Shown: one piece after another, positions 1 through 64,000 of the stretch | Layout of the letters: each line of letters begins with the position of its first letter | How positions within the stretch are numbered: the stretch's first letter is position 1 | Virus record (IMG/VR): IMGVR_UViG_3300035208_005087 | Coordinates: 64,545 to 128,544 of that record | From: a virus | Lineage: Duplodnaviria; Caudoviricetes | Strand: one strand, 5' to 3' | DNA length: 64,000 bases | The notes under the pieces: model-generated | What the model was told of the DNA's origin: nothing | Seen by the model: only the letters and a program-made list of their open reading frames with translations | The model's database searches: none | Translations under genes and position numbers: made by a program

Positions 1-287
1 ATATTGTAGACATCCTCCCAGACCCATTCTATACTTGTCCCCGGGTGGTTCCCTACCTTAGTTATAGTTACCATGGACATCAATGTCCCAAAGGTGTTGT
101 CAGGGCTCAAGTTTATCCTCGTAGCGCTCGTATCATACAGACTGACCCCTATTTGCGGACGCTCTTTGCCCATATGGTACTTGCCATACGCCTTTACGTC
201 CGTCTTGTATACAGGGTGCCTTTTTAACGAGTCATTCAACTCATCCATAAATCTTTTTTTAATTACTTGGTAAAGATTGTTTTCCAT
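1..287 (-). CDS. Virion protein, possibly tail completion/terminator (3' end runs off the window)
   Basis: Not in the ORF track. Translated by hand from ATG at 287: MENNLYQVIKKRFMDELNDSLKRHP...PGTSIEWVWEDVYN, open to position 1. Function inferred from position after the neck genes only. Confidence 0.6.
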   Translation of the reverse strand, partial: MENNLYQVIKKRFMDELNDSLKRHPVYKTDVKAYGKYHMGKERPQIGVSLYDTSATRINLSPDNTFGTLMSMVTITKVGNHPGTSIEWVWEDVYN

Positions 288-308
288 GACTAAGCACCCC
301 ATTATAAA

Positions 309-343
309 ATAGGGAATAAGGGTATGGTACCCTTATTCCCTAT
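309..343 (-). terminator. Intrinsic terminator after the actin-like gene
   Basis: Perfect 16-bp stem ATAGGGAATAAGGGTA / TACCCTTATTCCCTAT with a 3-nt loop, followed by TTTATAAT on the minus strand. Confidence 0.75.
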
Positions 344-346
344 GGA

Positions 347-1360
347 TCATTCTGACTCTAAACTAGCAGCAATTAACAATCCCTTAGCCACATCGGCTAA
401 AGGGTCGTTTGCCATACGTATTTCTGACACTTCAAAAGGGAAATCCTTTATCTTCGCAAATTCCCGTTTAAAGAACTCTAGGAAATTGCCGGCTTGTGAT
501 GTCCCACCAGAAATTATAATAGGTAAGGGCTTCTCAATCTGCACGGCACTCTCCGCCCTGCGGAATTCCTTTTTGATGCTGTCTACCACATAGTTAATTA
601 AATTCTTGTAGTACACGACCACCGCTTCCCGTTCCCGTTCTGTCTTAGGGTCCCCTTTAATTGGGTCTAGTAGATCTACTCCCTGTTCTTTGATAGCCAT
701 AATTTGTGCCTGAGTCTTGCCTGTAGCCCTGGCCGCTCCTTCATCAATCCAGTCCCCACCACGAGCTACCGAGAACTTCATGCCCGCTACGGTTTGGTAC
801 AATAAGGCAGCATTAGTCATACCCGCACCAAAACTTAAACCTAGGGCAGTGAACTCTTCCGCCTCTGCGTTAGCGTACACTACTGCGGTAGCTTCGTTCA
901 TAGCTTCTGCTGTATACCCAAAGCTAGTCAGGATCTTTTTAAACATTGCTTCGTGATAAAACACATCCGCATCCTTATCTAAAGGTGCCGCAGGTACCGA
1001 GAAGTACAGTACCTCTCCCTTGGGTGAGGGCTCTCCTACTACTTCCTTTAAAAGTAACATCAAAATCTTTTCTGCTTCCCGCTCCCCCGCTGCGATCACG
1101 CCCTGGGATAGCGGCCTTCTTACTTCTTTTTTTAAAATGTTGGCCATTCTGAGGGAGGCGTCCCCTATGATGTACAAAGTGTCTTCTTTTTCAATGAACG
1201 GCACCTTGCTCATTTTTAGCATGTTTCGAGTGCTCTTTTCATTATCTATGTCGATAAAGGCATCTCTTACCGAACGTATGGATACGCTTGCCATTTCGGT
1301 TTCATCTGAGTATGTAGCCCCTACTAAAAAGCAGGTACCCACGTCGAGTCCTTTTGCCAT
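347..1360 (-). CDS. Actin-fold (ASKHA) ATPase, MreB/MamK/volactin-like
   Basis: Phosphate-1 GLDVGT, connect-1 NEATA, phosphate-2 SFGAGMTN, adenosine motif IISGGTS, connect-2 VAKGLL; 337 aa. Confidence 0.85.
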   Translation of the reverse strand: MAKGLDVGTCFLVGATYSDETEMASVSIRSVRDAFIDIDNEKSTRNMLKMSKVPFIEKEDTLYIIGDASLRMANILKKEVRRPLSQGVIAAGEREAEKILMLLLKEVVGEPSPKGEVLYFSVPAAPLDKDADVFYHEAMFKKILTSFGYTAEAMNEATAVVYANAEAEEFTALGLSFGAGMTNAALLYQTVAGMKFSVARGGDWIDEGAARATGKTQAQIMAIKEQGVDLLDPIKGDPKTEREREAVVVYYKNLINYVVDSIKKEFRRAESAVQIEKPLPIIISGGTSQAGNFLEFFKREFAKIKDFPFEVSEIRMANDPLADVAKGLLIAASLESE

Positions 1361-1363
1361 TTG

Positions 1364-2047
1364 TTATGTCTCCTTCTGTTGTGTTTTATTTCTTAAGGCT
1401 TTTAGCCTATTTAATGAGTTCCTCACTGTATCCCCTTGTCCCACACTAGTTGTCTGCAGGTGGATATGATTGGCCATATCTGTTACCGCTAGATTACCTG
1501 GGATGTACACCTCCTCCCGGAGCTCCCTATTCTCGCTACCCCTAACACCTCGTGCTGGCGAGGTGACTCCAGGACCTGCCACTGATATCCCCGATAAAGT
1601 CTTTTCCATTTTTGTGGCCGAGGACTCTATAGCTTTTACGGTTTCGGTACTCTGCCTACTCACCATCTCCTGCATATCCTCGAATTTACGATCTATTTTC
1701 TGTAAAAGTTCAGATAATCCTTTTTCTCCCTCTTCGGGCTGAGTCTCCACACCCTTCTCTTTGAATGAGGACACTTCTTCTAACTTTTTTTCAAAACTAG
1801 AAATTTTAGAAACTATTTGCTTCAATTCTTCTTGATCTTTCTTTGGGGCAGGTTTTGGAGGGGGCACTAGGGGGCCTAAACCCTCATCCGTGATAATGGC
1901 CACCCTCCCTTCTTGTGCTGCCTTATTTAGATCGGCAGAGTGGGATAGTTGCTCTTTAGTATAAGTTTTAACTTGACCAAAATAAACCCGATCATTGAGA
2001 TCGGGTATTTCTACAGTTCTAAAACTTATGCCTTTGACTTTTATCAT
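1364..2047 (-). CDS. Hypothetical coiled-coil protein directly upstream of the actin-like gene
   Basis: 227-aa ORF, 3-nt gap to the actin gene, Pro-rich linker then a helical charged region. Confidence 0.7.
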   Translation of the reverse strand: MIKVKGISFRTVEIPDLNDRVYFGQVKTYTKEQLSHSADLNKAAQEGRVAIITDEGLGPLVPPPKPAPKKDQEELKQIVSKISSFEKKLEEVSSFKEKGVETQPEEGEKGLSELLQKIDRKFEDMQEMVSRQSTETVKAIESSATKMEKTLSGISVAGPGVTSPARGVRGSENRELREEVYIPGNLAVTDMANHIHLQTTSVGQGDTVRNSLNRLKALRNKTQQKET

Positions 2048-2093
2048 GTTTTATTTTGGCCCCCATTATCCCCGGGGGCTTTAGGGTTTTTTA

Positions 2094-3032
2094 TTACGCT
2101 AGATACCGAGAAAGTTTGTCTTGTTTGACTAAAGACGCGTTTTTCCAGTCAGAGTAGTCTTTCACCGCTACTGTGTCCTTTTTACCGTCTTCTGGAGAAA
2201 CTCTCACATGGGTGGGGTTTCCATCCTTGTCGTAGCCCTTAGCTTGGTACTCTTCCAGTTTGTGTTCTTCGGTTTGAATGTTTTCCATTACTTGCTCGAA
2301 CATCTTGTTCAATTCTTTCATGCGATCCTGTGGTTTCTCTGCACGGCTTTCCGCAGTCATCAGAGATAGTAACAAAGCTGCTACCGCTGGGATATTTTTC
2401 ATCATACCAGCTTCTTTGGTTTCACCGTCTTCTTCGTCTGACGCTAACTTTAAGTTTTTCAACAAGCGTTCGCCTTCTAAAGCTTTCTTTTTCAACTCTT
2501 CTTCATACGCACGTTGTTCTTCATCAACAGATAGATCCACACCTGTGTACTTGTCCTTTATATGGGGGTCTGCGGCAGGGGCTTGTTGCATGATTTTTTT
2601 CATTTCTGCAGCAAGTTGTTTCACAGCGTCTTTACCTAACCCTGCAACTTGTTTTGTTACAGTTTTAAGATCCAGGCCTGCTAATACTTCTTGGCCTTCT
2701 GCAGGTTGAGTTTCTTCAGATTTATCACCTTCTGTGGCCTCATCTTCCATCTCCGCAGCGTTCACATAGTAACGAGCACTTCCTTCTGTTGGCATGTAGG
2801 ACATAGTGCCACTTTCACATGCAGCACATTTGATAGTGTCATTCACATGTACAATGAGGTCGTCACTAGCGATTTTCTCACTTGCGGCGTACTTCTTAAT
2901 GGTAGCGTTGATCTCTTGTAAACTTTTGCTGTGCCCACAATCGGCGCAAGCAAAAACGGTAATCTTTTGCGCTTCTGCTTCCAATGTGTCAGCTAATTTT
3001 AAAAGCTGTTCTGCCGCGGTAACTAATCTCAT
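2094..3032 (-). CDS. Putative internal head/ejection protein with Zn ribbon and internal hydrophobic segment
   Basis: CADC...CAAC pair; several K-x-A motifs followed by acidic runs; internal MMKNIPAVAALLLSLMTAESRA; AGGAG RBS; late motif upstream. Confidence 0.55.
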   Translation of the reverse strand: MRLVTAAEQLLKLADTLEAEAQKITVFACADCGHSKSLQEINATIKKYAASEKIASDDLIVHVNDTIKCAACESGTMSYMPTEGSARYYVNAAEMEDEATEGDKSEETQPAEGQEVLAGLDLKTVTKQVAGLGKDAVKQLAAEMKKIMQQAPAADPHIKDKYTGVDLSVDEEQRAYEEELKKKALEGERLLKNLKLASDEEDGETKEAGMMKNIPAVAALLLSLMTAESRAEKPQDRMKELNKMFEQVMENIQTEEHKLEEYQAKGYDKDGNPTHVRVSPEDGKKDTVAVKDYSDWKNASLVKQDKLSRYLA

Positions 3033-3087
3033 TTCTAAACTCCTTATACAAAAATTTTGTTAAAAATTGTAAAACATGTACAAAAGG

Positions 3088-3100
3088 ATTAGAAGATTAT
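3088..3100 (-). promoter_or_regulatory. Candidate late promoter ATAATCTnnTAAT
   Basis: Exact motif (ATAATCTTCTAAT), intergenic, upstream of 2094..3032. Confidence 0.75.
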
Positions 3101-3115
3101 CCAACAGACACTTCT

Positions 3116-4510
3116 CTAAAGCGTTATATTCTCGAAGGTAACCGTGCGGCCAGTCTCCCTCACACCCTCTGGTACCGTACTTTTTTCTGGAATAGTCGGG
3201 CTAGCATCCGAGGGTCTGTTCTCCCTAAATGCGTTCCAGGCCTCCGGTGGTGCACTCTCTCCTCCTCGTATGGGTATCAGGTAAATCGGGTCTGTTTGAT
3301 CTACATGAGCTAAGGTAAAGTGCTGCTGGTAAATCGCCCCTCGACTTCCTTGAGGATTAGGTCTGTTTACGAAGTACCTATCATTGTTTGCCCGTACTAC
3401 TACATCCCTGTCATTTAATAAGGGTTCTGGCCCTGTCCAGGTATTCCAGTCATATGTGATGTGAAAGCCGGCATCCATTAGGTTTACGGCTTTCTCAGTC
3501 TCCGGTGGGGCTATTAATATATCATAAGGGCCTTCGTAACCACCTATGTACCCTGTACCGTAACACTTAGGGCACCCCCCATTCTTAAGACCGACTCCTT
3601 TAGAGTACCCAAAATCCTCATTGTAGCACCCACACCTTTGGCCGTTCCATTTTCTTAAAAAGAGTTTTACTCTCTCCCCTTCCCTCTCTAATAACCACTT
3701 GTTTTTTCTGATGGCTTCTTTCCACACCCAATCGGTTTTCTCCATTTGGTATGGAGTTTGAGCCTCCACCTCAGAAATAGGGGTCTCTATGGTCACCCCC
3801 TTACTCGGATCGAAAGCTACCGTTGTTACCTTGTAGTATAGCTTCCTGTGCATATCCGTGGCAATCAGCCCATTCAAGTATGTGTAGGACACCCTAATAC
3901 CCCCAGTAAGAAGATCGGGCAGGACAGGTGGTACGTATGCATTTTTTATAGGATCATATGTCCTATTTGTGTTCAAGTATATGAGCCCTTGCTCTGCATG
4001 TATCTTAAAAGGTATTACTGGGACATAGCCTTTCCCATCTCCCGCATCCACTTCTATTAGGATATGCGAGTAATTTACCTGTCCTTGGCTATTGGTGCCT
4101 GGGGCTATCAAGGGTTTGTGCATCGTGTGAAAAAACCACTTTTTCTCCGCGTTATTTGCAGGGTTTAATCTGTTTAGGACATCTTCCCTCTCTACAAAAA
4201 CCTCTGATGTTTGATCCCTCACAGATTTCGCCGAAAGGGGTGCTACATTTATTTTAGTGTACTCTCCTGCCGGTGTATCAAAACACCGATACACATTCAC
4301 CCCTAGTATGTCTAGACCACTATTGTATGGTATAGCTGCCGGGTTATCCCAGCGGATATCCAACACTCCTATCAAGTAAGGGCTCGTCACGTGTACGTTT
4401 TTTGGAGGTAATGGTAAACTCACTGGGTCGGAGGAACCGCTTCGATAAGGTAGATTAAAACCAGGGCTACCCATCCCTTGTACTAAACTGGTTCTGTTCA
4501 TCTCTGCCAT
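3116..4510 (-). CDS. Putative neck/head-closure protein with N-terminal Fn3-like domain and Cys cluster
   Basis: LDIRWDNP..VNVYR Fn3-like start; GERVKLFLRK..RCGC..CPKCYGTGYIGGY; beta-rich C-terminal half; structural-module context. Confidence 0.55.
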   Translation of the reverse strand: MAEMNRTSLVQGMGSPGFNLPYRSGSSDPVSLPLPPKNVHVTSPYLIGVLDIRWDNPAAIPYNSGLDILGVNVYRCFDTPAGEYTKINVAPLSAKSVRDQTSEVFVEREDVLNRLNPANNAEKKWFFHTMHKPLIAPGTNSQGQVNYSHILIEVDAGDGKGYVPVIPFKIHAEQGLIYLNTNRTYDPIKNAYVPPVLPDLLTGGIRVSYTYLNGLIATDMHRKLYYKVTTVAFDPSKGVTIETPISEVEAQTPYQMEKTDWVWKEAIRKNKWLLEREGERVKLFLRKWNGQRCGCYNEDFGYSKGVGLKNGGCPKCYGTGYIGGYEGPYDILIAPPETEKAVNLMDAGFHITYDWNTWTGPEPLLNDRDVVVRANNDRYFVNRPNPQGSRGAIYQQHFTLAHVDQTDPIYLIPIRGGESAPPEAWNAFRENRPSDASPTIPEKSTVPEGVRETGRTVTFENITL

Positions 4511-4513
4511 TTT

Positions 4514-5305
4514 TTAATCCCTTAGGGCTACAACCTTTTTACCTATCTTCATGTATGCTTCGTCCCCAAATGTTCCTGTATAGTAAGAAACTCTCATGGT
4601 TATACCTTCTTGGACCTGCGGGATATCCAAACCATACCCTCCCCACACAAGAGTATTCTCCACGACAAGGAAGTCTATACCTTCTCTCTGAGAGGTAGCC
4701 TGGGCTATGTTTACCGCAGTCCCAAATACGGGGGCTTCTACTAAAGTTACATATTTGTTTTGTACATCGGTAGCTGTAAGGGTGATATATTCTGTCACTA
4801 TCCTTCCCGAGGGGCTTGCGTCCCCTACCAGATAAAGGCTACTGATTCTTGTGGTCGACGGGGTTCCTAGCGGGTTACTACTAGAAACGTACGCTGCCCA
4901 CCCTTCTACTATATCCGAATACTGTACATCTGACACTTTAAAGGATACCCTTTTCTTCACACCTCCCGCTGTTACCCGTGCTCCCAGTGTGTCCCCTTTT
5001 ACATGCAATGTTGCAGAAATTTCCTTGGCCGTTCCCAGCATTAATGTCTCGGACCTTCCCTCATACCCTGGGACTGTGTAAGTGGCCCCTCCATCTTGCG
5101 TACTTAATATCAGGGACTTTGTTCCTACTACCGCCCGATCTGAACGTATTTGGAAGCACACCTCATGGTGGGAGTTTTTTAAACATATCTCTAGAGCCGA
5201 GAAAACATTAGGAGTACTAACTTTAAAAGACATGGACACCCCTGACAACCCTGGGTATTCCAAGGCCATGTTTGTCAGTACGTAGTTCGTGCGCATTTTG
5301 AGCAT
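4514..5305 (-). CDS. Virion structural protein
   Basis: Beta-rich. C-terminal ~80 aa resemble 13120..13368 (EY...L...P...Q..GxDFxV...LxW...RVxY). Confidence 0.6.
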   Translation of the reverse strand: MLKMRTNYVLTNMALEYPGLSGVSMSFKVSTPNVFSALEICLKNSHHEVCFQIRSDRAVVGTKSLILSTQDGGATYTVPGYEGRSETLMLGTAKEISATLHVKGDTLGARVTAGGVKKRVSFKVSDVQYSDIVEGWAAYVSSSNPLGTPSTTRISSLYLVGDASPSGRIVTEYITLTATDVQNKYVTLVEAPVFGTAVNIAQATSQREGIDFLVVENTLVWGGYGLDIPQVQEGITMRVSYYTGTFGDEAYMKIGKKVVALRD

Positions 5306-5317
5306 ATTCCTGCCTCC

Positions 5318-8191
5318 TTAGGTGTGTACGATATTTAATGTTTTTGCTGCGAAATTTACGGACACATCCGTTTCTTCTTCTATCAACCAGTTAATGGGAG
5401 AAAAACCAGTTACCCCGCTGGCCCCTTTATACACCCACTGCTCTCTGGGTAAAAAGATAACGCTTTTCCCCACCACACCGGTAAAGAGGGGGTAGTCCCC
5501 TGCTAGCACACATATTACTGTCGCAGTTTCTTGAAGGGCTCTTTGTATGGTCCTATATGGATTCCCTAAACTACCATTACCTGTATCATCGTTACCGTCC
5601 ACTGTAACGAACACCTTATCCCCTGGTATATCTTTAGGGTCAAAAGGTTGTATGGCTAGTCTATCGGTTCTCTTAAGTAAGGGGATCTCCGGGCGCGAGT
5701 CATGGATATCCAAGCGGGACGGGGCAGTCTCGAGTATTTGCTCATCAAAGTATTGTGTTCTTTTAGACACATGCGGTGTCTCTGCCCCCATTATAGGGGA
5801 CACAGTATCTGCGTCCGCTTTATCTAAAGCGTGGCTCAGTCTTCTCACCGGTTTATCTAAATTTCCGTCCCACACATAATCGTGCCCTATTTGAGACATG
5901 TACAGATTTTCGGATACCCTGTTGTACACATCCACCAAATTCTCTAAGGCGCCTATATCTGGGGGCTCTCCCTTGTATGTTCGATCTACTTGGGATAAGT
6001 CTCGTTCCCTGCTGCTAAGTGAGTCCTTATTACGAGTAATATAGGATGGATTTCCTGCCAAACGGTTGGGGCTAGCATCGTCTATACTATAATCAAAATC
6101 TACGGGGTTTTTATAGAGGGGGTCGCTGTTTATATTTGATGGGTCAGGAGAGAAGTTTAAGGACGACCCAAATATGTTATTGTTTTTGAACTCGGCCAGA
6201 AAGCCGGATGACATGGTAAGGGCCTGAATATTGGTTAAACTGTTTGAGTCTAGAACAGTGTGCCCTTCCGTGGTACTCCCTCCTATCAACTCAAAAGTTA
6301 TCCTTAATACATCTCCTAATTCCATAGTATCCCAAAGGTATGGGTTTTCTGGCTCTGTTGCAGGGTAATTCGGGTTCTTGTTTAACTGTAGGGTGTCATC
6401 TGTCACTACCGTAAACTCTGTACCGTAAAAAGCCGATGTACCCTCTGTATCGTTGATGACCACGGCGTAATTACCCGATGGGCTCTGTAAAAAGTTGAAA
6501 GGAAAGGGGCCTATGGTGCCGGTGTCTATAAGTGCTTGGTCTACTGTTATGTACCGCACCCCATAAGACACTGCGGAGGCTACATCATCTATTTGCACAT
6601 TTACTAGATTATCCAGGGTGTTATGCCTAAACTCCAGTTTCTTAACCGACTGGACCCTGACCCCTAACTCAGCGGCTTGTCCCAATATGCTGTATGCCAC
6701 CTCTGATATAGCGCTACCTGCCCATAGGGGTTTTAAAGCTATGGCCTTAACAGTTGTTGTTGCCCCTATTTGAATAGGTGTCGTGTACTCTGTAGACGAA
6801 CCATCCGGGGTATCCCCGTTCAGTGTATAGTAGATTATTGCATCACCAGGGTCTGTCGCCAAGGATACTGTTTGTGGAAGAAGGTAAGACCCCCCGTCCA
6901 CATCAAAGGTCGGTGCCGCCACCGTCCCTGTGATTGTATATACCCCTGTTAACACCTCGGAGTCTGTCCACCCTGTTTTCTTTGCAAGGGCTTTGAGGGT
7001 CACAGATGCACCTACGGTGACAGATCCCGTGTATAGGGTGGAACTCGTTGTGGGTGTAGTCCCGTCAGTCGTGTAGTAAATGGACACCCCTGGTGTAGGG
7101 GTGGTTATTTCCACCGCCTGCCCTGTAATATACACGCCCGGTGCAACACCAAAAGCCAAAGGCTCTATTTCAAACACATATGTCTCAGAAACTACCAGAC
7201 TATCTAGCATCCCGGCTTTGACGGCTATAGCCCTTACTTGCTGCGAGACTCCTACTTGGAATTCTCCACTATACAAAGGATCTGCCGTTGTGGGTATCTG
7301 ACCATTAGTTGTATAGTAGAGAGAGGCATCTGGTGTTGCCGATGTTATTTCCAGAGAGAATTCGGTATTAAACGTCCCTGACACCACACTAAAAATCGGG
7401 GCGTCCACCGCCACTACTATGTGCAGGTTCGCCGAGTAACTATAATTCCCATCAGACACGGTAACACTATTATCCCCTTGATCTACTAGGGGTTGGTCTA
7501 CCTCTACGGTAAATATATACCCAGTTCTTACCGAGGCCACCTGCGTCCCATTTATGGACACTTCCGCCGTGTCCAAATCTAAAACAGCATTTGTTGTATC
7601 AATAGTGAGGGTATTTTGAAAAGTTAGGCTGTTATCCGGGTCTACTGTGATGTAGGAGAATGGCTCCTCGTAAGTTCCTGTAAAGAGGTTGCTTTCTGTG
7701 TCTTCATAGTATAGGCCAAGGGATTCTCCCTCTATGTACTCTGTGGACGCTGTTACCTGTCCGTCTTCTCTATCCCAGAAGTATTCTACTCCTAAGCTAT
7801 CCTCAAAGAACAGGTACCTTACTGTGTCAGTAGTGTCTACATAGCTCAGGGTGTGCTGGCTGCCTGTAACATTGTAAACGGACATTGAAACCGCATCAGT
7901 AACTACTACAGTGTCCACTACTAAATTGAATCCATTTTCTAGTAAGTCAAAGTCATACTTAGTAATCACCCCGTTGGATAAAATGTACAGTAAGAAAGTC
8001 TCTTCCGTGCCATCCACTATTTTTAGTGCTGAGTAATCTTGGGCCCCTCCCATTATAACATGGGAGAAGCTATTATACTCTACTGTCAGTGTACTTCCGT
8101 TTGCTATATAGAATAAGGCGGTCCCTCCCTCGTAGGGAACCTCTATTGCAAAGGAGGCTTCACTGTAGGATGGTACTTGGGTTTCAGACAT
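5318..8191 (-). CDS. Chimeric virion adhesin/fibre: three Fn3-associated (chitobiase/CHB_HEX_C-type) repeats, a beta-helix fragment and a DUF1565-like motif
   Basis: Three repeats with YYTxxGxxP (e.g. APIFSVVSGTF..YYTTNGQIPT); PDIGALE; C-terminal VFVTVDGNDDTGNGSLGNPYRTIQRAL. Confidence 0.75.
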   Translation of the reverse strand: MSETQVPSYSEASFAIEVPYEGGTALFYIANGSTLTVEYNSFSHVIMGGAQDYSALKIVDGTEETFLLYILSNGVITKYDFDLLENGFNLVVDTVVVTDAVSMSVYNVTGSQHTLSYVDTTDTVRYLFFEDSLGVEYFWDREDGQVTASTEYIEGESLGLYYEDTESNLFTGTYEEPFSYITVDPDNSLTFQNTLTIDTTNAVLDLDTAEVSINGTQVASVRTGYIFTVEVDQPLVDQGDNSVTVSDGNYSYSANLHIVVAVDAPIFSVVSGTFNTEFSLEITSATPDASLYYTTNGQIPTTADPLYSGEFQVGVSQQVRAIAVKAGMLDSLVVSETYVFEIEPLAFGVAPGVYITGQAVEITTPTPGVSIYYTTDGTTPTTSSTLYTGSVTVGASVTLKALAKKTGWTDSEVLTGVYTITGTVAAPTFDVDGGSYLLPQTVSLATDPGDAIIYYTLNGDTPDGSSTEYTTPIQIGATTTVKAIALKPLWAGSAISEVAYSILGQAAELGVRVQSVKKLEFRHNTLDNLVNVQIDDVASAVSYGVRYITVDQALIDTGTIGPFPFNFLQSPSGNYAVVINDTEGTSAFYGTEFTVVTDDTLQLNKNPNYPATEPENPYLWDTMELGDVLRITFELIGGSTTEGHTVLDSNSLTNIQALTMSSGFLAEFKNNNIFGSSLNFSPDPSNINSDPLYKNPVDFDYSIDDASPNRLAGNPSYITRNKDSLSSRERDLSQVDRTYKGEPPDIGALENLVDVYNRVSENLYMSQIGHDYVWDGNLDKPVRRLSHALDKADADTVSPIMGAETPHVSKRTQYFDEQILETAPSRLDIHDSRPEIPLLKRTDRLAIQPFDPKDIPGDKVFVTVDGNDDTGNGSLGNPYRTIQRALQETATVICVLAGDYPLFTGVVGKSVIFLPREQWVYKGASGVTGFSPINWLIEEETDVSVNFAAKTLNIVHT

Positions 8192-8198
8192 TACTAAG

Positions 8199-11021
8199 CT
8201 ACCTTCTGTATACTACCAAATATGTTACCAGTACTTCCTGGGCATCGTGACTGGTGTCTGTGAAAGTTATTATACCGGACGTTGCCGATACACTGAAATT
8301 ATTAAGAGGCACCCCGCCTTTGGTTATTGTCACAGTGTCTATAGCTCTAAAGTCTACCTCGCTAGCTTCAGTCACAGTGAGAGTGTCCCCACTTACTATG
8401 TACGCCGTGTTTTCTTTTTTCTGCATGTCCGTGTAGTACAAAACGAAGTTTGACACAGCCTCGTCCAGGTTGGTTTTTAACTCCATGGCAGAAATCAATG
8501 CCGTATACCTTTCCCCTTCTATGAATTGATTTTCAGAGGATATCCCCGCAGCATTATTAAACTGGAAGTTAAGACCGTTAGACAGTGCTACGTATTGCGT
8601 TTCCTGCAAAGGGTGTTCCCCTGGAGACGCGGACGCCCCTATTTTGCCCTCCACTATCGAGATAGTGTCTACCACAGGTTCAAACCAATATCCTCCTAGT
8701 ATCATGGGGGTGTCATCGATTACCCCCATGCTAGCCTTAGGTAACATATTCCCAACTGTGTTCATATTAAATACGGGAGGGCTTGTAGACCTAGTGACCA
8801 CTTGGACTTCGTTTGTACTTACGTTGTATGAATACCTTCTAGTACTTGTCACCCATCTTAGCACCCCCGTCCCATCCAAGAACGGATAAAAACCTTTGAT
8901 ATAGTCATTTGTGTTGTTGAATGAGTATAAGCTCTCTTCTGTACTATAACTGTCTACTTCTGAGACTTTTTTTAAAGTATAGGCGGTCGACCCTGTCCTT
9001 ACCATGTAAAAAACCTCACGAGCCCCCGCCCTGCTTATGGCCGGTGACGGTGTGTAGGAAGAATATGATACCCACTTGTTGGTACCTACCCCCGCCCTGA
9101 CATCTACCCCCCTCCAATCATACACGACAGTACGCTTCGTGGTGGACCATGTTAAAACCTTATCAAAAAAGTCTACAGTATTTAAAACGTCTTTTGCGTC
9201 CGAGGTCATAACATTTAAAGACGGCACCTCTGAGAAAAGCACAGTATCCTCCACCGTACCACTTGCCTTAAAGGTTGACACGGAGAACAATGTGAACCCT
9301 TGGCCATTATGGAGACAGGCGACCGTCTGTGACACTTCGTCATAGGCTAATGCGTTGTATGCCGACACCCCCGCTATAAGGGTCGGGCCGTACAGAGTAT
9401 CCGTAGTAGTATCACAAATAAGTATCCCGTTGTTTGTGTTTACTACTATATCATCTCCCACCTTTACATATGTACTCCACGATGCCGGGATACTTGCAAT
9501 TGTCTCAGGTTGCTCTAGATGACCTATTCGCCATTTACATAGCAACATGTTAGAGTTGCCCGGATGTTCTTGGTATTCGGCATTCACAGAGTAATACACA
9601 TATTCCCCGACTTGTACCGTCCACGCTATGATTAATTTCGCTGTAGTGCCCTCTACCTTGATCAAGGCAGGTGTGCCATCAGCTTTCTTAGTGGGCACCA
9701 TCCTGACTCTGTGATTTCGGGGATACACTACCGTGTCCGTCGCTACTGAGAATATAGCGGTACTTTCCCTCGTAACTGTGGTAGGCCCCGTACCGTTGTC
9801 CAAAAGATTTATGGCAGTGCCCGCCAAAGCGTCCGCCTCACTGATAGCTACCTTCAGTACCGCCGCATCATATATAAGATAGTACTCCTGCCCCTCTACC
9901 AATGGTTCAGGCAAAGTGCCCCCAGAAAAGGAAACTTTCACGATGCCTCTGTCCTCATTGTCCCACGCTGCCAACAAGGTCGTTTGCGGTGTAAAAGAGT
10001 CTATAGATGCATCAAAAGTAACCGTGTCCTGATACAAATCACATGCATCGCCGCTTTTCGTTATTTTAAAGTCTAGGTATTTTGAAAGCACGCTGCATAC
10101 TGGTGTGCCCGTGATCTGAAGGGTGCCTTGTCCTTGGGGGGTTATGGTCGCATTTGTAAAGGAGCTTGTATCCCCTACCCCATGCTGCACGACCGGTTTT
10201 ACCTGCGGGTTCTTAGCATTCGTGTTAGCGGCTACTACCACATCCCGATACCCCATAGTAAAGATAGTTGAGGCGTGCATGCCATAATGCTGGCTTGTAG
10301 TAGAAGACAAAGTTCTGGACACCTTGAATAAGCTTTCCGACTGCGCCCACCCGTTATTACTCCTTTCAACGGCATACTGAAATATAGCATCTATATCCGT
10401 GGTAGTCCCTCCCGGTATACGTACGGCCCTTCCAGCTTTACTAATATCCTCCAAAAAATACGGGGTAGTATTTACAAAAGAAGCCCCCAATGAATTGTTA
10501 CTTGCTCCTAGTAGTCTTCCCCACGACCCTATCATGGCATTCGCCCAAGCATTACTAACGGCCCCTGTAGACGCCGAACTGTTAGACACCACCGCTTGGA
10601 TAGTGTAGCTTAAATAAAGTATCGTTTCGGGCGTTTGGACTATGGGATTAGTCAGGGCCACAAAGGAGTATAGCTCTGTAGAGGACCCCGACCCAAAGGC
10701 GTTTATCTCTCGAGACTCGACAGGTGCTGCAAAACTATAGGTCAGTCTGACACTATTGTTATTATTTATGTAACTGACGGACGTCGCATATTCATTCGCT
10801 ATACAGGTGTACCCTGGAACGCTACTAGTACTTGAAACTCTCCGGTAGTCTTGGCCACCTGTGGAGGTCCCGTTATATAGCTGCAAATAGGAAGGTGCTG
10901 TCCCAAAAGCTAATTTCCCATACCCAAAGTCTGTAATTAAATTATCAGAACGTTCCTCAAATAAAACCTCTCCGGTGATCTCATGTATAAGCTGGGCCTC
11001 GTAGACTCCTTTAAATTTCAT
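8199..11021 (-). CDS. Large beta-rich virion structural protein (tail/baseplate-type)
   Basis: 940 aa; N-terminal FKGVYEAQL..GEVLFEERSDNLITDFG resembles phage tail/baseplate protein starts; Ser/Thr-rich. Confidence 0.6.
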   Translation of the reverse strand: MKFKGVYEAQLIHEITGEVLFEERSDNLITDFGYGKLAFGTAPSYLQLYNGTSTGGQDYRRVSSTSSVPGYTCIANEYATSVSYINNNNSVRLTYSFAAPVESREINAFGSGSSTELYSFVALTNPIVQTPETILYLSYTIQAVVSNSSASTGAVSNAWANAMIGSWGRLLGASNNSLGASFVNTTPYFLEDISKAGRAVRIPGGTTTDIDAIFQYAVERSNNGWAQSESLFKVSRTLSSTTSQHYGMHASTIFTMGYRDVVVAANTNAKNPQVKPVVQHGVGDTSSFTNATITPQGQGTLQITGTPVCSVLSKYLDFKITKSGDACDLYQDTVTFDASIDSFTPQTTLLAAWDNEDRGIVKVSFSGGTLPEPLVEGQEYYLIYDAAVLKVAISEADALAGTAINLLDNGTGPTTVTRESTAIFSVATDTVVYPRNHRVRMVPTKKADGTPALIKVEGTTAKLIIAWTVQVGEYVYYSVNAEYQEHPGNSNMLLCKWRIGHLEQPETIASIPASWSTYVKVGDDIVVNTNNGILICDTTTDTLYGPTLIAGVSAYNALAYDEVSQTVACLHNGQGFTLFSVSTFKASGTVEDTVLFSEVPSLNVMTSDAKDVLNTVDFFDKVLTWSTTKRTVVYDWRGVDVRAGVGTNKWVSYSSYTPSPAISRAGAREVFYMVRTGSTAYTLKKVSEVDSYSTEESLYSFNNTNDYIKGFYPFLDGTGVLRWVTSTRRYSYNVSTNEVQVVTRSTSPPVFNMNTVGNMLPKASMGVIDDTPMILGGYWFEPVVDTISIVEGKIGASASPGEHPLQETQYVALSNGLNFQFNNAAGISSENQFIEGERYTALISAMELKTNLDEAVSNFVLYYTDMQKKENTAYIVSGDTLTVTEASEVDFRAIDTVTITKGGVPLNNFSVSATSGIITFTDTSHDAQEVLVTYLVVYRR

Positions 11022-11035
11022 AAGTAATTCCTCTT

Positions 11036-12331
11036 TTATAGGATGGACGTACTTCCTGCACAGGACACGCCTACCGTAATTTCTTCCTCGATAATTTCTG
11101 TATCTATGTGGTAAGTTTTAGTATTCATAGAATATCCGCCGGCAGACACTTGCACCCCCGCAGTCTCCGCCACGAGCTTGTTTACATATACTAGCGTTTT
11201 AGTTATACCAAAACCCCCTCCACAACTAACCCCTACCTTGGCTAACTCCCTTATCACCCCCGTTTCTTTTTCTGGGTTTATCTCTATCCGTTGTTCTACT
11301 GGCAAAGAGAATGCAGCCGCAAAACGAGATGACCCGTACACACCGTACGCCCCTGTAAACCCTATGTAAAAAGGGGATCCCTCCGAAGGTAACTTTATGA
11401 GCTCCCCGGTCTCCTCGGGGAGTATACTCTGTCTTAGTTCTATGTCTTTATCATACAGCTGGATACTATCCACCCTACTGTACCCCAAGGTTATCTGGGC
11501 CCTATCCACTAAATAAGGTACCGATATATAATACCCTTCCTCTGTTCCATCTGTATTGTAGAGGCTACCCTCCGAGAGTCCTCCTAATGTGTACGGCACG
11601 TACCCCTTCACTGTAGTGCTAGACACGGCCGAGGGACTCACCCTATTAATATTTACAAAAGGATCCGGCTGTATGATGGAATTGTTTACGGGGTAGTCCT
11701 CTTTATACTGGAACTCCGCTATATTACCCTCTACGTCCACCATCCTTTTGAATAAAGACCCGTTCTTTGAGAAAAGCACTGTAAGCACCCCGTCCTCAAA
11801 ACTAAACTTAGGGTACAACCCTGCACCCAACACATGGGTGTCTCCTCCGGTCCACTCCCAATCCAGCCCGTTGTGTACCTGCTTCTTATAAAAGATCAGC
11901 TTAGCCCCGTCCCTGAAGTTATAAATACGTTCTATAGCGCTGCCACTTGTCTGAACTATTGCAATAAGGGCATAGTTTTCTTGATATGTGTCAAATAAGC
12001 CTATGTCTCCCGTGGTACTGTTTACCAGGACATATTTGTAAGAGGGTATCACCACTGGTAAAAAAGTTTCCGGCCAGGTGAGCGTCGTACCGTTTACTAT
12101 TACAGACGAGGGAGCTAATCTTATTTCTGTATCTCCAGTCTTAGTACAAACATTTAAGTCTTGAGGAGCTCGAACTCCTGCCGAGTACACGAGGATAGAC
12201 GCACCCGTACTGTGCTTTACCATAAAGGAGTTGCCCACTGTTAGTACTGGCTTATCCATAAAGGTGCTAGGGATGATGGGTCCCACCCTTATTAAGGGTC
12301 TGCCACTTTTTATGATTTTTGTATTCGCCAC
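11036..12331 (-). CDS. Virion structural protein (beta-rich)
   Basis: 431 aa, GTG start with AAGGAGG RBS, tightly packed with neighbours. Confidence 0.6.
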   Translation of the reverse strand: MANTKIIKSGRPLIRVGPIIPSTFMDKPVLTVGNSFMVKHSTGASILVYSAGVRAPQDLNVCTKTGDTEIRLAPSSVIVNGTTLTWPETFLPVVIPSYKYVLVNSTTGDIGLFDTYQENYALIAIVQTSGSAIERIYNFRDGAKLIFYKKQVHNGLDWEWTGGDTHVLGAGLYPKFSFEDGVLTVLFSKNGSLFKRMVDVEGNIAEFQYKEDYPVNNSIIQPDPFVNINRVSPSAVSSTTVKGYVPYTLGGLSEGSLYNTDGTEEGYYISVPYLVDRAQITLGYSRVDSIQLYDKDIELRQSILPEETGELIKLPSEGSPFYIGFTGAYGVYGSSRFAAAFSLPVEQRIEINPEKETGVIRELAKVGVSCGGGFGITKTLVYVNKLVAETAGVQVSAGGYSMNTKTYHIDTEIIEEEITVGVSCAGSTSIL

Positions 12332-12343
12332 CCGTTACCCTCC

Positions 12344-13120
12344 TTAGGTCACGATAGTTCCGTGGATGTTGTTAGAGTGCACAGCCCCTTCCTCTACCCT
12401 TCGTAAATCTATACCCACTTCCTGTGTACCTATATCATTTTGATGGATATTAGCGTAACGGTAGTTATCCACCTCCACAGCCTGTAGGCCTCTAAATTTA
12501 CTTCTCCGTACGGTTATAGACCCTCTCTGGGTAGACGCACCATTCACTGCTACCACACCCGCGCTATCAAAAGATAACTGATCCACCGTCACCGATAACC
12601 CGTTATCTACCGACAGACCCCCGAAGTTAGCCCAAGGGTCCTTCCCCAATCCCTTAACTTTACAGTGGGTCCTTTTTTGGATGACCCTATTCCCGTACTC
12701 CCCTGGATATAGTAAAAGAACACCACCACCTCTCAACATATCTAAGGCCAAATCCATGGAGGACACCGGTGATCTCATACCTCCTAAAGCCGTGTTGGAC
12801 CCATTAAACGAGTCCACATATACTGTATTCCTCTTTCTTTCTAACCATATAAACTTCTGTAGGGCCACTGTATATTGTGTAAGCACACCCTCATAACCCA
12901 CCTCTACCACGATCTCTTCTGGAAAGGGGTCCGCATCTGAATACCCCTCGTCTTGTATCTGAAGTACCCCTGACGTAGCGTTTATATAAAACAAGTGGAG
13001 AGGGTCTCCACTTACTATAACAAAGGTGTGGGGGCCCTCTCCATACTGAGGAGGTCTTATCGCCCCTATCATGTAATCGGCGCCTTTATCGTGAGGGACT
13101 TTGAAGGTGTAATCCGCCAT
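12344..13120 (-). CDS. Cadherin-like plus right-handed beta-helix protein, apparently truncated at the C-terminus
   Basis: FVIVSGDP..FYINATSGVLQI (cadherin-like); VYVDSFNGSN..SPVSSMDLAL..LYPGEY (DUF1565/pectin-lyase-like cap); beta-helix rungs stop abruptly at HSNNIHG-TIVT. Confidence 0.65.
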   Translation of the reverse strand: MADYTFKVPHDKGADYMIGAIRPPQYGEGPHTFVIVSGDPLHLFYINATSGVLQIQDEGYSDADPFPEEIVVEVGYEGVLTQYTVALQKFIWLERKRNTVYVDSFNGSNTALGGMRSPVSSMDLALDMLRGGGVLLLYPGEYGNRVIQKRTHCKVKGLGKDPWANFGGLSVDNGLSVTVDQLSFDSAGVVAVNGASTQRGSITVRRSKFRGLQAVEVDNYRYANIHQNDIGTQEVGIDLRRVEEGAVHSNNIHGTIVT

Positions 13121-13368
13121 TAGTTCCTCTCATACATGACTCGTATGTTTACTACGAAGCCCTCATCTATAACGCCCTTTATATCAGACCCTGGTAGATC
13201 CCAAGAGAGGGTGCTACCAGTCACCGTAAAGTCCACCCCGTACACCTGGGCTGGTCCTCCTATAGGGTCCACGGACACCTCGTCAGGTAATATAGGGGCA
13301 TAACTTAGGGATAAACTACTACCCGGGAGGCTTCCTATATCCTCGAAATACTCTACTTCTAAAGCCAT
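13120..13368 (-). CDS. Small structural protein; stand-alone copy of a domain also present in 4514..5305 and 5318..8191
   Basis: 82 aa, AAGGAG RBS, stop overlaps the next start. Confidence 0.65.
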   Translation of the reverse strand: MALEVEYFEDIGSLPGSSLSLSYAPILPDEVSVDPIGGPAQVYGVDFTVTGSTLSWDLPGSDIKGVIDEGFVVNIRVMYERN

Positions 13369-13380
13369 CTTAATCTCCTT

Positions 13381-14289
13381 TTAGCTCCAACCGCCGCCGC
13401 TACTTACATAGTTCCTACGAGACTGCACCCCAACCCTACTGTAAGGACCCAATGCTGCCGAAATACCAATACCAAAACGAGGCTGCTTTAAACCTTTCAC
13501 TATCTTAATGGTACTTTTTGCCTCTTCCTTCAACTTATCGAAGCTTTGCTCCAAGTTCTCTTTCATAGACATGTACTTAGAACTTTTTTCCAAGTCTAAG
13601 GACACGCCCGAAATAGAGTAGTTAAACTCATCCGCTATCCAGTTTAGGGCTACTGCTCGGCACGCTCTCGCCCCCGCGCCAACTATGATCGCTGAGGACC
13701 AGTTGTATGGGAGGTTGTCTAGTGTTATGTCCGTTGCGGGGGGTGCCGAGTTAAAGTCGTACACAGTGTCCAGTAAATAGTAGTACAGCTCCTCATCTTC
13801 CCATATATACCCAAACACCTCTGTTTGGGTCTGAAGGAACTTTTCCGTCGAGGGAGGCCTAAACCTATAATTTCTATCGGGGTTGTTGTCCCTGAGGGAT
13901 ATCCTGAGCCTCTTTATGAGTTCATCCAAAAAAGGTAGCTGAGGAGGTCTAAAACCCGATTTATTTGTAACCGTTGAGGTATCCACTACATTGAAATTTT
14001 GTATCACCTGCATGATGGGGGAGGTGGCTTCTTCTTTAAAACTCCACCGTACTACCCAGTCCCCTATATTCGCGTCTAAGGGGATAGTTGTTGCCGCATA
14101 AAATTCACCTACCCCCGTGGACTGAGGTATCTGATTTGGTTCCCCTATCAACACCTCTAAACCTGTAGTAAAGTCAAAAACAGCATAGGTTATTGCGTAC
14201 GGGTCTACTAATTGCCCGGCTCCGTTTCTTATGGATATCCTCAGGTCACTTGGCCCTGTTACCTGACCCTTCTGAAAAGCTACACTCAT
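13381..14289 (-). CDS. Putative head-tail adaptor (neck) protein with N-terminal Ig-like domain
   Basis: C-terminal helical region LIKRLRISLRD..WEDEEL..FNYSISGVSLDL, of the kind seen in gp6/gp15-like connectors; N-terminal domain paralogous to 14783..15289. Confidence 0.55.
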   Translation of the reverse strand: MSVAFQKGQVTGPSDLRISIRNGAGQLVDPYAITYAVFDFTTGLEVLIGEPNQIPQSTGVGEFYAATTIPLDANIGDWVVRWSFKEEATSPIMQVIQNFNVVDTSTVTNKSGFRPPQLPFLDELIKRLRISLRDNNPDRNYRFRPPSTEKFLQTQTEVFGYIWEDEELYYYLLDTVYDFNSAPPATDITLDNLPYNWSSAIIVGAGARACRAVALNWIADEFNYSISGVSLDLEKSSKYMSMKENLEQSFDKLKEEAKSTIKIVKGLKQPRFGIGISAALGPYSRVGVQSRRNYVSSGGGWS

Positions 14290-14301
14290 TATAGTTTCCC
14301 C

Positions 14302-14772
14302 TTACTTGTACAGCACGGATAGTTCGTCTTCTACTTCAGGAGCCTCTGTCTTAGCACCTTTTAGGCCTAATAGTTTTAGCATCTGATCATTCTCATTCTC
14401 GGGAAGCCCTTTCTTATTGTCTTTCTGCCTTTTCTCTACTAACGCCCCGATATCGGTATTGCTAGCCACCTTCAATTCGTACACCTGTTCCCCATCCAAC
14501 TTAGCAGCATCTGCCGGTGTGATTACCTTTCCTGCTTGCTTTTCCTTGGCAGCAGCCTGTTCCACCTGGCGTAGCACATCTTTGAGGGCCATGAGTATCT
14601 TGTTCCTCTTACCCTCATATCTGGTGGTAAACATACCCGTTTTACCTTTGTCCTTCAGACCCAAGAATCTCTCTAGACCCATGGGGTCTTCCCCCTTAGC
14701 ATACAGAATGGCTAAAGTCAGTATTTCATACAAGGTTCTTTGTTTCACTTCATCTACATCTACCTTGATCAT
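14302..14772 (-). CDS. Hypothetical protein
   Basis: 156-aa ORF in the operon; contains LKVASN. Confidence 0.65.
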   Translation of the reverse strand: MIKVDVDEVKQRTLYEILTLAILYAKGEDPMGLERFLGLKDKGKTGMFTTRYEGKRNKILMALKDVLRQVEQAAAKEKQAGKVITPADAAKLDGEQVYELKVASNTDIGALVEKRQKDNKKGLPENENDQMLKLLGLKGAKTEAPEVEDELSVLYK

Positions 14773-14782
14773 CTCTACCCCT

Positions 14783-15289
14783 TTACACTATTACTACTGT
14801 TGCCGTTAAGTCCATATAAGGACTTGCTATTTTCTTGTCCGACACCCCTGCACTTTTGACCCAAAAGAGTGTGTCTATTGTCCTGGGTTCGTCCTCTGCC
14901 CGTACTTGATATTCCCAGCGTATTGCGTACCTTCCTGTAAACCACGAGTCCCCCACTATGAAGTTAGGTCGAAAAAGCCCTTCCCTCATCTTTAAAGGGA
15001 CTCTCTCTGTGTAACCTATGGGATTAAAAACTTCGCTTTCTGGAAAGAAAAAACCCACAGCATAGGATACGTCATATGGTGAAAAAGGAGCTTGGGAGGT
15101 ATCCCTAAAAGCTATAGTTAGATCTGCATCAGTAAGAAACATCCCGTGTTTCAGCACAGGGATTGCCGGGTTCTCTTTCATTACCGGCGGTACCTGTCCT
15201 GGATAGAGCGGATCCTCTATATAAAAACCACCCTCGGCGGGTGCTTTACAGAGGGACTCTTTCGAGATGTTGGGTACATAGGCAGTCAT
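14783..15289 (-). CDS. Structural protein, paralog of the N-terminal domain of 13381..14289
   Basis: DLTIAFRD..PYDVSYAV..IG..P..G.F..G.YAIRW aligns with DLRISIRN..PYAITYAV..IG..P..GEF..GDWVVRW. Confidence 0.65.
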   Translation of the reverse strand: MTAYVPNISKESLCKAPAEGGFYIEDPLYPGQVPPVMKENPAIPVLKHGMFLTDADLTIAFRDTSQAPFSPYDVSYAVGFFFPESEVFNPIGYTERVPLKMREGLFRPNFIVGDSWFTGRYAIRWEYQVRAEDEPRTIDTLFWVKSAGVSDKKIASPYMDLTATVVIV

Positions 15290-15308
15290 AGTAAAAACTG
15301 CGCTATGG

Positions 15309-15321
15309 ATTAGAAGATTAT
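15309..15321 (-). promoter_or_regulatory. Candidate late promoter
   Basis: Exact ATAATCTTCTAAT(CC), 20 nt upstream of 14783..15289. Confidence 0.75.
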
Positions 15322-15322
15322 C

Positions 15323-15787
15323 CTAGGCGCCTTCGTCTGCACCCTGTTCTAGGTCTTCGTCGCTTTCCATTGCAAGGATTAGTTCTAGTACTATGTAGAC
15401 GATGTTGTTGTCGTAGTCTACCAAAGGGATATAATCTACCTGGCCTTCCCAAAGGAACTCCCCTAAACCATCTCTAAGTTCTGTGCTGTCTGCGCCAGGA
15501 TACTCACTTACGATATAGGCAAGAACAGGTTTGTGAGAAATTTCTTCGAGAGTTTCTTTCCTCTCCGACACGAAATCAGATACTAAGGCATTTAGCACCC
15601 GGTAGTCTTCAGGGAGGTCCCCCTCAAACGGTACAGTCAGCTGCACATAGAGGACGAAATCTTCCTCATCTATACCCGCTACCTCTTTATTACCTGATTC
15701 ATGTATTTCACCTACTAAAGGCTTGCCCCAGGTTATTTTCTTTTTGGCATCTTTTGTAGCCTCAAAAACTTCTTGGATAGTTAGCAT
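15323..15787 (-). CDS. Acidic hypothetical protein
   Basis: 154-aa ORF, AGGAG RBS. Confidence 0.65.
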   Translation of the reverse strand: MLTIQEVFEATKDAKKKITWGKPLVGEIHESGNKEVAGIDEEDFVLYVQLTVPFEGDLPEDYRVLNALVSDFVSERKETLEEISHKPVLAYIVSEYPGADSTELRDGLGEFLWEGQVDYIPLVDYDNNIVYIVLELILAMESDEDLEQGADEGA

Positions 15788-15788
15788 A

Positions 15789-16046
15789 TTATCTCCTGCT
15801 TCCTAAGATTTCCCCACACAAGGACTTTAATGATCTGATTTTATCCACCAACTCTAAAGCATCCACCTGTAGTTGGTGCGCTAAGTAGTCCTTAACCAGC
15901 GTACCCGCCAGGCTAGTCCTGTTGTCCAAATGGAAGTATACCCTGCCTTTATCTGACGAGTACCTTACTAACTTACAACCTGCTGCCATTAAACTTGCTG
16001 CCTGGTACATGTCACAGGTCCGGTATTCTTCTGTTTGTTCAGCCAT
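15789..16046 (-). CDS. DUF5659-like small protein
   Basis: YRTCDMYQAASLMAAGCKL...GRVYFH pattern (T-x-D-x-x-x-A-A-x-L...G). Confidence 0.6.
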   Translation of the reverse strand: MAEQTEEYRTCDMYQAASLMAAGCKLVRYSSDKGRVYFHLDNRTSLAGTLVKDYLAHQLQVDALELVDKIRSLKSLCGEILGSRR

Positions 16047-16162
16047 TTTTATATGTCCTTTTGGATGTGCCCCTAGGGGGTGCGCCTATATCTGTATGTT
16101 TATTTACAGGTTAAAAAGAATATTTAAAGAATATGCTCGTCGCTTCCATACGCTACAAAACG

Positions 16163-16195
16163 AAAAAGGACTAAGGAGAGTCTCTCCTTAGTCCT
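16163..16195 (-). terminator. Intrinsic terminator
   Basis: 13-bp stem AGGACTAAGGAGA / TCTCCTTAGTCCT followed by a T-run on the minus strand. Confidence 0.85.
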
Positions 16196-16223
16196 ACAAA
16201 TGTTTTCTGAGCTCTAATGTTGC

Positions 16224-16547
16224 TTAGAAGTCACCAATGGTGTTGCTTGGGTCTGTTTTAGTACCCACAGTACCAGAACGAATACCTAAACCAGTAACGC
16301 CAGCCAAGGTGTCAGTTTCTTCAAAAACAAAAGCATCTTCAAATTTCTTTAAGATACCTTTTTCTCGAGATAACAACACGTTCCCTGAGTTTACTAAAGC
16401 AATGCAATCACCAGGATTAACAACAATGTCCTGCCCGATAGTGCCCATTACACCGCGACCTAACTGAGGACGTACACCTACGTCTTCTAAGTAAAGAGCA
16501 CCGTAGTTCACACCGTCATAACGAATTACTGTATATTTTGAAGCCAT
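16224..16547 (-). CDS. Small, probably abundant virion protein (monocistronic)
   Basis: Likely start is ATG 16547 (MASKYTV, AAGGA RBS). Own late motif and terminator; codon usage resembles the capsid genes (CGT, GGT, TTA). Confidence 0.65.
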   Translation of the reverse strand: MASKYTVIRYDGVNYGALYLEDVGVRPQLGRGVMGTIGQDIVVNPGDCIALVNSGNVLLSREKGILKKFEDAFVFEETDTLAGVTGLGIRSGTVGTKTDPSNTIGDF

Positions 16548-16633
16548 GATAAGTTTCCTTTTTCGGTTCCTGTCCGTTCCCCACCCCACTATTGGGACTA
16601 GTTTTACAAGACTTTGTACTTTTGTTTATCTGT

Positions 16634-16646
16634 ATTATTAGATTAT
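16634..16646 (-). promoter_or_regulatory. Candidate late promoter
   Basis: Exact ATAATCTAATAAT. Confidence 0.7.
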
Positions 16647-16662
16647 GTCTTAGCCACCTCTA

Positions 16663-17334
16663 TTAGGGGGCTGGTTTTGCTATGAGCGTGTACTCCACTT
16701 TACCAGGCACAGTGCCTGAGTAGTTTGAGTAGGTGATTAACATCGCACGGGCACCGAGAGGATCATTTTTAAGGTATATAGTTTCGGTCGCTATTACCCC
16801 CGTCCCAGAGAACGTCCTCTCTATCACAAATTCGTCTTCATAAAAAGGTACACTAGATACCGCCAAGGCTCCTCTCGCCGAGGAGGCTCCCGCTACCCAC
16901 CCTCTAGCCGCTTCTGATAAAGCGGACAGCTGGGCGCTCTTAGCATAGTTGTCAATTTGTACACCCCTACGCACCCCTTCTGTCCCTACCGCCTTCGCAG
17001 GAGCTTCCGCTAGGTCACTTTCCCCATCCACCCCATTCACATAAGTCGCTTTGAAGTACAACGGGGTACTGGCAAAGGACACTGCGGCCAAGCTGATGTC
17101 TGCGCTCTGCACCTCTGCTAGGGATACCGTGATCAATATCCGCGGGTCGGAAATGCCTCGTTCTGATAGGTAGGGGATGGAACCTTTCACCTTATAGAAG
17201 GTAGCAAACTCCCCTACCGCTACATACACATTCAAGTACTCCGCGTCCAGTATACCTAACTCAGCTTTATCCACAAAAAGATTTACCTGATTACTGTAAA
17301 CCTTTTCTAGTTGTAGCCTTATTGTTGTTGCCAT
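16663..17334 (-). CDS. Fn3-like structural protein
   Basis: YLNVYV..F.KV...YFKATYVN..GES resembles the N-terminal part of 27188..27802. Confidence 0.55.
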   Translation of the reverse strand: MATTIRLQLEKVYSNQVNLFVDKAELGILDAEYLNVYVAVGEFATFYKVKGSIPYLSERGISDPRILITVSLAEVQSADISLAAVSFASTPLYFKATYVNGVDGESDLAEAPAKAVGTEGVRRGVQIDNYAKSAQLSALSEAARGWVAGASSARGALAVSSVPFYEDEFVIERTFSGTGVIATETIYLKNDPLGARAMLITYSNYSGTVPGKVEYTLIAKPAP

Positions 17335-17381
17335 GTCTCTGCCTCTTTTGTTTTAATGTCTTTCAAAACCGCTACGAAACC

Positions 17382-17394
17382 ATTAACAGATTAT
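17382..17394 (-). promoter_or_regulatory. Candidate late promoter overlapping the glycosyltransferase stop codon
   Basis: Exact ATAATCTGTTAAT. Confidence 0.7.
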
Positions 17395-20300
17395 GATTTC
17401 AAGAGGTTCCATTCCTGGAGCCACCCTTTCGCTATGTTCTCCCAGGAGTAGGCGACCGCTTTCTTGTGTGCTTTTTCTGCCCAGTACCAGCGGTAAGGCT
17501 CGTCTGTTAGTGTCTTTATTACTTCCGCTAAAAACTTTTCTTGGTACTCTTTAGTGAAAGACCACTGTGTGGGGTTCACTGTGTCTGGCCCTGTTATGTA
17601 TATACCAGCCTCCCCCACTGTAGTCAACAACCCTGCTAAAGGGGTTGTTACTATAGCATTCTGGGCCAAGCCTGCTTCCACCGCGGATATACAAAAGGTC
17701 TCTGTGAACCACGTAGGATATGCCCAAACTTTGGCCTTCTTCTGGTACTCAGCAAGTTCCTTCTTAGAAACTCTACCTACATACTTCACACCCGGTTGGT
17801 CTAAGAGTCCTTTCAGTTTCTCGATCCTTGCTAGCTCTTCAGCGTTGTTCCTGGCCAGGGCCGCCTTTTCCCAATTCTCAAAGCCGTATGCAACCACTAA
17901 TTCAAAGTCTGGCACCTCTTTAAGGATTTGAGGGACCATACCCAGCAACTGCAATAACCCTCTATCAGGAGATGAGCTGTAAACCGCCATGTTCTTCTTC
18001 TCTAATATGGGCACCTGGGCATACAGTTCTTGTCTTACGCCATTGGCCGTCAAAAACAATTGCTCTTGGGGTATCCCGTGATGCCTGTGCACAAACTCTT
18101 TATGCCATTCACTCAAAACACCATACTTTTTAACAGCCCATTTTTTTACATCGTAGTTTTTGTCCTGGTTCAACCAAATGTCATGTACCATTACATCTAC
18201 CCTTCCAGCATGGAGCTTACCCTGGTTATACAAATCACAGGATCTTGATAACAGAAGGAAGTCTACGTGTAAATGTTGGGACCACTCAAAGTACTTACTG
18301 TAATGCAGGTAGGTTACTCCGTCCTTATCTTTTGCCCCATCCTCCACACAGTCGTTGAACACATACGTATCCGCACCCGTCTTACTAAACTCTGCCGCCA
18401 ACTCCGCAGCCCATGTTTCAGAACCCGCCATACCTCTCTCAACAGTGTCCCTGTCCCATTTTTCCCATGCAGGACCTGTAAATATTACCACCCTAGGCTT
18501 CTTCCACTTTTCCTGATAAAGCCAGTGATTATATTTATCCTCTTTGTCGTATTCCTCTTTACCTTCACTTTGATAAGCCCCTCGACTTATACCACCAAAG
18601 TGGAAAACAAATGAATCTATAGCCTGCCCGGTGCGGTAGTTCATCTTTTTTAACCGCCGACAGTGGTCTAGATCCTCGCAACCGTTCTTATATAAAGGAT
18701 CCAATTCTCCTACTTCAAGCCACGCCGACCGTGCAAATATTGTGGCATAGTAAGCTACCCACGGCTGCTCTCTGAACTGCCCATGTAGCGCACCATTAGA
18801 GCGTTCCATAAACTCATTTAGTTCTGCTAAGTGAGGGTTTATCTGGGGTATTGTCATGGCAGGTACTAACTCTAAACCAGCCTTCTGTAACCGCATCGGG
18901 TAATTAGGAGTCCCTTCTGTCCCGTGTAACCACCCCCTGTCACAGTTAGACAGAACACCGCATGCTGCTAACCTATCCTCTCTGTCCATTTTAGCAGCCA
19001 AGTTATCTAACCAACCCTTAGAAACAATTACATCTGAGTTTAATACCACAAAGTATTTGCCTGCACCGGACATATTTACACCGGCATTCACCGCTTGGGA
19101 AAAATTCTTTCTTTCACCCCTCTTACCTAATACAGTCACACCCTCTAAGGAGTCTAAGTACTGCCAAGTCTCTTCCCCCGAACCCGCATCAGATAAGATA
19201 ATGTGATAGGGGTGATCCGTATTCGCACGTATGCTCTTTACACATTCTTTGAGGTACGGCACCTCATTGTATACGGGGACTATGATGGGGATAGCTGGTT
19301 TTGGTCCTTCTTCTACAGCTTTAGGGGTTATAACTTCTCGGGGTTCCCAAGATGTGAGAACTTTATCCCATTTATCAGCGATGGCCTCTATAGAATACCC
19401 TTGTACGCTATCTTTCCCATTCATGCCTATCTGTATCCTTTTATATACATCTTTTAACTCTACTAATGCTGCATACCAGTCTTCGGGGTTGTCACAAAGA
19501 TAACCGTTTTCCTTATGCTTTATAAAGTCTAGATATGCCGGTAGTTTTGAGGCTATGACCGGGATACCTAAGGCCATGGCCTGGGCTGCCTTGATATTGG
19601 ATTTTGCGGGCTGCTCTTTTACTCTTTGTGGGCACAGTACTACATGGGCACTTTTCATAACATCTTGCCAACCTTCCAAGCTCCACGGGACTGTCGCATT
19701 TTCCCATTCGGTACAAACCTCTAGCTCATACCCTGCCTCTGTTATAGTGTCCTTTAAGTACTCTGTCACTAGGTAGGAATTACCTCCCATACCTATGAAC
19801 AAAGCTTTTAACTTTTCCTGACCTTGCAAGTAATTGTAGGGCTCCCCCTCTAACGGTTCATAGGCGTCCTCTATCACCGTAACTTTCTTTGCATACGGTT
19901 TTGCCATTTTTGCTAATTCTTTTGAACAGCATACCACTCCGTCAGCTAAGGATAACATTTCCGCTACATTGGTGATACCTATCACCCCCTCGTTAAAATC
20001 GAAAAGGACGAGGATGCCTTGCTCCTGCAACTTTTTTACTAGCTCCATATCCACTGGACTGTACGAGCTGAAGATAGCTATGTCCAAAGTGTCCTTAGCT
20101 TTTGCTACTACGGTGTCTACGGGGACTCTGTGATAATTACTGTGTACATCCGCAGCGTACCCCCTCTTCTTCATCTCTAACAGTAAGTTTAATCTTCGTA
20201 TTCTTTGTGAGGGGTATTCTGGTACTATGACTTCCTCAAAGAAGCCTATTCTATACTGGGACAAAGGGCCTGTCTTTCCTTGAGGGGTTTCTTTAGCTTT

Positions 20301-21452
20301 CCTTAACTTCTCTTGTAGATAGTTCACGTTGCCTACGTACGCCGCGCTACCCGGGCTAATCTCTAGGAATTTTTGCGCACAGAGAAGCGCCCGCTCCACA
20401 TTGTTAGTCTCATCATACAAGAACATTAGTTTCTCTAGTGGTTTTTTATTGTAGTATGAGGGGTCCGCTGCAAAAAGGCCATCTGCTTTTTTAGTCAATG
20501 CTTTTTCTAGATACTGTATCGCCTTGTTCTTATCTTTACTTAAATGTACTTCTATGTCAGCAAGGAGCACATACACCTCTGCGTACTCTTCACTGATAGT
20601 GAGAGCTTTTAGCAGGGTCTCCCTTGCTGCTCCTAAATCTTGTTTTTCTTTGAGATACCTAGCAAATCGTATATGTGCTTGTATCCGATTCTGGTAATAG
20701 TCATTGGGGCCGTTCAGGTACTCTTTTAGGGCCTTGATAGATTTTTCCCTCTCTCCCGAATCAAAAAGATCTTTTACATAATAAAAGATATTTCTGGGGG
20801 AGGCTTTCCCACTACCATAAAGCTTTTCCAAAATACGTAGATTTCTGTCAGTGTGTGTGGTTTTAATGCGCCTATGCTCTACACTAATGTCAAACCTTTC
20901 TAAATGGGGCACATTTGAATATATTGGAAGATATTCATGTATAGGGTCGCACCATCGGTACACTGGATCATTTAATGTGATTCTTTCCCTAGGTAAGGTC
21001 AGTAACACTTTGTCTCCCGACCATGAGTAATTATAATTCATTAGCACATAGTGCACCTGGCATTTTTCCAAAACACTACTTTTCAAATCTTGCAATTTAC
21101 GGTATGCCTCTACACTTAATTCATCATCAGCGTCTAACCACATGATGTACTTACCTTTCGCCTGGTCGTAACAGTAATTTCTTGCAGCCGAGAAATCATC
21201 TACCCACTTAAAGAAGGGAGTCCTTGCTGCATACTTTTTGGCCACGGCCTCTACTTGTGTATCTTCGTGTGTCCTTGTTACTATTATCTCGTCAAACAAA
21301 GAACCTTGGGTACTTCTTAGACATCTCTCTAATTCTACCTGTTCCTCTTTACCCACTATGATGCACAGGGATAATAGCGTGTCCCCCTTAGTTTTTGCCA
21401 CGGTATTCCTCACATTTCTCGTTTTTTTCTTACGATGTTTAGCAGCACTCAC
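17391..21452 (-). CDS. Multidomain glycosyltransferase: GT2 - TPR - GT4-like - GT2 - GT4
   Basis: GT2 #1 DDFSAARN..WLDADDEL; TPR-like helices ~aa 200-385; GT-B KSNIKAAQAMALGIPVIAS; GT2 #2 IIVPVYNE..VLNSDVIV..GCEDLDHC; GT4 YSSSPDRGL..ETFCISAVEA. Confidence 0.9.
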   Translation of the reverse strand: MSAAKHRKKKTRNVRNTVAKTKGDTLLSLCIIVGKEEQVELERCLRSTQGSLFDEIIVTRTHEDTQVEAVAKKYAARTPFFKWVDDFSAARNYCYDQAKGKYIMWLDADDELSVEAYRKLQDLKSSVLEKCQVHYVLMNYNYSWSGDKVLLTLPRERITLNDPVYRWCDPIHEYLPIYSNVPHLERFDISVEHRRIKTTHTDRNLRILEKLYGSGKASPRNIFYYVKDLFDSGEREKSIKALKEYLNGPNDYYQNRIQAHIRFARYLKEKQDLGAARETLLKALTISEEYAEVYVLLADIEVHLSKDKNKAIQYLEKALTKKADGLFAADPSYYNKKPLEKLMFLYDETNNVERALLCAQKFLEISPGSAAYVGNVNYLQEKLRKAKETPQGKTGPLSQYRIGFFEEVIVPEYPSQRIRRLNLLLEMKKRGYAADVHSNYHRVPVDTVVAKAKDTLDIAIFSSYSPVDMELVKKLQEQGILVLFDFNEGVIGITNVAEMLSLADGVVCCSKELAKMAKPYAKKVTVIEDAYEPLEGEPYNYLQGQEKLKALFIGMGGNSYLVTEYLKDTITEAGYELEVCTEWENATVPWSLEGWQDVMKSAHVVLCPQRVKEQPAKSNIKAAQAMALGIPVIASKLPAYLDFIKHKENGYLCDNPEDWYAALVELKDVYKRIQIGMNGKDSVQGYSIEAIADKWDKVLTSWEPREVITPKAVEEGPKPAIPIIVPVYNEVPYLKECVKSIRANTDHPYHIILSDAGSGEETWQYLDSLEGVTVLGKRGERKNFSQAVNAGVNMSGAGKYFVVLNSDVIVSKGWLDNLAAKMDREDRLAACGVLSNCDRGWLHGTEGTPNYPMRLQKAGLELVPAMTIPQINPHLAELNEFMERSNGALHGQFREQPWVAYYATIFARSAWLEVGELDPLYKNGCEDLDHCRRLKKMNYRTGQAIDSFVFHFGGISRGAYQSEGKEEYDKEDKYNHWLYQEKWKKPRVVIFTGPAWEKWDRDTVERGMAGSETWAAELAAEFSKTGADTYVFNDCVEDGAKDKDGVTYLHYSKYFEWSQHLHVDFLLLSRSCDLYNQGKLHAGRVDVMVHDIWLNQDKNYDVKKWAVKKYGVLSEWHKEFVHRHHGIPQEQLFLTANGVRQELYAQVPILEKKNMAVYSSSPDRGLLQLLGMVPQILKEVPDFELVVAYGFENWEKAALARNNAEELARIEKLKGLLDQPGVKYVGRVSKKELAEYQKKAKVWAYPTWFTETFCISAVEAGLAQNAIVTTPLAGLLTTVGEAGIYITGPDTVNPTQWSFTKEYQEKFLAEVIKTLTDEPYRWYWAEKAHKKAVAYSWENIAKGWLQEWNLLKS

Positions 21453-21619
21453 GATATCCCTCGCATTTCTCGTTTTTTTCTTTCGACAAAATCGGCCAGG
21501 GCTACCCTTGCCTCCTCGGCAGGATCTGTCATTCTTTCCTTAGCATAGCCCCCAAACCACTCCTTTACTTCAGGAGAAACCCTTAACGACCACACTACTT
21601 TTTTGTTTTTGACGCTCAT
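21449..21619 (-). CDS. Ribbon-helix-helix (CopG/Arc-like) DNA-binding protein
   Basis: From ATG 21619, 56 aa: KVVWSLRV (strand) SPEVKEWFGGYAKE (helix A) RMTDPAEEARVALADFV (helix B). Stop overlaps the GTG of the glycosyltransferase (GTGA). Confidence 0.7.
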   Translation of the reverse strand: MSVKNKKVVWSLRVSPEVKEWFGGYAKERMTDPAEEARVALADFVERKKREMRGIS

Positions 21620-21641
21620 ATGTATACCATGGTATACATAT
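21618..21641. promoter_or_regulatory. Perfect 24-bp palindrome, candidate RHH operator
   Basis: ATATGTATACCA|TGGTATACATAT between the late motif and the RHH start codon. Confidence 0.7.
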
Positions 21642-21652
21642 TTATAGATTAT
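21640..21652 (-). promoter_or_regulatory. Candidate late promoter (1 mismatch)
   Basis: ATAATCTATAAAT, abutting the palindrome. Confidence 0.6.
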
Positions 21653-21665
21653 TAGGGGACCTGTG

Positions 21666-22274
21666 TTAGCCCATGTATGTGATGACATCCGCAGCAGCTA
21701 GCAGCTGCTCGTACTTTACCATTCGTTGCTCTGTTAAGAAGTCATCACGAGGAGTTACCCTTAGTACTATCCGTGCTTCATCAAAGGACCCTGTCATGAC
21801 TAAGGGTATCAGATTCATGGTTGCTTGTGCTATGCCCATACCCGATTGGGAGTCTAGATCCGAGGTTATACATTCCTGCCGAAACAAGGAGATAAACTCA
21901 AAGCCCACCTTGACGTTGTAAGCTACCTCGTCCGCAGGTGTATATACATTATTTAATCGCATACAGTTGTTATTCATCTCTATCTCATACCTGGATTGGT
22001 TTACCGCTTCTCCGAAGAAGTCTATGACCTCGTGCGACGCATAGTCATCTAGTATGCTATGAGACTCTGTTAACCAGTAATTCTTATTGTTATACACGCA
22101 GACCGAGTCTACATAACAAACCCTACTTATATAACTCATATCTTCTATTCTCCTTAGGTACAGATAAGGGGTATGGTCTGTTATCCCGTATGAAACCAAG
22201 AACTGCTTTGCTAGGGCTATGGTGTCAAAAGCCCCTAAAATTTTGGATGTAGATTGTTTCATTAAATATATCAT
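21666..22274 (-). CDS. Hypothetical protein, possibly fibre-associated or chaperone
   Basis: Likely start is ATG 22274, overlapping the upstream stop (ATGA) with a GGAGG RBS; last gene of the collagen operon. Confidence 0.55.
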   Translation of the reverse strand: MIYLMKQSTSKILGAFDTIALAKQFLVSYGITDHTPYLYLRRIEDMSYISRVCYVDSVCVYNNKNYWLTESHSILDDYASHEVIDFFGEAVNQSRYEIEMNNNCMRLNNVYTPADEVAYNVKVGFEFISLFRQECITSDLDSQSGMGIAQATMNLIPLVMTGSFDEARIVLRVTPRDDFLTEQRMVKYEQLLAAADVITYMG

Positions 22275-22846
22275 AAGGCCTCCACTTTTAGGTACAGTGT
22301 GGACGAGGTGCTTACAAAGGGTTCGCAGGTGTCGCCCGTTAACGACCACCCCAGAACGGTCGCCCCTGCCCCGGAGTCATCACGAGCACTGGCTGCCGTT
22401 CTGTACGTCATATACCTTTCTCCTAGCCCTAAATAGTAGGAAGTACCTCCTACAAGAGTCGGGCCTGTTCCTCCAAATGTTTTTGTGTGTATGTAAGACG
22501 CATCCCCCTCTATAGTATCTCCTACGACTGCCGACACTCCTGTCATACCCATTTGCGAAAAAACCATAGTCCGGTTCGCATTATACACCGCTACTACATA
22601 ATTAAAATGAGGGGGGGTGTTGCTGTGTATCATACTGAAAGCCTCTAATGTCATCGTCGATGCCGGTGTGTACTCTACCATGAATACACTGTCCGTCACG
22701 AAGGGCTGCCAACTGTCTGCGCTAGCGCCCCCTTTTTGCCACAACAAATTATCCCCCATCCATACGTGAGAGATGTCATTGGGCCCTAGCACTATCTCAC
22801 TAGTTTCAACAAAGGAGTTTATCACTACGTTACTGGTGTCTGCCAT
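22271..22846 (-). CDS. Putative fibre-tip/receptor-binding protein
   Basis: N-terminal IVLGPNDISHVWMGDNLLWQ resembles the adaptor motif of distal fibre proteins; follows the collagen gene. Confidence 0.5.
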   Translation of the reverse strand: MADTSNVVINSFVETSEIVLGPNDISHVWMGDNLLWQKGGASADSWQPFVTDSVFMVEYTPASTMTLEAFSMIHSNTPPHFNYVVAVYNANRTMVFSQMGMTGVSAVVGDTIEGDASYIHTKTFGGTGPTLVGGTSYYLGLGERYMTYRTAASARDDSGAGATVLGWSLTGDTCEPFVSTSSTLYLKVEAL

Positions 22847-22850
22847 GACA

Positions 22851-25800
22851 TTACCCTACTAAGAAGTATAACCTTCCTGCGACCCTGCTTCCTACTTCCG
22901 GCAGGGTCGTCACCACCTCGATACTCGTCACGACGTTAGTCCCCGCTACATTTGCTATGGGGCCTACACCCGTGCTGCCCTGTAAACCTGTGGCGCCCTG
23001 GTTTCCTTGAGTACCTTGTGTTCCTTGGATACCTGTGACACCCTGGGTACCTTGCAATCCTTGTATACCTGTTGCACCTTGGATTCCCTGAGTACCTTGC
23101 AACCCTTGAACACCTGTTGCACCTTGATTTCCCTGAGTACCCTGTGTTCCTTGGATACCTGTTGCACCTTGATTTCCCTGAGTACCTTGCAACCCTTGAA
23201 CACCTGTTGCACCTTGGATGCCTTGAGTACCTTGTATGCCTTGTAAACCGGTTACACCTTGGATTCCTTGGATTCCTTGTAAACCAGTTTCACCTTGTGT
23301 GCCTTGTAAACCAGTTACACCTTGGATCCCCTGGATTCCTTGTGAACCAGTCTCGCCTTGTGTGCCTTGAGACCCTTGTAAACCGGTTACACCTTGGATT
23401 CCATGTAAACCGGTTACACCTTGGATTCCTTGTAAACCAGTTACACCTTGGATCCCTTGGGTTCCTTGTGAACCAGTTTCGCCTTGTGTGCCTTGAGACC
23501 CTTGTAAACCAGTCTCGCCTTGTGTGCCTTGGATTCCTTGTAAACCAGTTTCGCCTTGAATGCCTTGTAAACCCGTTACACCTTGGATGCCTTGAGTACC
23601 TTGTAAACCAGTTTCGCCTTGTAAACCAGTTACACCTTGGATGCCTTGGGTTCCTTGTGAACCAGTTTCGCCTTGGATACCTTGAGACCCTTGTAAACCC
23701 GTTACACCTTGGGTTCCTTGTAAACCGGTTACACCTTGGGTTCCTTGTGAACCAGTTTCGCCTCGGATTCCTTGAGTACCTTGTAAACCGGTCTCACCTT
23801 GGGTTCCTTGTAAACCGGTTACACCTTGGGTTCCTTGTAAACCGGTTACACCTTGGGTTCCTTGGATGCCTTGTAAACCAGTTACTCCTTGGATGCCTTG
23901 AACACCTTGTAAACCAGTAGCACCTTGGGTTCCTTGGATTCCTTGTGAACCAGTTTCGCCTTGGATTCCTTGAGCACCTTGTAAACCGGTCTCACCTTGG
24001 GTTCCTTGTAAACCGGTTACACCTTGAGTTCCTTGGATGCCTTGTAAACCGGTTTCACCTTGGATGCCTTGAACACCTTGTAAACCAGTAGCACCTTGGG
24101 CGCCCGTGTCTCCTTGAACGCCTTGTGTACCAGTTTCACCTTGCGTCCCCTGAGCACCTATGGCACCTTGCGTCCCTTGTAAACCTGTTACCCCTTGAGG
24201 CCCTTGTATTTTTCCTACACTTTGCCACCCCGAGGAACTGTATACGTAACCTTCACCATCCTCGTCTAAAACGAGATAAAGATCTCCTAGCTCTGGATCA
24301 ACAATTGAAGCTAAATCACTAAAGGTAGATACCGCTCCCTTTAGTGTTACCGATGTCCCATCCTGCCCCTGTAACCCCTGAGGACCTGTCTCACCCTGTG
24401 TACCAGTTTCACCTTGTAAACCTGTGGCACCTGTTTCTCCCTGTGTACCTGCTGCACCCGTTTCTCCTTGGACACCTTGAGCGCCTGTCCCCCCTTGTTC
24501 CCCCTGTACACCTTGTAAACCAGTTTCGCCTTGGAGACCAGTGGTTCCTTGAACACCCTGGAGACCCTGTAGGCCAGTTTCCCCTCGAGTACCCTGAGCG
24601 CCTGTCTCGCCTTGTACACCTTGGAGACCCGTTTCTCCCTGGAGACCAGCATCCCCTTGGATCCCTTGTATACCTGTTTCTCCTTGATTACCTTGTAAAC
24701 CTGTTACACCTTGATCTCCCTGTTCCCCTTGGAGTCCAGTTTCTCCTTGAATACCTTGTAAACCTGTTATGCCTTGAATACCTTGTAGACCCGTCTCACC
24801 TTGGTTGCCTTGGGTTCCTTGTATACCAGTTTCGCCTTGTAAGCCAGTTACACCTTGGATACCCTGTACACCGGTTTCTCCTTGAACACCCTGTACGCCA
24901 GTCGCACCTTGGATACCTGTGCCCCCTTGGAGGCCTTGTACCCCTTGCTCACCTTGGGCGCCCGTTTCGCCTTGAGTACCCTGTAGACCGGTCTCACCTT
25001 GTTCACCTTGGGTTCCTTGTAAACCAGTGACACCTTGAAGGCCTTGTGTACCAGTTACACCTTGTTCACCTTGGGTACCCTGTAGACCAGTGACACCTTG
25101 AGTACCCTGTAGACCGGTCTCTCCCTGGGCACCTGTGTCTCCCTGGGCACCTTGCGTCCCCTGAGCACCTGTGGCACCTTGCGTCCCTTGTAAACCTGTT
25201 ACCCCTTGAGGCCCTTGTATTTTTCCTACACTTTGCCACCCCGAGGAACTGTATACGTAACCTTCACCATCCTCGTCTAAAACGAGATAAAGATCTCCTA
25301 GCTCTGGATCAACAATTGAAGCTAAATCACTAAAGGTAGATACCGCTCCCTTTAGTGTTACCGATGTCCCATCCTGCCCCTGTAACCCCTGAGGACCTGT
25401 CTCACCCTGTGTACCAGTTTCACCTTGTAAACCTGTGGCACCTTGTGCCCCTATTTCACCTTGTAGACCTTGGGCCCCTGTCTCGCCCTGAGCTCCTGTA
25501 GTCCCTAACTCACCTTGGGCCCCTGTCTCGCCCTGATCACCTTGTAGACCTTGGGCCCCTGTCTCTCCTTGAATCCCCTGGATACCTGTGTGTCCTTGAG
25601 CTCCTTGAGTACCGGTGACACCTGATGCCCCCGTTTCACCCTGTAGACCTTGGGCACCCGTTTCTCCTTGAGGACCAGCGAGGCCCGTGGGACCTTGTAA
25701 ACCTGTACCCCCTTGCGCACCTGTTTCTCCTTGTACCCCTGTTTCTCCTTGTATACCCGTAGGCCCTGCAGGCCCCGTTATACCTCCAGAGGGCGAAGCT

Positions 25801-26024
25801 CCTGTAAACCCTTGTACAGCACCTTGTACCCAAGACCGGCCATCATAGTATTCTAAGGTCCCTGTAGGGTCCCCCAAATCGCTTTTGTGTAAAACAACGT
25901 ATCCTTCTTCAGCAACAAGGGCGTCCCTTTGCACCGTATCCACCACGGGTACCTTCAGGATCTCGCCCTTGTGTTTCATATTTAACGTTTTCACAACAAA
26001 CACCTCTTGAGTAACTGTACTCAA
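22851..26024 (-). CDS. Collagen-like (Gly-X-Y) fibre protein, GxQ/GxT-rich, with two identical knuckle domains
   Basis: Several hundred residues of G-X-Y triplets; duplicated [21 protein letters not shown] insert; C-terminal [14 protein letters not shown]. Start uncertain. Confidence 0.92.
24137..25443. repeat. 296-bp direct repeat (24137..24432 and 25148..25443) within a 9-bp-period collagen array
   Basis: Copies offset by 1011 bp; one mismatch seen (24160 a vs 25171 g). Confidence 0.9.
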
Positions 26025-26036
26025 GACGGTACGCCC

Positions 26037-26049
26037 ATTAATACATTAT
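26037..26049 (-). promoter_or_regulatory. Candidate late promoter (1 mismatch)
   Basis: ATAATGTATTAAT just upstream of the collagen gene. Confidence 0.5.
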
Positions 26050-26057
26050 TCTGGGGA

Positions 26058-27170
26058 TTATAGCGTGCTTCTTTTGAATACTACCTGCAGCTCTCCGGCT
26101 GTTAAATTCTCTACTAACACTCTAGTTTTCTCATTCACTTCATCTGTACTTATATTGAAAAAAGGTGCAACCCCTAGCTGTGAAAAGACTTGGTCATCAG
26201 GAGGTACCCCGCCCCGCGCTAAGACATTAAAGTAGAAGCACGATTGATTCGCACCCCCGCTTATAGCCATGAAGTAAGAAAGGGCATTATAATTTTCTGT
26301 AGTGACTGTGTCCACTACCGACGTCCCCCCTGCGGGTACCGTTGTGGACACGACGGTTTCTGGCGGTATAGGAGGGTCTTCATTAGCAGCCACCACCGTT
26401 ACTTGCCATTCCCCTGAAATCTCTTCCTCCGCTCCAACAAAAGATACCGATACGGTGTTTAACCCCACCCTTGTGATTTCTGTAGGCAGTATCAACTGAT
26501 GGTTGTCATCATACACCTGTACCACTACATTAAGGGTATTGAGCATATGTTCTACCTCTAAGATACCTGCCACTAGACCCCCTTCCCGGAAACTTCGTGC
26601 ATACGAAAAAATGGCCTGAGGCTCTACCTTCTCCCCTAGTATTTGTACACTCCACGAACCCGTTAAAGGAGCCCCTCCCGCTACAGACACTTTTACCCTA
26701 TTAGGGTCCAAAATATCTATGGAAGAGGGGAGGGTAAGATTAAGGTTATTGTCAAAAACTTGGACAAACACACCCTCTGACCCTATATTATGTACAAAAG
26801 TAATGTCCTCCTCTGGGGAGATGTCCGACTGTGTGAAGTTCTGAGTAAACGAACGTATTTGACGGGTGCCCCCCGTACTGGACAAAATCGTTACCCGCCA
26901 CTCCCCATTGATCCCGTCCGCCCCTGTCAGATCTATATCCACTATGCTATTACTTACTATGCGTATCTCTGTGGGTAATACCATCTGGTTATTTTCATCA
27001 TACACCTGGGCTACTACCGACCGTGTATTAAAAGGGTGCTGCACTCTGTAAATATCGTTGACGACCATGTCACTTTTAAAAAGACTGGTATAGGCACCTA
27101 CCTGGTCCCCTACCACAGACACCCCCGTTGAGATGCCCATCCTGTTACTTTGCTGAAAACCTAAAAGCAT
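26058..27170 (-). CDS. Structural protein with three internal ~85-aa repeats
   Basis: Three copies of HxxNT..VxxQVYDxNxQxxLPTEI...WxVxI. Confidence 0.7.
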   Translation of the reverse strand: MLLGFQQSNRMGISTGVSVVGDQVGAYTSLFKSDMVVNDIYRVQHPFNTRSVVAQVYDENNQMVLPTEIRIVSNSIVDIDLTGADGINGEWRVTILSSTGGTRQIRSFTQNFTQSDISPEEDITFVHNIGSEGVFVQVFDNNLNLTLPSSIDILDPNRVKVSVAGGAPLTGSWSVQILGEKVEPQAIFSYARSFREGGLVAGILEVEHMLNTLNVVVQVYDDNHQLILPTEITRVGLNTVSVSFVGAEEEISGEWQVTVVAANEDPPIPPETVVSTTVPAGGTSVVDTVTTENYNALSYFMAISGGANQSCFYFNVLARGGVPPDDQVFSQLGVAPFFNISTDEVNEKTRVLVENLTAGELQVVFKRSTL

Positions 27171-27187
27171 CGCTCCTGTCCCCTTTC

Positions 27188-27802
27188 TTAGAAGTGTACC
27201 ACTATTCGGGCATCTACTATACCACCTCCAGTAACTAGGGAGACTCCCATATCCTTCGGTATATGTCTATAAATCGTGTAGTACGTCTTCGGATGGACCG
27301 GCATACTTTTCTGAGGAGTGGCGTCCACCCCTGTGATATCTACATAAAGGACTTCCTCTTCGGAGTTGTTAAAAAACTCGATGAAGAATACATCCTGTGT
27401 AAAAAGCAGTCTTTGTACGTTGGCACCAATAAACCTAGATAAATTTTCCGAAGATACTATAGGGCTCTGAGATGTCCCTGCATCCACCTTTTGGTCTGCA
27501 TTGGAGGGGACCATCCGTGAAGGCCCCATAGCGCTCTCTACTCCCGAAGGATCTACACCCCTAAGTGCTATGTAAAAGGTATCTGATTCCGCTAGACCTT
27601 TGGCACTTCTTAAAAAAGAGCACCCCGATAATTTCTTTCCCCGAATGCTCTGGTTAGGGACTTTTTGAACGATTACCGAAAAAGTCCCTTCCTCCCCTGT
27701 CATGGAGAGATACACATCGAAGTATTTGTAATCGGGCTGAACATCCCACACTAAGTCTATGGTTTTGTTCTTTGAATAAATCTGCGCCACTGGTACGGCC
27801 AT
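27188..27802 (-). CDS. Fn3-like structural protein
   Basis: IDLVWD..YFDVYLS..FYIALRGVDPSGVES. Confidence 0.6.
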   Translation of the reverse strand: MAVPVAQIYSKNKTIDLVWDVQPDYKYFDVYLSMTGEEGTFSVIVQKVPNQSIRGKKLSGCSFLRSAKGLAESDTFYIALRGVDPSGVESAMGPSRMVPSNADQKVDAGTSQSPIVSSENLSRFIGANVQRLLFTQDVFFIEFFNNSEEEVLYVDITGVDATPQKSMPVHPKTYYTIYRHIPKDMGVSLVTGGGIVDARIVVHF

Positions 27803-27819
27803 TACTAGTTACCTCTAAA

Positions 27820-28251
27820 TTAGATGATGTTTTTCGCTTTTTCCTTGAGGCGTCTCAGGCGTACCTCATCTATACCCGCCGAGTTTTGGGAGCGGGCTTC
27901 TTTACTTACGTACTTTTTAAACTTACCTGTGTCAGCCCCTTTCTCTTTGGCCAATTTTTCTGCGTCCTTCCATGAAGAGACTTCTTCCCCATTTACGTTA
28001 GGTATTAGACCCTTGTTACCGTACCTTTCTAGCTGAGTCACAGACATTTGTGCCCTACTCTTACGGCGCCGACGCTCTTCCATGTAGTACTTACTTGCCG
28101 TCGGGCCTTTTATATAAGACCCAGAACCCCCCGTGGCGTATCTACGCATGGGTTCTTTACACGCATCACAAAGTATTTCAGGTCTCTCCCCTAACTTGTG
28201 AACTACATCTTTCACCTCACCGCAAGCACACTTGTATGTGTATATAGGCAT
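27820..28251 (-). CDS. FmdB-family zinc-ribbon protein
   Basis: MPIYTYKCACG...CDACKEPMRR, typical FmdB N-terminus. Confidence 0.8.
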   Translation of the reverse strand: MPIYTYKCACGEVKDVVHKLGERPEILCDACKEPMRRYATGGSGSYIKGPTASKYYMEERRRRKSRAQMSVTQLERYGNKGLIPNVNGEEVSSWKDAEKLAKEKGADTGKFKKYVSKEARSQNSAGIDEVRLRRLKEKAKNII

Positions 28252-28268
28252 AATGGGTATCTCCTTAT

Positions 28269-29576
28269 TTATGATATTTTATCTTTTATTACTGCATAAG
28301 CTACATCGGAAAGATACTTAGGTATCTTACCAAAAGCTTTTTTGTATTCTACTAACAACAGGACTATGGTGCTGGGGCTATCCTCTAGCCTCTCCAGTAC
28401 TTTTTCCTGGACACCCTTTCTGAGTTCCGCAAAGGTACCCTGCACATAGTCATATAAGGCGTATTCACTTACCCCCCTATCCTTTAAACTTTTTCTACCT
28501 TGTTTTAACACATCCCCATGTAGCCTAGAGTCCTCTAAGAATTGTACAAAATCCGTCTTCCGGTCTAGTTGATACTCTTCCGTAATTTCCTCTTTGGGTA
28601 AAGTGCTTATATCTTTAAAAGCGTCGTCCTTCACACTCAGTAGCTTGTTCTGTATATCCTCGGTGTATGCTTCCTCATCGGGTAAGAAGTCTGATAACTT
28701 TGTAGACACGGCGGCTATGTGCTTACACGCGGTTAAGCCCTTGCCCCTCCCTCCGTTTTCCTTGCTGCGGGGCTCCATTAGTTGAGGACGAAACTTAGGC
28801 ATATACATGTACTTACCTTTCACAGCATAAAATTGGGGGCCTCCCCATAAAAAATCCTCACAAGAACAGGCTATCAGACAAGGATGCTCAGCTAAGGACG
28901 ACTTGCCTTGTGCCTTCAGGAATTGTACTGTAACCTCCTGAGCATCTGAGCCTCCTGTAACCTTTAATACATATCGTCCTTTTTCTTTCTCATCTTTTTT
29001 TGAAACATCCTGTACCGTCAAACTTTTTGCACTCTCTAAGATGTCCCTAGACCTTTCATGACTGCTATTATCCATCACTTCTTTAATGGTCTTGGCCACC
29101 TTCTTACCAGGAGTCTGGGAGGCTTCTATCGTGTTGTACGGACCATACAGATTGGAACCCCACGGATTGCCTGTCGCATCATCTTGCCTATGCCGGTTTT
29201 GCCAAGTCATCCAACGAGAATTGTCGGGCATCTCACTTCTATTGGGTTTAGTGAACTCTACAGGGAATAAACTACCCTTACCCGGTCCTAAATTGTCATT
29301 CTCATTTGCTGGCTGGTACTCTTGCTCCCTAGAACGGCTACGTCCATCTTGTACCCCATCCAGTAAACTTTTACCTAGCTGCCCGTCCGCGTTGGCCGGG
29401 CTTGTGTCCACGACAGCCTTAGAAAATTCATTAATGGTGTTCTGACTGGGACGCACCCTTGGCGTGTTTTTCTTTTTAAGATACTCTAACCAAGGAAGAC
29501 TTTCTTCCTCTTTATTAAATCCTAGGTACCTGGAGGCCACCTTGTATGCTAAACTTCTTATAACAGTATTCTTCAT
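28269..29576 (-). CDS. SWIM zinc-finger protein with long N-terminal leader
   Basis: ACSCEDF...ACKHI (CxC-x(n)-CxH). Likely start is ATG 29576, because the ORF-track start lies inside a terminator. Leader RSLAYKVASRYL. Confidence 0.7.
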   Translation of the reverse strand: MKNTVIRSLAYKVASRYLGFNKEEESLPWLEYLKKKNTPRVRPSQNTINEFSKAVVDTSPANADGQLGKSLLDGVQDGRSRSREQEYQPANENDNLGPGKGSLFPVEFTKPNRSEMPDNSRWMTWQNRHRQDDATGNPWGSNLYGPYNTIEASQTPGKKVAKTIKEVMDNSSHERSRDILESAKSLTVQDVSKKDEKEKGRYVLKVTGGSDAQEVTVQFLKAQGKSSLAEHPCLIACSCEDFLWGGPQFYAVKGKYMYMPKFRPQLMEPRSKENGGRGKGLTACKHIAAVSTKLSDFLPDEEAYTEDIQNKLLSVKDDAFKDISTLPKEEITEEYQLDRKTDFVQFLEDSRLHGDVLKQGRKSLKDRGVSEYALYDYVQGTFAELRKGVQEKVLERLEDSPSTIVLLLVEYKKAFGKIPKYLSDVAYAVIKDKIS

Positions 29577-29627
29577 GTATACCTTTATTGTATTGAAAGA
29601 ATATTTTGCGGAACTGTTGAAGGCATG

Positions 29628-29655
29628 AAAAAAGGGCACCAAAAGAGGCGCCCTT
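29628..29655 (-). terminator. Intrinsic terminator
   Basis: AAGGGCGCC-loop-GGTGCCCTT followed by a T-run on the minus strand. Confidence 0.8.
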
Positions 29656-29663
29656 CGATTTCC

Positions 29664-30974
29664 TTATGCGAGTGCTTCTAGTCTCGCGATAGCCCCTTTC
29701 TTCACCTTCCAGTGAGACTTTTTGCTCACCCTGATAAAGTTCAGCTGGTCTTTGGATTCTAAAGACTCAACTAAGGCCACCTTCTGTTCCAGGTTCAAGG
29801 TTTCCCAGTTCTCTGGGTATTCCCCCTCTACTTCTGAAGGTTCTGCTTTCTTCGGGGCGGATTTGGCACTAGCTTTCTTGCTAGTCTTAGCCTTAGGTGC
29901 CGCTTTCTTTGGTGCGGGAGGAGGTGGGGGAGCCTTTTTGCCTTTATCTGCCACGGGTACTAATTTAGCGTACTCCGAAGCTAATAACTGACTGTCAGTC
30001 CATCCCGCGCTTTTCATTTCCTCATACGTGTATCCGTTGACGGTCACTTCCGTCGATATAGGCTGAGCTTCTGGGGGTACAGGTACTGGAGCCTTTTCCT
30101 GGGCTGCTCTGCGTTTTTCAATAGCAGCTAGTTTACTTGCCTCCCATTCCCTTCTTGCTGCCTCACTGGTCTTCGCCTGCTGGTGCACGTTGCCGTCTAC
30201 GATACCTTGTGACCCTACCACCGTCACGGTAGAGTGGGGGCTTTCTTTGTATTCTTTGTACTGTATTCCAGCTTGCTTTAAAACAGTCCTTTCTATCGCT
30301 TCCTCTGAAATAGGTGTACGGCTGGTCACTTCAGTCTTTTCTGCCTTGGAAGGAACCTGCCTCTTTAGGGGGATAAAACCCTCGTCGGCGTAGTCCGCTA
30401 CCTGTAGTTTTTCCCGTACAGTGCTTGGAGCCACCACCCCTCTGTCTGTACGTACCGTGGCTACCACCTCATTCTGGCCTTCTTCATCCAGTACTGCAAG
30501 CTTGGTTCTACCTGTCTGTGCTGTGGTAGCCCTCTGTTGTACCGATCCAGCATCCTGGTAAGATGTTGTACGGGCGATTACACCCTCTTCATCATTGTCT
30601 ACATTTAGACCTCGTTGAGAGGAAGTAGCGCTAGAATAAACAGTTCGGGCATTATTATCAGACTTGGCTTCATGGCGCACCTCCCTAACGATCTCCTGGC
30701 GTTCTTCCACTAAAGGAGCTCTCTCCTGCATCACAGGGGCTTGTTGTGGCACCTCTTGCTCTACGGCACCATCATCGACCAGTAACCTTAGCCATCCTAA
30801 CTTAATGCATTTAGACAAAGAAGTAGAGGCATCTTGTATGCTGCCGTACTTGACATTATAGCCATCATATTGAATGATTTCCCCTGGGGATACTGTCAAC
30901 CCCATATTTAAGGCGGGGTTGTTTATCAAAGATAAAGTGAAACGCTCAACGACGACGTAGCTTTTCATGTTCAT
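29664..30974 (-). CDS. Hypothetical low-complexity protein
   Basis: 436 aa; Pro/Ala/Lys-rich linkers; YTYEEMKSAGWTDSQLL module; own late motif and terminator. Confidence 0.7.
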   Translation of the reverse strand: MNMKSYVVVERFTLSLINNPALNMGLTVSPGEIIQYDGYNVKYGSIQDASTSLSKCIKLGWLRLLVDDGAVEQEVPQQAPVMQERAPLVEERQEIVREVRHEAKSDNNARTVYSSATSSQRGLNVDNDEEGVIARTTSYQDAGSVQQRATTAQTGRTKLAVLDEEGQNEVVATVRTDRGVVAPSTVREKLQVADYADEGFIPLKRQVPSKAEKTEVTSRTPISEEAIERTVLKQAGIQYKEYKESPHSTVTVVGSQGIVDGNVHQQAKTSEAARREWEASKLAAIEKRRAAQEKAPVPVPPEAQPISTEVTVNGYTYEEMKSAGWTDSQLLASEYAKLVPVADKGKKAPPPPPAPKKAAPKAKTSKKASAKSAPKKAEPSEVEGEYPENWETLNLEQKVALVESLESKDQLNFIRVSKKSHWKVKKGAIARLEALA

Positions 30975-31060
30975 TACAAGGTACTCCTATTTGTTATGTA
31001 CTGTCTTTTCGGCTCCCTGGGACGAGAGGCCTTTTGTTATATTAATACACTACTTTTTCA

Positions 31061-31073
31061 ATTAGTAGATTAT
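31061..31073 (-). promoter_or_regulatory. Candidate late promoter
   Basis: Exact ATAATCTACTAAT. Confidence 0.75.
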
Positions 31074-31082
31074 GATGCCGCC

Positions 31083-31751
31083 TTATCCTTTGGCCAATGC
31101 CGCTAGCTTTTCCAGGATTTTTTCTTTCCTTAATTCTCTTGTTTGAGCAAGTTGGGCCAGATAATCCTCAGAATCCTCTATGTCCCCGGGCTTCTGCGTG
31201 TTTACCCGCATTTCACTTAAAGCCTGCCCAGGTTCTTCATCTGGGTCCCCCGTACTAGTCTCCAAGTCCTGTACGTGCTCTTCCTCGTCTTGAAGAATAT
31301 CCATAAGCTCATCCGCTAACCCATATTCCCCTAAAGACATAGCCTGTACGATCCTTTCTTTATACCTGGCCACCGCCGTGTGTTCATCCTCTAGATCCTG
31401 TAGTAACATCTCAGAGGATTTAGCGCTCTTCTTTATTTCCCCTAAGGATACATCTGGTACGCCCCCTAGCTGCGCGATACGGTCGGCTATGACGACAGAA
31501 TGCTCTATTTCTTCTTCCGCATGCTCTTTTAGATGTTGACGGATATTGTCGTATGCCGCCCCTCTCATTACTGCGTAGTGCTGGTAATACTGTAGGGCTG
31601 CTGTGTATTCTAGGATCAGATCCCCTTGCAGACCTTCTATCAGGTCCTCTTTAGTCACCTCCACCTCGGGAAGTAACACACTCGGGATAGCAGCCGTCTT
31701 CACACCCCTATCCTTCTTAAAAATCGTATTAAAAATATCTACAGTACCCAT
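31083..31751 (-). CDS. Bacterioferritin/ferritin-like di-iron protein with N- and C-terminal extensions
   Basis: Ferroxidase ligands LEYTAALQY..H, EEEIEH, DEHTAVARY, DEEEH; DRIAQLGGVP turn. Confidence 0.9.
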   Translation of the reverse strand: MGTVDIFNTIFKKDRGVKTAAIPSVLLPEVEVTKEDLIEGLQGDLILEYTAALQYYQHYAVMRGAAYDNIRQHLKEHAEEEIEHSVVIADRIAQLGGVPDVSLGEIKKSAKSSEMLLQDLEDEHTAVARYKERIVQAMSLGEYGLADELMDILQDEEEHVQDLETSTGDPDEEPGQALSEMRVNTQKPGDIEDSEDYLAQLAQTRELRKEKILEKLAALAKG

Positions 31752-31771
31752 GGTCTTTATACCCCTTTTTT

Positions 31772-34528
31772 CTAGGTTTCTACTAATTCTTTGTTTTCAG
31801 CTAACTTCTTCAAGGCGGCTAGCACCTTCTGGGCCTGCTTGTCTACCGTAGGTACCTTAGCCCTCTTGTTTTTCAGGTACCCTATAAGGGCCTTAACTTC
31901 TTGGTAAGGTAAGAACTCCTCTATCTCCGTCCCATCCGGGTACTCTTCCGAGTGCTCAGATACCCATTCTTCTAGGGCTTCTACTGCTTCCGTCTGCTTT
32001 TCCACCGCCGGTCCATCTATCTGGGAGAATACATTAGACAACGCCGTCTCTAACCCATAAAGGGGTAGCGATGAAGGTCTCCCCCTCTTGTACTGCGAGT
32101 ATGTCTCCCCCGTAGGAGCCGAAGGTTTTTCCTCTACAGGTTTTTCCTCTACAGGTTTTTCCTCTACAGGTTTTTCCTCAGTGGGTGTTTCCTCTACAGG
32201 TTTTTCCTCAGTGGGTGTTTCCTTCTTAGCATAGGGTGGGGAGGTCTCCTCCTTATCCTCCAACGCTTCCTCAGTCTCCTTCTTTATTGGTGATTCAGTA
32301 GTAAGAAGTGTTTCTTTTACCATACTTATGAGGTCTTCACCAACATCCTCTTTTGTCAATAAGGGGGCCTCCGGTAGCTTCTGAAAACTTTCTATGGTAT
32401 CTACCAAGGACTCTTTCTCTTCCGCAAAGGACTCTTGTACACTCTCAAGGCTTTCCTTAAAGTCCTCTAGCATACTTTCTACTTTTCCCCTGTCCGCACC
32501 CGAATCCCCTAGGGATCTTTCCACCTTAGTCAAAAGCCCCTTTAAGTACCCTACAGTAGCTCTGCGGATGACGGGGTCTGCTACCTTTCTGTTAAGGGCT
32601 TTCCCTGTCTCTTTTAGGGCCTCTTCTAAATACGCTACGACGTCCTCGGGTTTGCTTGTCACAAGCTCTCTTAAAGCCTTATTAACATCCGCCTCTAATG
32701 ATTCCGCCGCATCCTCTACCTGGGTAACCCCTTGTGCCTTCGTCTTTATCCTTTGCTCCAGACGCTCTTTTACCTCCTGCAGGGTTACTACATCCTCTGA
32801 AGGTACCTTCTCTCCTTTAGGGGTCTTCTCTTTAACAGCTTCCAGGAATGGGACCACTTCTTTATCCTGTATTTTCACAGGGGTCTTCTTGTAAGGGGCC
32901 TTTCTTTTTGCCTTAGCTTTTGCGGGCTTTTCCTTCTGGATACCGTCCCCTGGTGCCTTTTTAGAAGTCTCTCCCTTTTCCACACCAGTAGCATCGGGCT
33001 CAGGAGTATCCGGAGATTTCTTCTCTTCCTCGAGTACCGGACGACCTTTCTGTTTCTCCATCTCTTTTTTTAGGGCTCTTTCCTCTTTTAGCTTTTCTAC
33101 CTTTTTTTGTACGATCTTTATAACGGAAGGTAGCTTTTTACCCTCGGCATCTAGTATTCTTAGAATGTCTTCGTCAGGAGTGCTTGGTCTTACCGCTAAG
33201 CCCAATATAGCATTAAACATCTTCCTCATGGGTGACCCTTTAAATACATATGCAACGCTTAAGGTTTTCACATCTATGGGTCCTTCAGGAATAAGGTACT
33301 TACCCGCTATCGCATCCCCTATTCTTGTCACTTTGCTTTTTAGCTTGTCTGGCACCAGCCCATCCCGCACGACTACATCTGTCATGGCCCGCACTGCATC
33401 TCTATCACCCCTCTCTAGAGTTCTTCCCGCTATCTCTGTAGGCCTCTGCGATAGATCCCTACTGTCAATGCTATCCTCAATACCCTGCTGTTCTTCTTCG
33501 GGCACTCCCTGGTGTTCTTGTGCGACAGAGGGAACCTTCTCATAGTAGTTTCGCAGGGCACTGTACATATTGTTATCCCCGTCCAAAGCGATAAGATGAA
33601 AGGTGTTTATCACACTTTCTTGCTTTTTTGGGTTATCTCTGTAATGGTCTAAAGCCTTTTTGTAAGACTCCAGAAAGCCTCTTAGGTCTTTTGTGTATGG
33701 CAGGGTACCTACCTCTGCAGCCAACTTGAGACCTTCTATCTGACTTTCCTTGCGTTCAAAAATCTCGGGGTAGAACTCTCCTGTACTGCTAAAGCCATTG
33801 TTCTTCAAAGCTCTTTTTATCCTGTTCCACTCGGGCAGAACAGTTTCTTCCTCTATCTCTTTTATGGCTCTTAGATAGCCCTCTGTTTTGTCGGGATCAC
33901 CTTTCGTTAATATCTTCTGTACCCTTGCCCGTATAGCTGTAGTAGTTTTATCTAAACCCTCTTCCGCGAACCACTTGTTCTTCTCGTAATTCTTTTTACT
34001 TTGGGGATCTTTAACCTCTATCCCTCTCTTTTCTTTTGCTAACGACTCTACCATATCATTAACCATATCAAAAAGAGCTCCCCTGCTTAAGAGCAAGTCG
34101 TGTACAATGGAGTACAGTCGTTTAAGTGCCTCTGTGTTTCCCCGAAACACCCTTTGAGACGCGAAGATGTTCTCTACAAAGACCTTTGTCCACTTCCTTA
34201 GATTATTGATGTAGGAGGATATAGCAACGCTATCGGTAGCTCGTTTTTCTTGTAAAGATCTTTCCACCTCATCTAAGAACTTTTCTTGGTTCCCCTGCCA
34301 TAACCCTATCTGAGACAAAGCTTGTGCTGCATCTTTCAACCCTTGATCTAATGCTTTTTGGTTTTGCACCACCTTGTCCGAGAACCACTCAGGGTTTTCA
34401 CTTAAGTCTTCCTCTAGGGTATCCGCTAGATTTAAGAACACCTCTTCGACGTTCTTCTTATCCTTAAGAAGGTTTTGGGCCTTCTGGATTTCGCTGCTGC
34501 CTGCCATCTCTTTTTTTAAACCTACCAC
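31772..34528 (-). CDS. Large helical charged protein, putative internal head/ejection protein
   Basis: 918 aa, Glu/Lys-rich; EEKPV tandem repeats near 32120-32220; multiple K-x-A sites. Start may be ATG 34507. Confidence 0.6.
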   Translation of the reverse strand: MVGLKKEMAGSSEIQKAQNLLKDKKNVEEVFLNLADTLEEDLSENPEWFSDKVVQNQKALDQGLKDAAQALSQIGLWQGNQEKFLDEVERSLQEKRATDSVAISSYINNLRKWTKVFVENIFASQRVFRGNTEALKRLYSIVHDLLLSRGALFDMVNDMVESLAKEKRGIEVKDPQSKKNYEKNKWFAEEGLDKTTTAIRARVQKILTKGDPDKTEGYLRAIKEIEEETVLPEWNRIKRALKNNGFSSTGEFYPEIFERKESQIEGLKLAAEVGTLPYTKDLRGFLESYKKALDHYRDNPKKQESVINTFHLIALDGDNNMYSALRNYYEKVPSVAQEHQGVPEEEQQGIEDSIDSRDLSQRPTEIAGRTLERGDRDAVRAMTDVVVRDGLVPDKLKSKVTRIGDAIAGKYLIPEGPIDVKTLSVAYVFKGSPMRKMFNAILGLAVRPSTPDEDILRILDAEGKKLPSVIKIVQKKVEKLKEERALKKEMEKQKGRPVLEEEKKSPDTPEPDATGVEKGETSKKAPGDGIQKEKPAKAKAKRKAPYKKTPVKIQDKEVVPFLEAVKEKTPKGEKVPSEDVVTLQEVKERLEQRIKTKAQGVTQVEDAAESLEADVNKALRELVTSKPEDVVAYLEEALKETGKALNRKVADPVIRRATVGYLKGLLTKVERSLGDSGADRGKVESMLEDFKESLESVQESFAEEKESLVDTIESFQKLPEAPLLTKEDVGEDLISMVKETLLTTESPIKKETEEALEDKEETSPPYAKKETPTEEKPVEETPTEEKPVEEKPVEEKPVEEKPSAPTGETYSQYKRGRPSSLPLYGLETALSNVFSQIDGPAVEKQTEAVEALEEWVSEHSEEYPDGTEIEEFLPYQEVKALIGYLKNKRAKVPTVDKQAQKVLAALKKLAENKELVET

Positions 34529-35139
34529 GGGTACCCCTTAAGTTTTTCTTCAAAGTATTTATTTTTCTCTTCGGGGATAAACTCCTCCAACCCTGCTACC
34601 TTAAAAGCAAAAGTATCTGCAAAGTCGTCCCATGGGTTTGTCCTGGCGTAGTACCTAACAAACTTAGCATCCGGGTCATAATACCACTCCCCTGCCTTGG
34701 TTTTTCCCTCTTCCTTGTCTTTTATTATGATCTGGGCTTTACCTTTTTCTGGGGTCTCCGACCAGCCTGATAAGGATAACCATTCAGGACTAAGGGATAA
34801 CTCTCCCTGCTTATCGTCCCACCCATGCCCCAGCTCGTGGAATAAGATGTGGTCAAAAGCCTCTAACTCTTTTCCTTGCGAGTCCCTGTACAAGGTACTA
34901 TCATCTATCAGCTGTGAATTTAGCACTAATCTGTTGTCCACATAATAGCCATGGTTCGGGTAGTACTCCCTGGATGGGCCTAAATCCTCAAACCCCATAT
35001 TTTTTATACCACAGTCTATCACTAGAGGTTCTGGTAGCATACCTATCGAACGGGCTACCCTGGAGACCAATAAAGGGTCTATCGCATCTAAGATCGATAT
35101 TCGACACCTCTGTAATTTTTCTTTAGGGACACTAAGCAT
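34522..35139 (-). CDS. Zincin (HEXXH) metallopeptidase-like protein
   Basis: FHELGHGWD plus downstream YARTNPWDDFADTF. Confidence 0.75.
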   Translation of the reverse strand: MLSVPKEKLQRCRISILDAIDPLLVSRVARSIGMLPEPLVIDCGIKNMGFEDLGPSREYYPNHGYYVDNRLVLNSQLIDDSTLYRDSQGKELEAFDHILFHELGHGWDDKQGELSLSPEWLSLSGWSETPEKGKAQIIIKDKEEGKTKAGEWYYDPDAKFVRYYARTNPWDDFADTFAFKVAGLEEFIPEEKNKYFEEKLKGYPW

Positions 35140-35177
35140 GCTTTCTCCAAGGATAATATACTAAAGAGTCGTGGAGA

Positions 35178-35190
35178 ATTAACAGATTAT
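35178..35190 (-). promoter_or_regulatory. Candidate late promoter
   Basis: Exact ATAATCTGTTAAT. Confidence 0.75.
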
Positions 35191-35208
35191 GAAAGGGGAG
35201 ATCCTGTT

Positions 35209-35805
35209 CTAGTACCTAGACAGGACCTTTTTCTTCAGTTCTTTGATGGTGTCTGTAGGTTTTCCTATGTACTTTATGGCGATACCTTCGTTTTCTTCCC
35301 AGTCAACTATATTGTGATCCGTGTCATCTATCAGAATAGACCGAGCATCTGCGTATACCCCTTTTTCCCTATCAAAAACGTACTGCACATCTTGACCCAA
35401 ATTCTCCTGTACCCACACAGCCTTCCCTTCCTTTGCATAGGTGGAGTGCCCTGGAGAGGATAATATGATTGGGGAGAGAGGTTTCAGTGCATCCCATAAG
35501 ACCCTGCCATTCGGGAGCCATTCCATAGTGCTCCAGAACTCCAAGCTATTTGTAGTACCCCAAGATATATCCTGCATCTTAGTGAACGGTCTGCCCCCGT
35601 ACTCTTTGTACTGCTTTTCCCAGTTGGTAAGCACTCCGTCCATGTCTACGAATAACCTAAAAGCCTCCGTGTTAAAAACCTTTAAAAAGGACTGGTCTTC
35701 TACTAGGGTGCTTAACAATACACCCATGGACACATCCTTAACGCCAGCGCTAAGGGCACTTTTCCTTATGTACTTCTCTAGTACACTTGCTACTACACTC
35801 TTCAT
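35209..35805 (-). CDS. HAD-family 5'(3')-deoxyribonucleotidase-like protein with N-terminal leader
   Basis: Motif I FVDMDGVL, ILSSP, motif IV LIDD; likely start ATG 35805 with AAGGAGG RBS. Confidence 0.8.
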   Translation of the reverse strand: MKSVVASVLEKYIRKSALSAGVKDVSMGVLLSTLVEDQSFLKVFNTEAFRLFVDMDGVLTNWEKQYKEYGGRPFTKMQDISWGTTNSLEFWSTMEWLPNGRVLWDALKPLSPIILSSPGHSTYAKEGKAVWVQENLGQDVQYVFDREKGVYADARSILIDDTDHNIVDWEENEGIAIKYIGKPTDTIKELKKKVLSRY

Positions 35806-35827
35806 TGGGTACCTCCTTATAGGCACG

Positions 35828-35858
35828 AAAAAAGGACTAGAAAATATTCTAGTCCTTT
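35828..35858 (-). terminator. Intrinsic terminator of the capsid operon
   Basis: 12-bp stem AAAGGACTAGAA / TTCTAGTCCTTT followed by a T-run. Confidence 0.85.
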
Positions 35859-35880
35859 AAAAGATACAATTTTTTGTCGA

Positions 35881-36753
35881 TTATCGAGCAACTTTGATAC
35901 GGGTTAATCCCTTAGGATTAAATGCACCGATACCCACCATTTCAAAAATGGAGAAGCCGATTCGACGAGCTTTAGAATCATCAGCAGAAAGTACTGTCAA
36001 CTCAGTACGAACTGGGAAACGACCTAAAAATTCAGGTTCGGTACATACGTAGATGTAACCGGGTTCTACGATACGAGAAACCATGATTTGAGCGCCATGT
36101 AACTGACCGAACAAACCAGTTTTCAATAAGGTAGCCTGAGTTTCGATGTCCAACACATCACGACCCCATCGACGCAAGTCAGCAAAATCACGAGCATTCA
36201 TGAAAATGTATGCTACGCGGTTACCATACTGTTCTACTTCCGCGAACGCGTCAATAAAAGCAGATGGGCTGATAGGAGCATTAACGTTAACTTGTGGGTT
36301 TGGAACGCCACCGTTAAAGCCTGCAACAGACAATACGTCCATTACGTCAAATACGCGTGAATCTTCAGCAGCTTGTACCTGAGCTTTACCCAAGTTCATA
36401 GAGCGTTCTACTAAGTCGTAGCGACGTTCTTTGATTTGTGATAAAGGAACTTCAGGGTTGGCAGCAATTTCGAACAAAGAAAACAGAACACGTTCGCCAC
36501 GTGAAGTGCTTACAATGTTTTCACCTTCGTCAGATACAGCGTATGCTTTTACTTCTGGATCCTTGTCGTACAAAGGTAATGCACCATCAGGTAGTTCGTC
36601 CACTTCAAAGGCTTTTCGGCCAATGGAGGTGTAGTCTCTACGGTCACGTAAAGGCTGCTGCATAGAAGAAGCAATCTTGTGGCGACCAGCCTGAGTGTTG
36701 ATGTGCTTGCCGATTACGGCGTTTCTTTGAGCGTTTGAATTCTTCATGTTCAT
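35881..36753 (-). CDS. Major capsid protein, HK97 fold, short and encapsulin-like
   Basis: Order protease-scaffold-decoration-MCP; GRKAFEVDELP.G, AAEDSRVF, FMNARDFADL, GQLHGAQIMVS, GAFNPKGLTRI; strongly biased codon usage. Confidence 0.88.
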   Translation of the reverse strand: MNMKNSNAQRNAVIGKHINTQAGRHKIASSMQQPLRDRRDYTSIGRKAFEVDELPDGALPLYDKDPEVKAYAVSDEGENIVSTSRGERVLFSLFEIAANPEVPLSQIKERRYDLVERSMNLGKAQVQAAEDSRVFDVMDVLSVAGFNGGVPNPQVNVNAPISPSAFIDAFAEVEQYGNRVAYIFMNARDFADLRRWGRDVLDIETQATLLKTGLFGQLHGAQIMVSRIVEPGYIYVCTEPEFLGRFPVRTELTVLSADDSKARRIGFSIFEMVGIGAFNPKGLTRIKVAR

Positions 36754-36763
36754 CAGAACCCCC

Positions 36764-37330
36764 TTAAACGCGCAACTGCACGGTCATAAGTTTATTGTTA
36801 GCAGTCGGAGGGTCCAACAGGATTGCTACTACAGTTGCATCAGCAGCTGCGGCGGCATCAGCCAAACCAGACGCGTTAGTTAACAGACCGTTTTGAGAAG
36901 CGTATAGTTTCTCGCCGGCTGCATATACCAGAGGGGTAGTTCCGTCTGTAGCTACGGTTTCGTACACAGGGATTTCTACCACGGTACCAGTACCATGTAA
37001 ATAAGTGATGCCACCAGAAGCTTCAGAACGGGTAGAATCATAGGCTTCACCGTCCGCATTACGTACTGCGATACCTACGATACCGTCTAAGGCACCTTTG
37101 GTTGCTTTTGCTGGGCCTACAGTAAGAGCAGCTACTACTGCTACTACTGAACCTGCCAAGATACCGTCGGGGGTATCTGTAGACAATGTTGAGTTTGCTA
37201 ATTGCTGAGCATTGACTCGGTTTTGCAACTCTAAACCTGCATCGCTAATGGCGCAAAGACCATTAAGGGTACCACGGTAAAGAGGTTGTAATTGGAGATC
37301 AGAAGTCAGCTTGTTGCTTAATCCTCTCAT
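36764..37330 (-). CDS. Capsid decoration/cement protein
   Basis: Ala/Gly/Thr-rich beta protein (YAAGEKLYASQNGLLT) directly before the MCP. Confidence 0.65.
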   Translation of the reverse strand: MRGLSNKLTSDLQLQPLYRGTLNGLCAISDAGLELQNRVNAQQLANSTLSTDTPDGILAGSVVAVVAALTVGPAKATKGALDGIVGIAVRNADGEAYDSTRSEASGGITYLHGTGTVVEIPVYETVATDGTTPLVYAAGEKLYASQNGLLTNASGLADAAAAADATVVAILLDPPTANNKLMTVQLRV

Positions 37331-37400
37331 TTTTTACCTTCTTTTTTTTGTTCACATTCCCCGCCTAGTGGGTAGACGGGAGTGGGTTTACTGCTAAAAA

Positions 37401-38483
37401 CTATTTCGCAAAAACGTGAGACACGTCAGGAGTAGTTCCCCACACAGCAGCAAGTTCATCTTCTTCACTTCGAGCGGCAGACGCTTTTCGTACCATGCCT
37501 GCACTCATCTGTGATGGAGCCGGTTCATATGCTTGGAAAATGGATGCTAAGAGGTCTTGGCTGCTCGCTGTCTTAGCGGTGCCTTCACCCTCTTCACCTT
37601 CTTCCTCGCCTGCCCCGTCTTCTTCACCAAAAGTAATTTCCATTTCACCTTCGTCGCCTTCTACAGCAGGTGCTTCTTCGCCTTCCATACCTTCGTCGGC
37701 GTCATCGCCCATATCCATAGCTGGTTCGTTTTCCATTGCAGGAGCTTCGTCAGCAGGTTTTTGTTTCAATGCTTCTAACTCAGCTTTCAAAGAGGCTACA
37801 GTGGCTTCCAAGGCGGCTAGTTTTTCGTCACCTTCTTCAGCTTTTTCTTCACCGGCTTTCTTTTCGTCACCTTCATCAGCTTTTTCTTCTGCTTCGCCGG
37901 CTTTCTTTTCTTCGCCTTCTTCAGCTTTTTCTTCTGCTTCGCCTGCTTTCTTTTCGTCACCTTCTTCAGCTTTTTCTTCTGCTTCGCCTGCTTTCTTTTC
38001 GTCACCTTCTTCAGCTTTTTCATCACCGGCTTTCTTTTCTTCGCCTTCTTCTTTAGCAGATTGTAAAACATCTTCGGCTAAAGCAGCTTGGCGGCTCAAG
38101 ATCCCGTCTAAGGCAAAGTCCGGTAAAAACATCAAGTCTGTAGCGTTTGCTGTGATCACTTCTTCATTGGCCCCTGGTAACATACATTCAGATGCTGTAA
38201 CACACTTAGCAGCATGTTCACGCACGTTCTTAGAACTACGGATTTCGTTAGCGAATGCTAAACGTAATTCCCCGATGTTCATGTCATTGCGTTCTTTTAC
38301 ATCCTTGTCGTGCAAAGCCTTTGTTTCTTGAGTAGAAATAGGATCTTCACCGAATTCGGAAGGACCCCCAATATCATACTTCTTAGCGAAGGCATCACCG
38401 GTGTTGTTTTCTTGAGTGGCATCCAATGGGCCACTCATTTGTTCGCCAGCTTTTTTTCCTGTAAGACGAGTTCTCTGTGTCAT
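37401..38483 (-). CDS. Prohead scaffolding protein
   Basis: Highly acidic, EKKAG tandem repeats, coiled coil LEATVASLKAEL; lies between protease and MCP; likely start ATG 38483. Confidence 0.75.
   Translation of the reverse strand: MTQRTRLTGKKAGEQMSGPLDATQENNTGDAFAKKYDIGGPSEFGEDPISTQETKALHDKDVKERNDMNIGELRLAFANEIRSSKNVREHAAKCVTASECMLPGANEEVITANATDLMFLPDFALDGILSRQAALAEDVLQSAKEEGEEKKAGDEKAEEGDEKKAGEAEEKAEEGDEKKAGEAEEKAEEGEEKKAGEAEEKADEGDEKKAGEEKAEEGDEKLAALEATVASLKAELEALKQKPADEAPAMENEPAMDMGDDADEGMEGEEAPAVEGDEGEMEITFGEEDGAGEEEGEEGEGTAKTASSQDLLASIFQAYEPAPSQMSAGMVRKASAARSEEDELAAVWGTTPDVSHVFAK
37820..38050. repeat. Imperfect 30-39-bp tandem repeats encoding (E/D)EKKAG(E/D)(AE)EKA(E/D)EG
   Basis: Five KKAG units visible in DNA and protein. 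Confidence 0.85.
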
Positions 38484-38629
38484 TTTCAATCCTCTTTTTT
38501 TTGGGTTCAGAGTTTTTTGTTCTTCCCCCCTTGAGGCATAACGCTCCCTGCGGGGTCCATCCTTTCCCGGGCAAATGTCAACAAGTAGTATGTCTTCCCT
38601 TTCCCCGAAACTTTATGTTTTTTAAAAGG

Positions 38630-38642
38630 ATTAGTAGATTAT
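38630..38642 (-). promoter_or_regulatory. Candidate late promoter of the scaffold-decoration-MCP operon
   Basis: Exact ATAATCTACTAAT(CC). Confidence 0.8.
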
Positions 38643-38655
38643 TCATCTACCTCTT

Positions 38656-40302
38656 TTAAAACTGCTTAAGTATCTTAGACCATGTCGAAAAAACACTCTT
38701 TTCTCTAGCCGTTAGAGGCCGTACAGCCTTAGTCATAAAACCTAAAACAGGGTCTTTGACATTCGAGAACCCTGCGGTTTTTATGTACGAGTATACATCC
38801 CTCGCTACCGGTGTCCCATGCCTTCTTGCTTCTATAAAATCCAGCACTCCCATCATGTCATCCCTAGTAAATCCCAGTTTCTTTAGTACCGAGGGGTTCT
38901 TGGCCACAGCAAAAGCCATGATATTGGCCGCAGTTTTTATGTCTAAAATTTGGGATATGTCGATGGAGTATCTATCCTTCACATATTTAGCAGTCTTGCG
39001 GGTAGAGGCCTCTTTAACAATGCTGTCAGCCTCCCTAAATACATCCTGGTGCTCTATTATACCTTGAGCCACCTCATCCTGCTTACTCTTCTCTTGTAGA
39101 GTCTTCTGTAATTTGTCTAAGAGCACTTGCTTTACATTGGTAATTACCGAGTCCTCTATACTTTTTCTTATGTCCGCAAAAGGGGTCGCATCCGCTTCTT
39201 CCGGAGATACTCCAGGTTCTTCCCCTTCTTCTCCTCCTGATTCTCCCTCATCTGGGAATACACCGCCGGCATCTCCCTCTTCCGGAACAGCCGGCCCATC
39301 CTCTTGAGGCATTTCTGGGAATGCATCTGTACCCTCTTCCGTAGCAGGTGGTTCCTCAAAGCGCGCGGCACCTTCATCAGTTTCCTCATCAGCATTTTTT
39401 ACAGAAGCTGCTTTCAAGAAGGCGCCTACATCGTGATGCTCCGTCTTAAGATCTATTCTTTTCTGTAAAGAGGCCATTAAAGGGTCTACCCCTTTTTGTT
39501 CCTTTTGGGACTTTTCTAAGTTCATCTTAATAGTTTCAGGAGGGGACACTATATTATGGAGTACTGCCCCTGTGAAAGCTGGTTTTCGTACCCATGAGGC
39601 ATCTATGAACTGTACGCTCGAAGGGTCGTCTTTGTGGCCACAAATTTCTGCGATGATTCTTTTCTTACCAAATTCATCATAGAAGTAGTTTTTTCTGTAG
39701 TATTGGATATGCTCACACTGCTCTGCTTCATCTGCTGCCACGTTTCCACACCTACTACACCTGGAGTACTGTATTAAGCACCCCATGCTTACTGCGTTAT
39801 ATTCCTTCCTTAAAATCTTTTCACACATGTCGGGGAATTCCCAACTTGTGGCTATGAGCAAATCTACATAATAAGTAGTATTAGGTTCTCCGTCCTGTCC
39901 TACCCCTAAGTCTACCTCTCGTATAGCTGCATCAATAACCTTACCTCTAGAGAACTCCGGTTGCTGAATATGCTCTACGTAGTTATTGGCCCCTACAAAA
40001 GTCCTAAAAGTCTTGTACAGCAACTCTCGTTCCCAACAGTCACCATTGTTGTTCACAAATACAGAATGGTCCGGTTTTATGTAATAGTCCGACTTCAGGT
40101 CTTTAGAATCCGCCAACTCGATATCTACAGATGCCATGATAGTAACATGTGAGAGAAGCCATTTGTTAGGGTCGTATAAGGACAAAACCTCCGAGGCTGT
40201 TTTTGTCATGCCCTGGGGTCTTTTGGACGTAGCTTTTAACCATGCCCCTCGATCTACTTTGGGCGTTATTAAATCTGCGCTACTAGTTCTTCTCATGGCC
40301 AT
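38656..40302 (-). CDS. Prohead maturation protease (HK97/S78-like) with Zn-finger insert and acidic tail
   Basis: NNNGD..NYVEH (His), AVSMGC (Ser), CSRC..CEHI insert, DASWVRKPAF (compare E-x-S-x-V-x-x-P-A); position upstream of the scaffold. Confidence 0.75.
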   Translation of the reverse strand: MAMRRTSSADLITPKVDRGAWLKATSKRPQGMTKTASEVLSLYDPNKWLLSHVTIMASVDIELADSKDLKSDYYIKPDHSVFVNNNGDCWERELLYKTFRTFVGANNYVEHIQQPEFSRGKVIDAAIREVDLGVGQDGEPNTTYYVDLLIATSWEFPDMCEKILRKEYNAVSMGCLIQYSRCSRCGNVAADEAEQCEHIQYYRKNYFYDEFGKKRIIAEICGHKDDPSSVQFIDASWVRKPAFTGAVLHNIVSPPETIKMNLEKSQKEQKGVDPLMASLQKRIDLKTEHHDVGAFLKAASVKNADEETDEGAARFEEPPATEEGTDAFPEMPQEDGPAVPEEGDAGGVFPDEGESGGEEGEEPGVSPEEADATPFADIRKSIEDSVITNVKQVLLDKLQKTLQEKSKQDEVAQGIIEHQDVFREADSIVKEASTRKTAKYVKDRYSIDISQILDIKTAANIMAFAVAKNPSVLKKLGFTRDDMMGVLDFIEARRHGTPVARDVYSYIKTAGFSNVKDPVLGFMTKAVRPLTAREKSVFSTWSKILKQF

Positions 40303-40314
40303 ATTAAAATACCC

Positions 40315-40443
40315 CTACTTCTTTGCTTTTTTCTTTTTCTGCTGGAGTTTATGTGCTTTCTCCGCTGCTTCTATCTTTTCTGGAGACCAGCCCTCTGTTT
40401 CTTCTTGTATCACAGGAAAAGAGCCTCGTTTTATTAGTGCCAT
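40315..40443 (-). CDS. 42-aa basic-tailed small protein (below the ORF-track cutoff)
   Basis: AGGAGG RBS; MALIKRGSFPVIQEETEGWSPEKIEAAEKAHKLQQKKKKAKK; fills the gap between its neighbours. Confidence 0.65.
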   Translation of the reverse strand: MALIKRGSFPVIQEETEGWSPEKIEAAEKAHKLQQKKKKAKK

Positions 40444-40455
40444 TAGGATACCCTC

Positions 40456-41010
40456 CTAGTCTTTATAAGAAGCTAACACAGCCTCTCGTAATAGTTCTTC
40501 TGGTACAGAAGAACCATACTTTTTGTACAATGCGGAATACACCTGCATAGATGAAAACCCGCCTTCTTTGGCCCCTTGGATGTCTTGATCGACCCTCTCT
40601 GAAGTGCTAGATGCGAATTTAACTACTACTTTTTCGACTGTAGCTTTTTTCTGAAGCATCCCGATGAACCCCGAGAACTCGTTGGCCACCTTAATAGACA
40701 CTACATCCCTGTCCACAGGAGAAGCAGTACCGAAATACTTGTCGGACATTTGCTTGTCATATGAACTGGGGATATTGTCCCCAGGTACTACAGAGATACC
40801 TGCAGTAGGGGGTACTAAGATCAATTCTTCTGGAGACATCTTTTGCGACAACCCTATGGGCCACGTCACTTCCACTTTATGTATCTTTGGGAAGATACCA
40901 GTAACCCTTCCTACATAAGGAGAGATATCTGTGGAAGAGGCGAACCACTTCACGTTGTCCCCTATCTTAAAATCTTCCGGTGCTACAGGTATTGGGTATA
41001 GTGCTGGCAT
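40456..41010 (-). CDS. Hypothetical head-module protein with SH3-like N-terminus
   Basis: FKIGDNVKW..GRVTGIFPKIHKVEVTWP; KVA/KKA/KFA motifs. Confidence 0.65.
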   Translation of the reverse strand: MPALYPIPVAPEDFKIGDNVKWFASSTDISPYVGRVTGIFPKIHKVEVTWPIGLSQKMSPEELILVPPTAGISVVPGDNIPSSYDKQMSDKYFGTASPVDRDVVSIKVANEFSGFIGMLQKKATVEKVVVKFASSTSERVDQDIQGAKEGGFSSMQVYSALYKKYGSSVPEELLREAVLASYKD

Positions 41011-41076
41011 TTCTTATTCTCCATTTAATTAAACACTACCTGTACAGGTAGCCTTCGTCTGAAGATTTTCGTATGG

Positions 41077-41089
41077 ATTAAGAGATTAT
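41077..41089 (-). promoter_or_regulatory. Candidate late promoter
   Basis: Exact ATAATCTCTTAAT(CC). Confidence 0.75.
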
Positions 41090-41091
41090 CG

Positions 41092-41124
41092 AAAAAAAGG
41101 GCCTCTATGTACCACATAGAGGCC
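41092..41124 (-). terminator. Intrinsic terminator downstream of the TnpB right end
   Basis: 12-bp stem AGGGCCTCTATG / CATAGAGGCCCT followed by a T-run. Confidence 0.85.
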
Positions 41125-41151
41125 CTACACCTAGGAGAATGAGACTGCTAC

Positions 41152-41310
41152 AAATCTGCTAGATTTTTGCGTGAACTACCCCTGACCTAAAGAGTCAGGG
41201 GCTTCGGACATCAACGCCTTGCCTACCTTTTTGGTCTTACGACCAGAGGCATTTGGCAACGGCTCCGTCTTTTTTTGTTTAGAGTCCGAATCGGTACACG
41301 ACCCAGACTG
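41152..41310 (-). ncRNA. TnpB omegaRNA (right-end RNA) with flanking guide GCAAAAATCTAGCAGATTT
   Basis: Established architecture: the omegaRNA overlaps the tnpB 3' end and right end, and the guide comes from the flank. Boundaries approximate. Confidence 0.6.
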
Positions 41311-42411
41311 TAAAATCATTAATCCCTGTGTTTTTATGTTGTTAGATGCATTGACATCACGATCACGGGCACAATCACATTCAGGACATATCCATTCACG
41401 ATGAGACAATTTTAAAGATCGGTTTCTATAACCACATTCAGAACATATCTGAGATGAAGGGAAGAATCGGTCAATTTCGACCTTTTGTTTTCCATACCAT
41501 TCAGATTTATATTTGATGAAGTTACTGAAATAACCCCAACCTACATCAGCTATATGTTTAGCCAATTTGTGGTTATGCATCATTCCTTTGACATTCAGGG
41601 ATTCCATACATATGATGTCGTGGTTCTTGACTATCTCGTATGAAACTTTATGAAGGAAATCTTTCCTCTGATTCGCAATCTTTTCATGTAGCTTTGCTAC
41701 ATGATGTTTGCGAAATTTATAGGAACCCGATTCCTTATTCTTTATCTTACTTAATTGCTTTTGTTTAAAAGCTAATTTCTTCTGTGTTGATACGAAGTAT
41801 CTTGGATTTGAATACTTAGTTCCATCACTTAAAATAGCAAAATTTTTTATACCTAAATCAACACCTATATATGACCCTGTCTTTGGTAGTTCTTTTGGTG
41901 TGAACTCAGCAGTGATACTGCAATAGTAATTACCACACACTGTTTTACTTATTGTAGCATAACAAATTTCACCTTCAATTTCTCTATGAATATTGATTCC
42001 AATTCCTGTCTTGAACTTTGGTATATGTAGCTTTCCATCTCTGATGGAAATATGTTGAGGTACTGTAAAACTTGTCTTGGTTCCTTTCTTCTTGAAATTA
42101 GGAAATTTAGTTAGCCCCTTATAGAAACCATGATATGCGTTATCCAATTGGCGCAACGTCTGTTGCATACTTTGGGAATTCACTTCATTCAACCACTTAT
42201 ATTCTTCCTTGTCTTTCATTTCAGTCAACATCAAGGCTGTATCATGGTAATTCAATCCCTTCTTAACTGCATTCTTGTTCTGTAAATAGAAATCGGATCT
42301 GACTCTAAGGAAGTGATTCCATACAAATCGGTTATGACCGAAATGACGAGCCAGAAGTACCTTCTGTCTTTCATTAGGGTATATCCTAAAATTGTATGAT
42401 CGGTGTCCCAT
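41176..42411 (-). CDS. tnpB: RNA-guided endonuclease TnpB
   Basis: HTH_OrfB N-terminus (YNFRIYPNERQ..FG..RFVWN); RuvC GVDLGIK, MESLNV, DRDVNA all intact; CSEC..CPEC Zn ribbon. Confidence 0.95.
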   Translation of the reverse strand: MGHRSYNFRIYPNERQKVLLARHFGHNRFVWNHFLRVRSDFYLQNKNAVKKGLNYHDTALMLTEMKDKEEYKWLNEVNSQSMQQTLRQLDNAYHGFYKGLTKFPNFKKKGTKTSFTVPQHISIRDGKLHIPKFKTGIGINIHREIEGEICYATISKTVCGNYYCSITAEFTPKELPKTGSYIGVDLGIKNFAILSDGTKYSNPRYFVSTQKKLAFKQKQLSKIKNKESGSYKFRKHHVAKLHEKIANQRKDFLHKVSYEIVKNHDIICMESLNVKGMMHNHKLAKHIADVGWGYFSNFIKYKSEWYGKQKVEIDRFFPSSQICSECGYRNRSLKLSHREWICPECDCARDRDVNASNNIKTQGLMILQSGSCTDSDSKQKKTEPLPNASGRKTKKVGKALMSEAPDSLGQG

Positions 42412-42417
42412 ATTTAC

Positions 42418-42446
42418 AATATATACTATTTCTATGTAAATATCAA
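42418..42446 (-). promoter_or_regulatory. Sigma70-type promoter for a probably leaderless tnpB mRNA
   Basis: TTGATA-N17-TATATT ending 6 nt before the ATG; no Shine-Dalgarno. Confidence 0.55.
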
Positions 42447-42518
42447 TAATTATTTAAATTATGTTGTTCGATTCATCCGCTAGGCTAAAGACCTAGCGGT
42501 TTTCTCTCACTAAATCCG

Positions 42519-42633
42519 ATAAAACCTCGTCAGGGACTGGCGAGTACACTGATGGAGACGATGTCAGACTTAGCAATAAGCAATTGTCGATGAAGTCAGA
42601 AGCCCATGAGTCTTTAGCTCAGGGGTAGTTCAC
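42519..42633 (+). pseudogene. Remnant 3' end/right end (omegaRNA region) of a second, oppositely oriented tnpB element
   Basis: Translates as KTSSGTGEYTDGDDVRLSNKQLSMKSEAHESLAQG* (the intact TnpB ends ..MSEAPDSLGQG*). Ends GAAGCCCATGAGTCTTTAGCTCAGGGGTAGTTCAC, near-identical to the other right end. Confidence 0.8.
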
Positions 42634-42640
42634 AGTTTCC

Positions 42641-43045
42641 CTAAAGCTGCTTTGAACCCTTAGCGTAGGCATCCTTGATTTCCTTTCCAGGATTTTTGGT
42701 GTCGGAGAACATGAAAGCGTTCTTCTGTATAGTCTCTGCTATACCATCCAAGTCCATGGCCAATCTTAAAGAGGCTTCCGTTTGATCTTCCGCTAATGTT
42801 GATGCCACCTTGTCCAAAATCTCTAGAGACGCTTTTTTTAGAGAGTCGGGTAGGATTAAAATTTCCTCTCCATCCTCTCCCCCAGTATTCTGCACAGTGT
42901 TCACCGGCTGAGGGTCTCCCTCCACTATTGCCGCTGCTTGCACACCCTCATCACCACCTGGTTGTCCGTCCTTGTCGGGGCTAAGGTACCCTGCGTCTGT
43001 GGGATTGTTGCTTTCTTCATTTGCCGCTACTTTACTGTACAACAT
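42641..43045 (-). CDS. Head-module protein with LDKVA helical motif
   Basis: Likely start ATG 43045 (GAGGGG RBS); LKKASLEILDKVASTL..LAMDLDGIA. Confidence 0.65.
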   Translation of the reverse strand: MLYSKVAANEESNNPTDAGYLSPDKDGQPGGDEGVQAAAIVEGDPQPVNTVQNTGGEDGEEILILPDSLKKASLEILDKVASTLAEDQTEASLRLAMDLDGIAETIQKNAFMFSDTKNPGKEIKDAYAKGSKQL

Positions 43046-43046
43046 G

Positions 43047-43334
43047 CTAGTGCCCCTCATCTACAGTGTTCTTAAGGGTGTCGTTTTCTTTACCGACCCC
43101 GTCGGCCTTATTCAAGGCAGTTTTACTAAAGCTGTTATAGGACATAGCCATACCTAAATACGCTATGACGCCTGTGTCCGGTCCTACACCTTTAGTCAGG
43201 TAGTGGAAACACATAGTCACCAAGATGATAAAGAGAGGTGCTCTTCCTATAGATATCTTTCTTTCCCCTACACTATTCGTGTCTGTGAACAAAGGTAACA
43301 TTGCCTTAGCTAGTTTACTAAACATTTTCAGCAT
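43047..43334 (-). CDS. Small two-helix membrane protein (holin-like)
   Basis: Two hydrophobic segments (APLFIILVTMCFHYL; GVIAYLGMAMSY) and a charged tail. Confidence 0.45.
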   Translation of the reverse strand: MLKMFSKLAKAMLPLFTDTNSVGERKISIGRAPLFIILVTMCFHYLTKGVGPDTGVIAYLGMAMSYNSFSKTALNKADGVGKENDTLKNTVDEGH

Positions 43335-44283
43335 CGTCTTCTCCCTCTTCTTCTTTTGAAAGGATAGCTAGTACTTTTTTCAAAGCCTCTTTAGAGTTTG
43401 CTTCTAAACCCTCTAGATGCCCTCTCAGTGCTACTACATCCTTTTCATCCATACCCTGGTCCTCGTCCAAGAACCCTTCCAATTTTTCATAGAACTTTTT
43501 ATAGTCCTCCTCTCCCAAAGACTCTAATTTCTCTGGGTGGGAAATTAGTGCCCAGAATTCGGGCAGCTTCTCTTTTATTATTCTAAGAGGGGCTACCTCC
43601 GAGGAGAAGCTCTCTAGGGCATTTGCAACCTTATCCACTTCTGTGGCTAAGTCAACATTCCCCATCCCTTCTATCTGTGAGGCCACCTTATCTAAATTAT
43701 CGATCAACTGTGCCAACACGATAACGGGCGTGCCCTTCCCTATCATTTTTCGGATACCCCTTTTGGCCGGCGTAGGCTTTTCTTTAAGAGCCTTCGATAC
43801 TCCTGAAGGGGTCACCTTCTTCATCCGCCCCGTGGGTGTAAATTCTACAACACTCTGGGCAGCCTCTTTCTTTGCCATATTGGCCGTATTGGTGCTTTGT
43901 GTGTCTTTAGCTTTTATCCTGGCCACATCCTTGTCAGTCAACATCTCCTCGATATTGCGTACAAGCAAGTCCATAGTCGCGGGCTGTAACTTATCCTGCC
44001 ACTTACCCGAAGAGTATGACCCCACAGATAAAGAAGCTGCTTCCTTTAATGCTGCCTCTGGATCCTCAAGGTATGTGGTCTTATCTATAATGGTAATAGC
44101 ATGCCTTGCTAGATCCTGGATGTCCTTGTCTGTCAAATCCCCTGCTACCGGAGTAAACTTAGTTCGGGCATCCCCTCTGTTTACTACTTTTTCTATCACA
44201 GGGGTTTTGTCATAGTAAAACCTGTCCCGCGCGTCTTCAGTTACTTCAGGCAATGTTTTTAATTTATTTTCTTTTTTACTCAT
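43318..44283 (-). CDS. Head-module protein with LDKVA helical hairpin motif
   Basis: LIDNLDKVASQIEGMGNVDLATEVDKVANALE. Confidence 0.65.
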   Translation of the reverse strand: MSKKENKLKTLPEVTEDARDRFYYDKTPVIEKVVNRGDARTKFTPVAGDLTDKDIQDLARHAITIIDKTTYLEDPEAALKEAASLSVGSYSSGKWQDKLQPATMDLLVRNIEEMLTDKDVARIKAKDTQSTNTANMAKKEAAQSVVEFTPTGRMKKVTPSGVSKALKEKPTPAKRGIRKMIGKGTPVIVLAQLIDNLDKVASQIEGMGNVDLATEVDKVANALESFSSEVAPLRIIKEKLPEFWALISHPEKLESLGEEDYKKFYEKLEGFLDEDQGMDEKDVVALRGHLEGLEANSKEALKKVLAILSKEEEGEDDAENV

Positions 44284-44318
44284 AGCGTACAGTCCTTTTT
44301 CACTTTTAATCTTCTTGG

Positions 44319-44331
44319 ATTAGGAGATTAT
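44319..44331 (-). promoter_or_regulatory. Candidate late promoter
   Basis: Exact ATAATCTCCTAAT(CC), overlapping the 3' end of 44320..44604. Confidence 0.75.
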
Positions 44332-44604
44332 CCTTAGGTTTTTTCTCTTCTGCTCAAAACCTTGAATAACCGCTGCGAATCTACTCATAGGCTCCGCCTT
44401 TGCCTCATCAATCTCAGAGGACATTTCTTGTACTGTGTTCTCTACTGTTGTGGCTAGCGAGTGCATCTCGAAAGCTAAGGCATTAGCTTTTTGCATTAGG
44501 CGTGTGTATTCTTTCTGATGCTTTTCTGGAACACCTTCCGTGCCTAGTTCCACAAAGTTATCTAGGCGTTCCCCTGTTACCTTTAACCTATTCTGTATAC
44601 TCAT
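44320..44604 (-). CDS. Hypothetical helical protein
   Basis: 94 aa, GAGGG RBS, overlaps the upstream gene. Confidence 0.6.
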   Translation of the reverse strand: MSIQNRLKVTGERLDNFVELGTEGVPEKHQKEYTRLMQKANALAFEMHSLATTVENTVQEMSSEIDEAKAEPMSRFAAVIQGFEQKRKNLRIIS

Positions 44605-44866
44605 TTACGTTCCCTCGTTTACCTTTAGGTATGTAGCTATTATTATCTCTTCCTTCCGCTCTATACTCTTGCATGTACTCCCTTCCATAGTCCCTTGTTT
44701 CCGAGATAGGGGTCATATGCTGTCTCCTAGGAGGCTTATAATTAGGCTGCTTCCTATAAGGTCTTTCTTTATCATCCAGCTTCTTAAGTGCGGCCTCTTT
44801 ACTTTCTTCCTCTTCTTCCACCGCCTGTCGTATGAGGCTGGAAATGTGTACCCATTTACTCTTCAT
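44588..44866 (-). CDS. Hypothetical protein
   Basis: 92 aa, AGGAG RBS, overlaps the portal stop. Confidence 0.6.
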   Translation of the reverse strand: MKSKWVHISSLIRQAVEEEEESKEAALKKLDDKERPYRKQPNYKPPRRQHMTPISETRDYGREYMQEYRAEGRDNNSYIPKGKRGNVNEYTE

Positions 44867-46703
44867 CTGTATCTCCTAACAAGGCTAGGACCTTTTCTGC
44901 TAAGGATGGGTCCTCTGCTATTTTCTTAAAGAGTGCATTGGCTGCTGATTTGCCTTTACTCGCAAACCGGATACCTCCACCTGCCCCCTCTTCTCCTGGG
45001 GGTGTTGAGAGTAGAGCTAACCCCATGTTCTGGGCTAGCTTCTCCGATAAGTTCGTTCTAGTCACCAGCTCTTGTCCAGCCTGTTGGTAAGCTCCTCTCA
45101 ACAAGTCATTAAAGGATGCGTCCTTCACAGTGAACATATCATTCTCTAGCTTAGCTGCAGCAGCATCCCCATCCAGCCCTAGTATGTCAAAAACGTCATC
45201 CACAGGGGCACTACCTTTGTTATATAGAGCCATTACTTGCTCGAATACTGAATCATTGTCTCGTATGGATAGTCTTGTGAAAGATATTTTAGGTACGATA
45301 ACGGTTTCATTACCGTACTCGTCTTTCTCTACAAACCCTTTTCTTCGGGCGACCGGCTCAAATAGGCTCTTTTCTATAAACTCTTGTAAGACATCACGGA
45401 AAAGCATATACTGGATGTTTAGAAGTTCCAATGATATCTTAGAGCCTGAATACGATGCCTCTCCTGTCATCATTTCTTTAGTAACACCCAAGCCTGCGTA
45501 AAGGTCCGAGTCATATCTCTCAAACTCAGAGTTGAGGTCTAGGAGGCGTTGATTAGAGCCGAACTCTTCCCAATGCACCTCATAGTTTGCAATGATAGAG
45601 TAGTCTGGGTCCATAAGGGCTAAGTCCACCTGGGACCGTAGATCATCTACTTGGCCTTCATTGAGGTTCTCCCCCCAAACTATTCTTGTTGGGGTCATGT
45701 GTCTGCTAGCTATGGACGTTTGCGCTTGTCTTAATTTGTCTTTTACTAAAAGGGTGTTTATGCATCTTTCCAAAATGGAAACACCCATGGTCTCATACTG
45801 GGATTTCTTACGTGCTAAGTGATACGCGAAGGATCCTTCATAAGGGTCTTGCTGCAGGGTTAACGCAGCATTCCCTTCTAGTCCATCCATAAGATCCTCG
45901 GGCACTCTTGACTGTGTTGTTCTATCCTTGGTCTGTTCTTCCACACCCCCCACGCTAGCCTTAGCTAGGAACCCTCGGGTCTCTGCATCTGGGAGGTATT
46001 CTAAGACTGGGTTATCCGCAAAAGGTTTAGGTACTATCCTTACCTGGTCTGGTGGCAGTACCATTATCTTTCTCCACCCTATATAATTAGGGTCTGTATC
46101 TCTTACTTGGAATTTACTTAGTAGCAAGTCCGACTGCGCTTTACCTTTTTCCTGTAAGACTGCTTTCTCTTGTGTCCCTAAATCCTGGTATGGTGCATGG
46201 TCTTCAACAAATAGGAAAGCATTGCCAAATAGCCAGTATTCATGACTGATTTCTGTTAGGGTCTTGAGTAGTTTAAGTCTATCTACCATTCTAGAGAAAA
46301 ATCTGTAGGAGTATTCTGCTATATGGGGGTTAGACGCTTTAGGCTTTCTTAGACGTATTTTAGATAAAGGTATTGTAGAATGTAGATCTATAGCTGCGCC
46401 CACTATTTCCGTGGAGTTATAAAAATGTCTATACCACGCCCTTCTTTCTCTAAGGTTCTGTGGTTTTTCTAAAAAGTCTGTCGATAATTGAGGAGAGTAC
46501 CAGTTACCTCCCGACCCGCTCATCACATCCCCGGACGAGTACACACTAGCGAGTTTGGGCGTGGCTTTTTCATTACGAGCTTGTTTAGCTATTTGTCTAG
46601 CCTGCATCTCTTTTGCTGTTAAGGGACGAACAGTCCCTACAGGTCCCTTAGACTCGTCCACGTTTATATTCGCTACTTTTACTGTGGGTTTCTTCTTTTC
46701 CAT
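44856..46703 (-). CDS. Portal protein
   Basis: IVGAAIDLH, EYWLFGNAFLF, VLPPDQV, GVSILE, AGLGVTKEMMTGE, IEKSLFEPV; lies between terminase and protease. Confidence 0.85.
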   Translation of the reverse strand: MEKKKPTVKVANINVDESKGPVGTVRPLTAKEMQARQIAKQARNEKATPKLASVYSSGDVMSGSGGNWYSPQLSTDFLEKPQNLRERRAWYRHFYNSTEIVGAAIDLHSTIPLSKIRLRKPKASNPHIAEYSYRFFSRMVDRLKLLKTLTEISHEYWLFGNAFLFVEDHAPYQDLGTQEKAVLQEKGKAQSDLLLSKFQVRDTDPNYIGWRKIMVLPPDQVRIVPKPFADNPVLEYLPDAETRGFLAKASVGGVEEQTKDRTTQSRVPEDLMDGLEGNAALTLQQDPYEGSFAYHLARKKSQYETMGVSILERCINTLLVKDKLRQAQTSIASRHMTPTRIVWGENLNEGQVDDLRSQVDLALMDPDYSIIANYEVHWEEFGSNQRLLDLNSEFERYDSDLYAGLGVTKEMMTGEASYSGSKISLELLNIQYMLFRDVLQEFIEKSLFEPVARRKGFVEKDEYGNETVIVPKISFTRLSIRDNDSVFEQVMALYNKGSAPVDDVFDILGLDGDAAAAKLENDMFTVKDASFNDLLRGAYQQAGQELVTRTNLSEKLAQNMGLALLSTPPGEEGAGGGIRFASKGKSAANALFKKIAEDPSLAEKVLALLGDTDEE

Positions 46704-46715
46704 GGTTTTCCTGTT

Positions 46716-47066
46716 CTACGAGATAGACAAAGTATTTTCTTTTAAGTTTTTCAAACGACTTAGGTTAGTCAGGGTACTTTTGATTAATCGAGTATTAATT
46801 TCGTTCATCATTTGCAGCTTATGGATATCCTCGTACCCCTCTCCCCCCATATCCATGATATCCCTCTTCATCTTATCGAGGGAGCCTCCTGCTTCTTCAT
46901 TTACACTTAGTAAGGCCCTGAGTGCCGTCTCTGCTTTTTGCCTCTGTGAGGACGCCTGCACCATATTTTCATTCACCTTTTTAGCGGCATCTTGTAGTGC
47001 CCTCATCTTTGTGTCGACGGCCCTGTTAGGTGGTTTCTTGGTGCTTCTCCTTGAGGTTGTGGCCAT
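46716..47066 (-). CDS. Hypothetical coiled-coil protein
   Basis: 116 aa, AAGGA RBS. Confidence 0.6.
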   Translation of the reverse strand: MATTSRRSTKKPPNRAVDTKMRALQDAAKKVNENMVQASSQRQKAETALRALLSVNEEAGGSLDKMKRDIMDMGGEGYEDIHKLQMMNEINTRLIKSTLTNLSRLKNLKENTLSIS

Positions 47067-47086
47067 GGTAGCATTCCTTTTTTCTG

Positions 47087-47419
47087 TTATTTATTATGTA
47101 GGTTGTCCAGCACCCTGGCTGTTTTTGTAAACACTTCTTGTATGGCCTCTCTCATGATATCTTCTATATCTGGGTCGTCCAGTTTATCCAGGACACCTTT
47201 TCGGGAGAGGACGTCCCATGCCCAGTCTCTTTGGTATAAGGTCATCCCTGGGGATATTTTCTTTAGGAGGGTGTAGGCTTTTTCGAGGGGGGCTTTTTGT
47301 TTAAATTTCGGGAATCTTGTCCTAGTTATCGCAGGCCCTTCCTGGTAGGATACAAAAAAGGGATTATTTCCTGGGGTGGTATAATCGTCCGCCCTTTTTT
47401 CTTTTTCGTTTTTTACCAC
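47087..47419 (-). CDS. Hypothetical protein
   Basis: 110 aa, GTG start with AAGGAG RBS; first gene of the portal operon. Confidence 0.6.
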   Translation of the reverse strand: MVKNEKEKRADDYTTPGNNPFFVSYQEGPAITRTRFPKFKQKAPLEKAYTLLKKISPGMTLYQRDWAWDVLSRKGVLDKLDDPDIEDIMREAIQEVFTKTARVLDNLHNK

Positions 47420-47494
47420 TATTAGGAACTCCTTTTTAGTCTACCCTACCACACCCATAAAACCTGGAGTGGGTGTCCTCCCTCTTACATTAAT

Positions 47495-47507
47495 ATTAAA
47501 AGGTTAT
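47495..47507 (-). promoter_or_regulatory. Candidate late promoter of the portal operon (1 mismatch)
   Basis: ATAACCTTTTAAT. Confidence 0.55.
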
Positions 47508-47602
47508 GGTTCTTTTGTTAGAACAAGAGATTTTGAGGGTATATTATATGTTAGAGGCCTACAATAGATAACCTACTTAAAAACCTTAAAAGGGGATTAA
47601 AG

Positions 47603-48766
47603 ATGAAAAACTTACTTAAAATGCTGATGTTTTCTTTGTTACTGCTGTTATTAGGGGGATGCCTTTCCTCTGAAGATAGTGTTGTCGGAGTGGAAGACCC
47701 TTCTACCGGCGAGACCTTGTATGTTCGTGTCCTAGAGTACGACTTAGCCTCCGGGATGGGTTCCGTGGAAGACACTGCGACTGGAGAGGTGTACTCTGGA
47801 GAAGTCGTTTTCTATGACAAGGAAAGTATTACTGTTGTGGAAGACGGTGACACCTTATCCTTTAATATCGTCTCAGGGGCCAAAAGCGCCGATAGTCTTG
47901 CTACAGAGACCCCCTCTACTATAAGAGACACTATCACTGACAGCTTAGATACCGTGAAGGACAGTACCCTTGCAGATACTGTTACTTTGGTAGACACCCT
48001 TACCACCTCGGACCCTTGGCCTTACCCTTGGGAGGATGGGCAGTATGTATACTGGGACTCCTCTAGTACGAGCTTTTATGAAACATTCAGGAAAGCAGGG
48101 TTTACCGAGTACATTGAAAACCCTTATAGCGATATGCCTTCTTGGGTTCCTACCTTTTCTGGTAAGGTGGAGAGAAACGTTAGAGTGTACTCCCACGCTA
48201 AAGGTAAAGCATATGTTGTTGAAGATCGTCTTATGTTTCTTATACCAGATAGGGACCTCGTTCTTCTGACCCCCCAGGTCTTTTCTGGTAATCCCGAGGT
48301 TGACTCCATCCTTACTGTTCGGCAGGATATCCTTTCTACCAGAGAGGGTGTGTCTCAGAGATTAGCACTTCCCACAGATAGTTTAGATATCATGTTTTAC
48401 ACATACGGTGCTGCCCGTGACCCCTCCCTAGCCTTCACTTCCTCTTGGGACAATCTAGGCGGATCTCAAAATCGTATACAACAGACATGTAAGGCCGATA
48501 GCGACCAAGATGGGCTTTATCAGCAGTTTGACCCTGGGTGTTCCGCCGTATACGAAGGTTCAAATCTCCCCTCCATTAATATAGACTGGTTCGCATATTT
48601 ACAAAGATTCCCTGACGCAGCTTTAGCCCTTCCCTTAATTTTAGAGGTATTTAGCATCTCTTTAGACCAGGATATCCCTTTAGCTTTTGTTAACAACCCC
48701 TTTGAGTGGGCTACCTTTTACCAGGCACACTATATGGGTCGTAATACCGGCATCGTTTATGATTAG
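47603..48766 (+). CDS. Lipoprotein; the only plus-strand gene (moron-like)
   Basis: MKNLLKMLMFSLLLLLLGG-C lipobox; Thr/Asp-rich linker; AAGGGG RBS. Confidence 0.8.
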   Translation: MKNLLKMLMFSLLLLLLGGCLSSEDSVVGVEDPSTGETLYVRVLEYDLASGMGSVEDTATGEVYSGEVVFYDKESITVVEDGDTLSFNIVSGAKSADSLATETPSTIRDTITDSLDTVKDSTLADTVTLVDTLTTSDPWPYPWEDGQYVYWDSSSTSFYETFRKAGFTEYIENPYSDMPSWVPTFSGKVERNVRVYSHAKGKAYVVEDRLMFLIPDRDLVLLTPQVFSGNPEVDSILTVRQDILSTREGVSQRLALPTDSLDIMFYTYGAARDPSLAFTSSWDNLGGSQNRIQQTCKADSDQDGLYQQFDPGCSAVYEGSNLPSINIDWFAYLQRFPDAALALPLILEVFSISLDQDIPLAFVNNPFEWATFYQAHYMGRNTGIVYD

Positions 48767-48779
48767 GGGATCCTTTCCC

Positions 48780-51700
48780 TTACTCATCCCCTAGGGCTAC
48801 GTCTCGAAACCAGTTATAGGGAGGAAAAGTATTAGTACCATCAATATACGCGTCTGTGGAACTTCTCGGTGTGTATGTTATGAAGGATACCTGTATTAAC
48901 GCTTTAGCAACTATCCCACCTTCGGTTGGGGGTAACCCGAAGCCAGATACTTCATTCACCCCCTCATACCGGGTTAGAATACTAAAAACGGAATGTCTCT
49001 TACCCGGTAGATCTTGAACCTCCTGAGTACCAACGATGCTACATGTGAGAATGCAAGAACGGTAGGTTTCTACTGGTGTTATGGTTGCCACAACTCTCCG
49101 AGGGTACCCGACCAGCCTTGTTCGAGTAAATCCCGTTAGGATAGTTGCTCCATCCTTTGCCACAAGAGGAACAGTGGCTGTGGAAGATAATAGATCATCT
49201 GATTGCAAGACCCTCTGTTCTACTAGCTCTGTCGCCCTGACATTTATATCTCTCCCCCCAGTATTGTCTTTTACGATAACGTCTATGATACGCTCATCGT
49301 TAAAACGAGTCAAACCGTTCCCTTCTATCACGTTTATCGCCTCATACCGCTTACTGTAATATATATTCCCCTCTACATTAATGACTGAATCCTCCGGTCT
49401 AGGATCTCCCAAACCTACAGTCCTAAAATCATTTCCTTGTATAGAAACTCCGTACATATTTATAGTGCCCTGACCTGTTGTGTCCAAAGCGTGCATCTCA
49501 ATAAAGGTATCCCCCCTGAAGAGGGTATCTCCGTATGTGGGCACCCTGTTAGTAATAAAAGAAGCGGAAAACTTATTCCCCTGAATCTGTAAAGACCGAA
49601 TATGTCTTCCCCACAGCGTAGTCCTCTTTACTATCTTAGTATTATTGAACACATTGTTACTGACTACAGCGGGCCCCTGTACCCACAAAGCATAGAGCAA
49701 CCCTCCTCCGTGACCGTCAATACCATATCCTGTGGGGGCTTTAAAATCAAAAAGATTCCCCCTAACCACAGTAGTACCTCCCACCTGCAACCAAGCGGTG
49801 TTCACGGCCCCAGGGGTGATTATACTAGTCTCTTCACGGTAGAAGTAGTTGTTTTCCACAAAACACGTATCTTTCTCCCCACTACCAAGAGCAGCTTGGG
49901 TGTCGGGGTAGCGGCAGAAGCTAGAAAGGTCCAGTATAGACTCATGTATATGGCAACCCCTTACCCGAACCCCCCTTAACAAAGAGTTAGAGCCACCCAC
50001 CCCTATTAACTTGACATTGCTGAAAGTGCAACCCTCTATAAGAGTGTTTGTCCCATTATTGAACTTAATGCGTTCATCGATAACACCCCCACCTCCGGTA
50101 CTAAACAAGCAGTCCTGGATGCTGAAGTTATACACCCTCTTTTTCGTAGGAGTGTCAAAAAGGGTTATAGACCCTACCCCCCCTCCTATGGAATCTGAAA
50201 AGTCGAAAGAGAAATTAGCTACCCCGAAATTAGTGATAGTGAAATCTGTGGATGTTATAGAGGGGCTGACTGCTTCTGCAGGCATAGCTCCTAGAGCTAT
50301 GTCTTCCCCCACTACTTGGTATTTCACTCCCCCTCCATCCAATGTCTTCCTACGTACCCTACTATCTATAGTACTAATACCTCTACCGCTTGCGGCACTC
50401 TGTATTTGTTCGCTCAATGTCTCCTCTAAACTGTTTGATGTCCACGAGGACATCATCAAGCAGGATGTGGACCATTTGAGCACTTGGGCATCTGCGTCTG
50501 CGTCATCTGTAGGCAGCCCTCCTCTGAACCATTCTGAATATAGGGTAGCATTCCCTATCATAGGAGGGACAATCGCCGGTGACCCTTCCAACTCGTCGAA
50601 ACAAAACAAAGGTCTATCACCTCCCTCCAGGTAGTCTATCTCGACCATCGTTTTTTCCCAATATAAAGATGCACCTTCTCCCATTATTACAGGTATTTCC
50701 TTGAATTGTATTCTTGGATACGTTTCACCAAGTTCCTCCGATGCCTGTCTAATTAAAGCATATTTTCCTTTTGGGAAGAAAATCTTGGATCGTACCTTTG
50801 AGGAAGTCCCTCTTTTTAGCACCTCTAAAAGCATTTTAATTGCCCAGTAGTTGCTTGATTCCCCATCTATTGACCCCACTCCCAAACCAGGCTCTACCCC
50901 GAACCACCTAACATTTATAGGCTGACTCGTATTCCAATCCAAGGATACACCATCGTAAGGATACCACTGAGTACCCTTCCGGCGAAAAAGAAAGCACAAC
51001 GTATCCGTTGCGGTTATTTCCGCGCTAACCGTCAATTTTGCAGTACCCCCTACCCCCGGGTCTTCCACACTTATCCCAGATGATCCTATAAACTTCGTAG
51101 GTGTTTTTATTTCTACATCTGCGCTAATCTTGTAGAACCTTGGATAGGATGCATTAAATACTGAAGCTGTGTTCCCGAACACCACGGGCATACCGTTAAA
51201 CAGTTGATTGAGACCCCCATCCACCCCTGGTACGCTTTGCGAATCTGTCAGATCTGTATACATATCATTCAAATACAGAGAATTATCAGCTTCGTCCACA
51301 GAAGCCCCCCACCATTCCGGCCTGACTTCAGATACCGCCTGTGGGTGAAAGATAAGGCGAGGGCCTATTCTTCCACTCCATCTTAGGCTGGACATGCCTC
51401 CTATTTCTGTTTTACCCAAGAAGACTAATCGAGGTCTAGTCCCTATGTCCCAGTACCACACGACCCCACTGCCTAAATGTAAATTCACCGAAGGGGGGAA
51501 AACAACATCCTCTCGAATAAGGTAACCTCGCTCCATTGAGGTGCTCCTCGGGGAGGGTATTATAAGGTCATAACCATACTCCTCTGCCTTTTCAGCTGCT
51601 TTTTTAATCTCCACAGTTCTGTTTATGGCAAGACCCGGCCCCTCTATTGTAGCCCCGTAATCATAAACACTCAACACGTTGTTGTATATATGCTTGACAA

Positions 51701-54700
51701 ACCTTCCGGTGTTTGTGTTATCCCCTTCGTACGCTAAATACACTCCACCATCGTCGTCCACCGTAGCAGTTGGGTCATAGGTAAATAAACCCCCACCCCC
51801 ATCATTTGCGTCCCAATACCCCAAGGTACGAAAGGACATAGCTTTAAAAAGCTCTGGGTCCACCTCCCGTAACGCTGCTACAGTCTCTACAGTATGCACA
51901 GGCGTATTCGACCACTTTACTCCGCTTATCTCGTCTTTATATGCTGATAGATACTGGCCGTGCTCACCTAAGGATCTAAAAGTGTCTTTTACTCTACCGC
52001 CGGCAACTCCCGTCGCCCCCTCTACTTCATAGTCGGTGAAGTCTAGAACCCCATCCTTGTTTATCTGTACCCTACCATTAGTAGAAAGAGCCGCAGGCAC
52101 TCTGTCCAAGGAGCGTACCGACCATGCTCTTACCTCCGTGACAGGGCTCCCCCTGTCGCTATGTGTCGCGTCGGTTTCCTTATCCGAGCGACCCCGCATC
52201 ATAAAGGGGTAGTCCGTGCCCCCCTTAGGGTTTGATAACTCTTCACTGACATCCACTAAAATGTCTCTGTTGGATGCTCCTAGTACCTCGTCCTTCAGGT
52301 ATATATAGATGTACTCCACCTCCCCGCCCGGTGTAGCATACCCATCTTTTAACGATACTCTGTACGCCCCCTGCTCAAAAGAGAAGCCATTACTAGGGGG
52401 TACTACGTTTTCTAAGAACAAGTTCGCATCATTTCCGTGCCTTTGTACCGTTACCTTAAAATGAGAATCCAATCTACCATCACCGTTTATGTCCCTAACA
52501 GTGATATGGAAGGACTGGTGATTAGGTAACGGAGGAACACCAGTAGCACGTGTCCTAGAAGCTACCCAACACCCAAACTCCTCACCAGGCACTAACGGAA
52601 TTACTAAGGTATGCGTGACTAGCTTTTCCGTCCTGAGCTCGGCAAAGGACCCCTTGGAGTATGTAAAGTAGTCCTCTTTTTCCAGAAGGGTTCCTAGAGG
52701 AGGGGTCGTGATAGGGACCCAGGTGGCGTCCGGTGTATTTACTAACAAAGCATCTTCAGTCTTACTTACATCTGTCATCTTATAACTGTATCGACGCTCT
52801 GTGTCCTCATCCACCCAGTATACCCTTACAAAACCCGAAGTGTCTACCCTTGTCACCATTATGTTTTCTATGGCAGGCTCCATAAGCAGACCATGCTCAC
52901 CCAATGCCACGACCTTTAAAGGACTAGGGGTACTGTTTAGCGGCCCTGCATCCTTGCTGTAGCTTATCTTAAGACGAGTGTGTGTAGCATCTCCACCATC
53001 ATACCCTTGTGCGGTTATATGCAGCACAAAACTTACATGAGACTCATCTGTTGTTAACATAAAATATGTTAACAGTCTATAGGCCTTTTCTCCTTGGTCA
53101 TTAGCGGGTATTTCAAACAAGTTAATTTGTTTGTCCCATGACACTTCATTGAGAGACGCCCTACCAGACGCCCCCACATTGTGGTGGAATAGATTAGTAT
53201 CCCCTTCAAAATCTACATGCTCTTGTAGTCTAGTTTTACCCACTACATCTAAGTGGTAATCTTCACCCTGGTCGACTTCACCACCTAGTGATAAACGACC
53301 CTTATAGTCTAGTTCAGAGACCTCTTGTGATGTGCCACCGTTGTCCGTCATTAGCAACTGCTTCCACACGGAGGCCCTCGTCTCCTGAAACATGACCTCA
53401 TCTGCTGTCCGTATACGTATCGCCACTCCTGTCATACCCGCAGCATCCACATACGCTAAGTGGTTACTCACTAAACCCCTTGCGCCTTCTATAGGTACAG
53501 GCACCTGGGTGGTACCCCGCAAGAAAATCTTATCCGCATACACTTTTTTCGCTGTAAGCTCCCCCGGCTCTAATCCATCTGGATCAGGCTGTATGGTGCC
53601 CTCTGCCCCCGTTGCCCCTTGAGCACCAGTAGTGCCTGCGATAGCTAACGCCCTCATGCGGTAATCTGCATCCTTTTTCAAAGCTCTTGGCGTTACCGAG
53701 TCGGTGTTGTATGCCTCGGTGCCTAATCCTTCGTTTCTACCGGTAGCACCCCACTTCTCGTCTACTATCGCCCCAGCTATGCCCGCCTCTACATCATCTG
53801 CAGTAAAACCCCCGTGGCGTATACGGTAAGATAGCTCCTCTGGAGGGTACACTCTTTTGTCATATAAACCTAGCAGGTCCTTAAAGTTCCCATCAGTGTA
53901 GTATCCGTTACCATCTCGGGTAACCAAAGACAACGGGGCTCTGATGTATGACACCCCATTAGGGTACGTCCCTTTACTAAAATACACATCAGAAAACACA
54001 TTCCTGTCCGTAGCCCCTGTCCAATTCTCTTTCACTAAAAAGCTCGCTGTGGCTCTTACCCTATTTGCGGAAGGGTTTCCTAGTACAGGATCTTCAATAC
54101 CTGGGTCTACGTATTCTTCGGAGGTACCGCTTGAGGTTACCTCGTCAAAGGTGAGCTCCACGTATATTAAATCTATATGGCCGGGGTTACCCCCTGTTAA
54201 AATGGGCGTCGCCATAGTGTTAAATGAATCACTCCGTAATACGTATGCTTGCTTCTCTTCATCGGAGGAACCCGCCGTGGGAAGACTCTCACCAGGGTAC
54301 TCTCGGATAATGGATTCTGTGCCTTTATCTAGGTCGGAGCCCTGGTCTGAATACTCTATATCACCACTTAGAAAAAGATACCAACCATCCAAATAAAGCA
54401 CCGCCGGTTGACTGTTGTCACCATTACTGTTGCTGCCCCCATACACCTTGAAATTCCCACCATTAGCCGAGTCAGCAGCGTTGCCTGAGTTGATAGGTCC
54501 GCAGCTAAAACCCCTATTCCGGTTTTGCCCGTCTCCGTCCTTTTCTGAGTAGGGGTATGATAGCGTGGCTACCTTACCATAGGTGTTTCTGGCCAGCCAA
54601 TTTGTTAACTCCACATTAGTGCGAGACATCTCTCTGATCTCAGAGTCCAAAATAGGCGTATTTCTTTGCGCCTGCATAATGTAGAAACGCTTTTTGAAGC

Positions 54701-54746
54701 TATATATGTTACTCTCTGTGTACTTGCCTTTATATGGAGCTGTCAT
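48780..54746 (-). CDS. Tailspike/tail fibre: baseplate-anchor (DUF6519-like) N-terminus and pectin-lyase-like beta-helix C-terminus
   Basis: N-terminal QAQRNTPILDSEIRE; TLGYWDANDGGGGLFTYD tailspike head motif; repeated SVYDYGA / RPEWWGA / NVRWFGV; FFPKGKY; Asn-ladder beta-helix. Confidence 0.8.
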   Translation of the reverse strand: MTAPYKGKYTESNIYSFKKRFYIMQAQRNTPILDSEIREMSRTNVELTNWLARNTYGKVATLSYPYSEKDGDGQNRNRGFSCGPINSGNAADSANGGNFKVYGGSNSNGDNSQPAVLYLDGWYLFLSGDIEYSDQGSDLDKGTESIIREYPGESLPTAGSSDEEKQAYVLRSDSFNTMATPILTGGNPGHIDLIYVELTFDEVTSSGTSEEYVDPGIEDPVLGNPSANRVRATASFLVKENWTGATDRNVFSDVYFSKGTYPNGVSYIRAPLSLVTRDGNGYYTDGNFKDLLGLYDKRVYPPEELSYRIRHGGFTADDVEAGIAGAIVDEKWGATGRNEGLGTEAYNTDSVTPRALKKDADYRMRALAIAGTTGAQGATGAEGTIQPDPDGLEPGELTAKKVYADKIFLRGTTQVPVPIEGARGLVSNHLAYVDAAGMTGVAIRIRTADEVMFQETRASVWKQLLMTDNGGTSQEVSELDYKGRLSLGGEVDQGEDYHLDVVGKTRLQEHVDFEGDTNLFHHNVGASGRASLNEVSWDKQINLFEIPANDQGEKAYRLLTYFMLTTDESHVSFVLHITAQGYDGGDATHTRLKISYSKDAGPLNSTPSPLKVVALGEHGLLMEPAIENIMVTRVDTSGFVRVYWVDEDTERRYSYKMTDVSKTEDALLVNTPDATWVPITTPPLGTLLEKEDYFTYSKGSFAELRTEKLVTHTLVIPLVPGEEFGCWVASRTRATGVPPLPNHQSFHITVRDINGDGRLDSHFKVTVQRHGNDANLFLENVVPPSNGFSFEQGAYRVSLKDGYATPGGEVEYIYIYLKDEVLGASNRDILVDVSEELSNPKGGTDYPFMMRGRSDKETDATHSDRGSPVTEVRAWSVRSLDRVPAALSTNGRVQINKDGVLDFTDYEVEGATGVAGGRVKDTFRSLGEHGQYLSAYKDEISGVKWSNTPVHTVETVAALREVDPELFKAMSFRTLGYWDANDGGGGLFTYDPTATVDDDGGVYLAYEGDNTNTGRFVKHIYNNVLSVYDYGATIEGPGLAINRTVEIKKAAEKAEEYGYDLIIPSPRSTSMERGYLIREDVVFPPSVNLHLGSGVVWYWDIGTRPRLVFLGKTEIGGMSSLRWSGRIGPRLIFHPQAVSEVRPEWWGASVDEADNSLYLNDMYTDLTDSQSVPGVDGGLNQLFNGMPVVFGNTASVFNASYPRFYKISADVEIKTPTKFIGSSGISVEDPGVGGTAKLTVSAEITATDTLCFLFRRKGTQWYPYDGVSLDWNTSQPINVRWFGVEPGLGVGSIDGESSNYWAIKMLLEVLKRGTSSKVRSKIFFPKGKYALIRQASEELGETYPRIQFKEIPVIMGEGASLYWEKTMVEIDYLEGGDRPLFCFDELEGSPAIVPPMIGNATLYSEWFRGGLPTDDADADAQVLKWSTSCLMMSSWTSNSLEETLSEQIQSAASGRGISTIDSRVRRKTLDGGGVKYQVVGEDIALGAMPAEAVSPSITSTDFTITNFGVANFSFDFSDSIGGGVGSITLFDTPTKKRVYNFSIQDCLFSTGGGGVIDERIKFNNGTNTLIEGCTFSNVKLIGVGGSNSLLRGVRVRGCHIHESILDLSSFCRYPDTQAALGSGEKDTCFVENNYFYREETSIITPGAVNTAWLQVGGTTVVRGNLFDFKAPTGYGIDGHGGGLLYALWVQGPAVVSNNVFNNTKIVKRTTLWGRHIRSLQIQGNKFSASFITNRVPTYGDTLFRGDTFIEMHALDTTGQGTINMYGVSIQGNDFRTVGLGDPRPEDSVINVEGNIYYSKRYEAINVIEGNGLTRFNDERIIDVIVKDNTGGRDINVRATELVEQRVLQSDDLLSSTATVPLVAKDGATILTGFTRTRLVGYPRRVVATITPVETYRSCILTCSIVGTQEVQDLPGKRHSVFSILTRYEGVNEVSGFGLPPTEGGIVAKALIQVSFITYTPRSSTDAYIDGTNTFPPYNWFRDVALGDE

Positions 54747-54780
54747 GCTTTTCTCCTAAACATCCCAATGTTTTTGTTTT

Positions 54781-56685
54781 TCAACGATATCTATTTCCAC
54801 CAGATTTATAGATCATTCCTCCCCGGGGTCTTTTTAGATCGAAACTCCTTAGTCGAGCCTCGGCCCTAGCCCTGGCCATATTGCTGGTAGCTGCCCTTCT
54901 ACTCCCTACCTGGCCGGCACCCCCAATACTACCACCCTTGGCCATATACTCGGAAGCCACGAAGACTGCCCTGGCAAACGCATCACTAAGGTCATCATGA
55001 GCGTCCTTGACATCTGGCATAAACACCTTTATTATGTACTTAGATTTGTTTATTGCCTGCAGTTTTAATAATTCCTTGACAAGACCCAACCGTACTGGTT
55101 TGTTTTGAGCATCCACTTCTCCCGTACCAGGTATCCGTACCCCTTTTGACACTAATTTGGCCATAAGATTCTGGTACACATCAGAGTTTAGCTTATCATT
55201 AAACTCCCTATATTTTATCTGTGTCAGCCCCTTATTCTTAAGCAAGGGCATTATAGACATATGGTAATACTGATCCTGTAGCCCTTCGTGGATGTTAAAC
55301 CTGCTGCATATATCCGCTATCTTCGCCACCACTTCCTCTGGGTCATACGAGGGTAACCCTCCCTCCGGGGGTGCTTCCTTCTCCTTAGACGCATGCCACT
55401 CCTCATACCAGTCCAAAATAATTACCGGGGACCCTTGTTCATCATCCTCTATATGCACCACGCATAAAGCCGTGGCATCTTTTTTCAAACCCACATCTAT
55501 TCCTAAGAAATAAGGAACCCTCTTCAGAGACCTATCCTGCATCCTTGCACTCTCTTCAATACACCTAGTAACCACAGACTCATCATCTAACCACCCCGAT
55601 AATCTATCTGAAAAGTTAGCCCCATACTCCGTATCATACCCCAATGGGTTTCCGTAATACTCAGACTTGAGGAACTTAGTAGGTATTGTAGGATTCATCT
55701 CCCATGATGGTAACTGTACCATCAGTACATCTGTACCCGCCACTGGGTCAAAAGATCTCTGGTGTGTGTCCCACAATAGCCCTGCCTTCTCCGCCGGTGA
55801 TGATATCAGCACAGTTTTACCCGCCGGTGATCCATCAGGGTGTGAGAACATTGCTAACGATGGTTTTACCGCCTCATATACTGCTTTATCGCTTTTATCC
55901 GATGAGGCCTTGCCCGCTAGGTCTTTAAAAAAGTGAGCTACCTCATCAAGAGCTATAAATATATTACTGGGTCCGCGTAGACCCTTCGCAGAACAAGCAT
56001 CCGCTATAAACTCGATAGTGTGCTTTTTAGGGTTCTCCGAGAAGTCCTCTTTATCCCTAAGACTTTTTAATTCCAATTCAGTCTTATTGGGCTCTTTCCT
56101 CATAAAGTCTTTAAAGAAGAGGGAGCTCTCTAATGCCCCGGCTACTCTGTTGTATAAGATAGTAGCATTTTCCTCTGTAGTAGATAAACATGTCATAGAT
56201 ATGACTTCGTCAGGCAGTATACCGAAATACCCTTGTGGGTGTCTTCGAGAGAGCATCTTATACATCTCATACCCTGCAATAAATGACGTTACCGATGTCT
56301 TGGTACCTCGCCGACCGCACACGAGTGCGAGCATCTGGTGATCCCCATTCAAGTTCTTGGTATTTAGTCGCCCCTCATCATACAGATAATCCCTAAACTC
56401 CACCTCTGTGAAAGAGTATAACAATTCTTCGTTAAACCGGTCATGTATCGGGATGCGTTTCTCTTTGTTATCCAACTCCAATCCGTAAAAGGCTTTCAAT
56501 ATCCATCTCTGTGCGGGGAGCAGGGGAGGCATGCCTGGACCAGACCCCATACCAAAGCCCCAAGGTGCTTCTACAAATGTCAGTATGTCCACGCAGTTAG
56601 CATTGTCCTGGGTATCTACTCCCGAGGCCCTTCCTAACATTTCGGCCAGACTGGCACCTTTTGGGACTATGATATTAGAACTCAT
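54781..56685 (-). CDS. terL: Terminase large subunit
   Basis: Walker A GRRGTKT, Walker B IALDE, coupling motif ISSP, nuclease FLGIDVG and HDDLSDA. Confidence 0.92.
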   Translation of the reverse strand: MSSNIIVPKGASLAEMLGRASGVDTQDNANCVDILTFVEAPWGFGMGSGPGMPPLLPAQRWILKAFYGLELDNKEKRIPIHDRFNEELLYSFTEVEFRDYLYDEGRLNTKNLNGDHQMLALVCGRRGTKTSVTSFIAGYEMYKMLSRRHPQGYFGILPDEVISMTCLSTTEENATILYNRVAGALESSLFFKDFMRKEPNKTELELKSLRDKEDFSENPKKHTIEFIADACSAKGLRGPSNIFIALDEVAHFFKDLAGKASSDKSDKAVYEAVKPSLAMFSHPDGSPAGKTVLISSPAEKAGLLWDTHQRSFDPVAGTDVLMVQLPSWEMNPTIPTKFLKSEYYGNPLGYDTEYGANFSDRLSGWLDDESVVTRCIEESARMQDRSLKRVPYFLGIDVGLKKDATALCVVHIEDDEQGSPVIILDWYEEWHASKEKEAPPEGGLPSYDPEEVVAKIADICSRFNIHEGLQDQYYHMSIMPLLKNKGLTQIKYREFNDKLNSDVYQNLMAKLVSKGVRIPGTGEVDAQNKPVRLGLVKELLKLQAINKSKYIIKVFMPDVKDAHDDLSDAFARAVFVASEYMAKGGSIGGAGQVGSRRAATSNMARARAEARLRSFDLKRPRGGMIYKSGGNRYR

Positions 56686-57308
56686 CTATCTACCTTGTCA
56701 AACCTTGCTTTGTTTTGATTAGCCCTTTTCTGGCCATCTTTAGAGGAGCCATTATAAACTGCAGCCGCGTCATCCTCGAAACCTGTCAGTTTTGTTTTTA
56801 GTTTGATGAAAAATCTTTGGGCTATCGCCTCCGACATGCCTGTCTCTTGGACCGCCTCCATTATCTTGGCAGTTAGTAAAGCCAGTACATCCTGGAATTG
56901 TTCCCCATGAAAGTCCACTATACCTGTGCTCTTTGTCTTTGACTCTCGCGTTCTTTGCGTGGTTAGGTCAGATAGCTTCTTCAGAGTCAACACTAACTTC
57001 TCTGTGATAATAGCCTTCGATGCTATGTCGTCATTTTTAGCCCTATCTCTTAAGATTTTGAGGTAACTAGCTTGTTCGGCCAACTCTTCTCTAATTACAT
57101 CTTGTACGGCGTGGTCTGGGTCACTAGCACGTATAACTACACAGAGTTTAGAGTTTTTTACATCGTCCGGATCTATAGGTGGGGGTGCGTCTGGATCCAC
57201 CACATCCGTCCCGGTGCCCCCGCCGCCTCTCGACGAGCCCAACACCTCAGACACCCCGTCCTCAGCTACCGCTTCTGCATCTACGTAATCTGGTTCATCA
57301 ATGGTCAT
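56682..57308 (-). CDS. Candidate terminase small subunit
   Basis: Helical 208-aa protein whose stop overlaps the terL start (ATGA); positional inference only. Confidence 0.4.
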   Translation of the reverse strand: MTIDEPDYVDAEAVAEDGVSEVLGSSRGGGGTGTDVVDPDAPPPIDPDDVKNSKLCVVIRASDPDHAVQDVIREELAEQASYLKILRDRAKNDDIASKAIITEKLVLTLKKLSDLTTQRTRESKTKSTGIVDFHGEQFQDVLALLTAKIMEAVQETGMSEAIAQRFFIKLKTKLTGFEDDAAAVYNGSSKDGQKRANQNKARFDKVDR

Positions 57309-57388
57309 GGTCTACCTTTATTATGTTTTATTTTGGGGGCCCTTCATTTATGTAACCCTGGGGCCCCTCAGGGTTGTATGTAATATTT

Positions 57389-59287
57389 CTACAAACGACC
57401 GATGGATCTACCTGTTAGAGTGATATCCACACTAGGACTGATCTTAGCGGGCTGTACTACCCCAGCCAGATCTAAGTCCAGTACCCCATAAGATAACTCC
57501 ATGGCAGTTACTGGATCTACTTCAGAGGTATTCTTTACAGAGGCTTTTTTTACATTGGCCATCTTAAAGGAAACTCCCTGTGTCCTACAAATGTTGCAGT
57601 TGTGGTGTACACAAGATGAACATTTAGAAGCCATCACCAACTTAGCAGTCTTTTTTAAAGGGTACTTCTCTTTTGTACACTTGTCTAAAGATTCAGCAGG
57701 TACTTCATCCATATTGGCCATGGCCTCACGAATAATACTGTGTGCTTCTTGGATAGGGGTCATAGAGGCCACTTTGCTTCTGATGGAAGATACTGCCACC
57801 CCTTTAGCTACGGCCTCTTTAGACAACCCTAAAAGTTGTTGTCTCTTTTCTGCTTGAGCAGCATCTTTATCTGCAGCATAACGCACATGGTAGCTACCCT
57901 CCTGGCCACCACTCGCTACTTTTTTCACAGGAGTAATTTCTTCATTAGGAGTATTAGCTGCCGCCACCTTCGCCATTTTAATGATCTCGATGGGGTTAGT
58001 ACCTTTCCTACGACACTCTTGTTGAAGTCTGTTGTGTTCCCCAAGGCCTAGAGCCCCTCGGCTGTACATCTTCCCGAGCACTTCTGCAGCATGGGTGTTA
58101 TCTAGATCTCCCGTATTATTTAACAAACGGATACCAGATCTACTGGACACGTTTTCGGCAAAGCCCTGAGGTGTCTTAATAATCCCAGACACGATAAAAC
58201 TTGGGCGGATACGGGCTCCCTTTAAAGCCTGTACGGCTTCTGGCACATCTTTGTACAAAGACACGTCCGCAAGTAAATCCCCGATTAGATCGCTTTTAGG
58301 GATAAATTCTTGGATTTCTGGGGCGTACTTCACCAAGTCCGAATAACTTACCTTTTGGGGCATCAACTGGGCCATTTCACCTTTACCCTTACCGGCTAAG
58401 AGTAAGTTCTGAATCTGGGCTAGAAGGGGACGGGCTTCTGCTAAACGAGCTTCCCTTTCCTGCATAGCCGCATACTCATTCATTTTGTTAAAAGCACCTT
58501 GTTCTAGGAGTTTCTGGTTTTCCTCGGATAAACCCTCCACCTTCTCGGGCTGAACTTCTTCCTTTTTAGCAGCATAACGAGAAGCTAGAAATGCCCTACG
58601 TAATTCTCCCTTGCTGCTAATTTTTTCATCACTGGCTATCACACCCAAGTTACGAAGATGAGAGGCATAGTGTTCCAACACATCGGAGCTGTACGCCATT
58701 TTATCCACTACTACCTTTGCCAAATGTAGGCACTTACCAGATGCATCTGTATACTTCTTCTCTTTGATAGGTTTCCCTACAGCAAAGCTGGCCAACCTTG
58801 TTTTGTGGCGGCCTAATACTGATAAGGCTTCTTTAGTGGTGTTGAATACACTGAGGTCAATGTACACGTTCCCTATTAAACCGTCTTCAGCAGCTACTTT
58901 TGTTAAAACATCCGTAGCTGTATGTAGATCCTCGGAGGAGAACCTTTCTCTTAAATGACTAACCAACTCAGAAGAGGTGAGACCTTTCATCATGGCCTTC
59001 TTGGCCACTCTTTCTACCTCCACCTTTACGTCTGCAGAGTTATCCCTGTCCTTGTTAAGGATCTTTACATTATTGGGGATAAACCTTTCAGGACCATTGG
59101 CTAAATCCCTTTCCCACAGCGCTTGTAGTTGCGGTATGATCTGACGTTCAGATTCTGAGGGGTAGTTGTCCTTTTCTTTACCTTGAGTAGGGCTCAACCA
59201 ATCTAAATCGGTAACAGAGACATCCCCTTGGAGTACATTAGTCAGGTCCCCTAAACTGGAATTTTCTAAATCTTTAATCGTGTCCAT
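57389..59287 (-). CDS. Head-module protein with internal duplication and C-terminal Cys cluster
   Basis: GLIGNVYIDLSVF vs DLIGDLLADVSLY; CSSC..CNIC; many K/R-x-A motifs. Confidence 0.7.
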   Translation of the reverse strand: MDTIKDLENSSLGDLTNVLQGDVSVTDLDWLSPTQGKEKDNYPSESERQIIPQLQALWERDLANGPERFIPNNVKILNKDRDNSADVKVEVERVAKKAMMKGLTSSELVSHLRERFSSEDLHTATDVLTKVAAEDGLIGNVYIDLSVFNTTKEALSVLGRHKTRLASFAVGKPIKEKKYTDASGKCLHLAKVVVDKMAYSSDVLEHYASHLRNLGVIASDEKISSKGELRRAFLASRYAAKKEEVQPEKVEGLSEENQKLLEQGAFNKMNEYAAMQEREARLAEARPLLAQIQNLLLAGKGKGEMAQLMPQKVSYSDLVKYAPEIQEFIPKSDLIGDLLADVSLYKDVPEAVQALKGARIRPSFIVSGIIKTPQGFAENVSSRSGIRLLNNTGDLDNTHAAEVLGKMYSRGALGLGEHNRLQQECRRKGTNPIEIIKMAKVAAANTPNEEITPVKKVASGGQEGSYHVRYAADKDAAQAEKRQQLLGLSKEAVAKGVAVSSIRSKVASMTPIQEAHSIIREAMANMDEVPAESLDKCTKEKYPLKKTAKLVMASKCSSCVHHNCNICRTQGVSFKMANVKKASVKNTSEVDPVTAMELSYGVLDLDLAGVVQPAKISPSVDITLTGRSIGRL

Positions 59288-59288
59288 T

Positions 59289-60041
59289 TTATTGTTCTCC
59301 TACAGAATTCTTTTGGGTACCTTTCTCCGACGCCCTTTTTACCAACCCTTCTAAAACTTTGCTAGCGACTACTTTAGCCATAGCACTACTGTTGTCTCTC
59401 ATGCCTATAAATACTTTATTACTAGATGATGCTTTTTTTGAAAGGGCGGGGGCTTCCTCTGCTGCAGGGGTTCCCTCCGCATTTTCTAAAGGCTCAGGGT
59501 CTTCTTGTAATTCAGGTATCTCTGGGAACTCTTCGTCCTCTTCGCCTCCATCCTCCTGACCCACATCCCCCTCATACTCCGTTAGGAGTCTCTCTAACTC
59601 CTTGTCCACCTCATCTAAACTCTTTTCTGTATCACCCACGACCCTTTCCTTTAGGGAAATAATCTCATCTTTCTCGTCCGTGGAAAGGCCCCAGTTAGGG
59701 TTGTTGAACTCATCCATAACTGTGTCGCGCATGTTAGAGAGCATATTCTGCATCTCTGTTAAGTCCTCTTTCATCTCCCGTATGGCCATCACATAGCCAC
59801 GACCACCTAACTTACCGTCCGGGCTTATCTTACCTATGATAACAGACGTCAACACACCTAGAGCCCCTTGAACTCCCACAAATGAGGAGTTAATATTAGT
59901 AAGGATACTGACTAAAGTTGTCAAGTTTTCTTTATCGTAAGGAGGAGCTCCCTCCAACTCTCTTTTTAAGTCGGTACTTCTTTTGTAAGAAGCAGCTACT
60001 TTTCCTTGGAGGGTTTCTTTTGTGTTCTCTTGTGTCATCAT
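59289..60041 (-). CDS. Head-module protein
   Basis: 250 aa; ISPDGKLGGRGY; acidic region followed by KKAS, KVVASKVL, KRAS. Confidence 0.7.
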   Translation of the reverse strand: MMTQENTKETLQGKVAASYKRSTDLKRELEGAPPYDKENLTTLVSILTNINSSFVGVQGALGVLTSVIIGKISPDGKLGGRGYVMAIREMKEDLTEMQNMLSNMRDTVMDEFNNPNWGLSTDEKDEIISLKERVVGDTEKSLDEVDKELERLLTEYEGDVGQEDGGEEDEEFPEIPELQEDPEPLENAEGTPAAEEAPALSKKASSSNKVFIGMRDNSSAMAKVVASKVLEGLVKRASEKGTQKNSVGEQ

Positions 60042-60043
60042 AT

Positions 60044-60787
60044 TTACGCCTTGACAGCTGCACCGTCTTTGAAGTTCTTCTCGATAACCACGCCATCCTC
60101 ATCCTCAGAGATGGACCACAGCTCCCTGCTTGATTTGTGTATCAAGGTCTCCGCACTAACCCTTTCGAAGGCGTATAGGTCTTCTAATGATGCTAGCTTG
60201 ATTCTGTGAGGTGCGGCTGTCTCTTCTAAGGAATAACCTTTCTCATAGGCTGTTTTTACAACTTTTTCTACCATTGCTTTTGAGGGTCTCTTCATATTTA
60301 CACCTTCTTCGTTTAAATTTGTGGCATACACATAAACACTGCCGAAATTTGGTTCTACTCCATAGTAGTCGTTTCTTTCCCCTATCCTGGGCACCGGGTT
60401 CGCATCCCTGTCCCCTATTAAATTAGGAGCCTGCTCATCCTTTGTACCTCCTGAGGGTGTCCTTAAATCTGCTCCTCCCGGTACTGTACTATCTACAGGA
60501 AACACCTCCGGAGGTGTCGCGTTGATGTAAGTAGGGGGGCGCTCCCCTTGCCTTGTCATAGGAGGGTCTGATTCCAAATCTGATTGCCCCGGTATGGCGT
60601 ATGGTCTGTTTTGGGGGCCTCCCCAGGGCTCTGCATAGTTTAATAAATCTCCGCTGCCTTCAAAAGTCACAGACTCTTGATATAAGGGGTTATTACCGGC
60701 GGGGTTTGTCAACTCAGCCAATTTACTGATAACCCGTTCCTTAGAACGTATGGGTAACCCCTTTGGTATGTCTTGTAACCCTTTCAT
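60044..60787 (-). CDS. Head-module protein
   Basis: Likely start ATG 60787; Pro-rich N-half; C-terminal FERVSAETLIHKSSRELW. Confidence 0.65.
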   Translation of the reverse strand: MKGLQDIPKGLPIRSKERVISKLAELTNPAGNNPLYQESVTFEGSGDLLNYAEPWGGPQNRPYAIPGQSDLESDPPMTRQGERPPTYINATPPEVFPVDSTVPGGADLRTPSGGTKDEQAPNLIGDRDANPVPRIGERNDYYGVEPNFGSVYVYATNLNEEGVNMKRPSKAMVEKVVKTAYEKGYSLEETAAPHRIKLASLEDLYAFERVSAETLIHKSSRELWSISEDEDGVVIEKNFKDGAAVKA

Positions 60788-60864
60788 AAAATACCCTAAT
60801 AACCTTTTCCACAAATACACAATAAGGGTTTTTAACCCTTATTTCTTATTGGTATTTCTTTTGG

Positions 60865-60877
60865 ATTAGGAGATTAT
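60865..60877 (-). promoter_or_regulatory. Candidate late promoter opening the morphogenesis region
   Basis: Exact ATAATCTCCTAAT(CC), just downstream of the sigma-like gene. Confidence 0.8.
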
Positions 60878-60901
60878 GAGGGAGAGTACTCCTTTTTGTG
60901 G

Positions 60902-61543
60902 CTACACCTTTTGTGCCATGTCCATTTTTGCCCGAGGACCTCGGTCGAAGTGAGACAGCTTCACCTCGTGAAGCATGTACAAACCACCATCTAGGATGTA
61001 GGAGACTAATTCAGAAGCGACTTTATATCGAAGGTTTTCTTGCGCCTTCTGTACCAGAAGAGCCTCCGCACGTAAAAACTTGTGTCGTACTTTTACCTGT
61101 GTGAGTTTGCCCTTTTTAAGCTTTCTGTTAACGATCTGAGCCGTTTTAGATTGACAAGTCGTTCTGACCATGAAAAAAACCACTGCAGCATCCACGTCCG
61201 TGAATACCTCTTTTAGCAATACCAGCAAGTCCCCATCCTCTATCTTGGGCATATCCCTCAAAAAGACTAACCGTTTCATAGCCCTAGTCAGTCTGTGACT
61301 AACGGCACCTTGGGAAATACTGAAGAAATTAGCAATTTCCTTCTGTTTCTTCTTTTTTCGATAGTACATGTCTATTAAGTCGACTTCCCTTGGAGGGATA
61401 AGGGCTAGGTAGGGTTCTAGTTCCGAGATGTCAAGTGCTTCCGCTTCATGTTCCTCGTCTGTCCCCGCATCATACTCTATACCTGCAGCGATTGTGCGTT
61501 CTAATACCCTGTGCTCCACAAATAACACGGATTGTCTGCTCAT
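60902..61543 (-). CDS. Sigma70 region-4-like HTH transcription factor (tandem HTH)
   Basis: LIPPREVDLIDMYY..KQKEIANFFSISQGAVSHRLTRAMKRL; second degenerate HTH (CQSKTAQIV..TQVKVRHKF). No region 2 recognised. Confidence 0.7.
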   Translation of the reverse strand: MSRQSVLFVEHRVLERTIAAGIEYDAGTDEEHEAEALDISELEPYLALIPPREVDLIDMYYRKKKKQKEIANFFSISQGAVSHRLTRAMKRLVFLRDMPKIEDGDLLVLLKEVFTDVDAAVVFFMVRTTCQSKTAQIVNRKLKKGKLTQVKVRHKFLRAEALLVQKAQENLRYKVASELVSYILDGGLYMLHEVKLSHFDRGPRAKMDMAQKV

Positions 61544-61685
61544 CTCTCGACCTACCTTTTATAGATGTTTCGGGGGAACCCTAGGGGTTTCTGAGAAGAA
61601 ATATACTATATAATGTGTTAATATTTTATATAGGCACACAAACAATTTAATAAAGTTAACAATTTACTGTACAGAAATAAAATTT

Positions 61686-62237
61686 CTAACTAATGTGCTC
61701 GTCATCTTCTAGAGGTCTTATAGCCAGGTACGATAGATTTGTGGCCAAAACTTCTCTCGTAGCCATATTAAATAGTACATCTGCCACACCCTTATCGTGA
61801 TCTATCTTCTTCACTATCCCAGGCATATTAGCAAATGTTCCGTCAAGCCCTGCTACCAACTCCCCTATCTCAGGAACATACGGGTACTCTATGGAGGACA
61901 ACTGTTCTTGGTATTCACGGATGAGACTGTCTTCTAGGTAGGCTAGCTTTTTCCCAAATGTCAGAGGGCCTGCTAAGTTGTTTCCTCGAATCCTTTTAGC
62001 TCTCTCCTCAAAGTCCGACTTTCCCGTGTCTTTTATAAAGACATACCCTTCGAATAGAACTCTATCTACTGTCCTTGGCCCTACGAGATATTTCCTGGCA
62101 GGTATAAACACCTCCAAGGTTGGTCCTCCTCCCATGCAGTGACACACTTCTCGCCTGATAGCCTCAATCGAGGAGCAAACCTCAACATAATCATAGAGTA
62201 CCAACGTTAACCACCTTTCCCCACAAACATTGCTCAC
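61686..62237 (-). CDS. nusG: NusG-family transcription elongation/antitermination factor
   Basis: NGN domain (RWLTL..EVFIP..VLFEGYVFI) plus KOW domain (IGELVAGLDGTFANMPGIVKKID). Confidence 0.8.
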   Translation of the reverse strand: MSNVCGERWLTLVLYDYVEVCSSIEAIRREVCHCMGGGPTLEVFIPARKYLVGPRTVDRVLFEGYVFIKDTGKSDFEERAKRIRGNNLAGPLTFGKKLAYLEDSLIREYQEQLSSIEYPYVPEIGELVAGLDGTFANMPGIVKKIDHDKGVADVLFNMATREVLATNLSYLAIRPLEDDEHIS

Positions 62238-62240
62238 AAC

Positions 62241-63506
62241 CTAACTCCTTTTTAAGGTTACCGCTTCTGACGCTTCCTCGGGTCCCCATTTCTTTGAAAT
62301 GTCTTCCTCTATGTCGGAGAAGTCTGAGCCTTTTTTACGGGCGGCGGCCTTTAATGCTCTCTGTTGATCAGCAGTGGCGACAATCACCTTTTCTCCGTAT
62401 TTATTAGAGGGGATATCCGTACCCTGTAAAGATACATTTTTTTCAGGTGTGGTGCTCCGATCAAAGTCCCCTTTTAAGAATTTGTAATGGATCAGAACCA
62501 TTTCCGCTTGTAAGAAGTTAGCATCCTTATTTTTGTCTCTTTCTAAAAGGTACATAAGGATAGGACTCATCCTAGCACCATACACCTTATAAACCTCTTT
62601 CACGCATTCAGGTATATCCATAATCATCCCTGACAACCCGTACTGGATGGCAGACAGTAAAGCCCTTACCAGGGATGCGTGCACTCCCCCCGCCCCATAT
62701 GTGCCCGTGATTTCCTCTGCAAGGTTTAGTGCCTTTGATAGATCCTTTTCCAGTAGTATTAGCAGACTTGAGACCCTTTCCACATCATAGGACGTGTAAG
62801 ACGCCACATTCTCCAGTGTAATCCCTCCCATCAGCACCAGAGGGCCTAAGGCGTTTTCCGCATCTCTGTAATGACCTTGAGACCAACTGGCCAGATTCTT
62901 TAACGCGTGGGTATCGTAGGTCTCCCCTTCCTTATCACACATACCTTTTATTTTCTGATATACATCTTCTGCAGAGGGCTTATCCAACGGCACTCGCACT
63001 AGACGAGACATAAGGGTTTTTGGGATTTTCTCAGGTTCGTTGGTGCTAAACATAAATATGGTTTCGTCATATGTGATAGGAGTCTCTAGTTCCTTCAGCA
63101 AAGCATCCTTGCCTGCTGCAGATATCATATGAGCCTCATCCAAAAATATGACCCTGTTCCCTCCCTCGTTTTCGTATGCGAGGGTGCCTAATATCGAGGC
63201 CATGTTTTCTTTTGTACCGAAGTTGGCTGCATCTACCTCTGTGTAGGAGTGATGATTCCCCTTCAGAAAACTTATACAAGAGGGGCAGGAGTTGCAGGGG
63301 GACTGTGTTTGGGGGTTCCTATTACGGCAAAGTAGCGACCTCGCGAACAAGGACGCTAGTGTTGTCTTCCCTACACTCCACGCCCCTGAGAACAGGTACG
63401 CTCTCGAGATGCGGTTTTTTTCCAAAGAATTTACTATTAACCTTTTAGCCTTTTCTTGCCCTATCACCTCTTCAAAGGTCAGGGGTCTTCCTTTAATGCC
63501 GTCCAT
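62241..63506 (-). CDS. dnaX: DNA polymerase III gamma/tau-like clamp loader ATPase
   Basis: RPLTFEEVIGQ, AYLFSG..VGKTT, C..PCNSCPSC, FLDEAHM, LMSRL, GHYRDAEN. Confidence 0.9.
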   Translation of the reverse strand: MDGIKGRPLTFEEVIGQEKAKRLIVNSLEKNRISRAYLFSGAWSVGKTTLASLFARSLLCRNRNPQTQSPCNSCPSCISFLKGNHHSYTEVDAANFGTKENMASILGTLAYENEGGNRVIFLDEAHMISAAGKDALLKELETPITYDETIFMFSTNEPEKIPKTLMSRLVRVPLDKPSAEDVYQKIKGMCDKEGETYDTHALKNLASWSQGHYRDAENALGPLVLMGGITLENVASYTSYDVERVSSLLILLEKDLSKALNLAEEITGTYGAGGVHASLVRALLSAIQYGLSGMIMDIPECVKEVYKVYGARMSPILMYLLERDKNKDANFLQAEMVLIHYKFLKGDFDRSTTPEKNVSLQGTDIPSNKYGEKVIVATADQQRALKAAARKKGSDFSDIEEDISKKWGPEEASEAVTLKRS

Positions 63507-63538
63507 ATAATGTCTCCTTTACCTATGTAACTACTACT

Positions 63539-64000
63539 CTAATGGAAATTTTTAAAGTTACCTACGCCTGCTAATGCCTTATTTACTATTTCACTAAATC
63601 TTTTTTCTCCGAACCTCGTGTAGGTGTCATTCAAATCACCCATACCAAACTCTCTGGAGTATATACCCTTACTCCCGTATTTCTGCATAACGATGTCGAC
63701 CCCTTTCCTCCCAGGCTCGTCTGGGTCAAATACAATAACGATAGTGTCTGCTATCATACGCAATGTCCACATCTGTTCCTCATTAATGAAAGACGTTAAC
63801 ACCGATACTGTGTTAGGTTTAACTTTAGCTAAAGATATACAATCCACCGCCCCTTCCGTTACGTACACCACCCCCTTTTCTAAAATGTGAGGCAGAGCTT
63901 GTGGTAAGCCGAAAAAGGCTCCTATCTTGGAGGCCTCTTCCATTAGCTTCTGATTGTACCGGTAGGGGTTATCCTTCTCTATACTTCGGGTGACTAGCCC
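63539..64000 (-). CDS. dnaG: DnaG-type primase, Toprim domain (5' end outside the window)
   Basis: VYVTEGAVD and FDPDEPG; the frame stays open from ATG 63943 up to position 64000. Confidence 0.85.
   Translation of the reverse strand, partial: GLVTRSIEKDNPYRYNQKLMEEASKIGAFFGLPQALPHILEKGVVYVTEGAVDCISLAKVKPNTVSVLTSFINEEQMWTLRMIADTIVIVFDPDEPGRKGVDIVMQKYGSKGIYSREFGMGDLNDTYTRFGEKRFSEIVNKALAGVGNFKNFH

Follow-up and report, generated by a model that had tools for sequence, protein, structure and literature searches.

Lysine/arginine-x-alanine sites in the head module of a large phage related to phage G are most likely the cutting sites of a herpesvirus-like capsid protease

The window, a stretch of 64,000 nucleotides, contains the module for head morphogenesis of a large, uncultured phage. 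Its kin are Bacillus phage G, the Tunturiibacter phage Tunturi_5 and the 485-kb assembly LR745208, and relatives were compared over fetched stretches covering 20 kb on each side of the gene for the major capsid protein (MCP). The genes for a prohead protease, a scaffold-like protein, a decoration protein, the MCP, a HAD-type nucleotidase-like protein, a zincin-like protein, a 970-aa protein and a ferritin occur in this order, which is the same in another contig. All features given below with coordinates are on the minus strand, and the bond that is predicted to be cut is marked by an arrow.

The prohead protease precursor (38656..40302; 548 aa) matches phrog_18299 'head maturation protease' (E 2e-14) and consists of an N-terminal propeptide, an assemblin/gp21-fold domain, an acidic linker and a C-terminal domain. 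In an AF2 model of residues 1-300 (pLDDT 80), residues 1-33 have a pLDDT of 38-60 and the folded core begins at about residue 40. The top four structural matches to this model are all capsid maturation proteases, namely T4 gp21 (5jbl, Z 8.0) and the enzymes of VZV (7.7), HCMV (6.2) and KSHV (5.4); as modelled, the protein has the assemblin/T4 gp21 fold. The residues H52, H111, S172-M-G-C175, C182, C185, C196 and C221 are each present in at least 95% of 103 homologues, and H198 is conserved likewise (at least 90% in an alignment of 44 sequences). Ser172 and His111 are the likely catalytic residues, and in some homologues an intein is inserted exactly at SMG/C, adjoining the invariant Ser172. 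The original prediction described a zinc-finger protease that cuts K-x-A; the module's own protease is indeed the best candidate for cutting [KR]-x-A, but it is primarily an enzyme of the assemblin/gp21 fold with an invariant SMGC motif and a Cys cluster. Three sites lie at the borders of its domains. KAA↓S (residues 297-300; 39406..39414, coordinates checked by translation), directly past the catalytic domain, is the predicted self-release site and the analogue of the herpes R-site; this column reads [KR]xA in 99% of the 103 homologues, with Ser, Ala, Gly or Asn next in 92%. KTA↓S (residues 34-37; 40195..40203), at the end of the low-confidence N-terminal segment, falls in a column that is [KR]xA in 71% of these homologues and is present too in phage G and Tunturi_5, while the corresponding figure for KEA↓S (residues 430-433; 39007..39015), between the linker and the C-terminal domain, is 77%.

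The scaffold-like acidic protein (37401..38489; 362 aa), to which a scaffold role is assigned because of its composition and the position of its gene between those of the protease and the MCP, carries 10 sites where 2.1 are expected: KKA↓G at residue 12, RQA↓A at 133, five tandem EKKAG, KLA↓A at 223, KTA↓S at 306 and RKA↓S at 334. Four of these, the ones at 12, 133, 306 and 334, recur in the three closest orthologues amid otherwise divergent sequence. RKA↓S (37482..37490, coordinates checked) lies 26 residues from the C-terminus, ahead of a conserved tail, DELAAVWGTTPDVSHVF (37404-37481). In each of the nine scaffolds examined, [KR]xA↓S stands 23-26 aa short of the C-terminal end and precedes ..LWxxxPDVSxVF; most of the nine also have an N-terminal RLTT[KR]xA. 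By analogy with the herpes M-site, a cut at RKA↓S is predicted to detach the scaffold from the shell.

The portal (44856..46703; 615 aa; match to phrog_16240) has KVA↓N at residue 9, KLA↓S at residue 50 (46548-46556), just ahead of the conserved core, and RFA↓S at residue 579 (44961-44969), near the C-terminus. At the N-terminal position aligned relatives read RTA↓N, KVA or KMA↓S (phage G, residue 55), and the phage G portal also has KIA↓S close to its C-terminus. Two small head-module proteins within 42641..44283 carry three (42641-43060) and four (43318-44283) sites, with conserved KKA↓S and DKVA↓S/N sites. A 632-aa protein upstream of the terminase (57389..59287), for which comparisons with Pfam and PHROG gave zero matches, has 10 sites against 2.5 expected, and a 436-aa protein (29664..30974) has six against 1.7, its orthologues retaining KQA↓G at 233 and KSA↓G at 321. 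An acidic 250-aa protein (59289..60041) contains KVA↓A at 14, KKA↓S at 202 and KRA↓S at 235. An example of a chance site is KGA↓S at residue 9 of the large terminase, a protein that does not belong to the prohead.

Lys/Arg-x-Ala sites in the head genes are far too many for chance. Every motif string originally quoted is present in the gene named for it, and the 25 head-module proteins (7722 aa) together contain 64 occurrences of [KR]xA[SAGN], where whole-protein shuffles predict 22.9 (z 8.8) and local shuffles in windows of 10-40 aa predict 24-25 (z about 8), confirming that these proteins are studded with the motif beyond their composition. The excess persists when the tandem EKKAG of the scaffold is collapsed (60 against 23.6) and when the scaffold is left out (54 against 22.8). 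Permuted motifs are at background: [SAGN]Ax[KR] 17, KA.[SAGN] 24 and K..A[SAGN] 23. When 1254 gapped residue pairs were scanned without preselection in the head proteins, K-x-A came first (z 7.0; next 3.7). In the rest of the genome 85 sites are found where 63 are expected, and without three outlier proteins this becomes 65 against 56 (z 1.2), which is background and bears out the proposed distinction between head and other genes; TnpB has one site, a glycosyltransferase two, a collagen-like protein one and a 1988-aa fibre three. Codons at the sites are mixed, which indicates that the signal lies in the protein and is not a DNA motif. Two finer points of the original description did not hold. 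Ser, Ala, Gly or Asn follows in 64 of 150 cases, which is an enrichment yet a minority instead of the usual state, and the sites are not often at the edges of acidic linkers, as the fraction of Asp and Glu around them (0.162) is about that of the background (0.161).

The same two-residue scan ranks K-x-A first in phage G and in the metagenomic relative L017, and second in Tunturi_5 and LR745208. Relatives L016 and L018 have little or no enrichment overall, yet they retain the scaffold and protease sites. Applied to T4 as a control (gp20/67/68/21/22/23/24), the scan puts I-x-E, the known gp21 motif, first of 1040, and K-x-A is at background in this set (8 against 7.4). Sites occupy aligned columns that are conserved in divergent relatives, and orthologues retain 53% of them overall, compared with 30-35% of control triplets (p 0.004).

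Judged from these sequences, [KR]-x-A motifs are most likely the cutting sites of the phage's herpesvirus-like capsid protease. We infer that the motif is cut, that the bond is the one after Ala in [K/R]-x-Ala↓Ser/Ala/Gly/Asn, that the assemblin-fold enzyme cuts it, that it processes head proteins and trims the leaders of enzymes, and that these enzymes are packaged; to this reading as a whole we give a probability of roughly 0.6. The 548-aa precursor would enter the prohead through its C-terminal part, release its own catalytic domain by a cut at KAA↓S (297-300), which is nearly invariant, and lose its N-terminal 36 residues. It would then fragment the scaffold at about ten sites, the cut 26 residues from the C-terminus detaching the scaffold body from its shell-binding tail, trim the portal at both ends and process several internal proteins. 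Short N-terminal leaders would be removed from the ferritin, the zincin-like and the SWIM-like proteins; if the leaders are cut, these enzymes would be inside the prohead while the protease is active, and thus packaged.

The protease also seems to trim short leaders from ferritin and other head-module enzymes. The bacterioferritin-like protein (31083..31751; 222 aa; Pfam Ferritin at residues 39-165, E 4e-23) begins with a leader ending in KTA↓A (residues 1-20; 31692-31751), which is followed by a four-helix bundle, a disordered acidic linker and a C-terminal helix ending KLAALAKG (31086-31256). The leader pattern FxxIFG..[VI]K[TAS][AS]S[IV]P is common to 14 phage-type homologues, five of which have Ser at the aligned P1 or the register K-A-S. 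Ferritin homologues of 138 aa begin where the leader ends, and one of these sits in a cellular iron-uptake locus. The HExxH zincin-like protein (34522..35139; 205 aa; weak match to Peptidase_Mx) has a leader ending in RVA↓R (residues 27-30; 35053-35139); its orthologues retain RVA, and most small homologues have [KR]xA at residues 7-14. The HAD 5'(3')-deoxyribonucleotidase-like protein (35209..35826) matches phrog_2643 from residue 53 (E 1e-20) and is extended at its N-terminus by about 50 aa (35671-35805) ahead of DMDGV, a feature that only the five closest homologues share, while typical homologues have DxD at residues 5-20. For the CxC..CxH (SWIM-like) protein (28269..29642), whose comparison with Pfam SWIM is not significant, the true start is probably M23, which gives a 14-aa leader MKNTVIRSLAYKVA↓S (29535-29576); the L004 orthologue starts at the corresponding Met and retains RVA↓S. 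Comparison with homologues upholds the proposal that leaders were added, those of ferritin and HAD being additions relative to cellular-type homologues.

Alternatively, the code may be real for the structural head proteins while the ferritin, HAD, zincin and SWIM-like proteins are not cargo, their extensions serving folding, oligomerisation or cell localisation and K-x-A being incidental or structural there. The AF2 model of the ferritin (pLDDT 86 overall) is in keeping with this, as the leader (helix 3-11) is placed at a pLDDT of about 87 against the helical bundle and could be integral to the fold rather than a free tag; a second terminal helix covers residues 195-221. The claim that enzyme leaders carry the motif stands for ferritin and zincin, with their conserved K-x-A/S end, and not for HAD, in whose extension K-x-A was not found at one fixed position among homologues. 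A common helical leader was also proposed, but an all-against-all short-word search found nothing shared beyond the motif itself; likewise, the related amphipathic helix reported in the genes at 40456, 59289 and 60044 yielded no significant shared segment in this search and is not retained in the orthologues of 40456. Moreover, chance alone would give about 24 of the 64 head-module sites, that is about one third, and no ferritin homologues were found in the cultured relatives. Against this, the leaders are limited to phage head-module forms and missing from cellular-type homologues, the motif ends the ferritin and zincin leaders at a conserved position in many homologues, and the enzyme genes hold their place among the head genes. 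Sites within the first 45 residues are also about three-fold commoner in head-module proteins (10 of 25, compared with 9 of the other 75; Fisher p 0.006). We therefore regard the absence of cargo as unlikely, though it carries real weight.

That K-x-A-S is not cut at all, and is over-represented for a structural reason such as a helix or coiled-coil repeat in assembly proteins rich in Lys, Ala and Glu, appears quite improbable. Many sites do lie within helical, Lys/Ala-rich proteins, and outside the module seven K-x-A-G sites in a 970-aa protein resemble a structural repeat. The MCP (35881..36753; 290 aa, without a delta domain; match to phrog_2522) shares 36% identity with phage G gp27 (PDB 6wkk) and has KIA↓SS at residues 26-30 (36670-36678), inside a longer conserved block; 10 sequences from two overlapping alignments have GRx[KR][ILV]A[SA]S, but phage G reads VALAQA. 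Cleavage of the MCP here is doubtful because phage G has no Lys at the aligned site, and as the chain in the phage G PDB entry is listed as essentially full-length, the MCP site may be structural and not a cut site. However, the local shuffles and permuted motifs rule out composition as the cause, the reversed motif shows no enrichment, the best-conserved sites are at domain borders adjoining hypervariable linkers and outside repeats, and the known T4 protease motif is recovered by the same statistic. Cleavage by another enzyme, either a host protease or the zincin-like protein, a second putative peptidase (34522-35139) in the module with a leader of its own, is more improbable still, since in the 20 kb flanking each side of the MCP gene the zincin was found only in the closest relatives (L002, L004 and L012) and not in phage G, Tunturi_5 or LR745208, despite the same enrichment, whereas these three alike have the assemblin-fold protease, at whose own domain borders the best-conserved sites lie.

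The predicted processing by the assemblin-fold protease can be compared with several known systems. One parallel is the cargo loading of ferritin-like proteins in encapsulins, together with the C-terminal capsid-targeting tail of the HK97 protease: the gene for an HK97-fold shell protein that lacks a delta domain lies a few kb from that for a ferritin, and this ferritin bears terminal extensions, one of them a C-terminal helix on a disordered linker. Unlike in encapsulins, the conserved cut motif of the phage ferritin is in an N-terminal leader, and the phage is a DNA-packaging virus with portal and terminase; to our knowledge, the C-terminal KLAxLKKA helix is unlike encapsulin targeting peptides. 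T4 gp21 is the best structural match to the protease, in T4 too one short, statistically visible motif is spread over many head proteins, and the T4 capsid targeting sequences of IPI-III and Alt are also short N-terminal leaders ending in the motif on non-shell proteins. However, T4 cuts after Glu (L/I-x-E) and not at the [KR]-x-A predicted here, its leaders have a common recognisable sequence where in this phage the motif alone is common, and packaging and injection are proven in T4, while packaging is inferred for this phage. The proteases phiKZ gp175 and SPN3US gp245 cut at A-x-E↓ and process a large number of head and internal proteins; what they remove is mostly N-terminal propeptides, which have several motifs each (PMC10052503). 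Extensive processing of head proteins in a large phage is thus shared, here as a prediction from sequence, but the lineage is separate, no sequence match was found between these enzymes and the protease of this phage, and the motif is [KR]-x-A↓; a specificity unlike the Glu motifs of T4 and phiKZ, as first proposed, is supported in silico by a head-protein motif ending in Ala.

In herpes assemblins (pUL26 / UL80a) the release and maturation bonds are Ala↓Ser, with the consensus (V/L/I)-x-A↓S. The small P1 residue and the Ser at P1' are similar in the phage, while P3 is aliphatic in herpesviruses and Lys or Arg here. The phage protease and scaffold are encoded by separate genes and have different C-termini, in contrast to the nested in-frame genes of herpesviruses, and the phage has many more site-bearing proteins, an extra Cys cluster (C182, C185, C196, C221) and a bacterial host. 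Of the two assemblin sites, the release site follows the protease domain and the maturation site is close to the C-terminal end of the scaffold (PMC4498786). The phage resembles it in the fold, in a predicted cut past the protease domain and in a predicted cut about 25 residues from the scaffold end that would separate the shell-binding tail. For a predicted Ala↓Ser cut combined with release past the domain and a further site about 25 aa short of the C-terminal end of the scaffold, the closest functional parallel is herpesvirus assemblin and not T4.

The window covers the latter half of a 128.5-kb contig and carries nearly all its genes on the minus strand; its head-morphogenesis module spans coordinates 27820-60820. 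In transcription order the module starts with three proteins of unknown function (60044, 59289, and 57389, named by their lower coordinates), followed by a small protein, the large terminase (54781-56685; PHROG terminase), a 1988-aa fibre-like protein, the portal (44856-46703; phrog_16240), small proteins with an inserted TnpB, the protease (38656-40302; phrog_18299, "head maturation protease"), an acidic scaffold-like protein (37401-38489), a decoration-like protein, and the major capsid protein (MCP; 35881-36753; phrog_2522). The MCP is followed by genes for a HAD deoxyribonucleotidase-like protein and an HExxH zincin-like protein, then for an acidic protein of 918 aa, the ferritin (Pfam E 4e-23), a protein of 436 aa, the CxC..CxH (SWIM-like) protein, and lastly a Zn-ribbon protein. 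The TnpB (41176-42411, minus strand) is complete, with OrfB_IS605, Cas12f-like TNB and HTH domains, and sits between the head genes 42641 and 40456; the head region of the 485-kb assembly LR745208 carries a TnpB that is 36% identical to it, on the opposite strand. The window and at least eight relatives share the arrangement portal, small genes, protease, scaffold, decoration protein, and MCP, which places the protease gene between portal and scaffold/MCP as is the case for capsid maturation proteases; the order from protease to ferritin recurs in another contig. Judged by MCP and protease, the closest named relatives are LR745208.1 (MCP identity 60%), Tunturiibacter phage Tunturi_5 (45%), and Bacillus phage G (36%; its MCP is PDB 6wkk), while cluster C mycobacteriophages and Rhodococcus phage E3 are farther removed. 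In metagenomes the protease family has 177 or more homologues, of which some lie on contigs of 290-470 kb.

The 25 proteins of the head module contain the motif [KR]-x-A-[SAGN], for which a cut after the Ala is predicted (marked ↓), 64 times against 22.9 expected from whole-protein shuffles (z 8.8). This is an excess above chance, and it bears out the original prediction that K/R-x-A is enriched in head genes beyond composition: the other 75 proteins have 85 sites versus 63 expected (65 versus 56 without three outliers), and the TnpB, glycosyltransferase, collagen-like protein, and fibre have 1-3 sites apiece. The excess persists against local shuffles within 10-40-residue windows (24-25 expected, z about 8), after collapsing the tandem EKKAG units of the scaffold (60 versus 23.6), and after leaving the scaffold out (54 versus 22.8), while permuted motifs stay at background in the head set (17 for the reversed order, 23-24 for the other orders). 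A cause at the DNA level is ruled out by the mixed codon use at the sites, which indicates that the constraint acts on the protein. Post-hoc choice of the motif was guarded against by an unbiased scan, in which all residue pairs with gaps of 0-3 were scored against local shuffles; K-x-A ranked first of 1254 pairs in the head set (z 7.0, second-best z 3.7). Applied as a control to T4 gp20, 67, 68, 21, 22, 23, and 24, the same scan ranked I-x-E first of 1040, the known gp21 motif, and [KR]xA[SAGN] occurred there 8 times versus 7.4 expected. Chance alone is expected to supply about a third of the head-module sites. In relative position the sites show no bias toward protein ends (23 of the 64 lie in the outer 30%, p 0.18), and 10 of the 25 head-module proteins, versus 9 of 75 elsewhere, have a site among their first 45 residues. 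The sites had also been described as lying at the edges of acidic linkers; the local D/E content around them is no different.

The motif excess is a property of the lineage. Observed and shuffled counts are 44 versus 17 for the phage G locus, 58 versus 31 for Tunturi_5, and 68 versus 36 for LR745208; 53 versus 19, 44 versus 19, and 19 versus 9 for three IMG/VR relatives; and 41 versus 16, 25 versus 12, 38 versus 22, and 16 versus 8 for four further contigs. One relative (L016) had no motif excess over shuffles. In the unbiased scan K-x-A ranks first in phage G and in the metagenomic relative L017 and second in Tunturi_5 and LR745208, and in L015, a 469-kb metagenomic contig, the top pattern is A-S. 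The distant Rhodococcus phage E3, with a fused 895-aa protease, has a weak excess (29 versus 17; reversed motif 19), and the code may not reach that far.

The protease (E 2e-14 to PHROG 18299, "head maturation protease") matched no Pfam family at E <= 0.01, and a PDB profile search with its alignment gave no sequence match. Its residues 1-300 were modelled with AF2 at pLDDT 80, residues 1-33 being poorly defined. Among 48,161 chains, the four best matches to the model are the proteases of T4 (gp21; Z 8.0, rmsd 2.7, 128 residues aligned), VZV (Z 7.7), HCMV (6.2), and KSHV (5.4), and Foldseek likewise ranked herpesvirus proteases first, weakly (E about 0.02). A Z near 8 is moderate, and the weight rests on all top matches being of one enzyme class. 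The modelled fold points to a capsid maturation protease of the assemblin/gp21 class (herpesvirus S21, T4 gp21, HK97 gp4 type). At least 95% of 103 homologues keep H52, H111, S172-M-G-C175, C182, C185, C196, and C221, and H198 is kept in 90% or more; the spacing of H111, S172, and H198 (61, 26) presumably recalls that of the herpesvirus His-Ser-His triad. The enzyme had been proposed as a zinc-finger protease: the Cys cluster is indeed present, but in the AF2 model it is an insert within the assemblin-fold domain. Many metagenomic homologues (P0040, P0047, P0067, P0087-P0092, P0099, and others) are interrupted by an intein roughly 400 aa long that contains a homing-endonuclease domain (PF14890, PF05203, PF14528). 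In P0047, the one homologue aligned, it lies exactly between G and C of the invariant SMGC, corresponding to window protease residues 174/175 (about 39778-39783), a position that fits Ser172 as the predicted catalytic residue. We know of no inteins from capsid maturation proteases.

The sites appear, for the most part, to lie at meaningful and conserved places. Window sites are kept as [KR]xA in the matching alignment columns of orthologues in 53% of cases versus 30-35% for control triplets (p 0.004) at a mean identity of about 52%. In the protease, KAA↓S (297-300) marks the end of the folded domain, ahead of a hypervariable acidic linker; 99% of 103 homologues have [KR]xA in this column, in the form [KR]-A-A-[SA], and KTA↓S (34-37) and KEA↓S (430-433) are kept in 71% and 77% of them. 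The protease of Tunturi_5 and gp19 of phage G carry sites at the matching domain borders; gp19 sites include KTA at 43-45 and KVA at 248-250. Four scaffold sites (KKA↓G 12, RQA↓A 133, KTA↓S 306, and RKA↓S 334) are kept in the three closest orthologues amid divergent sequence. All nine scaffolds examined have [KR]xA↓S 23-26 aa from the C-terminus, followed by a conserved LWxxxPDVSxVF tail; in the five from more distant contigs the distance is 23-25 residues. The window scaffold also contains five tandem 13-15-residue units, E-E-K-A-E-E-G-D-E-K-K-A-G (37815-38051, minus strand), of which close relatives have 1-2, so that the copy number is variable. In the portal, KLA↓S at residue 50 lies just before the conserved core and has a counterpart in phage G (KMA↓S, residue 55), and both portals have a site near the C-terminus. 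Ten sequences from two overlapping alignments retain the MCP block GRx[KR][ILV]A[SA]S, which may be structural rather than a cut site. Cleavage of the MCP is not counted as supported, as phage G reads VALAQA at the aligned block and its capsid entry is a 280-residue chain, both of which speak against it.

Several proteins other than shell proteins have a site at the end of an N-terminal leader, namely the ferritin (KTA↓A, 18-21), the zincin (RVA↓R, 27-30), the SWIM-like protein (KVA↓S), 42641 (KVA↓A), and 59289 (KVA↓A). The original prediction also held that helical leaders are shared by many head-module proteins, which the comparison did not uphold: all-against-all short-word BLAST of the genome's proteins gave no significant shared leader segment or recurring helix, the best head-to-head matches being acidic low-complexity stretches, and the "VEKVV" likeness of 40456 and 60044 is lost in their orthologues. 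Beyond P3-P1', leader positions have weak preferences only. The ferritin leader, as predicted, is an addition relative to cellular-type homologues. With about 38 residues (FxxIFG..[VI]K[TAS][AS]S[IV]P), it is common to 14 phage-type homologues and absent from the nearest 138-aa forms, which start exactly at its end and one of which lies in a bacterial iron-uptake locus. At the aligned site, eight of the 14 have K-x-A, five either Ser at P1 or a K-A-S register, and the last none of these. Seven residues that we take to be the bacterioferritin ferroxidase ligands, presumably matching E. coli Bfr numbering, are invariant in the alignment. AF2 places the N-terminal leader confidently against the bundle, which weakens the picture of a free tag. 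Nine of the 14 have a C-terminal extension ending in KLAxLKKA, predicted by AF2 as a helix on a disordered tether, and this arrangement, as read from sequence and model, may be compared with encapsulin-type cargo loading. In isolated phages, tblastn for ferritin relatives gave two weak matches and none in phage G; the ferritin-like gp346, listed in particles by a phage G preprint, was not retrieved by tblastn as a relative of the window ferritin.

In the zincin, orthologues retain RVA, and a [KR]xA occurs at residues 7-14 of most small homologues. The leader proposed for the HAD protein exists as a 50-residue extension in the closest homologues only, but the site within it is not conserved; for the SWIM-like protein (28269-29642), the leader is supported by one close orthologue. 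The C-terminal helix of the ferritin (RELRKEKILEKLAALAKG, 31086-31170) weakly resembles both the C-terminus of the 918-aa protein (QKVLAALKKLAENKE, 31772-31850) and a helix within the SWIM-like protein (ELRKGVQEKVLERL, residues 406-419), which could be a shared anchoring helix, at a likeness that is not significant (short-BLAST E 0.05-0.2). The head module of the relative L015 encodes a 319-aa protein (L015:18334-19293, plus strand) with 2',5'-RNA-ligase/2H-phosphoesterase and weak Acb1 Pfam matches and a 23-residue leader ending in KIA↓S, possibly a capsid-loaded anti-defence enzyme.

Some proteins outside the head module are also rich in sites, and PHROG searches with these outliers gave nothing useful. 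A 312-aa protein heading a coiled-coil/actin-like operon (2094-3032, minus strand) has six sites versus 1.2 expected (KYA↓A, KIA↓S, KCA↓A, KLA↓S, KEA↓G, and KNA↓S) and may be a further substrate. On the same contig, 4.6-5.3 kb upstream of the window and among tail genes, a 252-aa protein of unknown function without a PHROG match (G000:C1:59201-59959, minus strand; L010:19201-19959) has seven versus 1.45 expected (KKA↓S, KLA↓A, KLA↓S, KEA↓A, KEA↓S, KTA↓S, and KVA↓G) and is a candidate internal or processed virion protein. The seven K-x-A-G sites and one R-x-A-A of a 970-aa protein (G000:C1:53721-56633, minus strand; L010:13721-16633) are more like the repeat of a tape-measure-like protein than cut sites.

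The broadest reading is that a clade of phage-G-like large and giant phages, including the cultivable phage G and Tunturi_5, matures its capsids by a herpesvirus-style Ala↓Ser code, with a release site behind the protease and, some 25 aa before the scaffold end, a maturation site, and uses the same code to load enzymes bearing leaders into the head, to be delivered together with the DNA, among them a ferroxidase-competent ferritin, the zincin, and the Acb1/2H-phosphoesterase-like protein of the 469-kb relative. We hold this tentatively, at a probability of roughly 0.35; the analysis behind it comprises sequence statistics, alignments, and predicted structures. If true, it would link the maturation of tailed phages and herpesviruses functionally, beyond their shared fold, and the ferritin would be the first to be packaged in a viral capsid. 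With the predicted [KR]-x-A↓S code, mature protein termini could be annotated directly in these very large and mostly uncultured phages, as could proteins that are internal to the head or ejected. The code suggests that tailed phages, too, have the Ala↓Ser specificity of herpesvirus assemblin and its release/maturation layout, and it nominates a ferritin, a metallopeptidase-like protein, and a nucleotidase as unusual capsid cargo. The prediction is cheaply testable because phage G and Tunturi_5 are cultured and LC-MS/MS data exist for the phage G virion. In the literature, no paper was found on a cleavage motif for the phage G lineage.

Among herpesviruses, the release and maturation bonds are both Ala↓Ser, with the consensus (V/L/I)-x-A↓S. 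The herpesvirus protease frees itself at the release site behind its catalytic domain, and the scaffold is cut at the maturation site near its C-terminus and thereby detached from the major capsid protein (PMC4498786). Both positions have likely counterparts here, the near-invariant K-A-A↓S directly behind the phage protease domain and the scaffold [KR]-x-A↓S 23-26 residues from the end, before a putative shell-binding tail. Unlike the nested in-frame genes of herpesviruses, those of the phage protease (38656-40302) and scaffold (37401-38489) are separate and non-overlapping, with unrelated C-termini. Because the layout matches in outline, the motif is read as Lys/Arg at P3, Ala at P1, and Ser/Ala/Gly/Asn at P1'; we infer both the bond that is cut and this protease as its cutter. 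The protease would release itself at K-A-A↓S after the catalytic domain, the scaffold would be cut at [KR]-x-A↓S near its C-terminal end, as at the herpesvirus maturation site, and further sites in the scaffold, 57389, 29664, 42641, 43318, and 59289 would lead to extensive processing of head proteins.

To our knowledge, proteolytic maturation codes have been established experimentally for only a few phage groups (T4, phiKZ/SPN3US, and HK97-like); that of T4 is L/I-x-E, and HK97-like phages are cut at single sites. In phiKZ-like phages processing is extensive and follows the motif A-x-E (PMC10052503), as in SPN3US, in contrast to [KR]-x-A↓S here. The 14 sites in the Tunturi_5 protein annotated "DNA ejection protein" would fit the extensive processing known from T4 and phiKZ-like phages. 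Short N-terminal leaders that end in the motif on non-shell proteins resemble the T4 capsid targeting sequence, with the difference that here the leaders were found to share only the motif. Massive cleavage at a single short motif, together with internal proteins that bear leaders, is a kind of system already known; new would be the predicted specificity, the herpesvirus-like site layout in a tailed-phage lineage to which the largest cultured phage belongs, and the candidate type of cargo.

What the first reader, a model, noticed from the sequence alone, without database searches (positions are those of the whole stretch)
31083..36753. Encapsulin-like phage capsid with a leader-tagged bacterioferritin in the same late module
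Seen: the MCP is only 290 aa with no delta domain, and segments (GRKAFEVDELP.G; RVLFSLFEI..; AAEDSRVF) read like the Family 1 encapsulin/linocin M18 pattern. About 4 kb downstream, under a late motif, is a ferritin with intact ferroxidase ligands, a ~30-aa leader containing KTA and a ~55-aa acidic/basic tail. Established: encapsulins share the HK97 fold and commonly load ferritin-like cargo via terminal peptides. Inference: a genuine virion (portal, terminase and protease present) may package an iron-sequestering protein, e.g. to protect its DNA. This would be a viral counterpart of, or link to, encapsulin-ferritin compartments.
Basis: partly seen in the sequence, partly recalled or inferred. 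Interest (0 to 1): 0.75.

Follow-up and report, generated by a model that had tools for sequence, protein, structure and literature searches.

The report
Leader-tagged ferritin in megaphage head module
A giant phage related to Bacillus phage G has an ordinary phage capsid protein, no closer to encapsulins than to other phage capsids, but its late genes include a bacterial-type ferritin with a phage-specific leader peptide that looks like a capsid-loading and protease-cleavage tag, so these phages may pack an iron-handling protein with their DNA.

Summary
The window is part of a 128.5-kb fragment of a phage-G-like megaphage. The 290-aa MCP belongs to the phage G gp27 family (PDB 6wkk E 1e-57; NCBIfam capsid_Caudo_2 above cut-off). 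The encapsulin HMM (Linocin_M18) finds nothing. In fold searches it ties with HK97 gp5, other phage capsids and encapsulins. It is a minimal HK97 fold with no demonstrated special link to encapsulins.

The ferritin is real: PF00210, all six di-iron ligands invariant, no heme-binding Met. It is the last gene of a late unit (HExxH protein, 918-aa protein, ferritin). Seven related contigs keep it in the same slot. 38 more distant relatives lack it there.

The 33-aa leader is conserved in all 13 phage copies, which form one clade. The 138-aa bacterial homologues lack it. It ends in K-T/A-A-S. The same motif marks the N-terminus of the prohead protease (also in phage G), the end of the protease domain and the scaffold C-terminus.

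An unrelated Dps-like ferritin family of related megaphages (at least 325 proteins) carries a different leader that also ends in [KR]-x-A-S. Phage G's own Dps-like protein was reported in particle proteomics.

Capsid loading through a cleavable leader is my leading reading (about 0.5) and is unproven. Earlier scan notes on this same genome raised the K/R-x-A and late-motif ideas.

The parts
54781..56685 (-). Large terminase subunit (634 aa)
   Evidence: phrog_2 and phrog_17415, terminase large subunit, E 8e-15 and 3e-14
44856..46703 (-). Portal protein (615 aa)
   Evidence: phrog_16240, portal protein, E 3e-35
38656..40302 (-). Prohead maturation protease with a roughly 250-aa C-terminal extension. 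KTAS at residue 34, KAAS at residue 297 just after the protease domain.
   Evidence: phrog_18299 E 2e-14. BLASTP to phage G gp19 gives E 7e-17, and the alignment starts at GMTKTAS / GLVKTAA. The post-domain [KR]-A-A-[SRK] is conserved in about 40 of 51 orthologues.
37401..38489 (-). Acidic scaffold candidate (362 aa) with tandem acidic repeats and a conserved C-terminal block (KTAS ... SIF ... VRKAS ... LW..PDVS..F)
   Evidence: Position between protease and MCP. C-terminal block conserved across 16 orthologues. No Pfam or PHROG hit.
36764..37330 (-). 188-aa head accessory protein (putative decoration protein, by position only)
   Evidence: Lies directly upstream of the MCP in 76 of 81 related loci, the position of phage G gp26 'capsid decoration'. 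BLASTP to gp26 is not significant, E 0.11.
35881..36753 (-). Major capsid protein, 290 aa, minimal HK97 fold, phage G gp27 family
   Evidence: PDB 6wkk E 1e-57. NF042927 at 159 bits, cut-off 80. phrog_2522 E 4e-50. AF2 model pLDDT 94.9. Fold searches.
35209..35826 (-). 5'-deoxyribonucleotidase-like HAD enzyme (205 aa) with a roughly 50-aa N-terminal extension
   Evidence: phrog_2643 E 1e-20, with the match starting at residue 53. Alignment of orthologues.
35178..35190 (-). Late-type promoter motif ATAATCTGTTAAT heading the unit HExxH, 918-aa protein, ferritin
   Evidence: 16 matches in the window against 1.6 expected; 0 of 100 shuffles reach 16. Sequence context.
34522..35139 (-). HExxH (HELGH) zinc-peptidase-like protein, 205 aa; its end overlaps the start of the next gene by 7 nt
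   Evidence: Weak Peptidase_Mx match, E 0.0055. Motif conserved in orthologues. Coordinates.
31772..34528 (-). 918-aa charged, repeat-containing protein of unknown function, always directly upstream of the ferritin
   Evidence: No family hit. Orthologues of 905-1074 aa abut or overlap the ferritin start in the related loci.
31653..31751 (-). Ferritin leader, residues 1-33: F..IF, then V-K-T-A-A-I-P, then L-P
   Evidence: Conserved in 13 phage ferritins and absent from the 138-aa cellular homologues
31257..31637 (-). Ferritin-like four-helix-bundle domain (residues 39-165) with a complete di-iron ferroxidase site
   Evidence: PF00210 E 3.6e-23. Best PDB sequence matches are 2qqy, Bfr entries and DpsL 2vzb, E 5e-14 to 3e-13. 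Invariant ligands.
31086..31250 (-). Ferritin C-terminal tail (residues 168-222): acidic linker, then a basic amphipathic helix-like end
   Evidence: Conserved (SRE.R+ ... KL..LKKA type) in P0001-P0009; replaced by a short PPY/PY end in P0010-P0013
31061..31073 (-). Next late-type motif, 10 nt after the ferritin stop; it starts the following unit (436-aa protein)

Best explanation
This is the head-morphogenesis region of a phage-G-like megaphage.

The MCP is an ordinary member of the phage G gp27 family. It is a bare HK97 fold that assembles with a separate scaffold, so it looks encapsulin-sized, but it shows no closer kinship to encapsulins than to other phage MCPs.

The ferritin is a bacterial Bfr/DpsL-like ferroxidase. 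It appears to have been acquired once by one sub-clade and fixed as the last gene of a late transcription unit. On acquisition it gained a phage-specific 33-aa N-terminal leader, and in most members a C-terminal tail.

Inferred mechanism. The leader acts like a capsid targeting sequence and brings the ferritin into the assembling procapsid. The prohead protease then removes the leader at the [KR]-x-A-S site that the ferritin shares with the protease's own termini and with the scaffold C-terminus. The mature ferritin would stay with the packaged DNA, where it could sequester iron and limit oxidative damage to a very large genome.

Shown: the family assignments, the synteny, the conservation of the leader and motif, and the late-unit structure. 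Inferred: cleavage, capsid residence and protective role.
For: MCP family. PDB 6wkk (phage G gp27) E 1e-57, the only PDB sequence hit at E<=10. Profile A4 against PDB gives 6wkk 3e-117, then phage MCPs, then the PfV encapsulin at only 0.033. NF042927 is above cut-off. There are 1,679 homologues, on contigs up to 620 kb.

Ferritin. PF00210 and invariant ligands.

Synteny. The order HExxH, roughly 1000-aa protein, ferritin, roughly 430 aa, roughly 450 aa, Zn-ribbon holds in L007, L010, L012, L013, L014, L015 and L017, with stop/start overlaps.

Origin. Phage ferritins form one clade with 100/99 support, separate from the 138-aa homologues, one of which sits in a clearly bacterial context.

Motif. 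The leader is conserved in all 13 copies. K-T/A-A-S also occurs at the protease N-terminus in the window, L019, L085 and phage G gp19, just after the protease domain in about 40 of 51 orthologues, and twice in the conserved scaffold C-terminus.

Independent parallel. 4 of 5 near-complete related genomes encode a Dps-like protein instead. That family has at least 325 members. 108 of 120 carry a GPPYLP-type leader, and 89 of those 108 have [KR]-x-A-[SA] within 30 aa after it, mostly 4-7 aa after. Control windows in the Dps core give 17 of 481.

Precedent. The T4 CTS and giant-phage propeptides are removed by the prohead protease, which also auto-cleaves its own C-terminus (PMC5694885). Phage G's ferritin-like gp346 was reported in particle proteomics (PMC12484599).
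Against: There are no virion data for this clade.

The phage G particle proteomics also listed many replication enzymes, so that detection is weak, and gp346 is not an orthologue of this ferritin (E 0.048).

The leader HMM finds no second cargo in the 128-kb record or in 81 related loci.

The leader-versus-scaffold profile comparison is not significant (E 0.11).

The late region also holds a nucleotidase, so gene position alone does not prove a structural role.

K-x-A-A/S also occurs in the consensus of the MCP N-arm helix, so the motif by itself need not mean cleavage.

I chose the motif after seeing it. Genome-wide, K[TA]A[SA] occurs 8 times against 3.75 expected.
Confidence: 0.5

Rival explanations
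1. The ferritin is a late-expressed auxiliary gene that acts in the infected cell's cytoplasm. It would buffer iron or detoxify peroxide during replication and packaging, or supply iron to phage enzymes. The leader and tail would serve another purpose, such as control of oligomerisation or binding to the co-transcribed 918-aa or HExxH proteins. It would not be packaged.
For: The same late region carries a clearly enzymatic 5'-deoxyribonucleotidase gene. The ferritin is tightly co-transcribed with two proteins of unknown role. Phage G's ferritin-like gene lies among replication genes. The Dps-like genes of relatives lie 26-36 kb from the MCP. No second protein carries the leader.
Against: A cytoplasmic enzyme has no obvious need for an N-terminal leader that all cellular homologues lack. 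Two unrelated ferritin lineages in this phage family carry different leaders that end in the same [KR]-x-A-S motif, which also marks the protease and scaffold termini.
Confidence: 0.3
2. The ferritin is a virion component but not capsid-lumen cargo. It could be an externally bound head or fibre accessory, or a protein that is unfolded and ejected into the host with the DNA to manage iron or ROS early in infection.
For: It sits in a run of genes leading to a 'virion structural protein' match and a collagen-like fibre. Its basic C-terminal helix could bind DNA or another structural protein. Ejected internal proteins with propeptides are known in giant phages (PMC5694885).
Against: There is no similarity to known decoration or tail proteins. 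Ferritin-superfamily proteins normally act as 12- or 24-mers that could not pass through a tail, by general knowledge of the family. The motif is shared with the internal assembly proteins (protease, scaffold), not with tail genes.
Confidence: 0.12
3. The MCP is a close relative of Family 1 encapsulins, and the ferritin is loaded by an encapsulin-type cargo-loading peptide, which would make this an evolutionary link between phage capsids and encapsulin-ferritin compartments.
Confidence: 0.03

Closest known systems
Bacillus (Lysinibacillus) phage G head: gp27 MCP (PDB 6wkk), gp26 decoration, gp19 protease
   Same: The MCP is homologous (36% identity, E 1e-57) and about the same length, with no delta domain. 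The decoration-then-MCP gene order is the same. The protease is homologous, with K-T-A-A/S at the aligned N-terminal position. Both are megaphage-scale genomes.
   Different: Phage G has no Bfr-like ferritin in its head module. Its ferritin-superfamily gene (gp346, Dps-like, roughly 100-aa N-extension) lies among replication genes and is not an orthologue.
T4 capsid targeting sequences (IPI-III, Alt) and the propeptides of phiKZ/SPN3US-type giant-phage head proteins
   Same: A short N-terminal leader on an otherwise ordinary protein. A shared short motif at the leader boundary that also occurs in scaffold or core proteins and in the self-processing protease (PMC5694885).
   Different: The motif here is [KR]-x-A-S, not L/I-x-E or S/A/G-x-E. 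The cargo is a ferritin-superfamily protein. Neither cleavage nor packaging is demonstrated.
Family 1 encapsulin with ferritin-like cargo (T. maritima encapsulin/Flp, EncFtn, M. xanthus EncA/EncB-D)
   Different: No sequence membership in Linocin_M18. The ferritin is Bfr/DpsL-like, not Flp or EncB type. The tag is N-terminal and unlike the GSL-type loading peptide. The shell belongs to a tailed virus that packages DNA.
Bacterioferritin / Dps-like (DpsL) proteins, e.g. PDB 2qqy, 2vzb, 8sqo
   Same: Four-helix bundle with an intrasubunit di-iron site. All six ligands are present. Best PDB sequence hits have E about 5e-14 to 3e-13.
   Different: No heme-ligand Met (Ile82). Below the TIGR00754 cut-off. 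It has the added leader and tail. The oligomeric state is unknown.

Membership tests
Phage G-type HK97-fold MCP (NCBIfam NF042927 capsid_Caudo_2) | Score above the curated cut-off of the family model | tested here: met
   159.3 bits against a cut-off of 80, covering residues 10-286
Phage G-type HK97-fold MCP (NCBIfam NF042927 capsid_Caudo_2) | Homology to the solved phage G gp27 capsid protein | tested here: met
   6wkk_A at E 1e-57 for the single sequence and 3.4e-117 for the profile
Phage G-type HK97-fold MCP (NCBIfam NF042927 capsid_Caudo_2) | Encoded in a tailed-phage head module (portal, terminase, protease, scaffold) | tested here: met
Family 1 encapsulin (Pfam Linocin_M18, PF04454) | Match to the family HMM | tested here: not met
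   No hit at E<=10 on the protein or on the whole 128-kb record, while the control genomes did match
Family 1 encapsulin (Pfam Linocin_M18, PF04454) | HK97 fold without a delta domain or insertion domains | tested here: met
Family 1 encapsulin (Pfam Linocin_M18, PF04454) | Cellular operon with cargo and without portal, terminase or tail genes | tested here: not met
   Portal, TerL, protease, scaffold and fibre genes are present
Encapsulin ferritin-like cargo (TIGR04535 ferrit_encaps; NF058679 EncB_fam) | Score above the curated cut-off | tested here: not met
   16.1 bits against 125, and 13.5 against 90
Ferritin-like domain (Pfam PF00210) | Match above the gathering score, with di-iron ligands present | tested here: met
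   82.5 bits against 24.5. E48, E81, H84, E123, E156/157 and H159 are invariant.
Bacterioferritin proper (TIGR00754 bfr) | Equivalog score above cut-off | tested here: not met
   49 bits against 125.55
Bacterioferritin proper (TIGR00754 bfr) | Heme-ligand Met (Met52 in E. coli numbering) two residues before the ExxH histidine | tested here: not met
   The sequence reads E-I-E-H with Ile82 at that position. The position of the Met is from general knowledge of Bfr.
Bacterioferritin proper (TIGR00754 bfr) | 24-subunit cage | not testable with these tools
Capsid-targeted, protease-processed head-internal proteins (T4 CTS type) | Short N-terminal leader absent from non-phage homologues | tested here: met
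   Present in 13 of 13 phage copies; the 138-aa cellular homologues start at the ferritin domain
Capsid-targeted, protease-processed head-internal proteins (T4 CTS type) | Leader ends in the prohead protease's cleavage motif, shared with scaffold and protease | tested here: inconclusive
   A shared, positionally conserved [KR]-x-A-S is seen, but no cleavage data exist for this protease family
Capsid-targeted, protease-processed head-internal proteins (T4 CTS type) | Mature protein present inside virions | not testable with these tools
   No cultured member of this clade. The only evidence is indirect: phage G particle proteomics for a non-orthologous Dps-like protein.

The most novel reading that the evidence does not exclude
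Phage-G-like megaphages may routinely load ferritin-superfamily proteins into their capsids. At least two lineages would have been recruited independently: a Bfr-like one in this clade's head module, and a widespread Dps-like one elsewhere in the genome. Each carries a different leader ending in the same [KR]-x-A-S prohead-protease site. That would give tailed viruses an iron-sequestering, DNA-protecting internal protein, a functional viral counterpart of encapsulin-ferritin compartments that arose by convergence and not by descent.
Probability: 0.4. Interest if true: 0.8.

Novelty: new variant of a known kind. Interest (0 to 1): 0.58.

Why it matters
If the leader really loads ferritin into heads, three things follow.

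1. It would define a previously undescribed capsid-targeting and cleavage code ([KR]-x-A-S) for a very large, globally distributed and almost entirely uncultured megaphage family.

2. It would show that viruses with half-megabase genomes carry their own iron and oxidative-damage protection inside the particle.

3. It would provide a natural peptide tag for loading foreign proteins into very large capsids.

It also corrects a tempting but unsupported idea. A small, delta-less HK97 capsid protein is not by that fact an encapsulin relative.

Tried and rejected
There is therefore no binding test.

2. The first MCP model, built from a shallow 32-sequence alignment, was poor (pLDDT 56.5). I discarded its Foldseek list in favour of the 83-sequence model.

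3. Is the leader a copy of the scaffold C-terminus? hhalign of A5 against A6 gives E 0.11, which is not significant. Only the short motifs F/L-x-x-I-F and K-x-A-S are shared.

4. Is the leader a modular tag on other cargo? The leader HMM found only ferritins in the 106 ORFs of the record and in 7,996 six-frame ORFs of 81 related loci.

5. Do the nucleotidase and HExxH proteins carry the same leader? Their N-terminal extensions are conserved but lack the motif.

6. Is the C-terminal tail related to the C-termini of the neighbouring 436-aa and 918-aa proteins? There is only a vague amphipathic likeness, so I dropped the idea.

7. tblastn of the ferritin against 50,697 phage records found only Pseudomonas phage Y5 at E 2e-6. 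No cultured phage carries this type.

8. Gonzalez et al. 2020 (phage G structure and proteomics) is not in the held library.

9. Paper searches for virion or phage ferritin turned up only the phage G multi-omics paper as relevant.

10. The 188-aa protein compared with phage G gp26: not significant (E 0.11).

Full report
**What the window is.** The window is the right half of a 128,544-bp IMG/VR virus record that CheckV rates 28% complete. Nearly all genes lie on the minus strand. In transcription order the region reads:

- TerL, 54781-56685
- portal, 44856-46703
- a TnpB-type transposase insertion, 41176-42411
- a 548-aa prohead protease, 38656-40302 (phrog_18299)
- a 362-aa acidic scaffold candidate
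- a 188-aa accessory protein
- the 290-aa MCP, 35881-36753
- a nucleotidase
- an HExxH protein
- a 918-aa protein
- the ferritin, 31083-31751
- further conserved proteins, ending in a 1057-aa collagen-like fibre

**The MCP by sequence.**
- In the phage collection its nearest relatives are a 485-kb uncultured phage (60% identity), Tunturiibacter phage Tunturi_5 (45%) and Bacillus phage G gp27 (36%). Mycobacteriophage and Gordonia myoviruses follow at about 26%.
- Against all PDB sequences the only hit at E<=10 is the phage G capsid protein 6wkk, at 1e-57.
- NCBIfam places it in capsid_Caudo_2, at 159 bits against a cut-off of 80.
- The metagenome protein search returned 1,679 homologues, nearly all 280-295 aa, on contigs up to 620 kb.

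A length of 290 aa without a delta domain is therefore the norm for this large megaphage family, which uses a separate scaffold.

**The MCP and encapsulins.**
- The Linocin_M18 model gives no match at E<=10, on the protein or anywhere in the record, while the control genomes did match.
- A profile of 83 diverse family members hits 6wkk at 3e-117. Next come two phage MCPs (9e-4 and 7e-3). The P. furiosus encapsulin-like particle follows at 0.033.
- With that alignment AlphaFold gave a confident model, pLDDT 94.9.
- Foldseek ranks HK97 gp5 first (E 4e-12), with other phage capsids and encapsulins interleaved at TM about 0.5.

They reflect the common HK97 core. They do not show encapsulin kinship.

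**The ferritin.**
- It matches PF00210 at E 3.6e-23 over residues 39-165.
- All six di-iron ligands are invariant in an alignment of phage and cellular homologues.
- Its best PDB sequence matches are a B. anthracis SigB-operon ferritin-like protein, several bacterioferritins and a B. fragilis Dps-like protein, all with E between about 5e-14 and 3e-13.
- It falls well below the bacterioferritin equivalog cut-off, and far below both encapsulin-cargo models.
- Ile stands where Bfr has its heme-ligand Met. 'Bfr/DpsL-like non-heme ferroxidase' is the accurate name.

**Transcription unit.** The motif ATAATCTNNTAAT occurs 16 times in the window against 1.6 expected, 15 of them on the coding strand. 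One copy precedes the HExxH gene (35178-35190). The next begins 10 nt after the ferritin stop (31061-31073). The HExxH and 918-aa genes overlap by 7 nt. Only 20 nt, carrying a Shine-Dalgarno-like AAGGGG, separate the 918-aa gene from the ferritin start. The ferritin is therefore the last gene of a three-gene late unit.

**Is the placement conserved?** Yes, within a sub-clade.
- Seven independent contigs from different samples (L007, L010, L012, L013, L014, L015, L017) carry a leader-bearing ferritin in exactly the same slot. It is often overlapped by the stop codon of the upstream roughly 1000-aa gene.
- Where the contig includes the MCP, it is 76-93% identical to the window's.
- Of 80 further MCP relatives fetched from IMG/VR, 39 have at least 8 kb downstream of the MCP. 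One of these is L019, the same contig as L010, where a homing-endonuclease insertion pushes the ferritin just past the fetched flank. The other 38, with MCP 61-67% identical, have no ferritin there.
- One of them, L095, keeps the rest of the gene order without a ferritin.
- The phage ferritins form a single clade with 100/99 support. Their nearest relatives are 138-aa proteins, one of which was checked and lies in an ordinary bacterial context.

This fits a single capture followed by vertical inheritance in the module.

**The leader.** Cellular homologues begin at the ferritin domain. All 13 phage copies add about 30-40 residues with the pattern F-x-x-[IM]-F-G, a short basic spacer, [VIM]-K-[TAS]-[AS]-S-[IV]-P, then [LIV]-P. 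The K-T/A-A-S element recurs at boundaries in the head-assembly proteins:

- at the start of the protease domain in the window, L019 and L085, and at the aligned position in phage G gp19
- directly after the protease domain, as [KR]-A-A-[SRK], in about 40 of 51 orthologues
- twice in the conserved C-terminal block of the scaffold

**A second ferritin lineage with the same motif.** Four of five near-complete related genomes that lack the Bfr-like gene encode a Dps-like PF00210 protein 26-36 kb from the MCP. That family has at least 325 members, on contigs up to 512 kb. Its N-terminal leader is different and very well conserved (I-W-Q-D-P-S-S-Y ... G-P-P-Y-L-P). In 89 of the 108 leader-bearing members, [KR]-x-A-[SA] follows within 30 residues, mostly 4-7 residues after the leader motif. 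Control windows of the Dps core give 17 of 481. The middle residue varies freely while the K/R, A and S positions hold. That is the signature of a short functional site. Several Bfr-like copies also carry a PPY/PPF element after the domain that recalls the GPPYLP of the Dps-like leaders.

**How I read this.** The established model comes from T4 and the phiKZ/SPN3US giants. There, internal head proteins carry N-terminal targeting propeptides. The prohead protease removes them at a motif shared with scaffold or core proteins, and the protease trims its own C-terminus (PMC5694885). The pattern found here fits that model with a different motif. The recent phage G multi-omics paper lists its ferritin-like gp346 among particle proteins and suggests DNA protection (PMC12484599). 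That dataset also lists many replication enzymes, and gp346 is not an orthologue of this ferritin, so I treat it as weak support.

**Points against.**
- There are no virion data for this clade.
- No other cargo shares the leader.
- The leader-versus-scaffold profile comparison is not significant.
- The late region also contains plain enzymes.
- K-x-A-A/S also occurs in the consensus of the MCP N-arm helix.
- I noticed the motif before testing it.

**Verdict.** I put capsid loading through a cleavable leader at about 0.5, a non-packaged late auxiliary role at about 0.3, another virion role at about 0.12, and a true encapsulin link at about 0.03.

**Novelty.** The MCP part of the finding is ordinary. 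The ferritin part is a new variant of a known kind (capsid-targeted, protease-processed internal proteins). The cargo is unusual, and the candidate motif appears undescribed in the library I searched. Two first-stage notes on this same genome had raised the K/R-x-A idea and the late motif. I tested the late motif directly and tested the K/R-x-A idea comparatively.

Noticed in passing
L101-L104; proteins P0316-P0435; alignment A7: A large family (at least 325 proteins, on contigs up to 512 kb) of megaphage Dps-like 'DNA-binding ferritin-like' proteins. Its N-terminal leader is nearly invariant (IWQDPSSY ... GPPYLP) and is followed by [KR]-x-A-S. This may be a more general case than the finding itself.
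   Followed up: partly
window 41176-42411 (-): A transposase gene (phrog_506, E 4e-126) sits between the portal region and the head genes. It looks like a mobile-element insertion inside the morphogenesis region.
   Followed up: no
window 29664-30974 (-): The 436-aa protein just downstream of the ferritin has a Pro/Ala/Lys-rich, histone-H1-like stretch near its C-terminus. It is conserved in position in all ferritin-bearing relatives and is a candidate DNA-binding head-internal protein.
   Followed up: no
window 35209-35826 (-): A 5'-deoxyribonucleotidase-like HAD enzyme lies directly after the MCP. It has a conserved helical N-terminal extension of about 50 aa that the PHROG profile does not cover.
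   Followed up: partly
L010 229-2091; L013 2359-4236: In two relatives, LAGLIDADG homing-endonuclease genes (one fused to an N6_N4 methyltransferase domain) are inserted immediately downstream of the MCP gene.
   Followed up: no
window 37401-38489 (-): The scaffold candidate has about five tandem copies of an acidic unit of roughly 15 aa (EEKAEEGDEKKAGEA type). Its opposite strand also carries long spurious ORFs.
   Followed up: no
window 3088-60877, minus strand: ATAATCTNNTAAT occurs 16 times at up to one mismatch against 1.6 expected, 15 of them on the coding strand at gene boundaries. It is a candidate phage late promoter.
   Followed up: partly
L095 14734-15693: In a ferritin-less relative, a 319-aa protein in the equivalent region starts with a leader-like segment containing K-I-A-S. 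It may be another tagged enzyme.
   Followed up: no
window 22851-26024 (-): A 1057-aa collagen-like (G-x-y repeat) fibre protein with an internal duplicated non-collagen domain. It is conserved at the end of the syntenic block.
   Followed up: no
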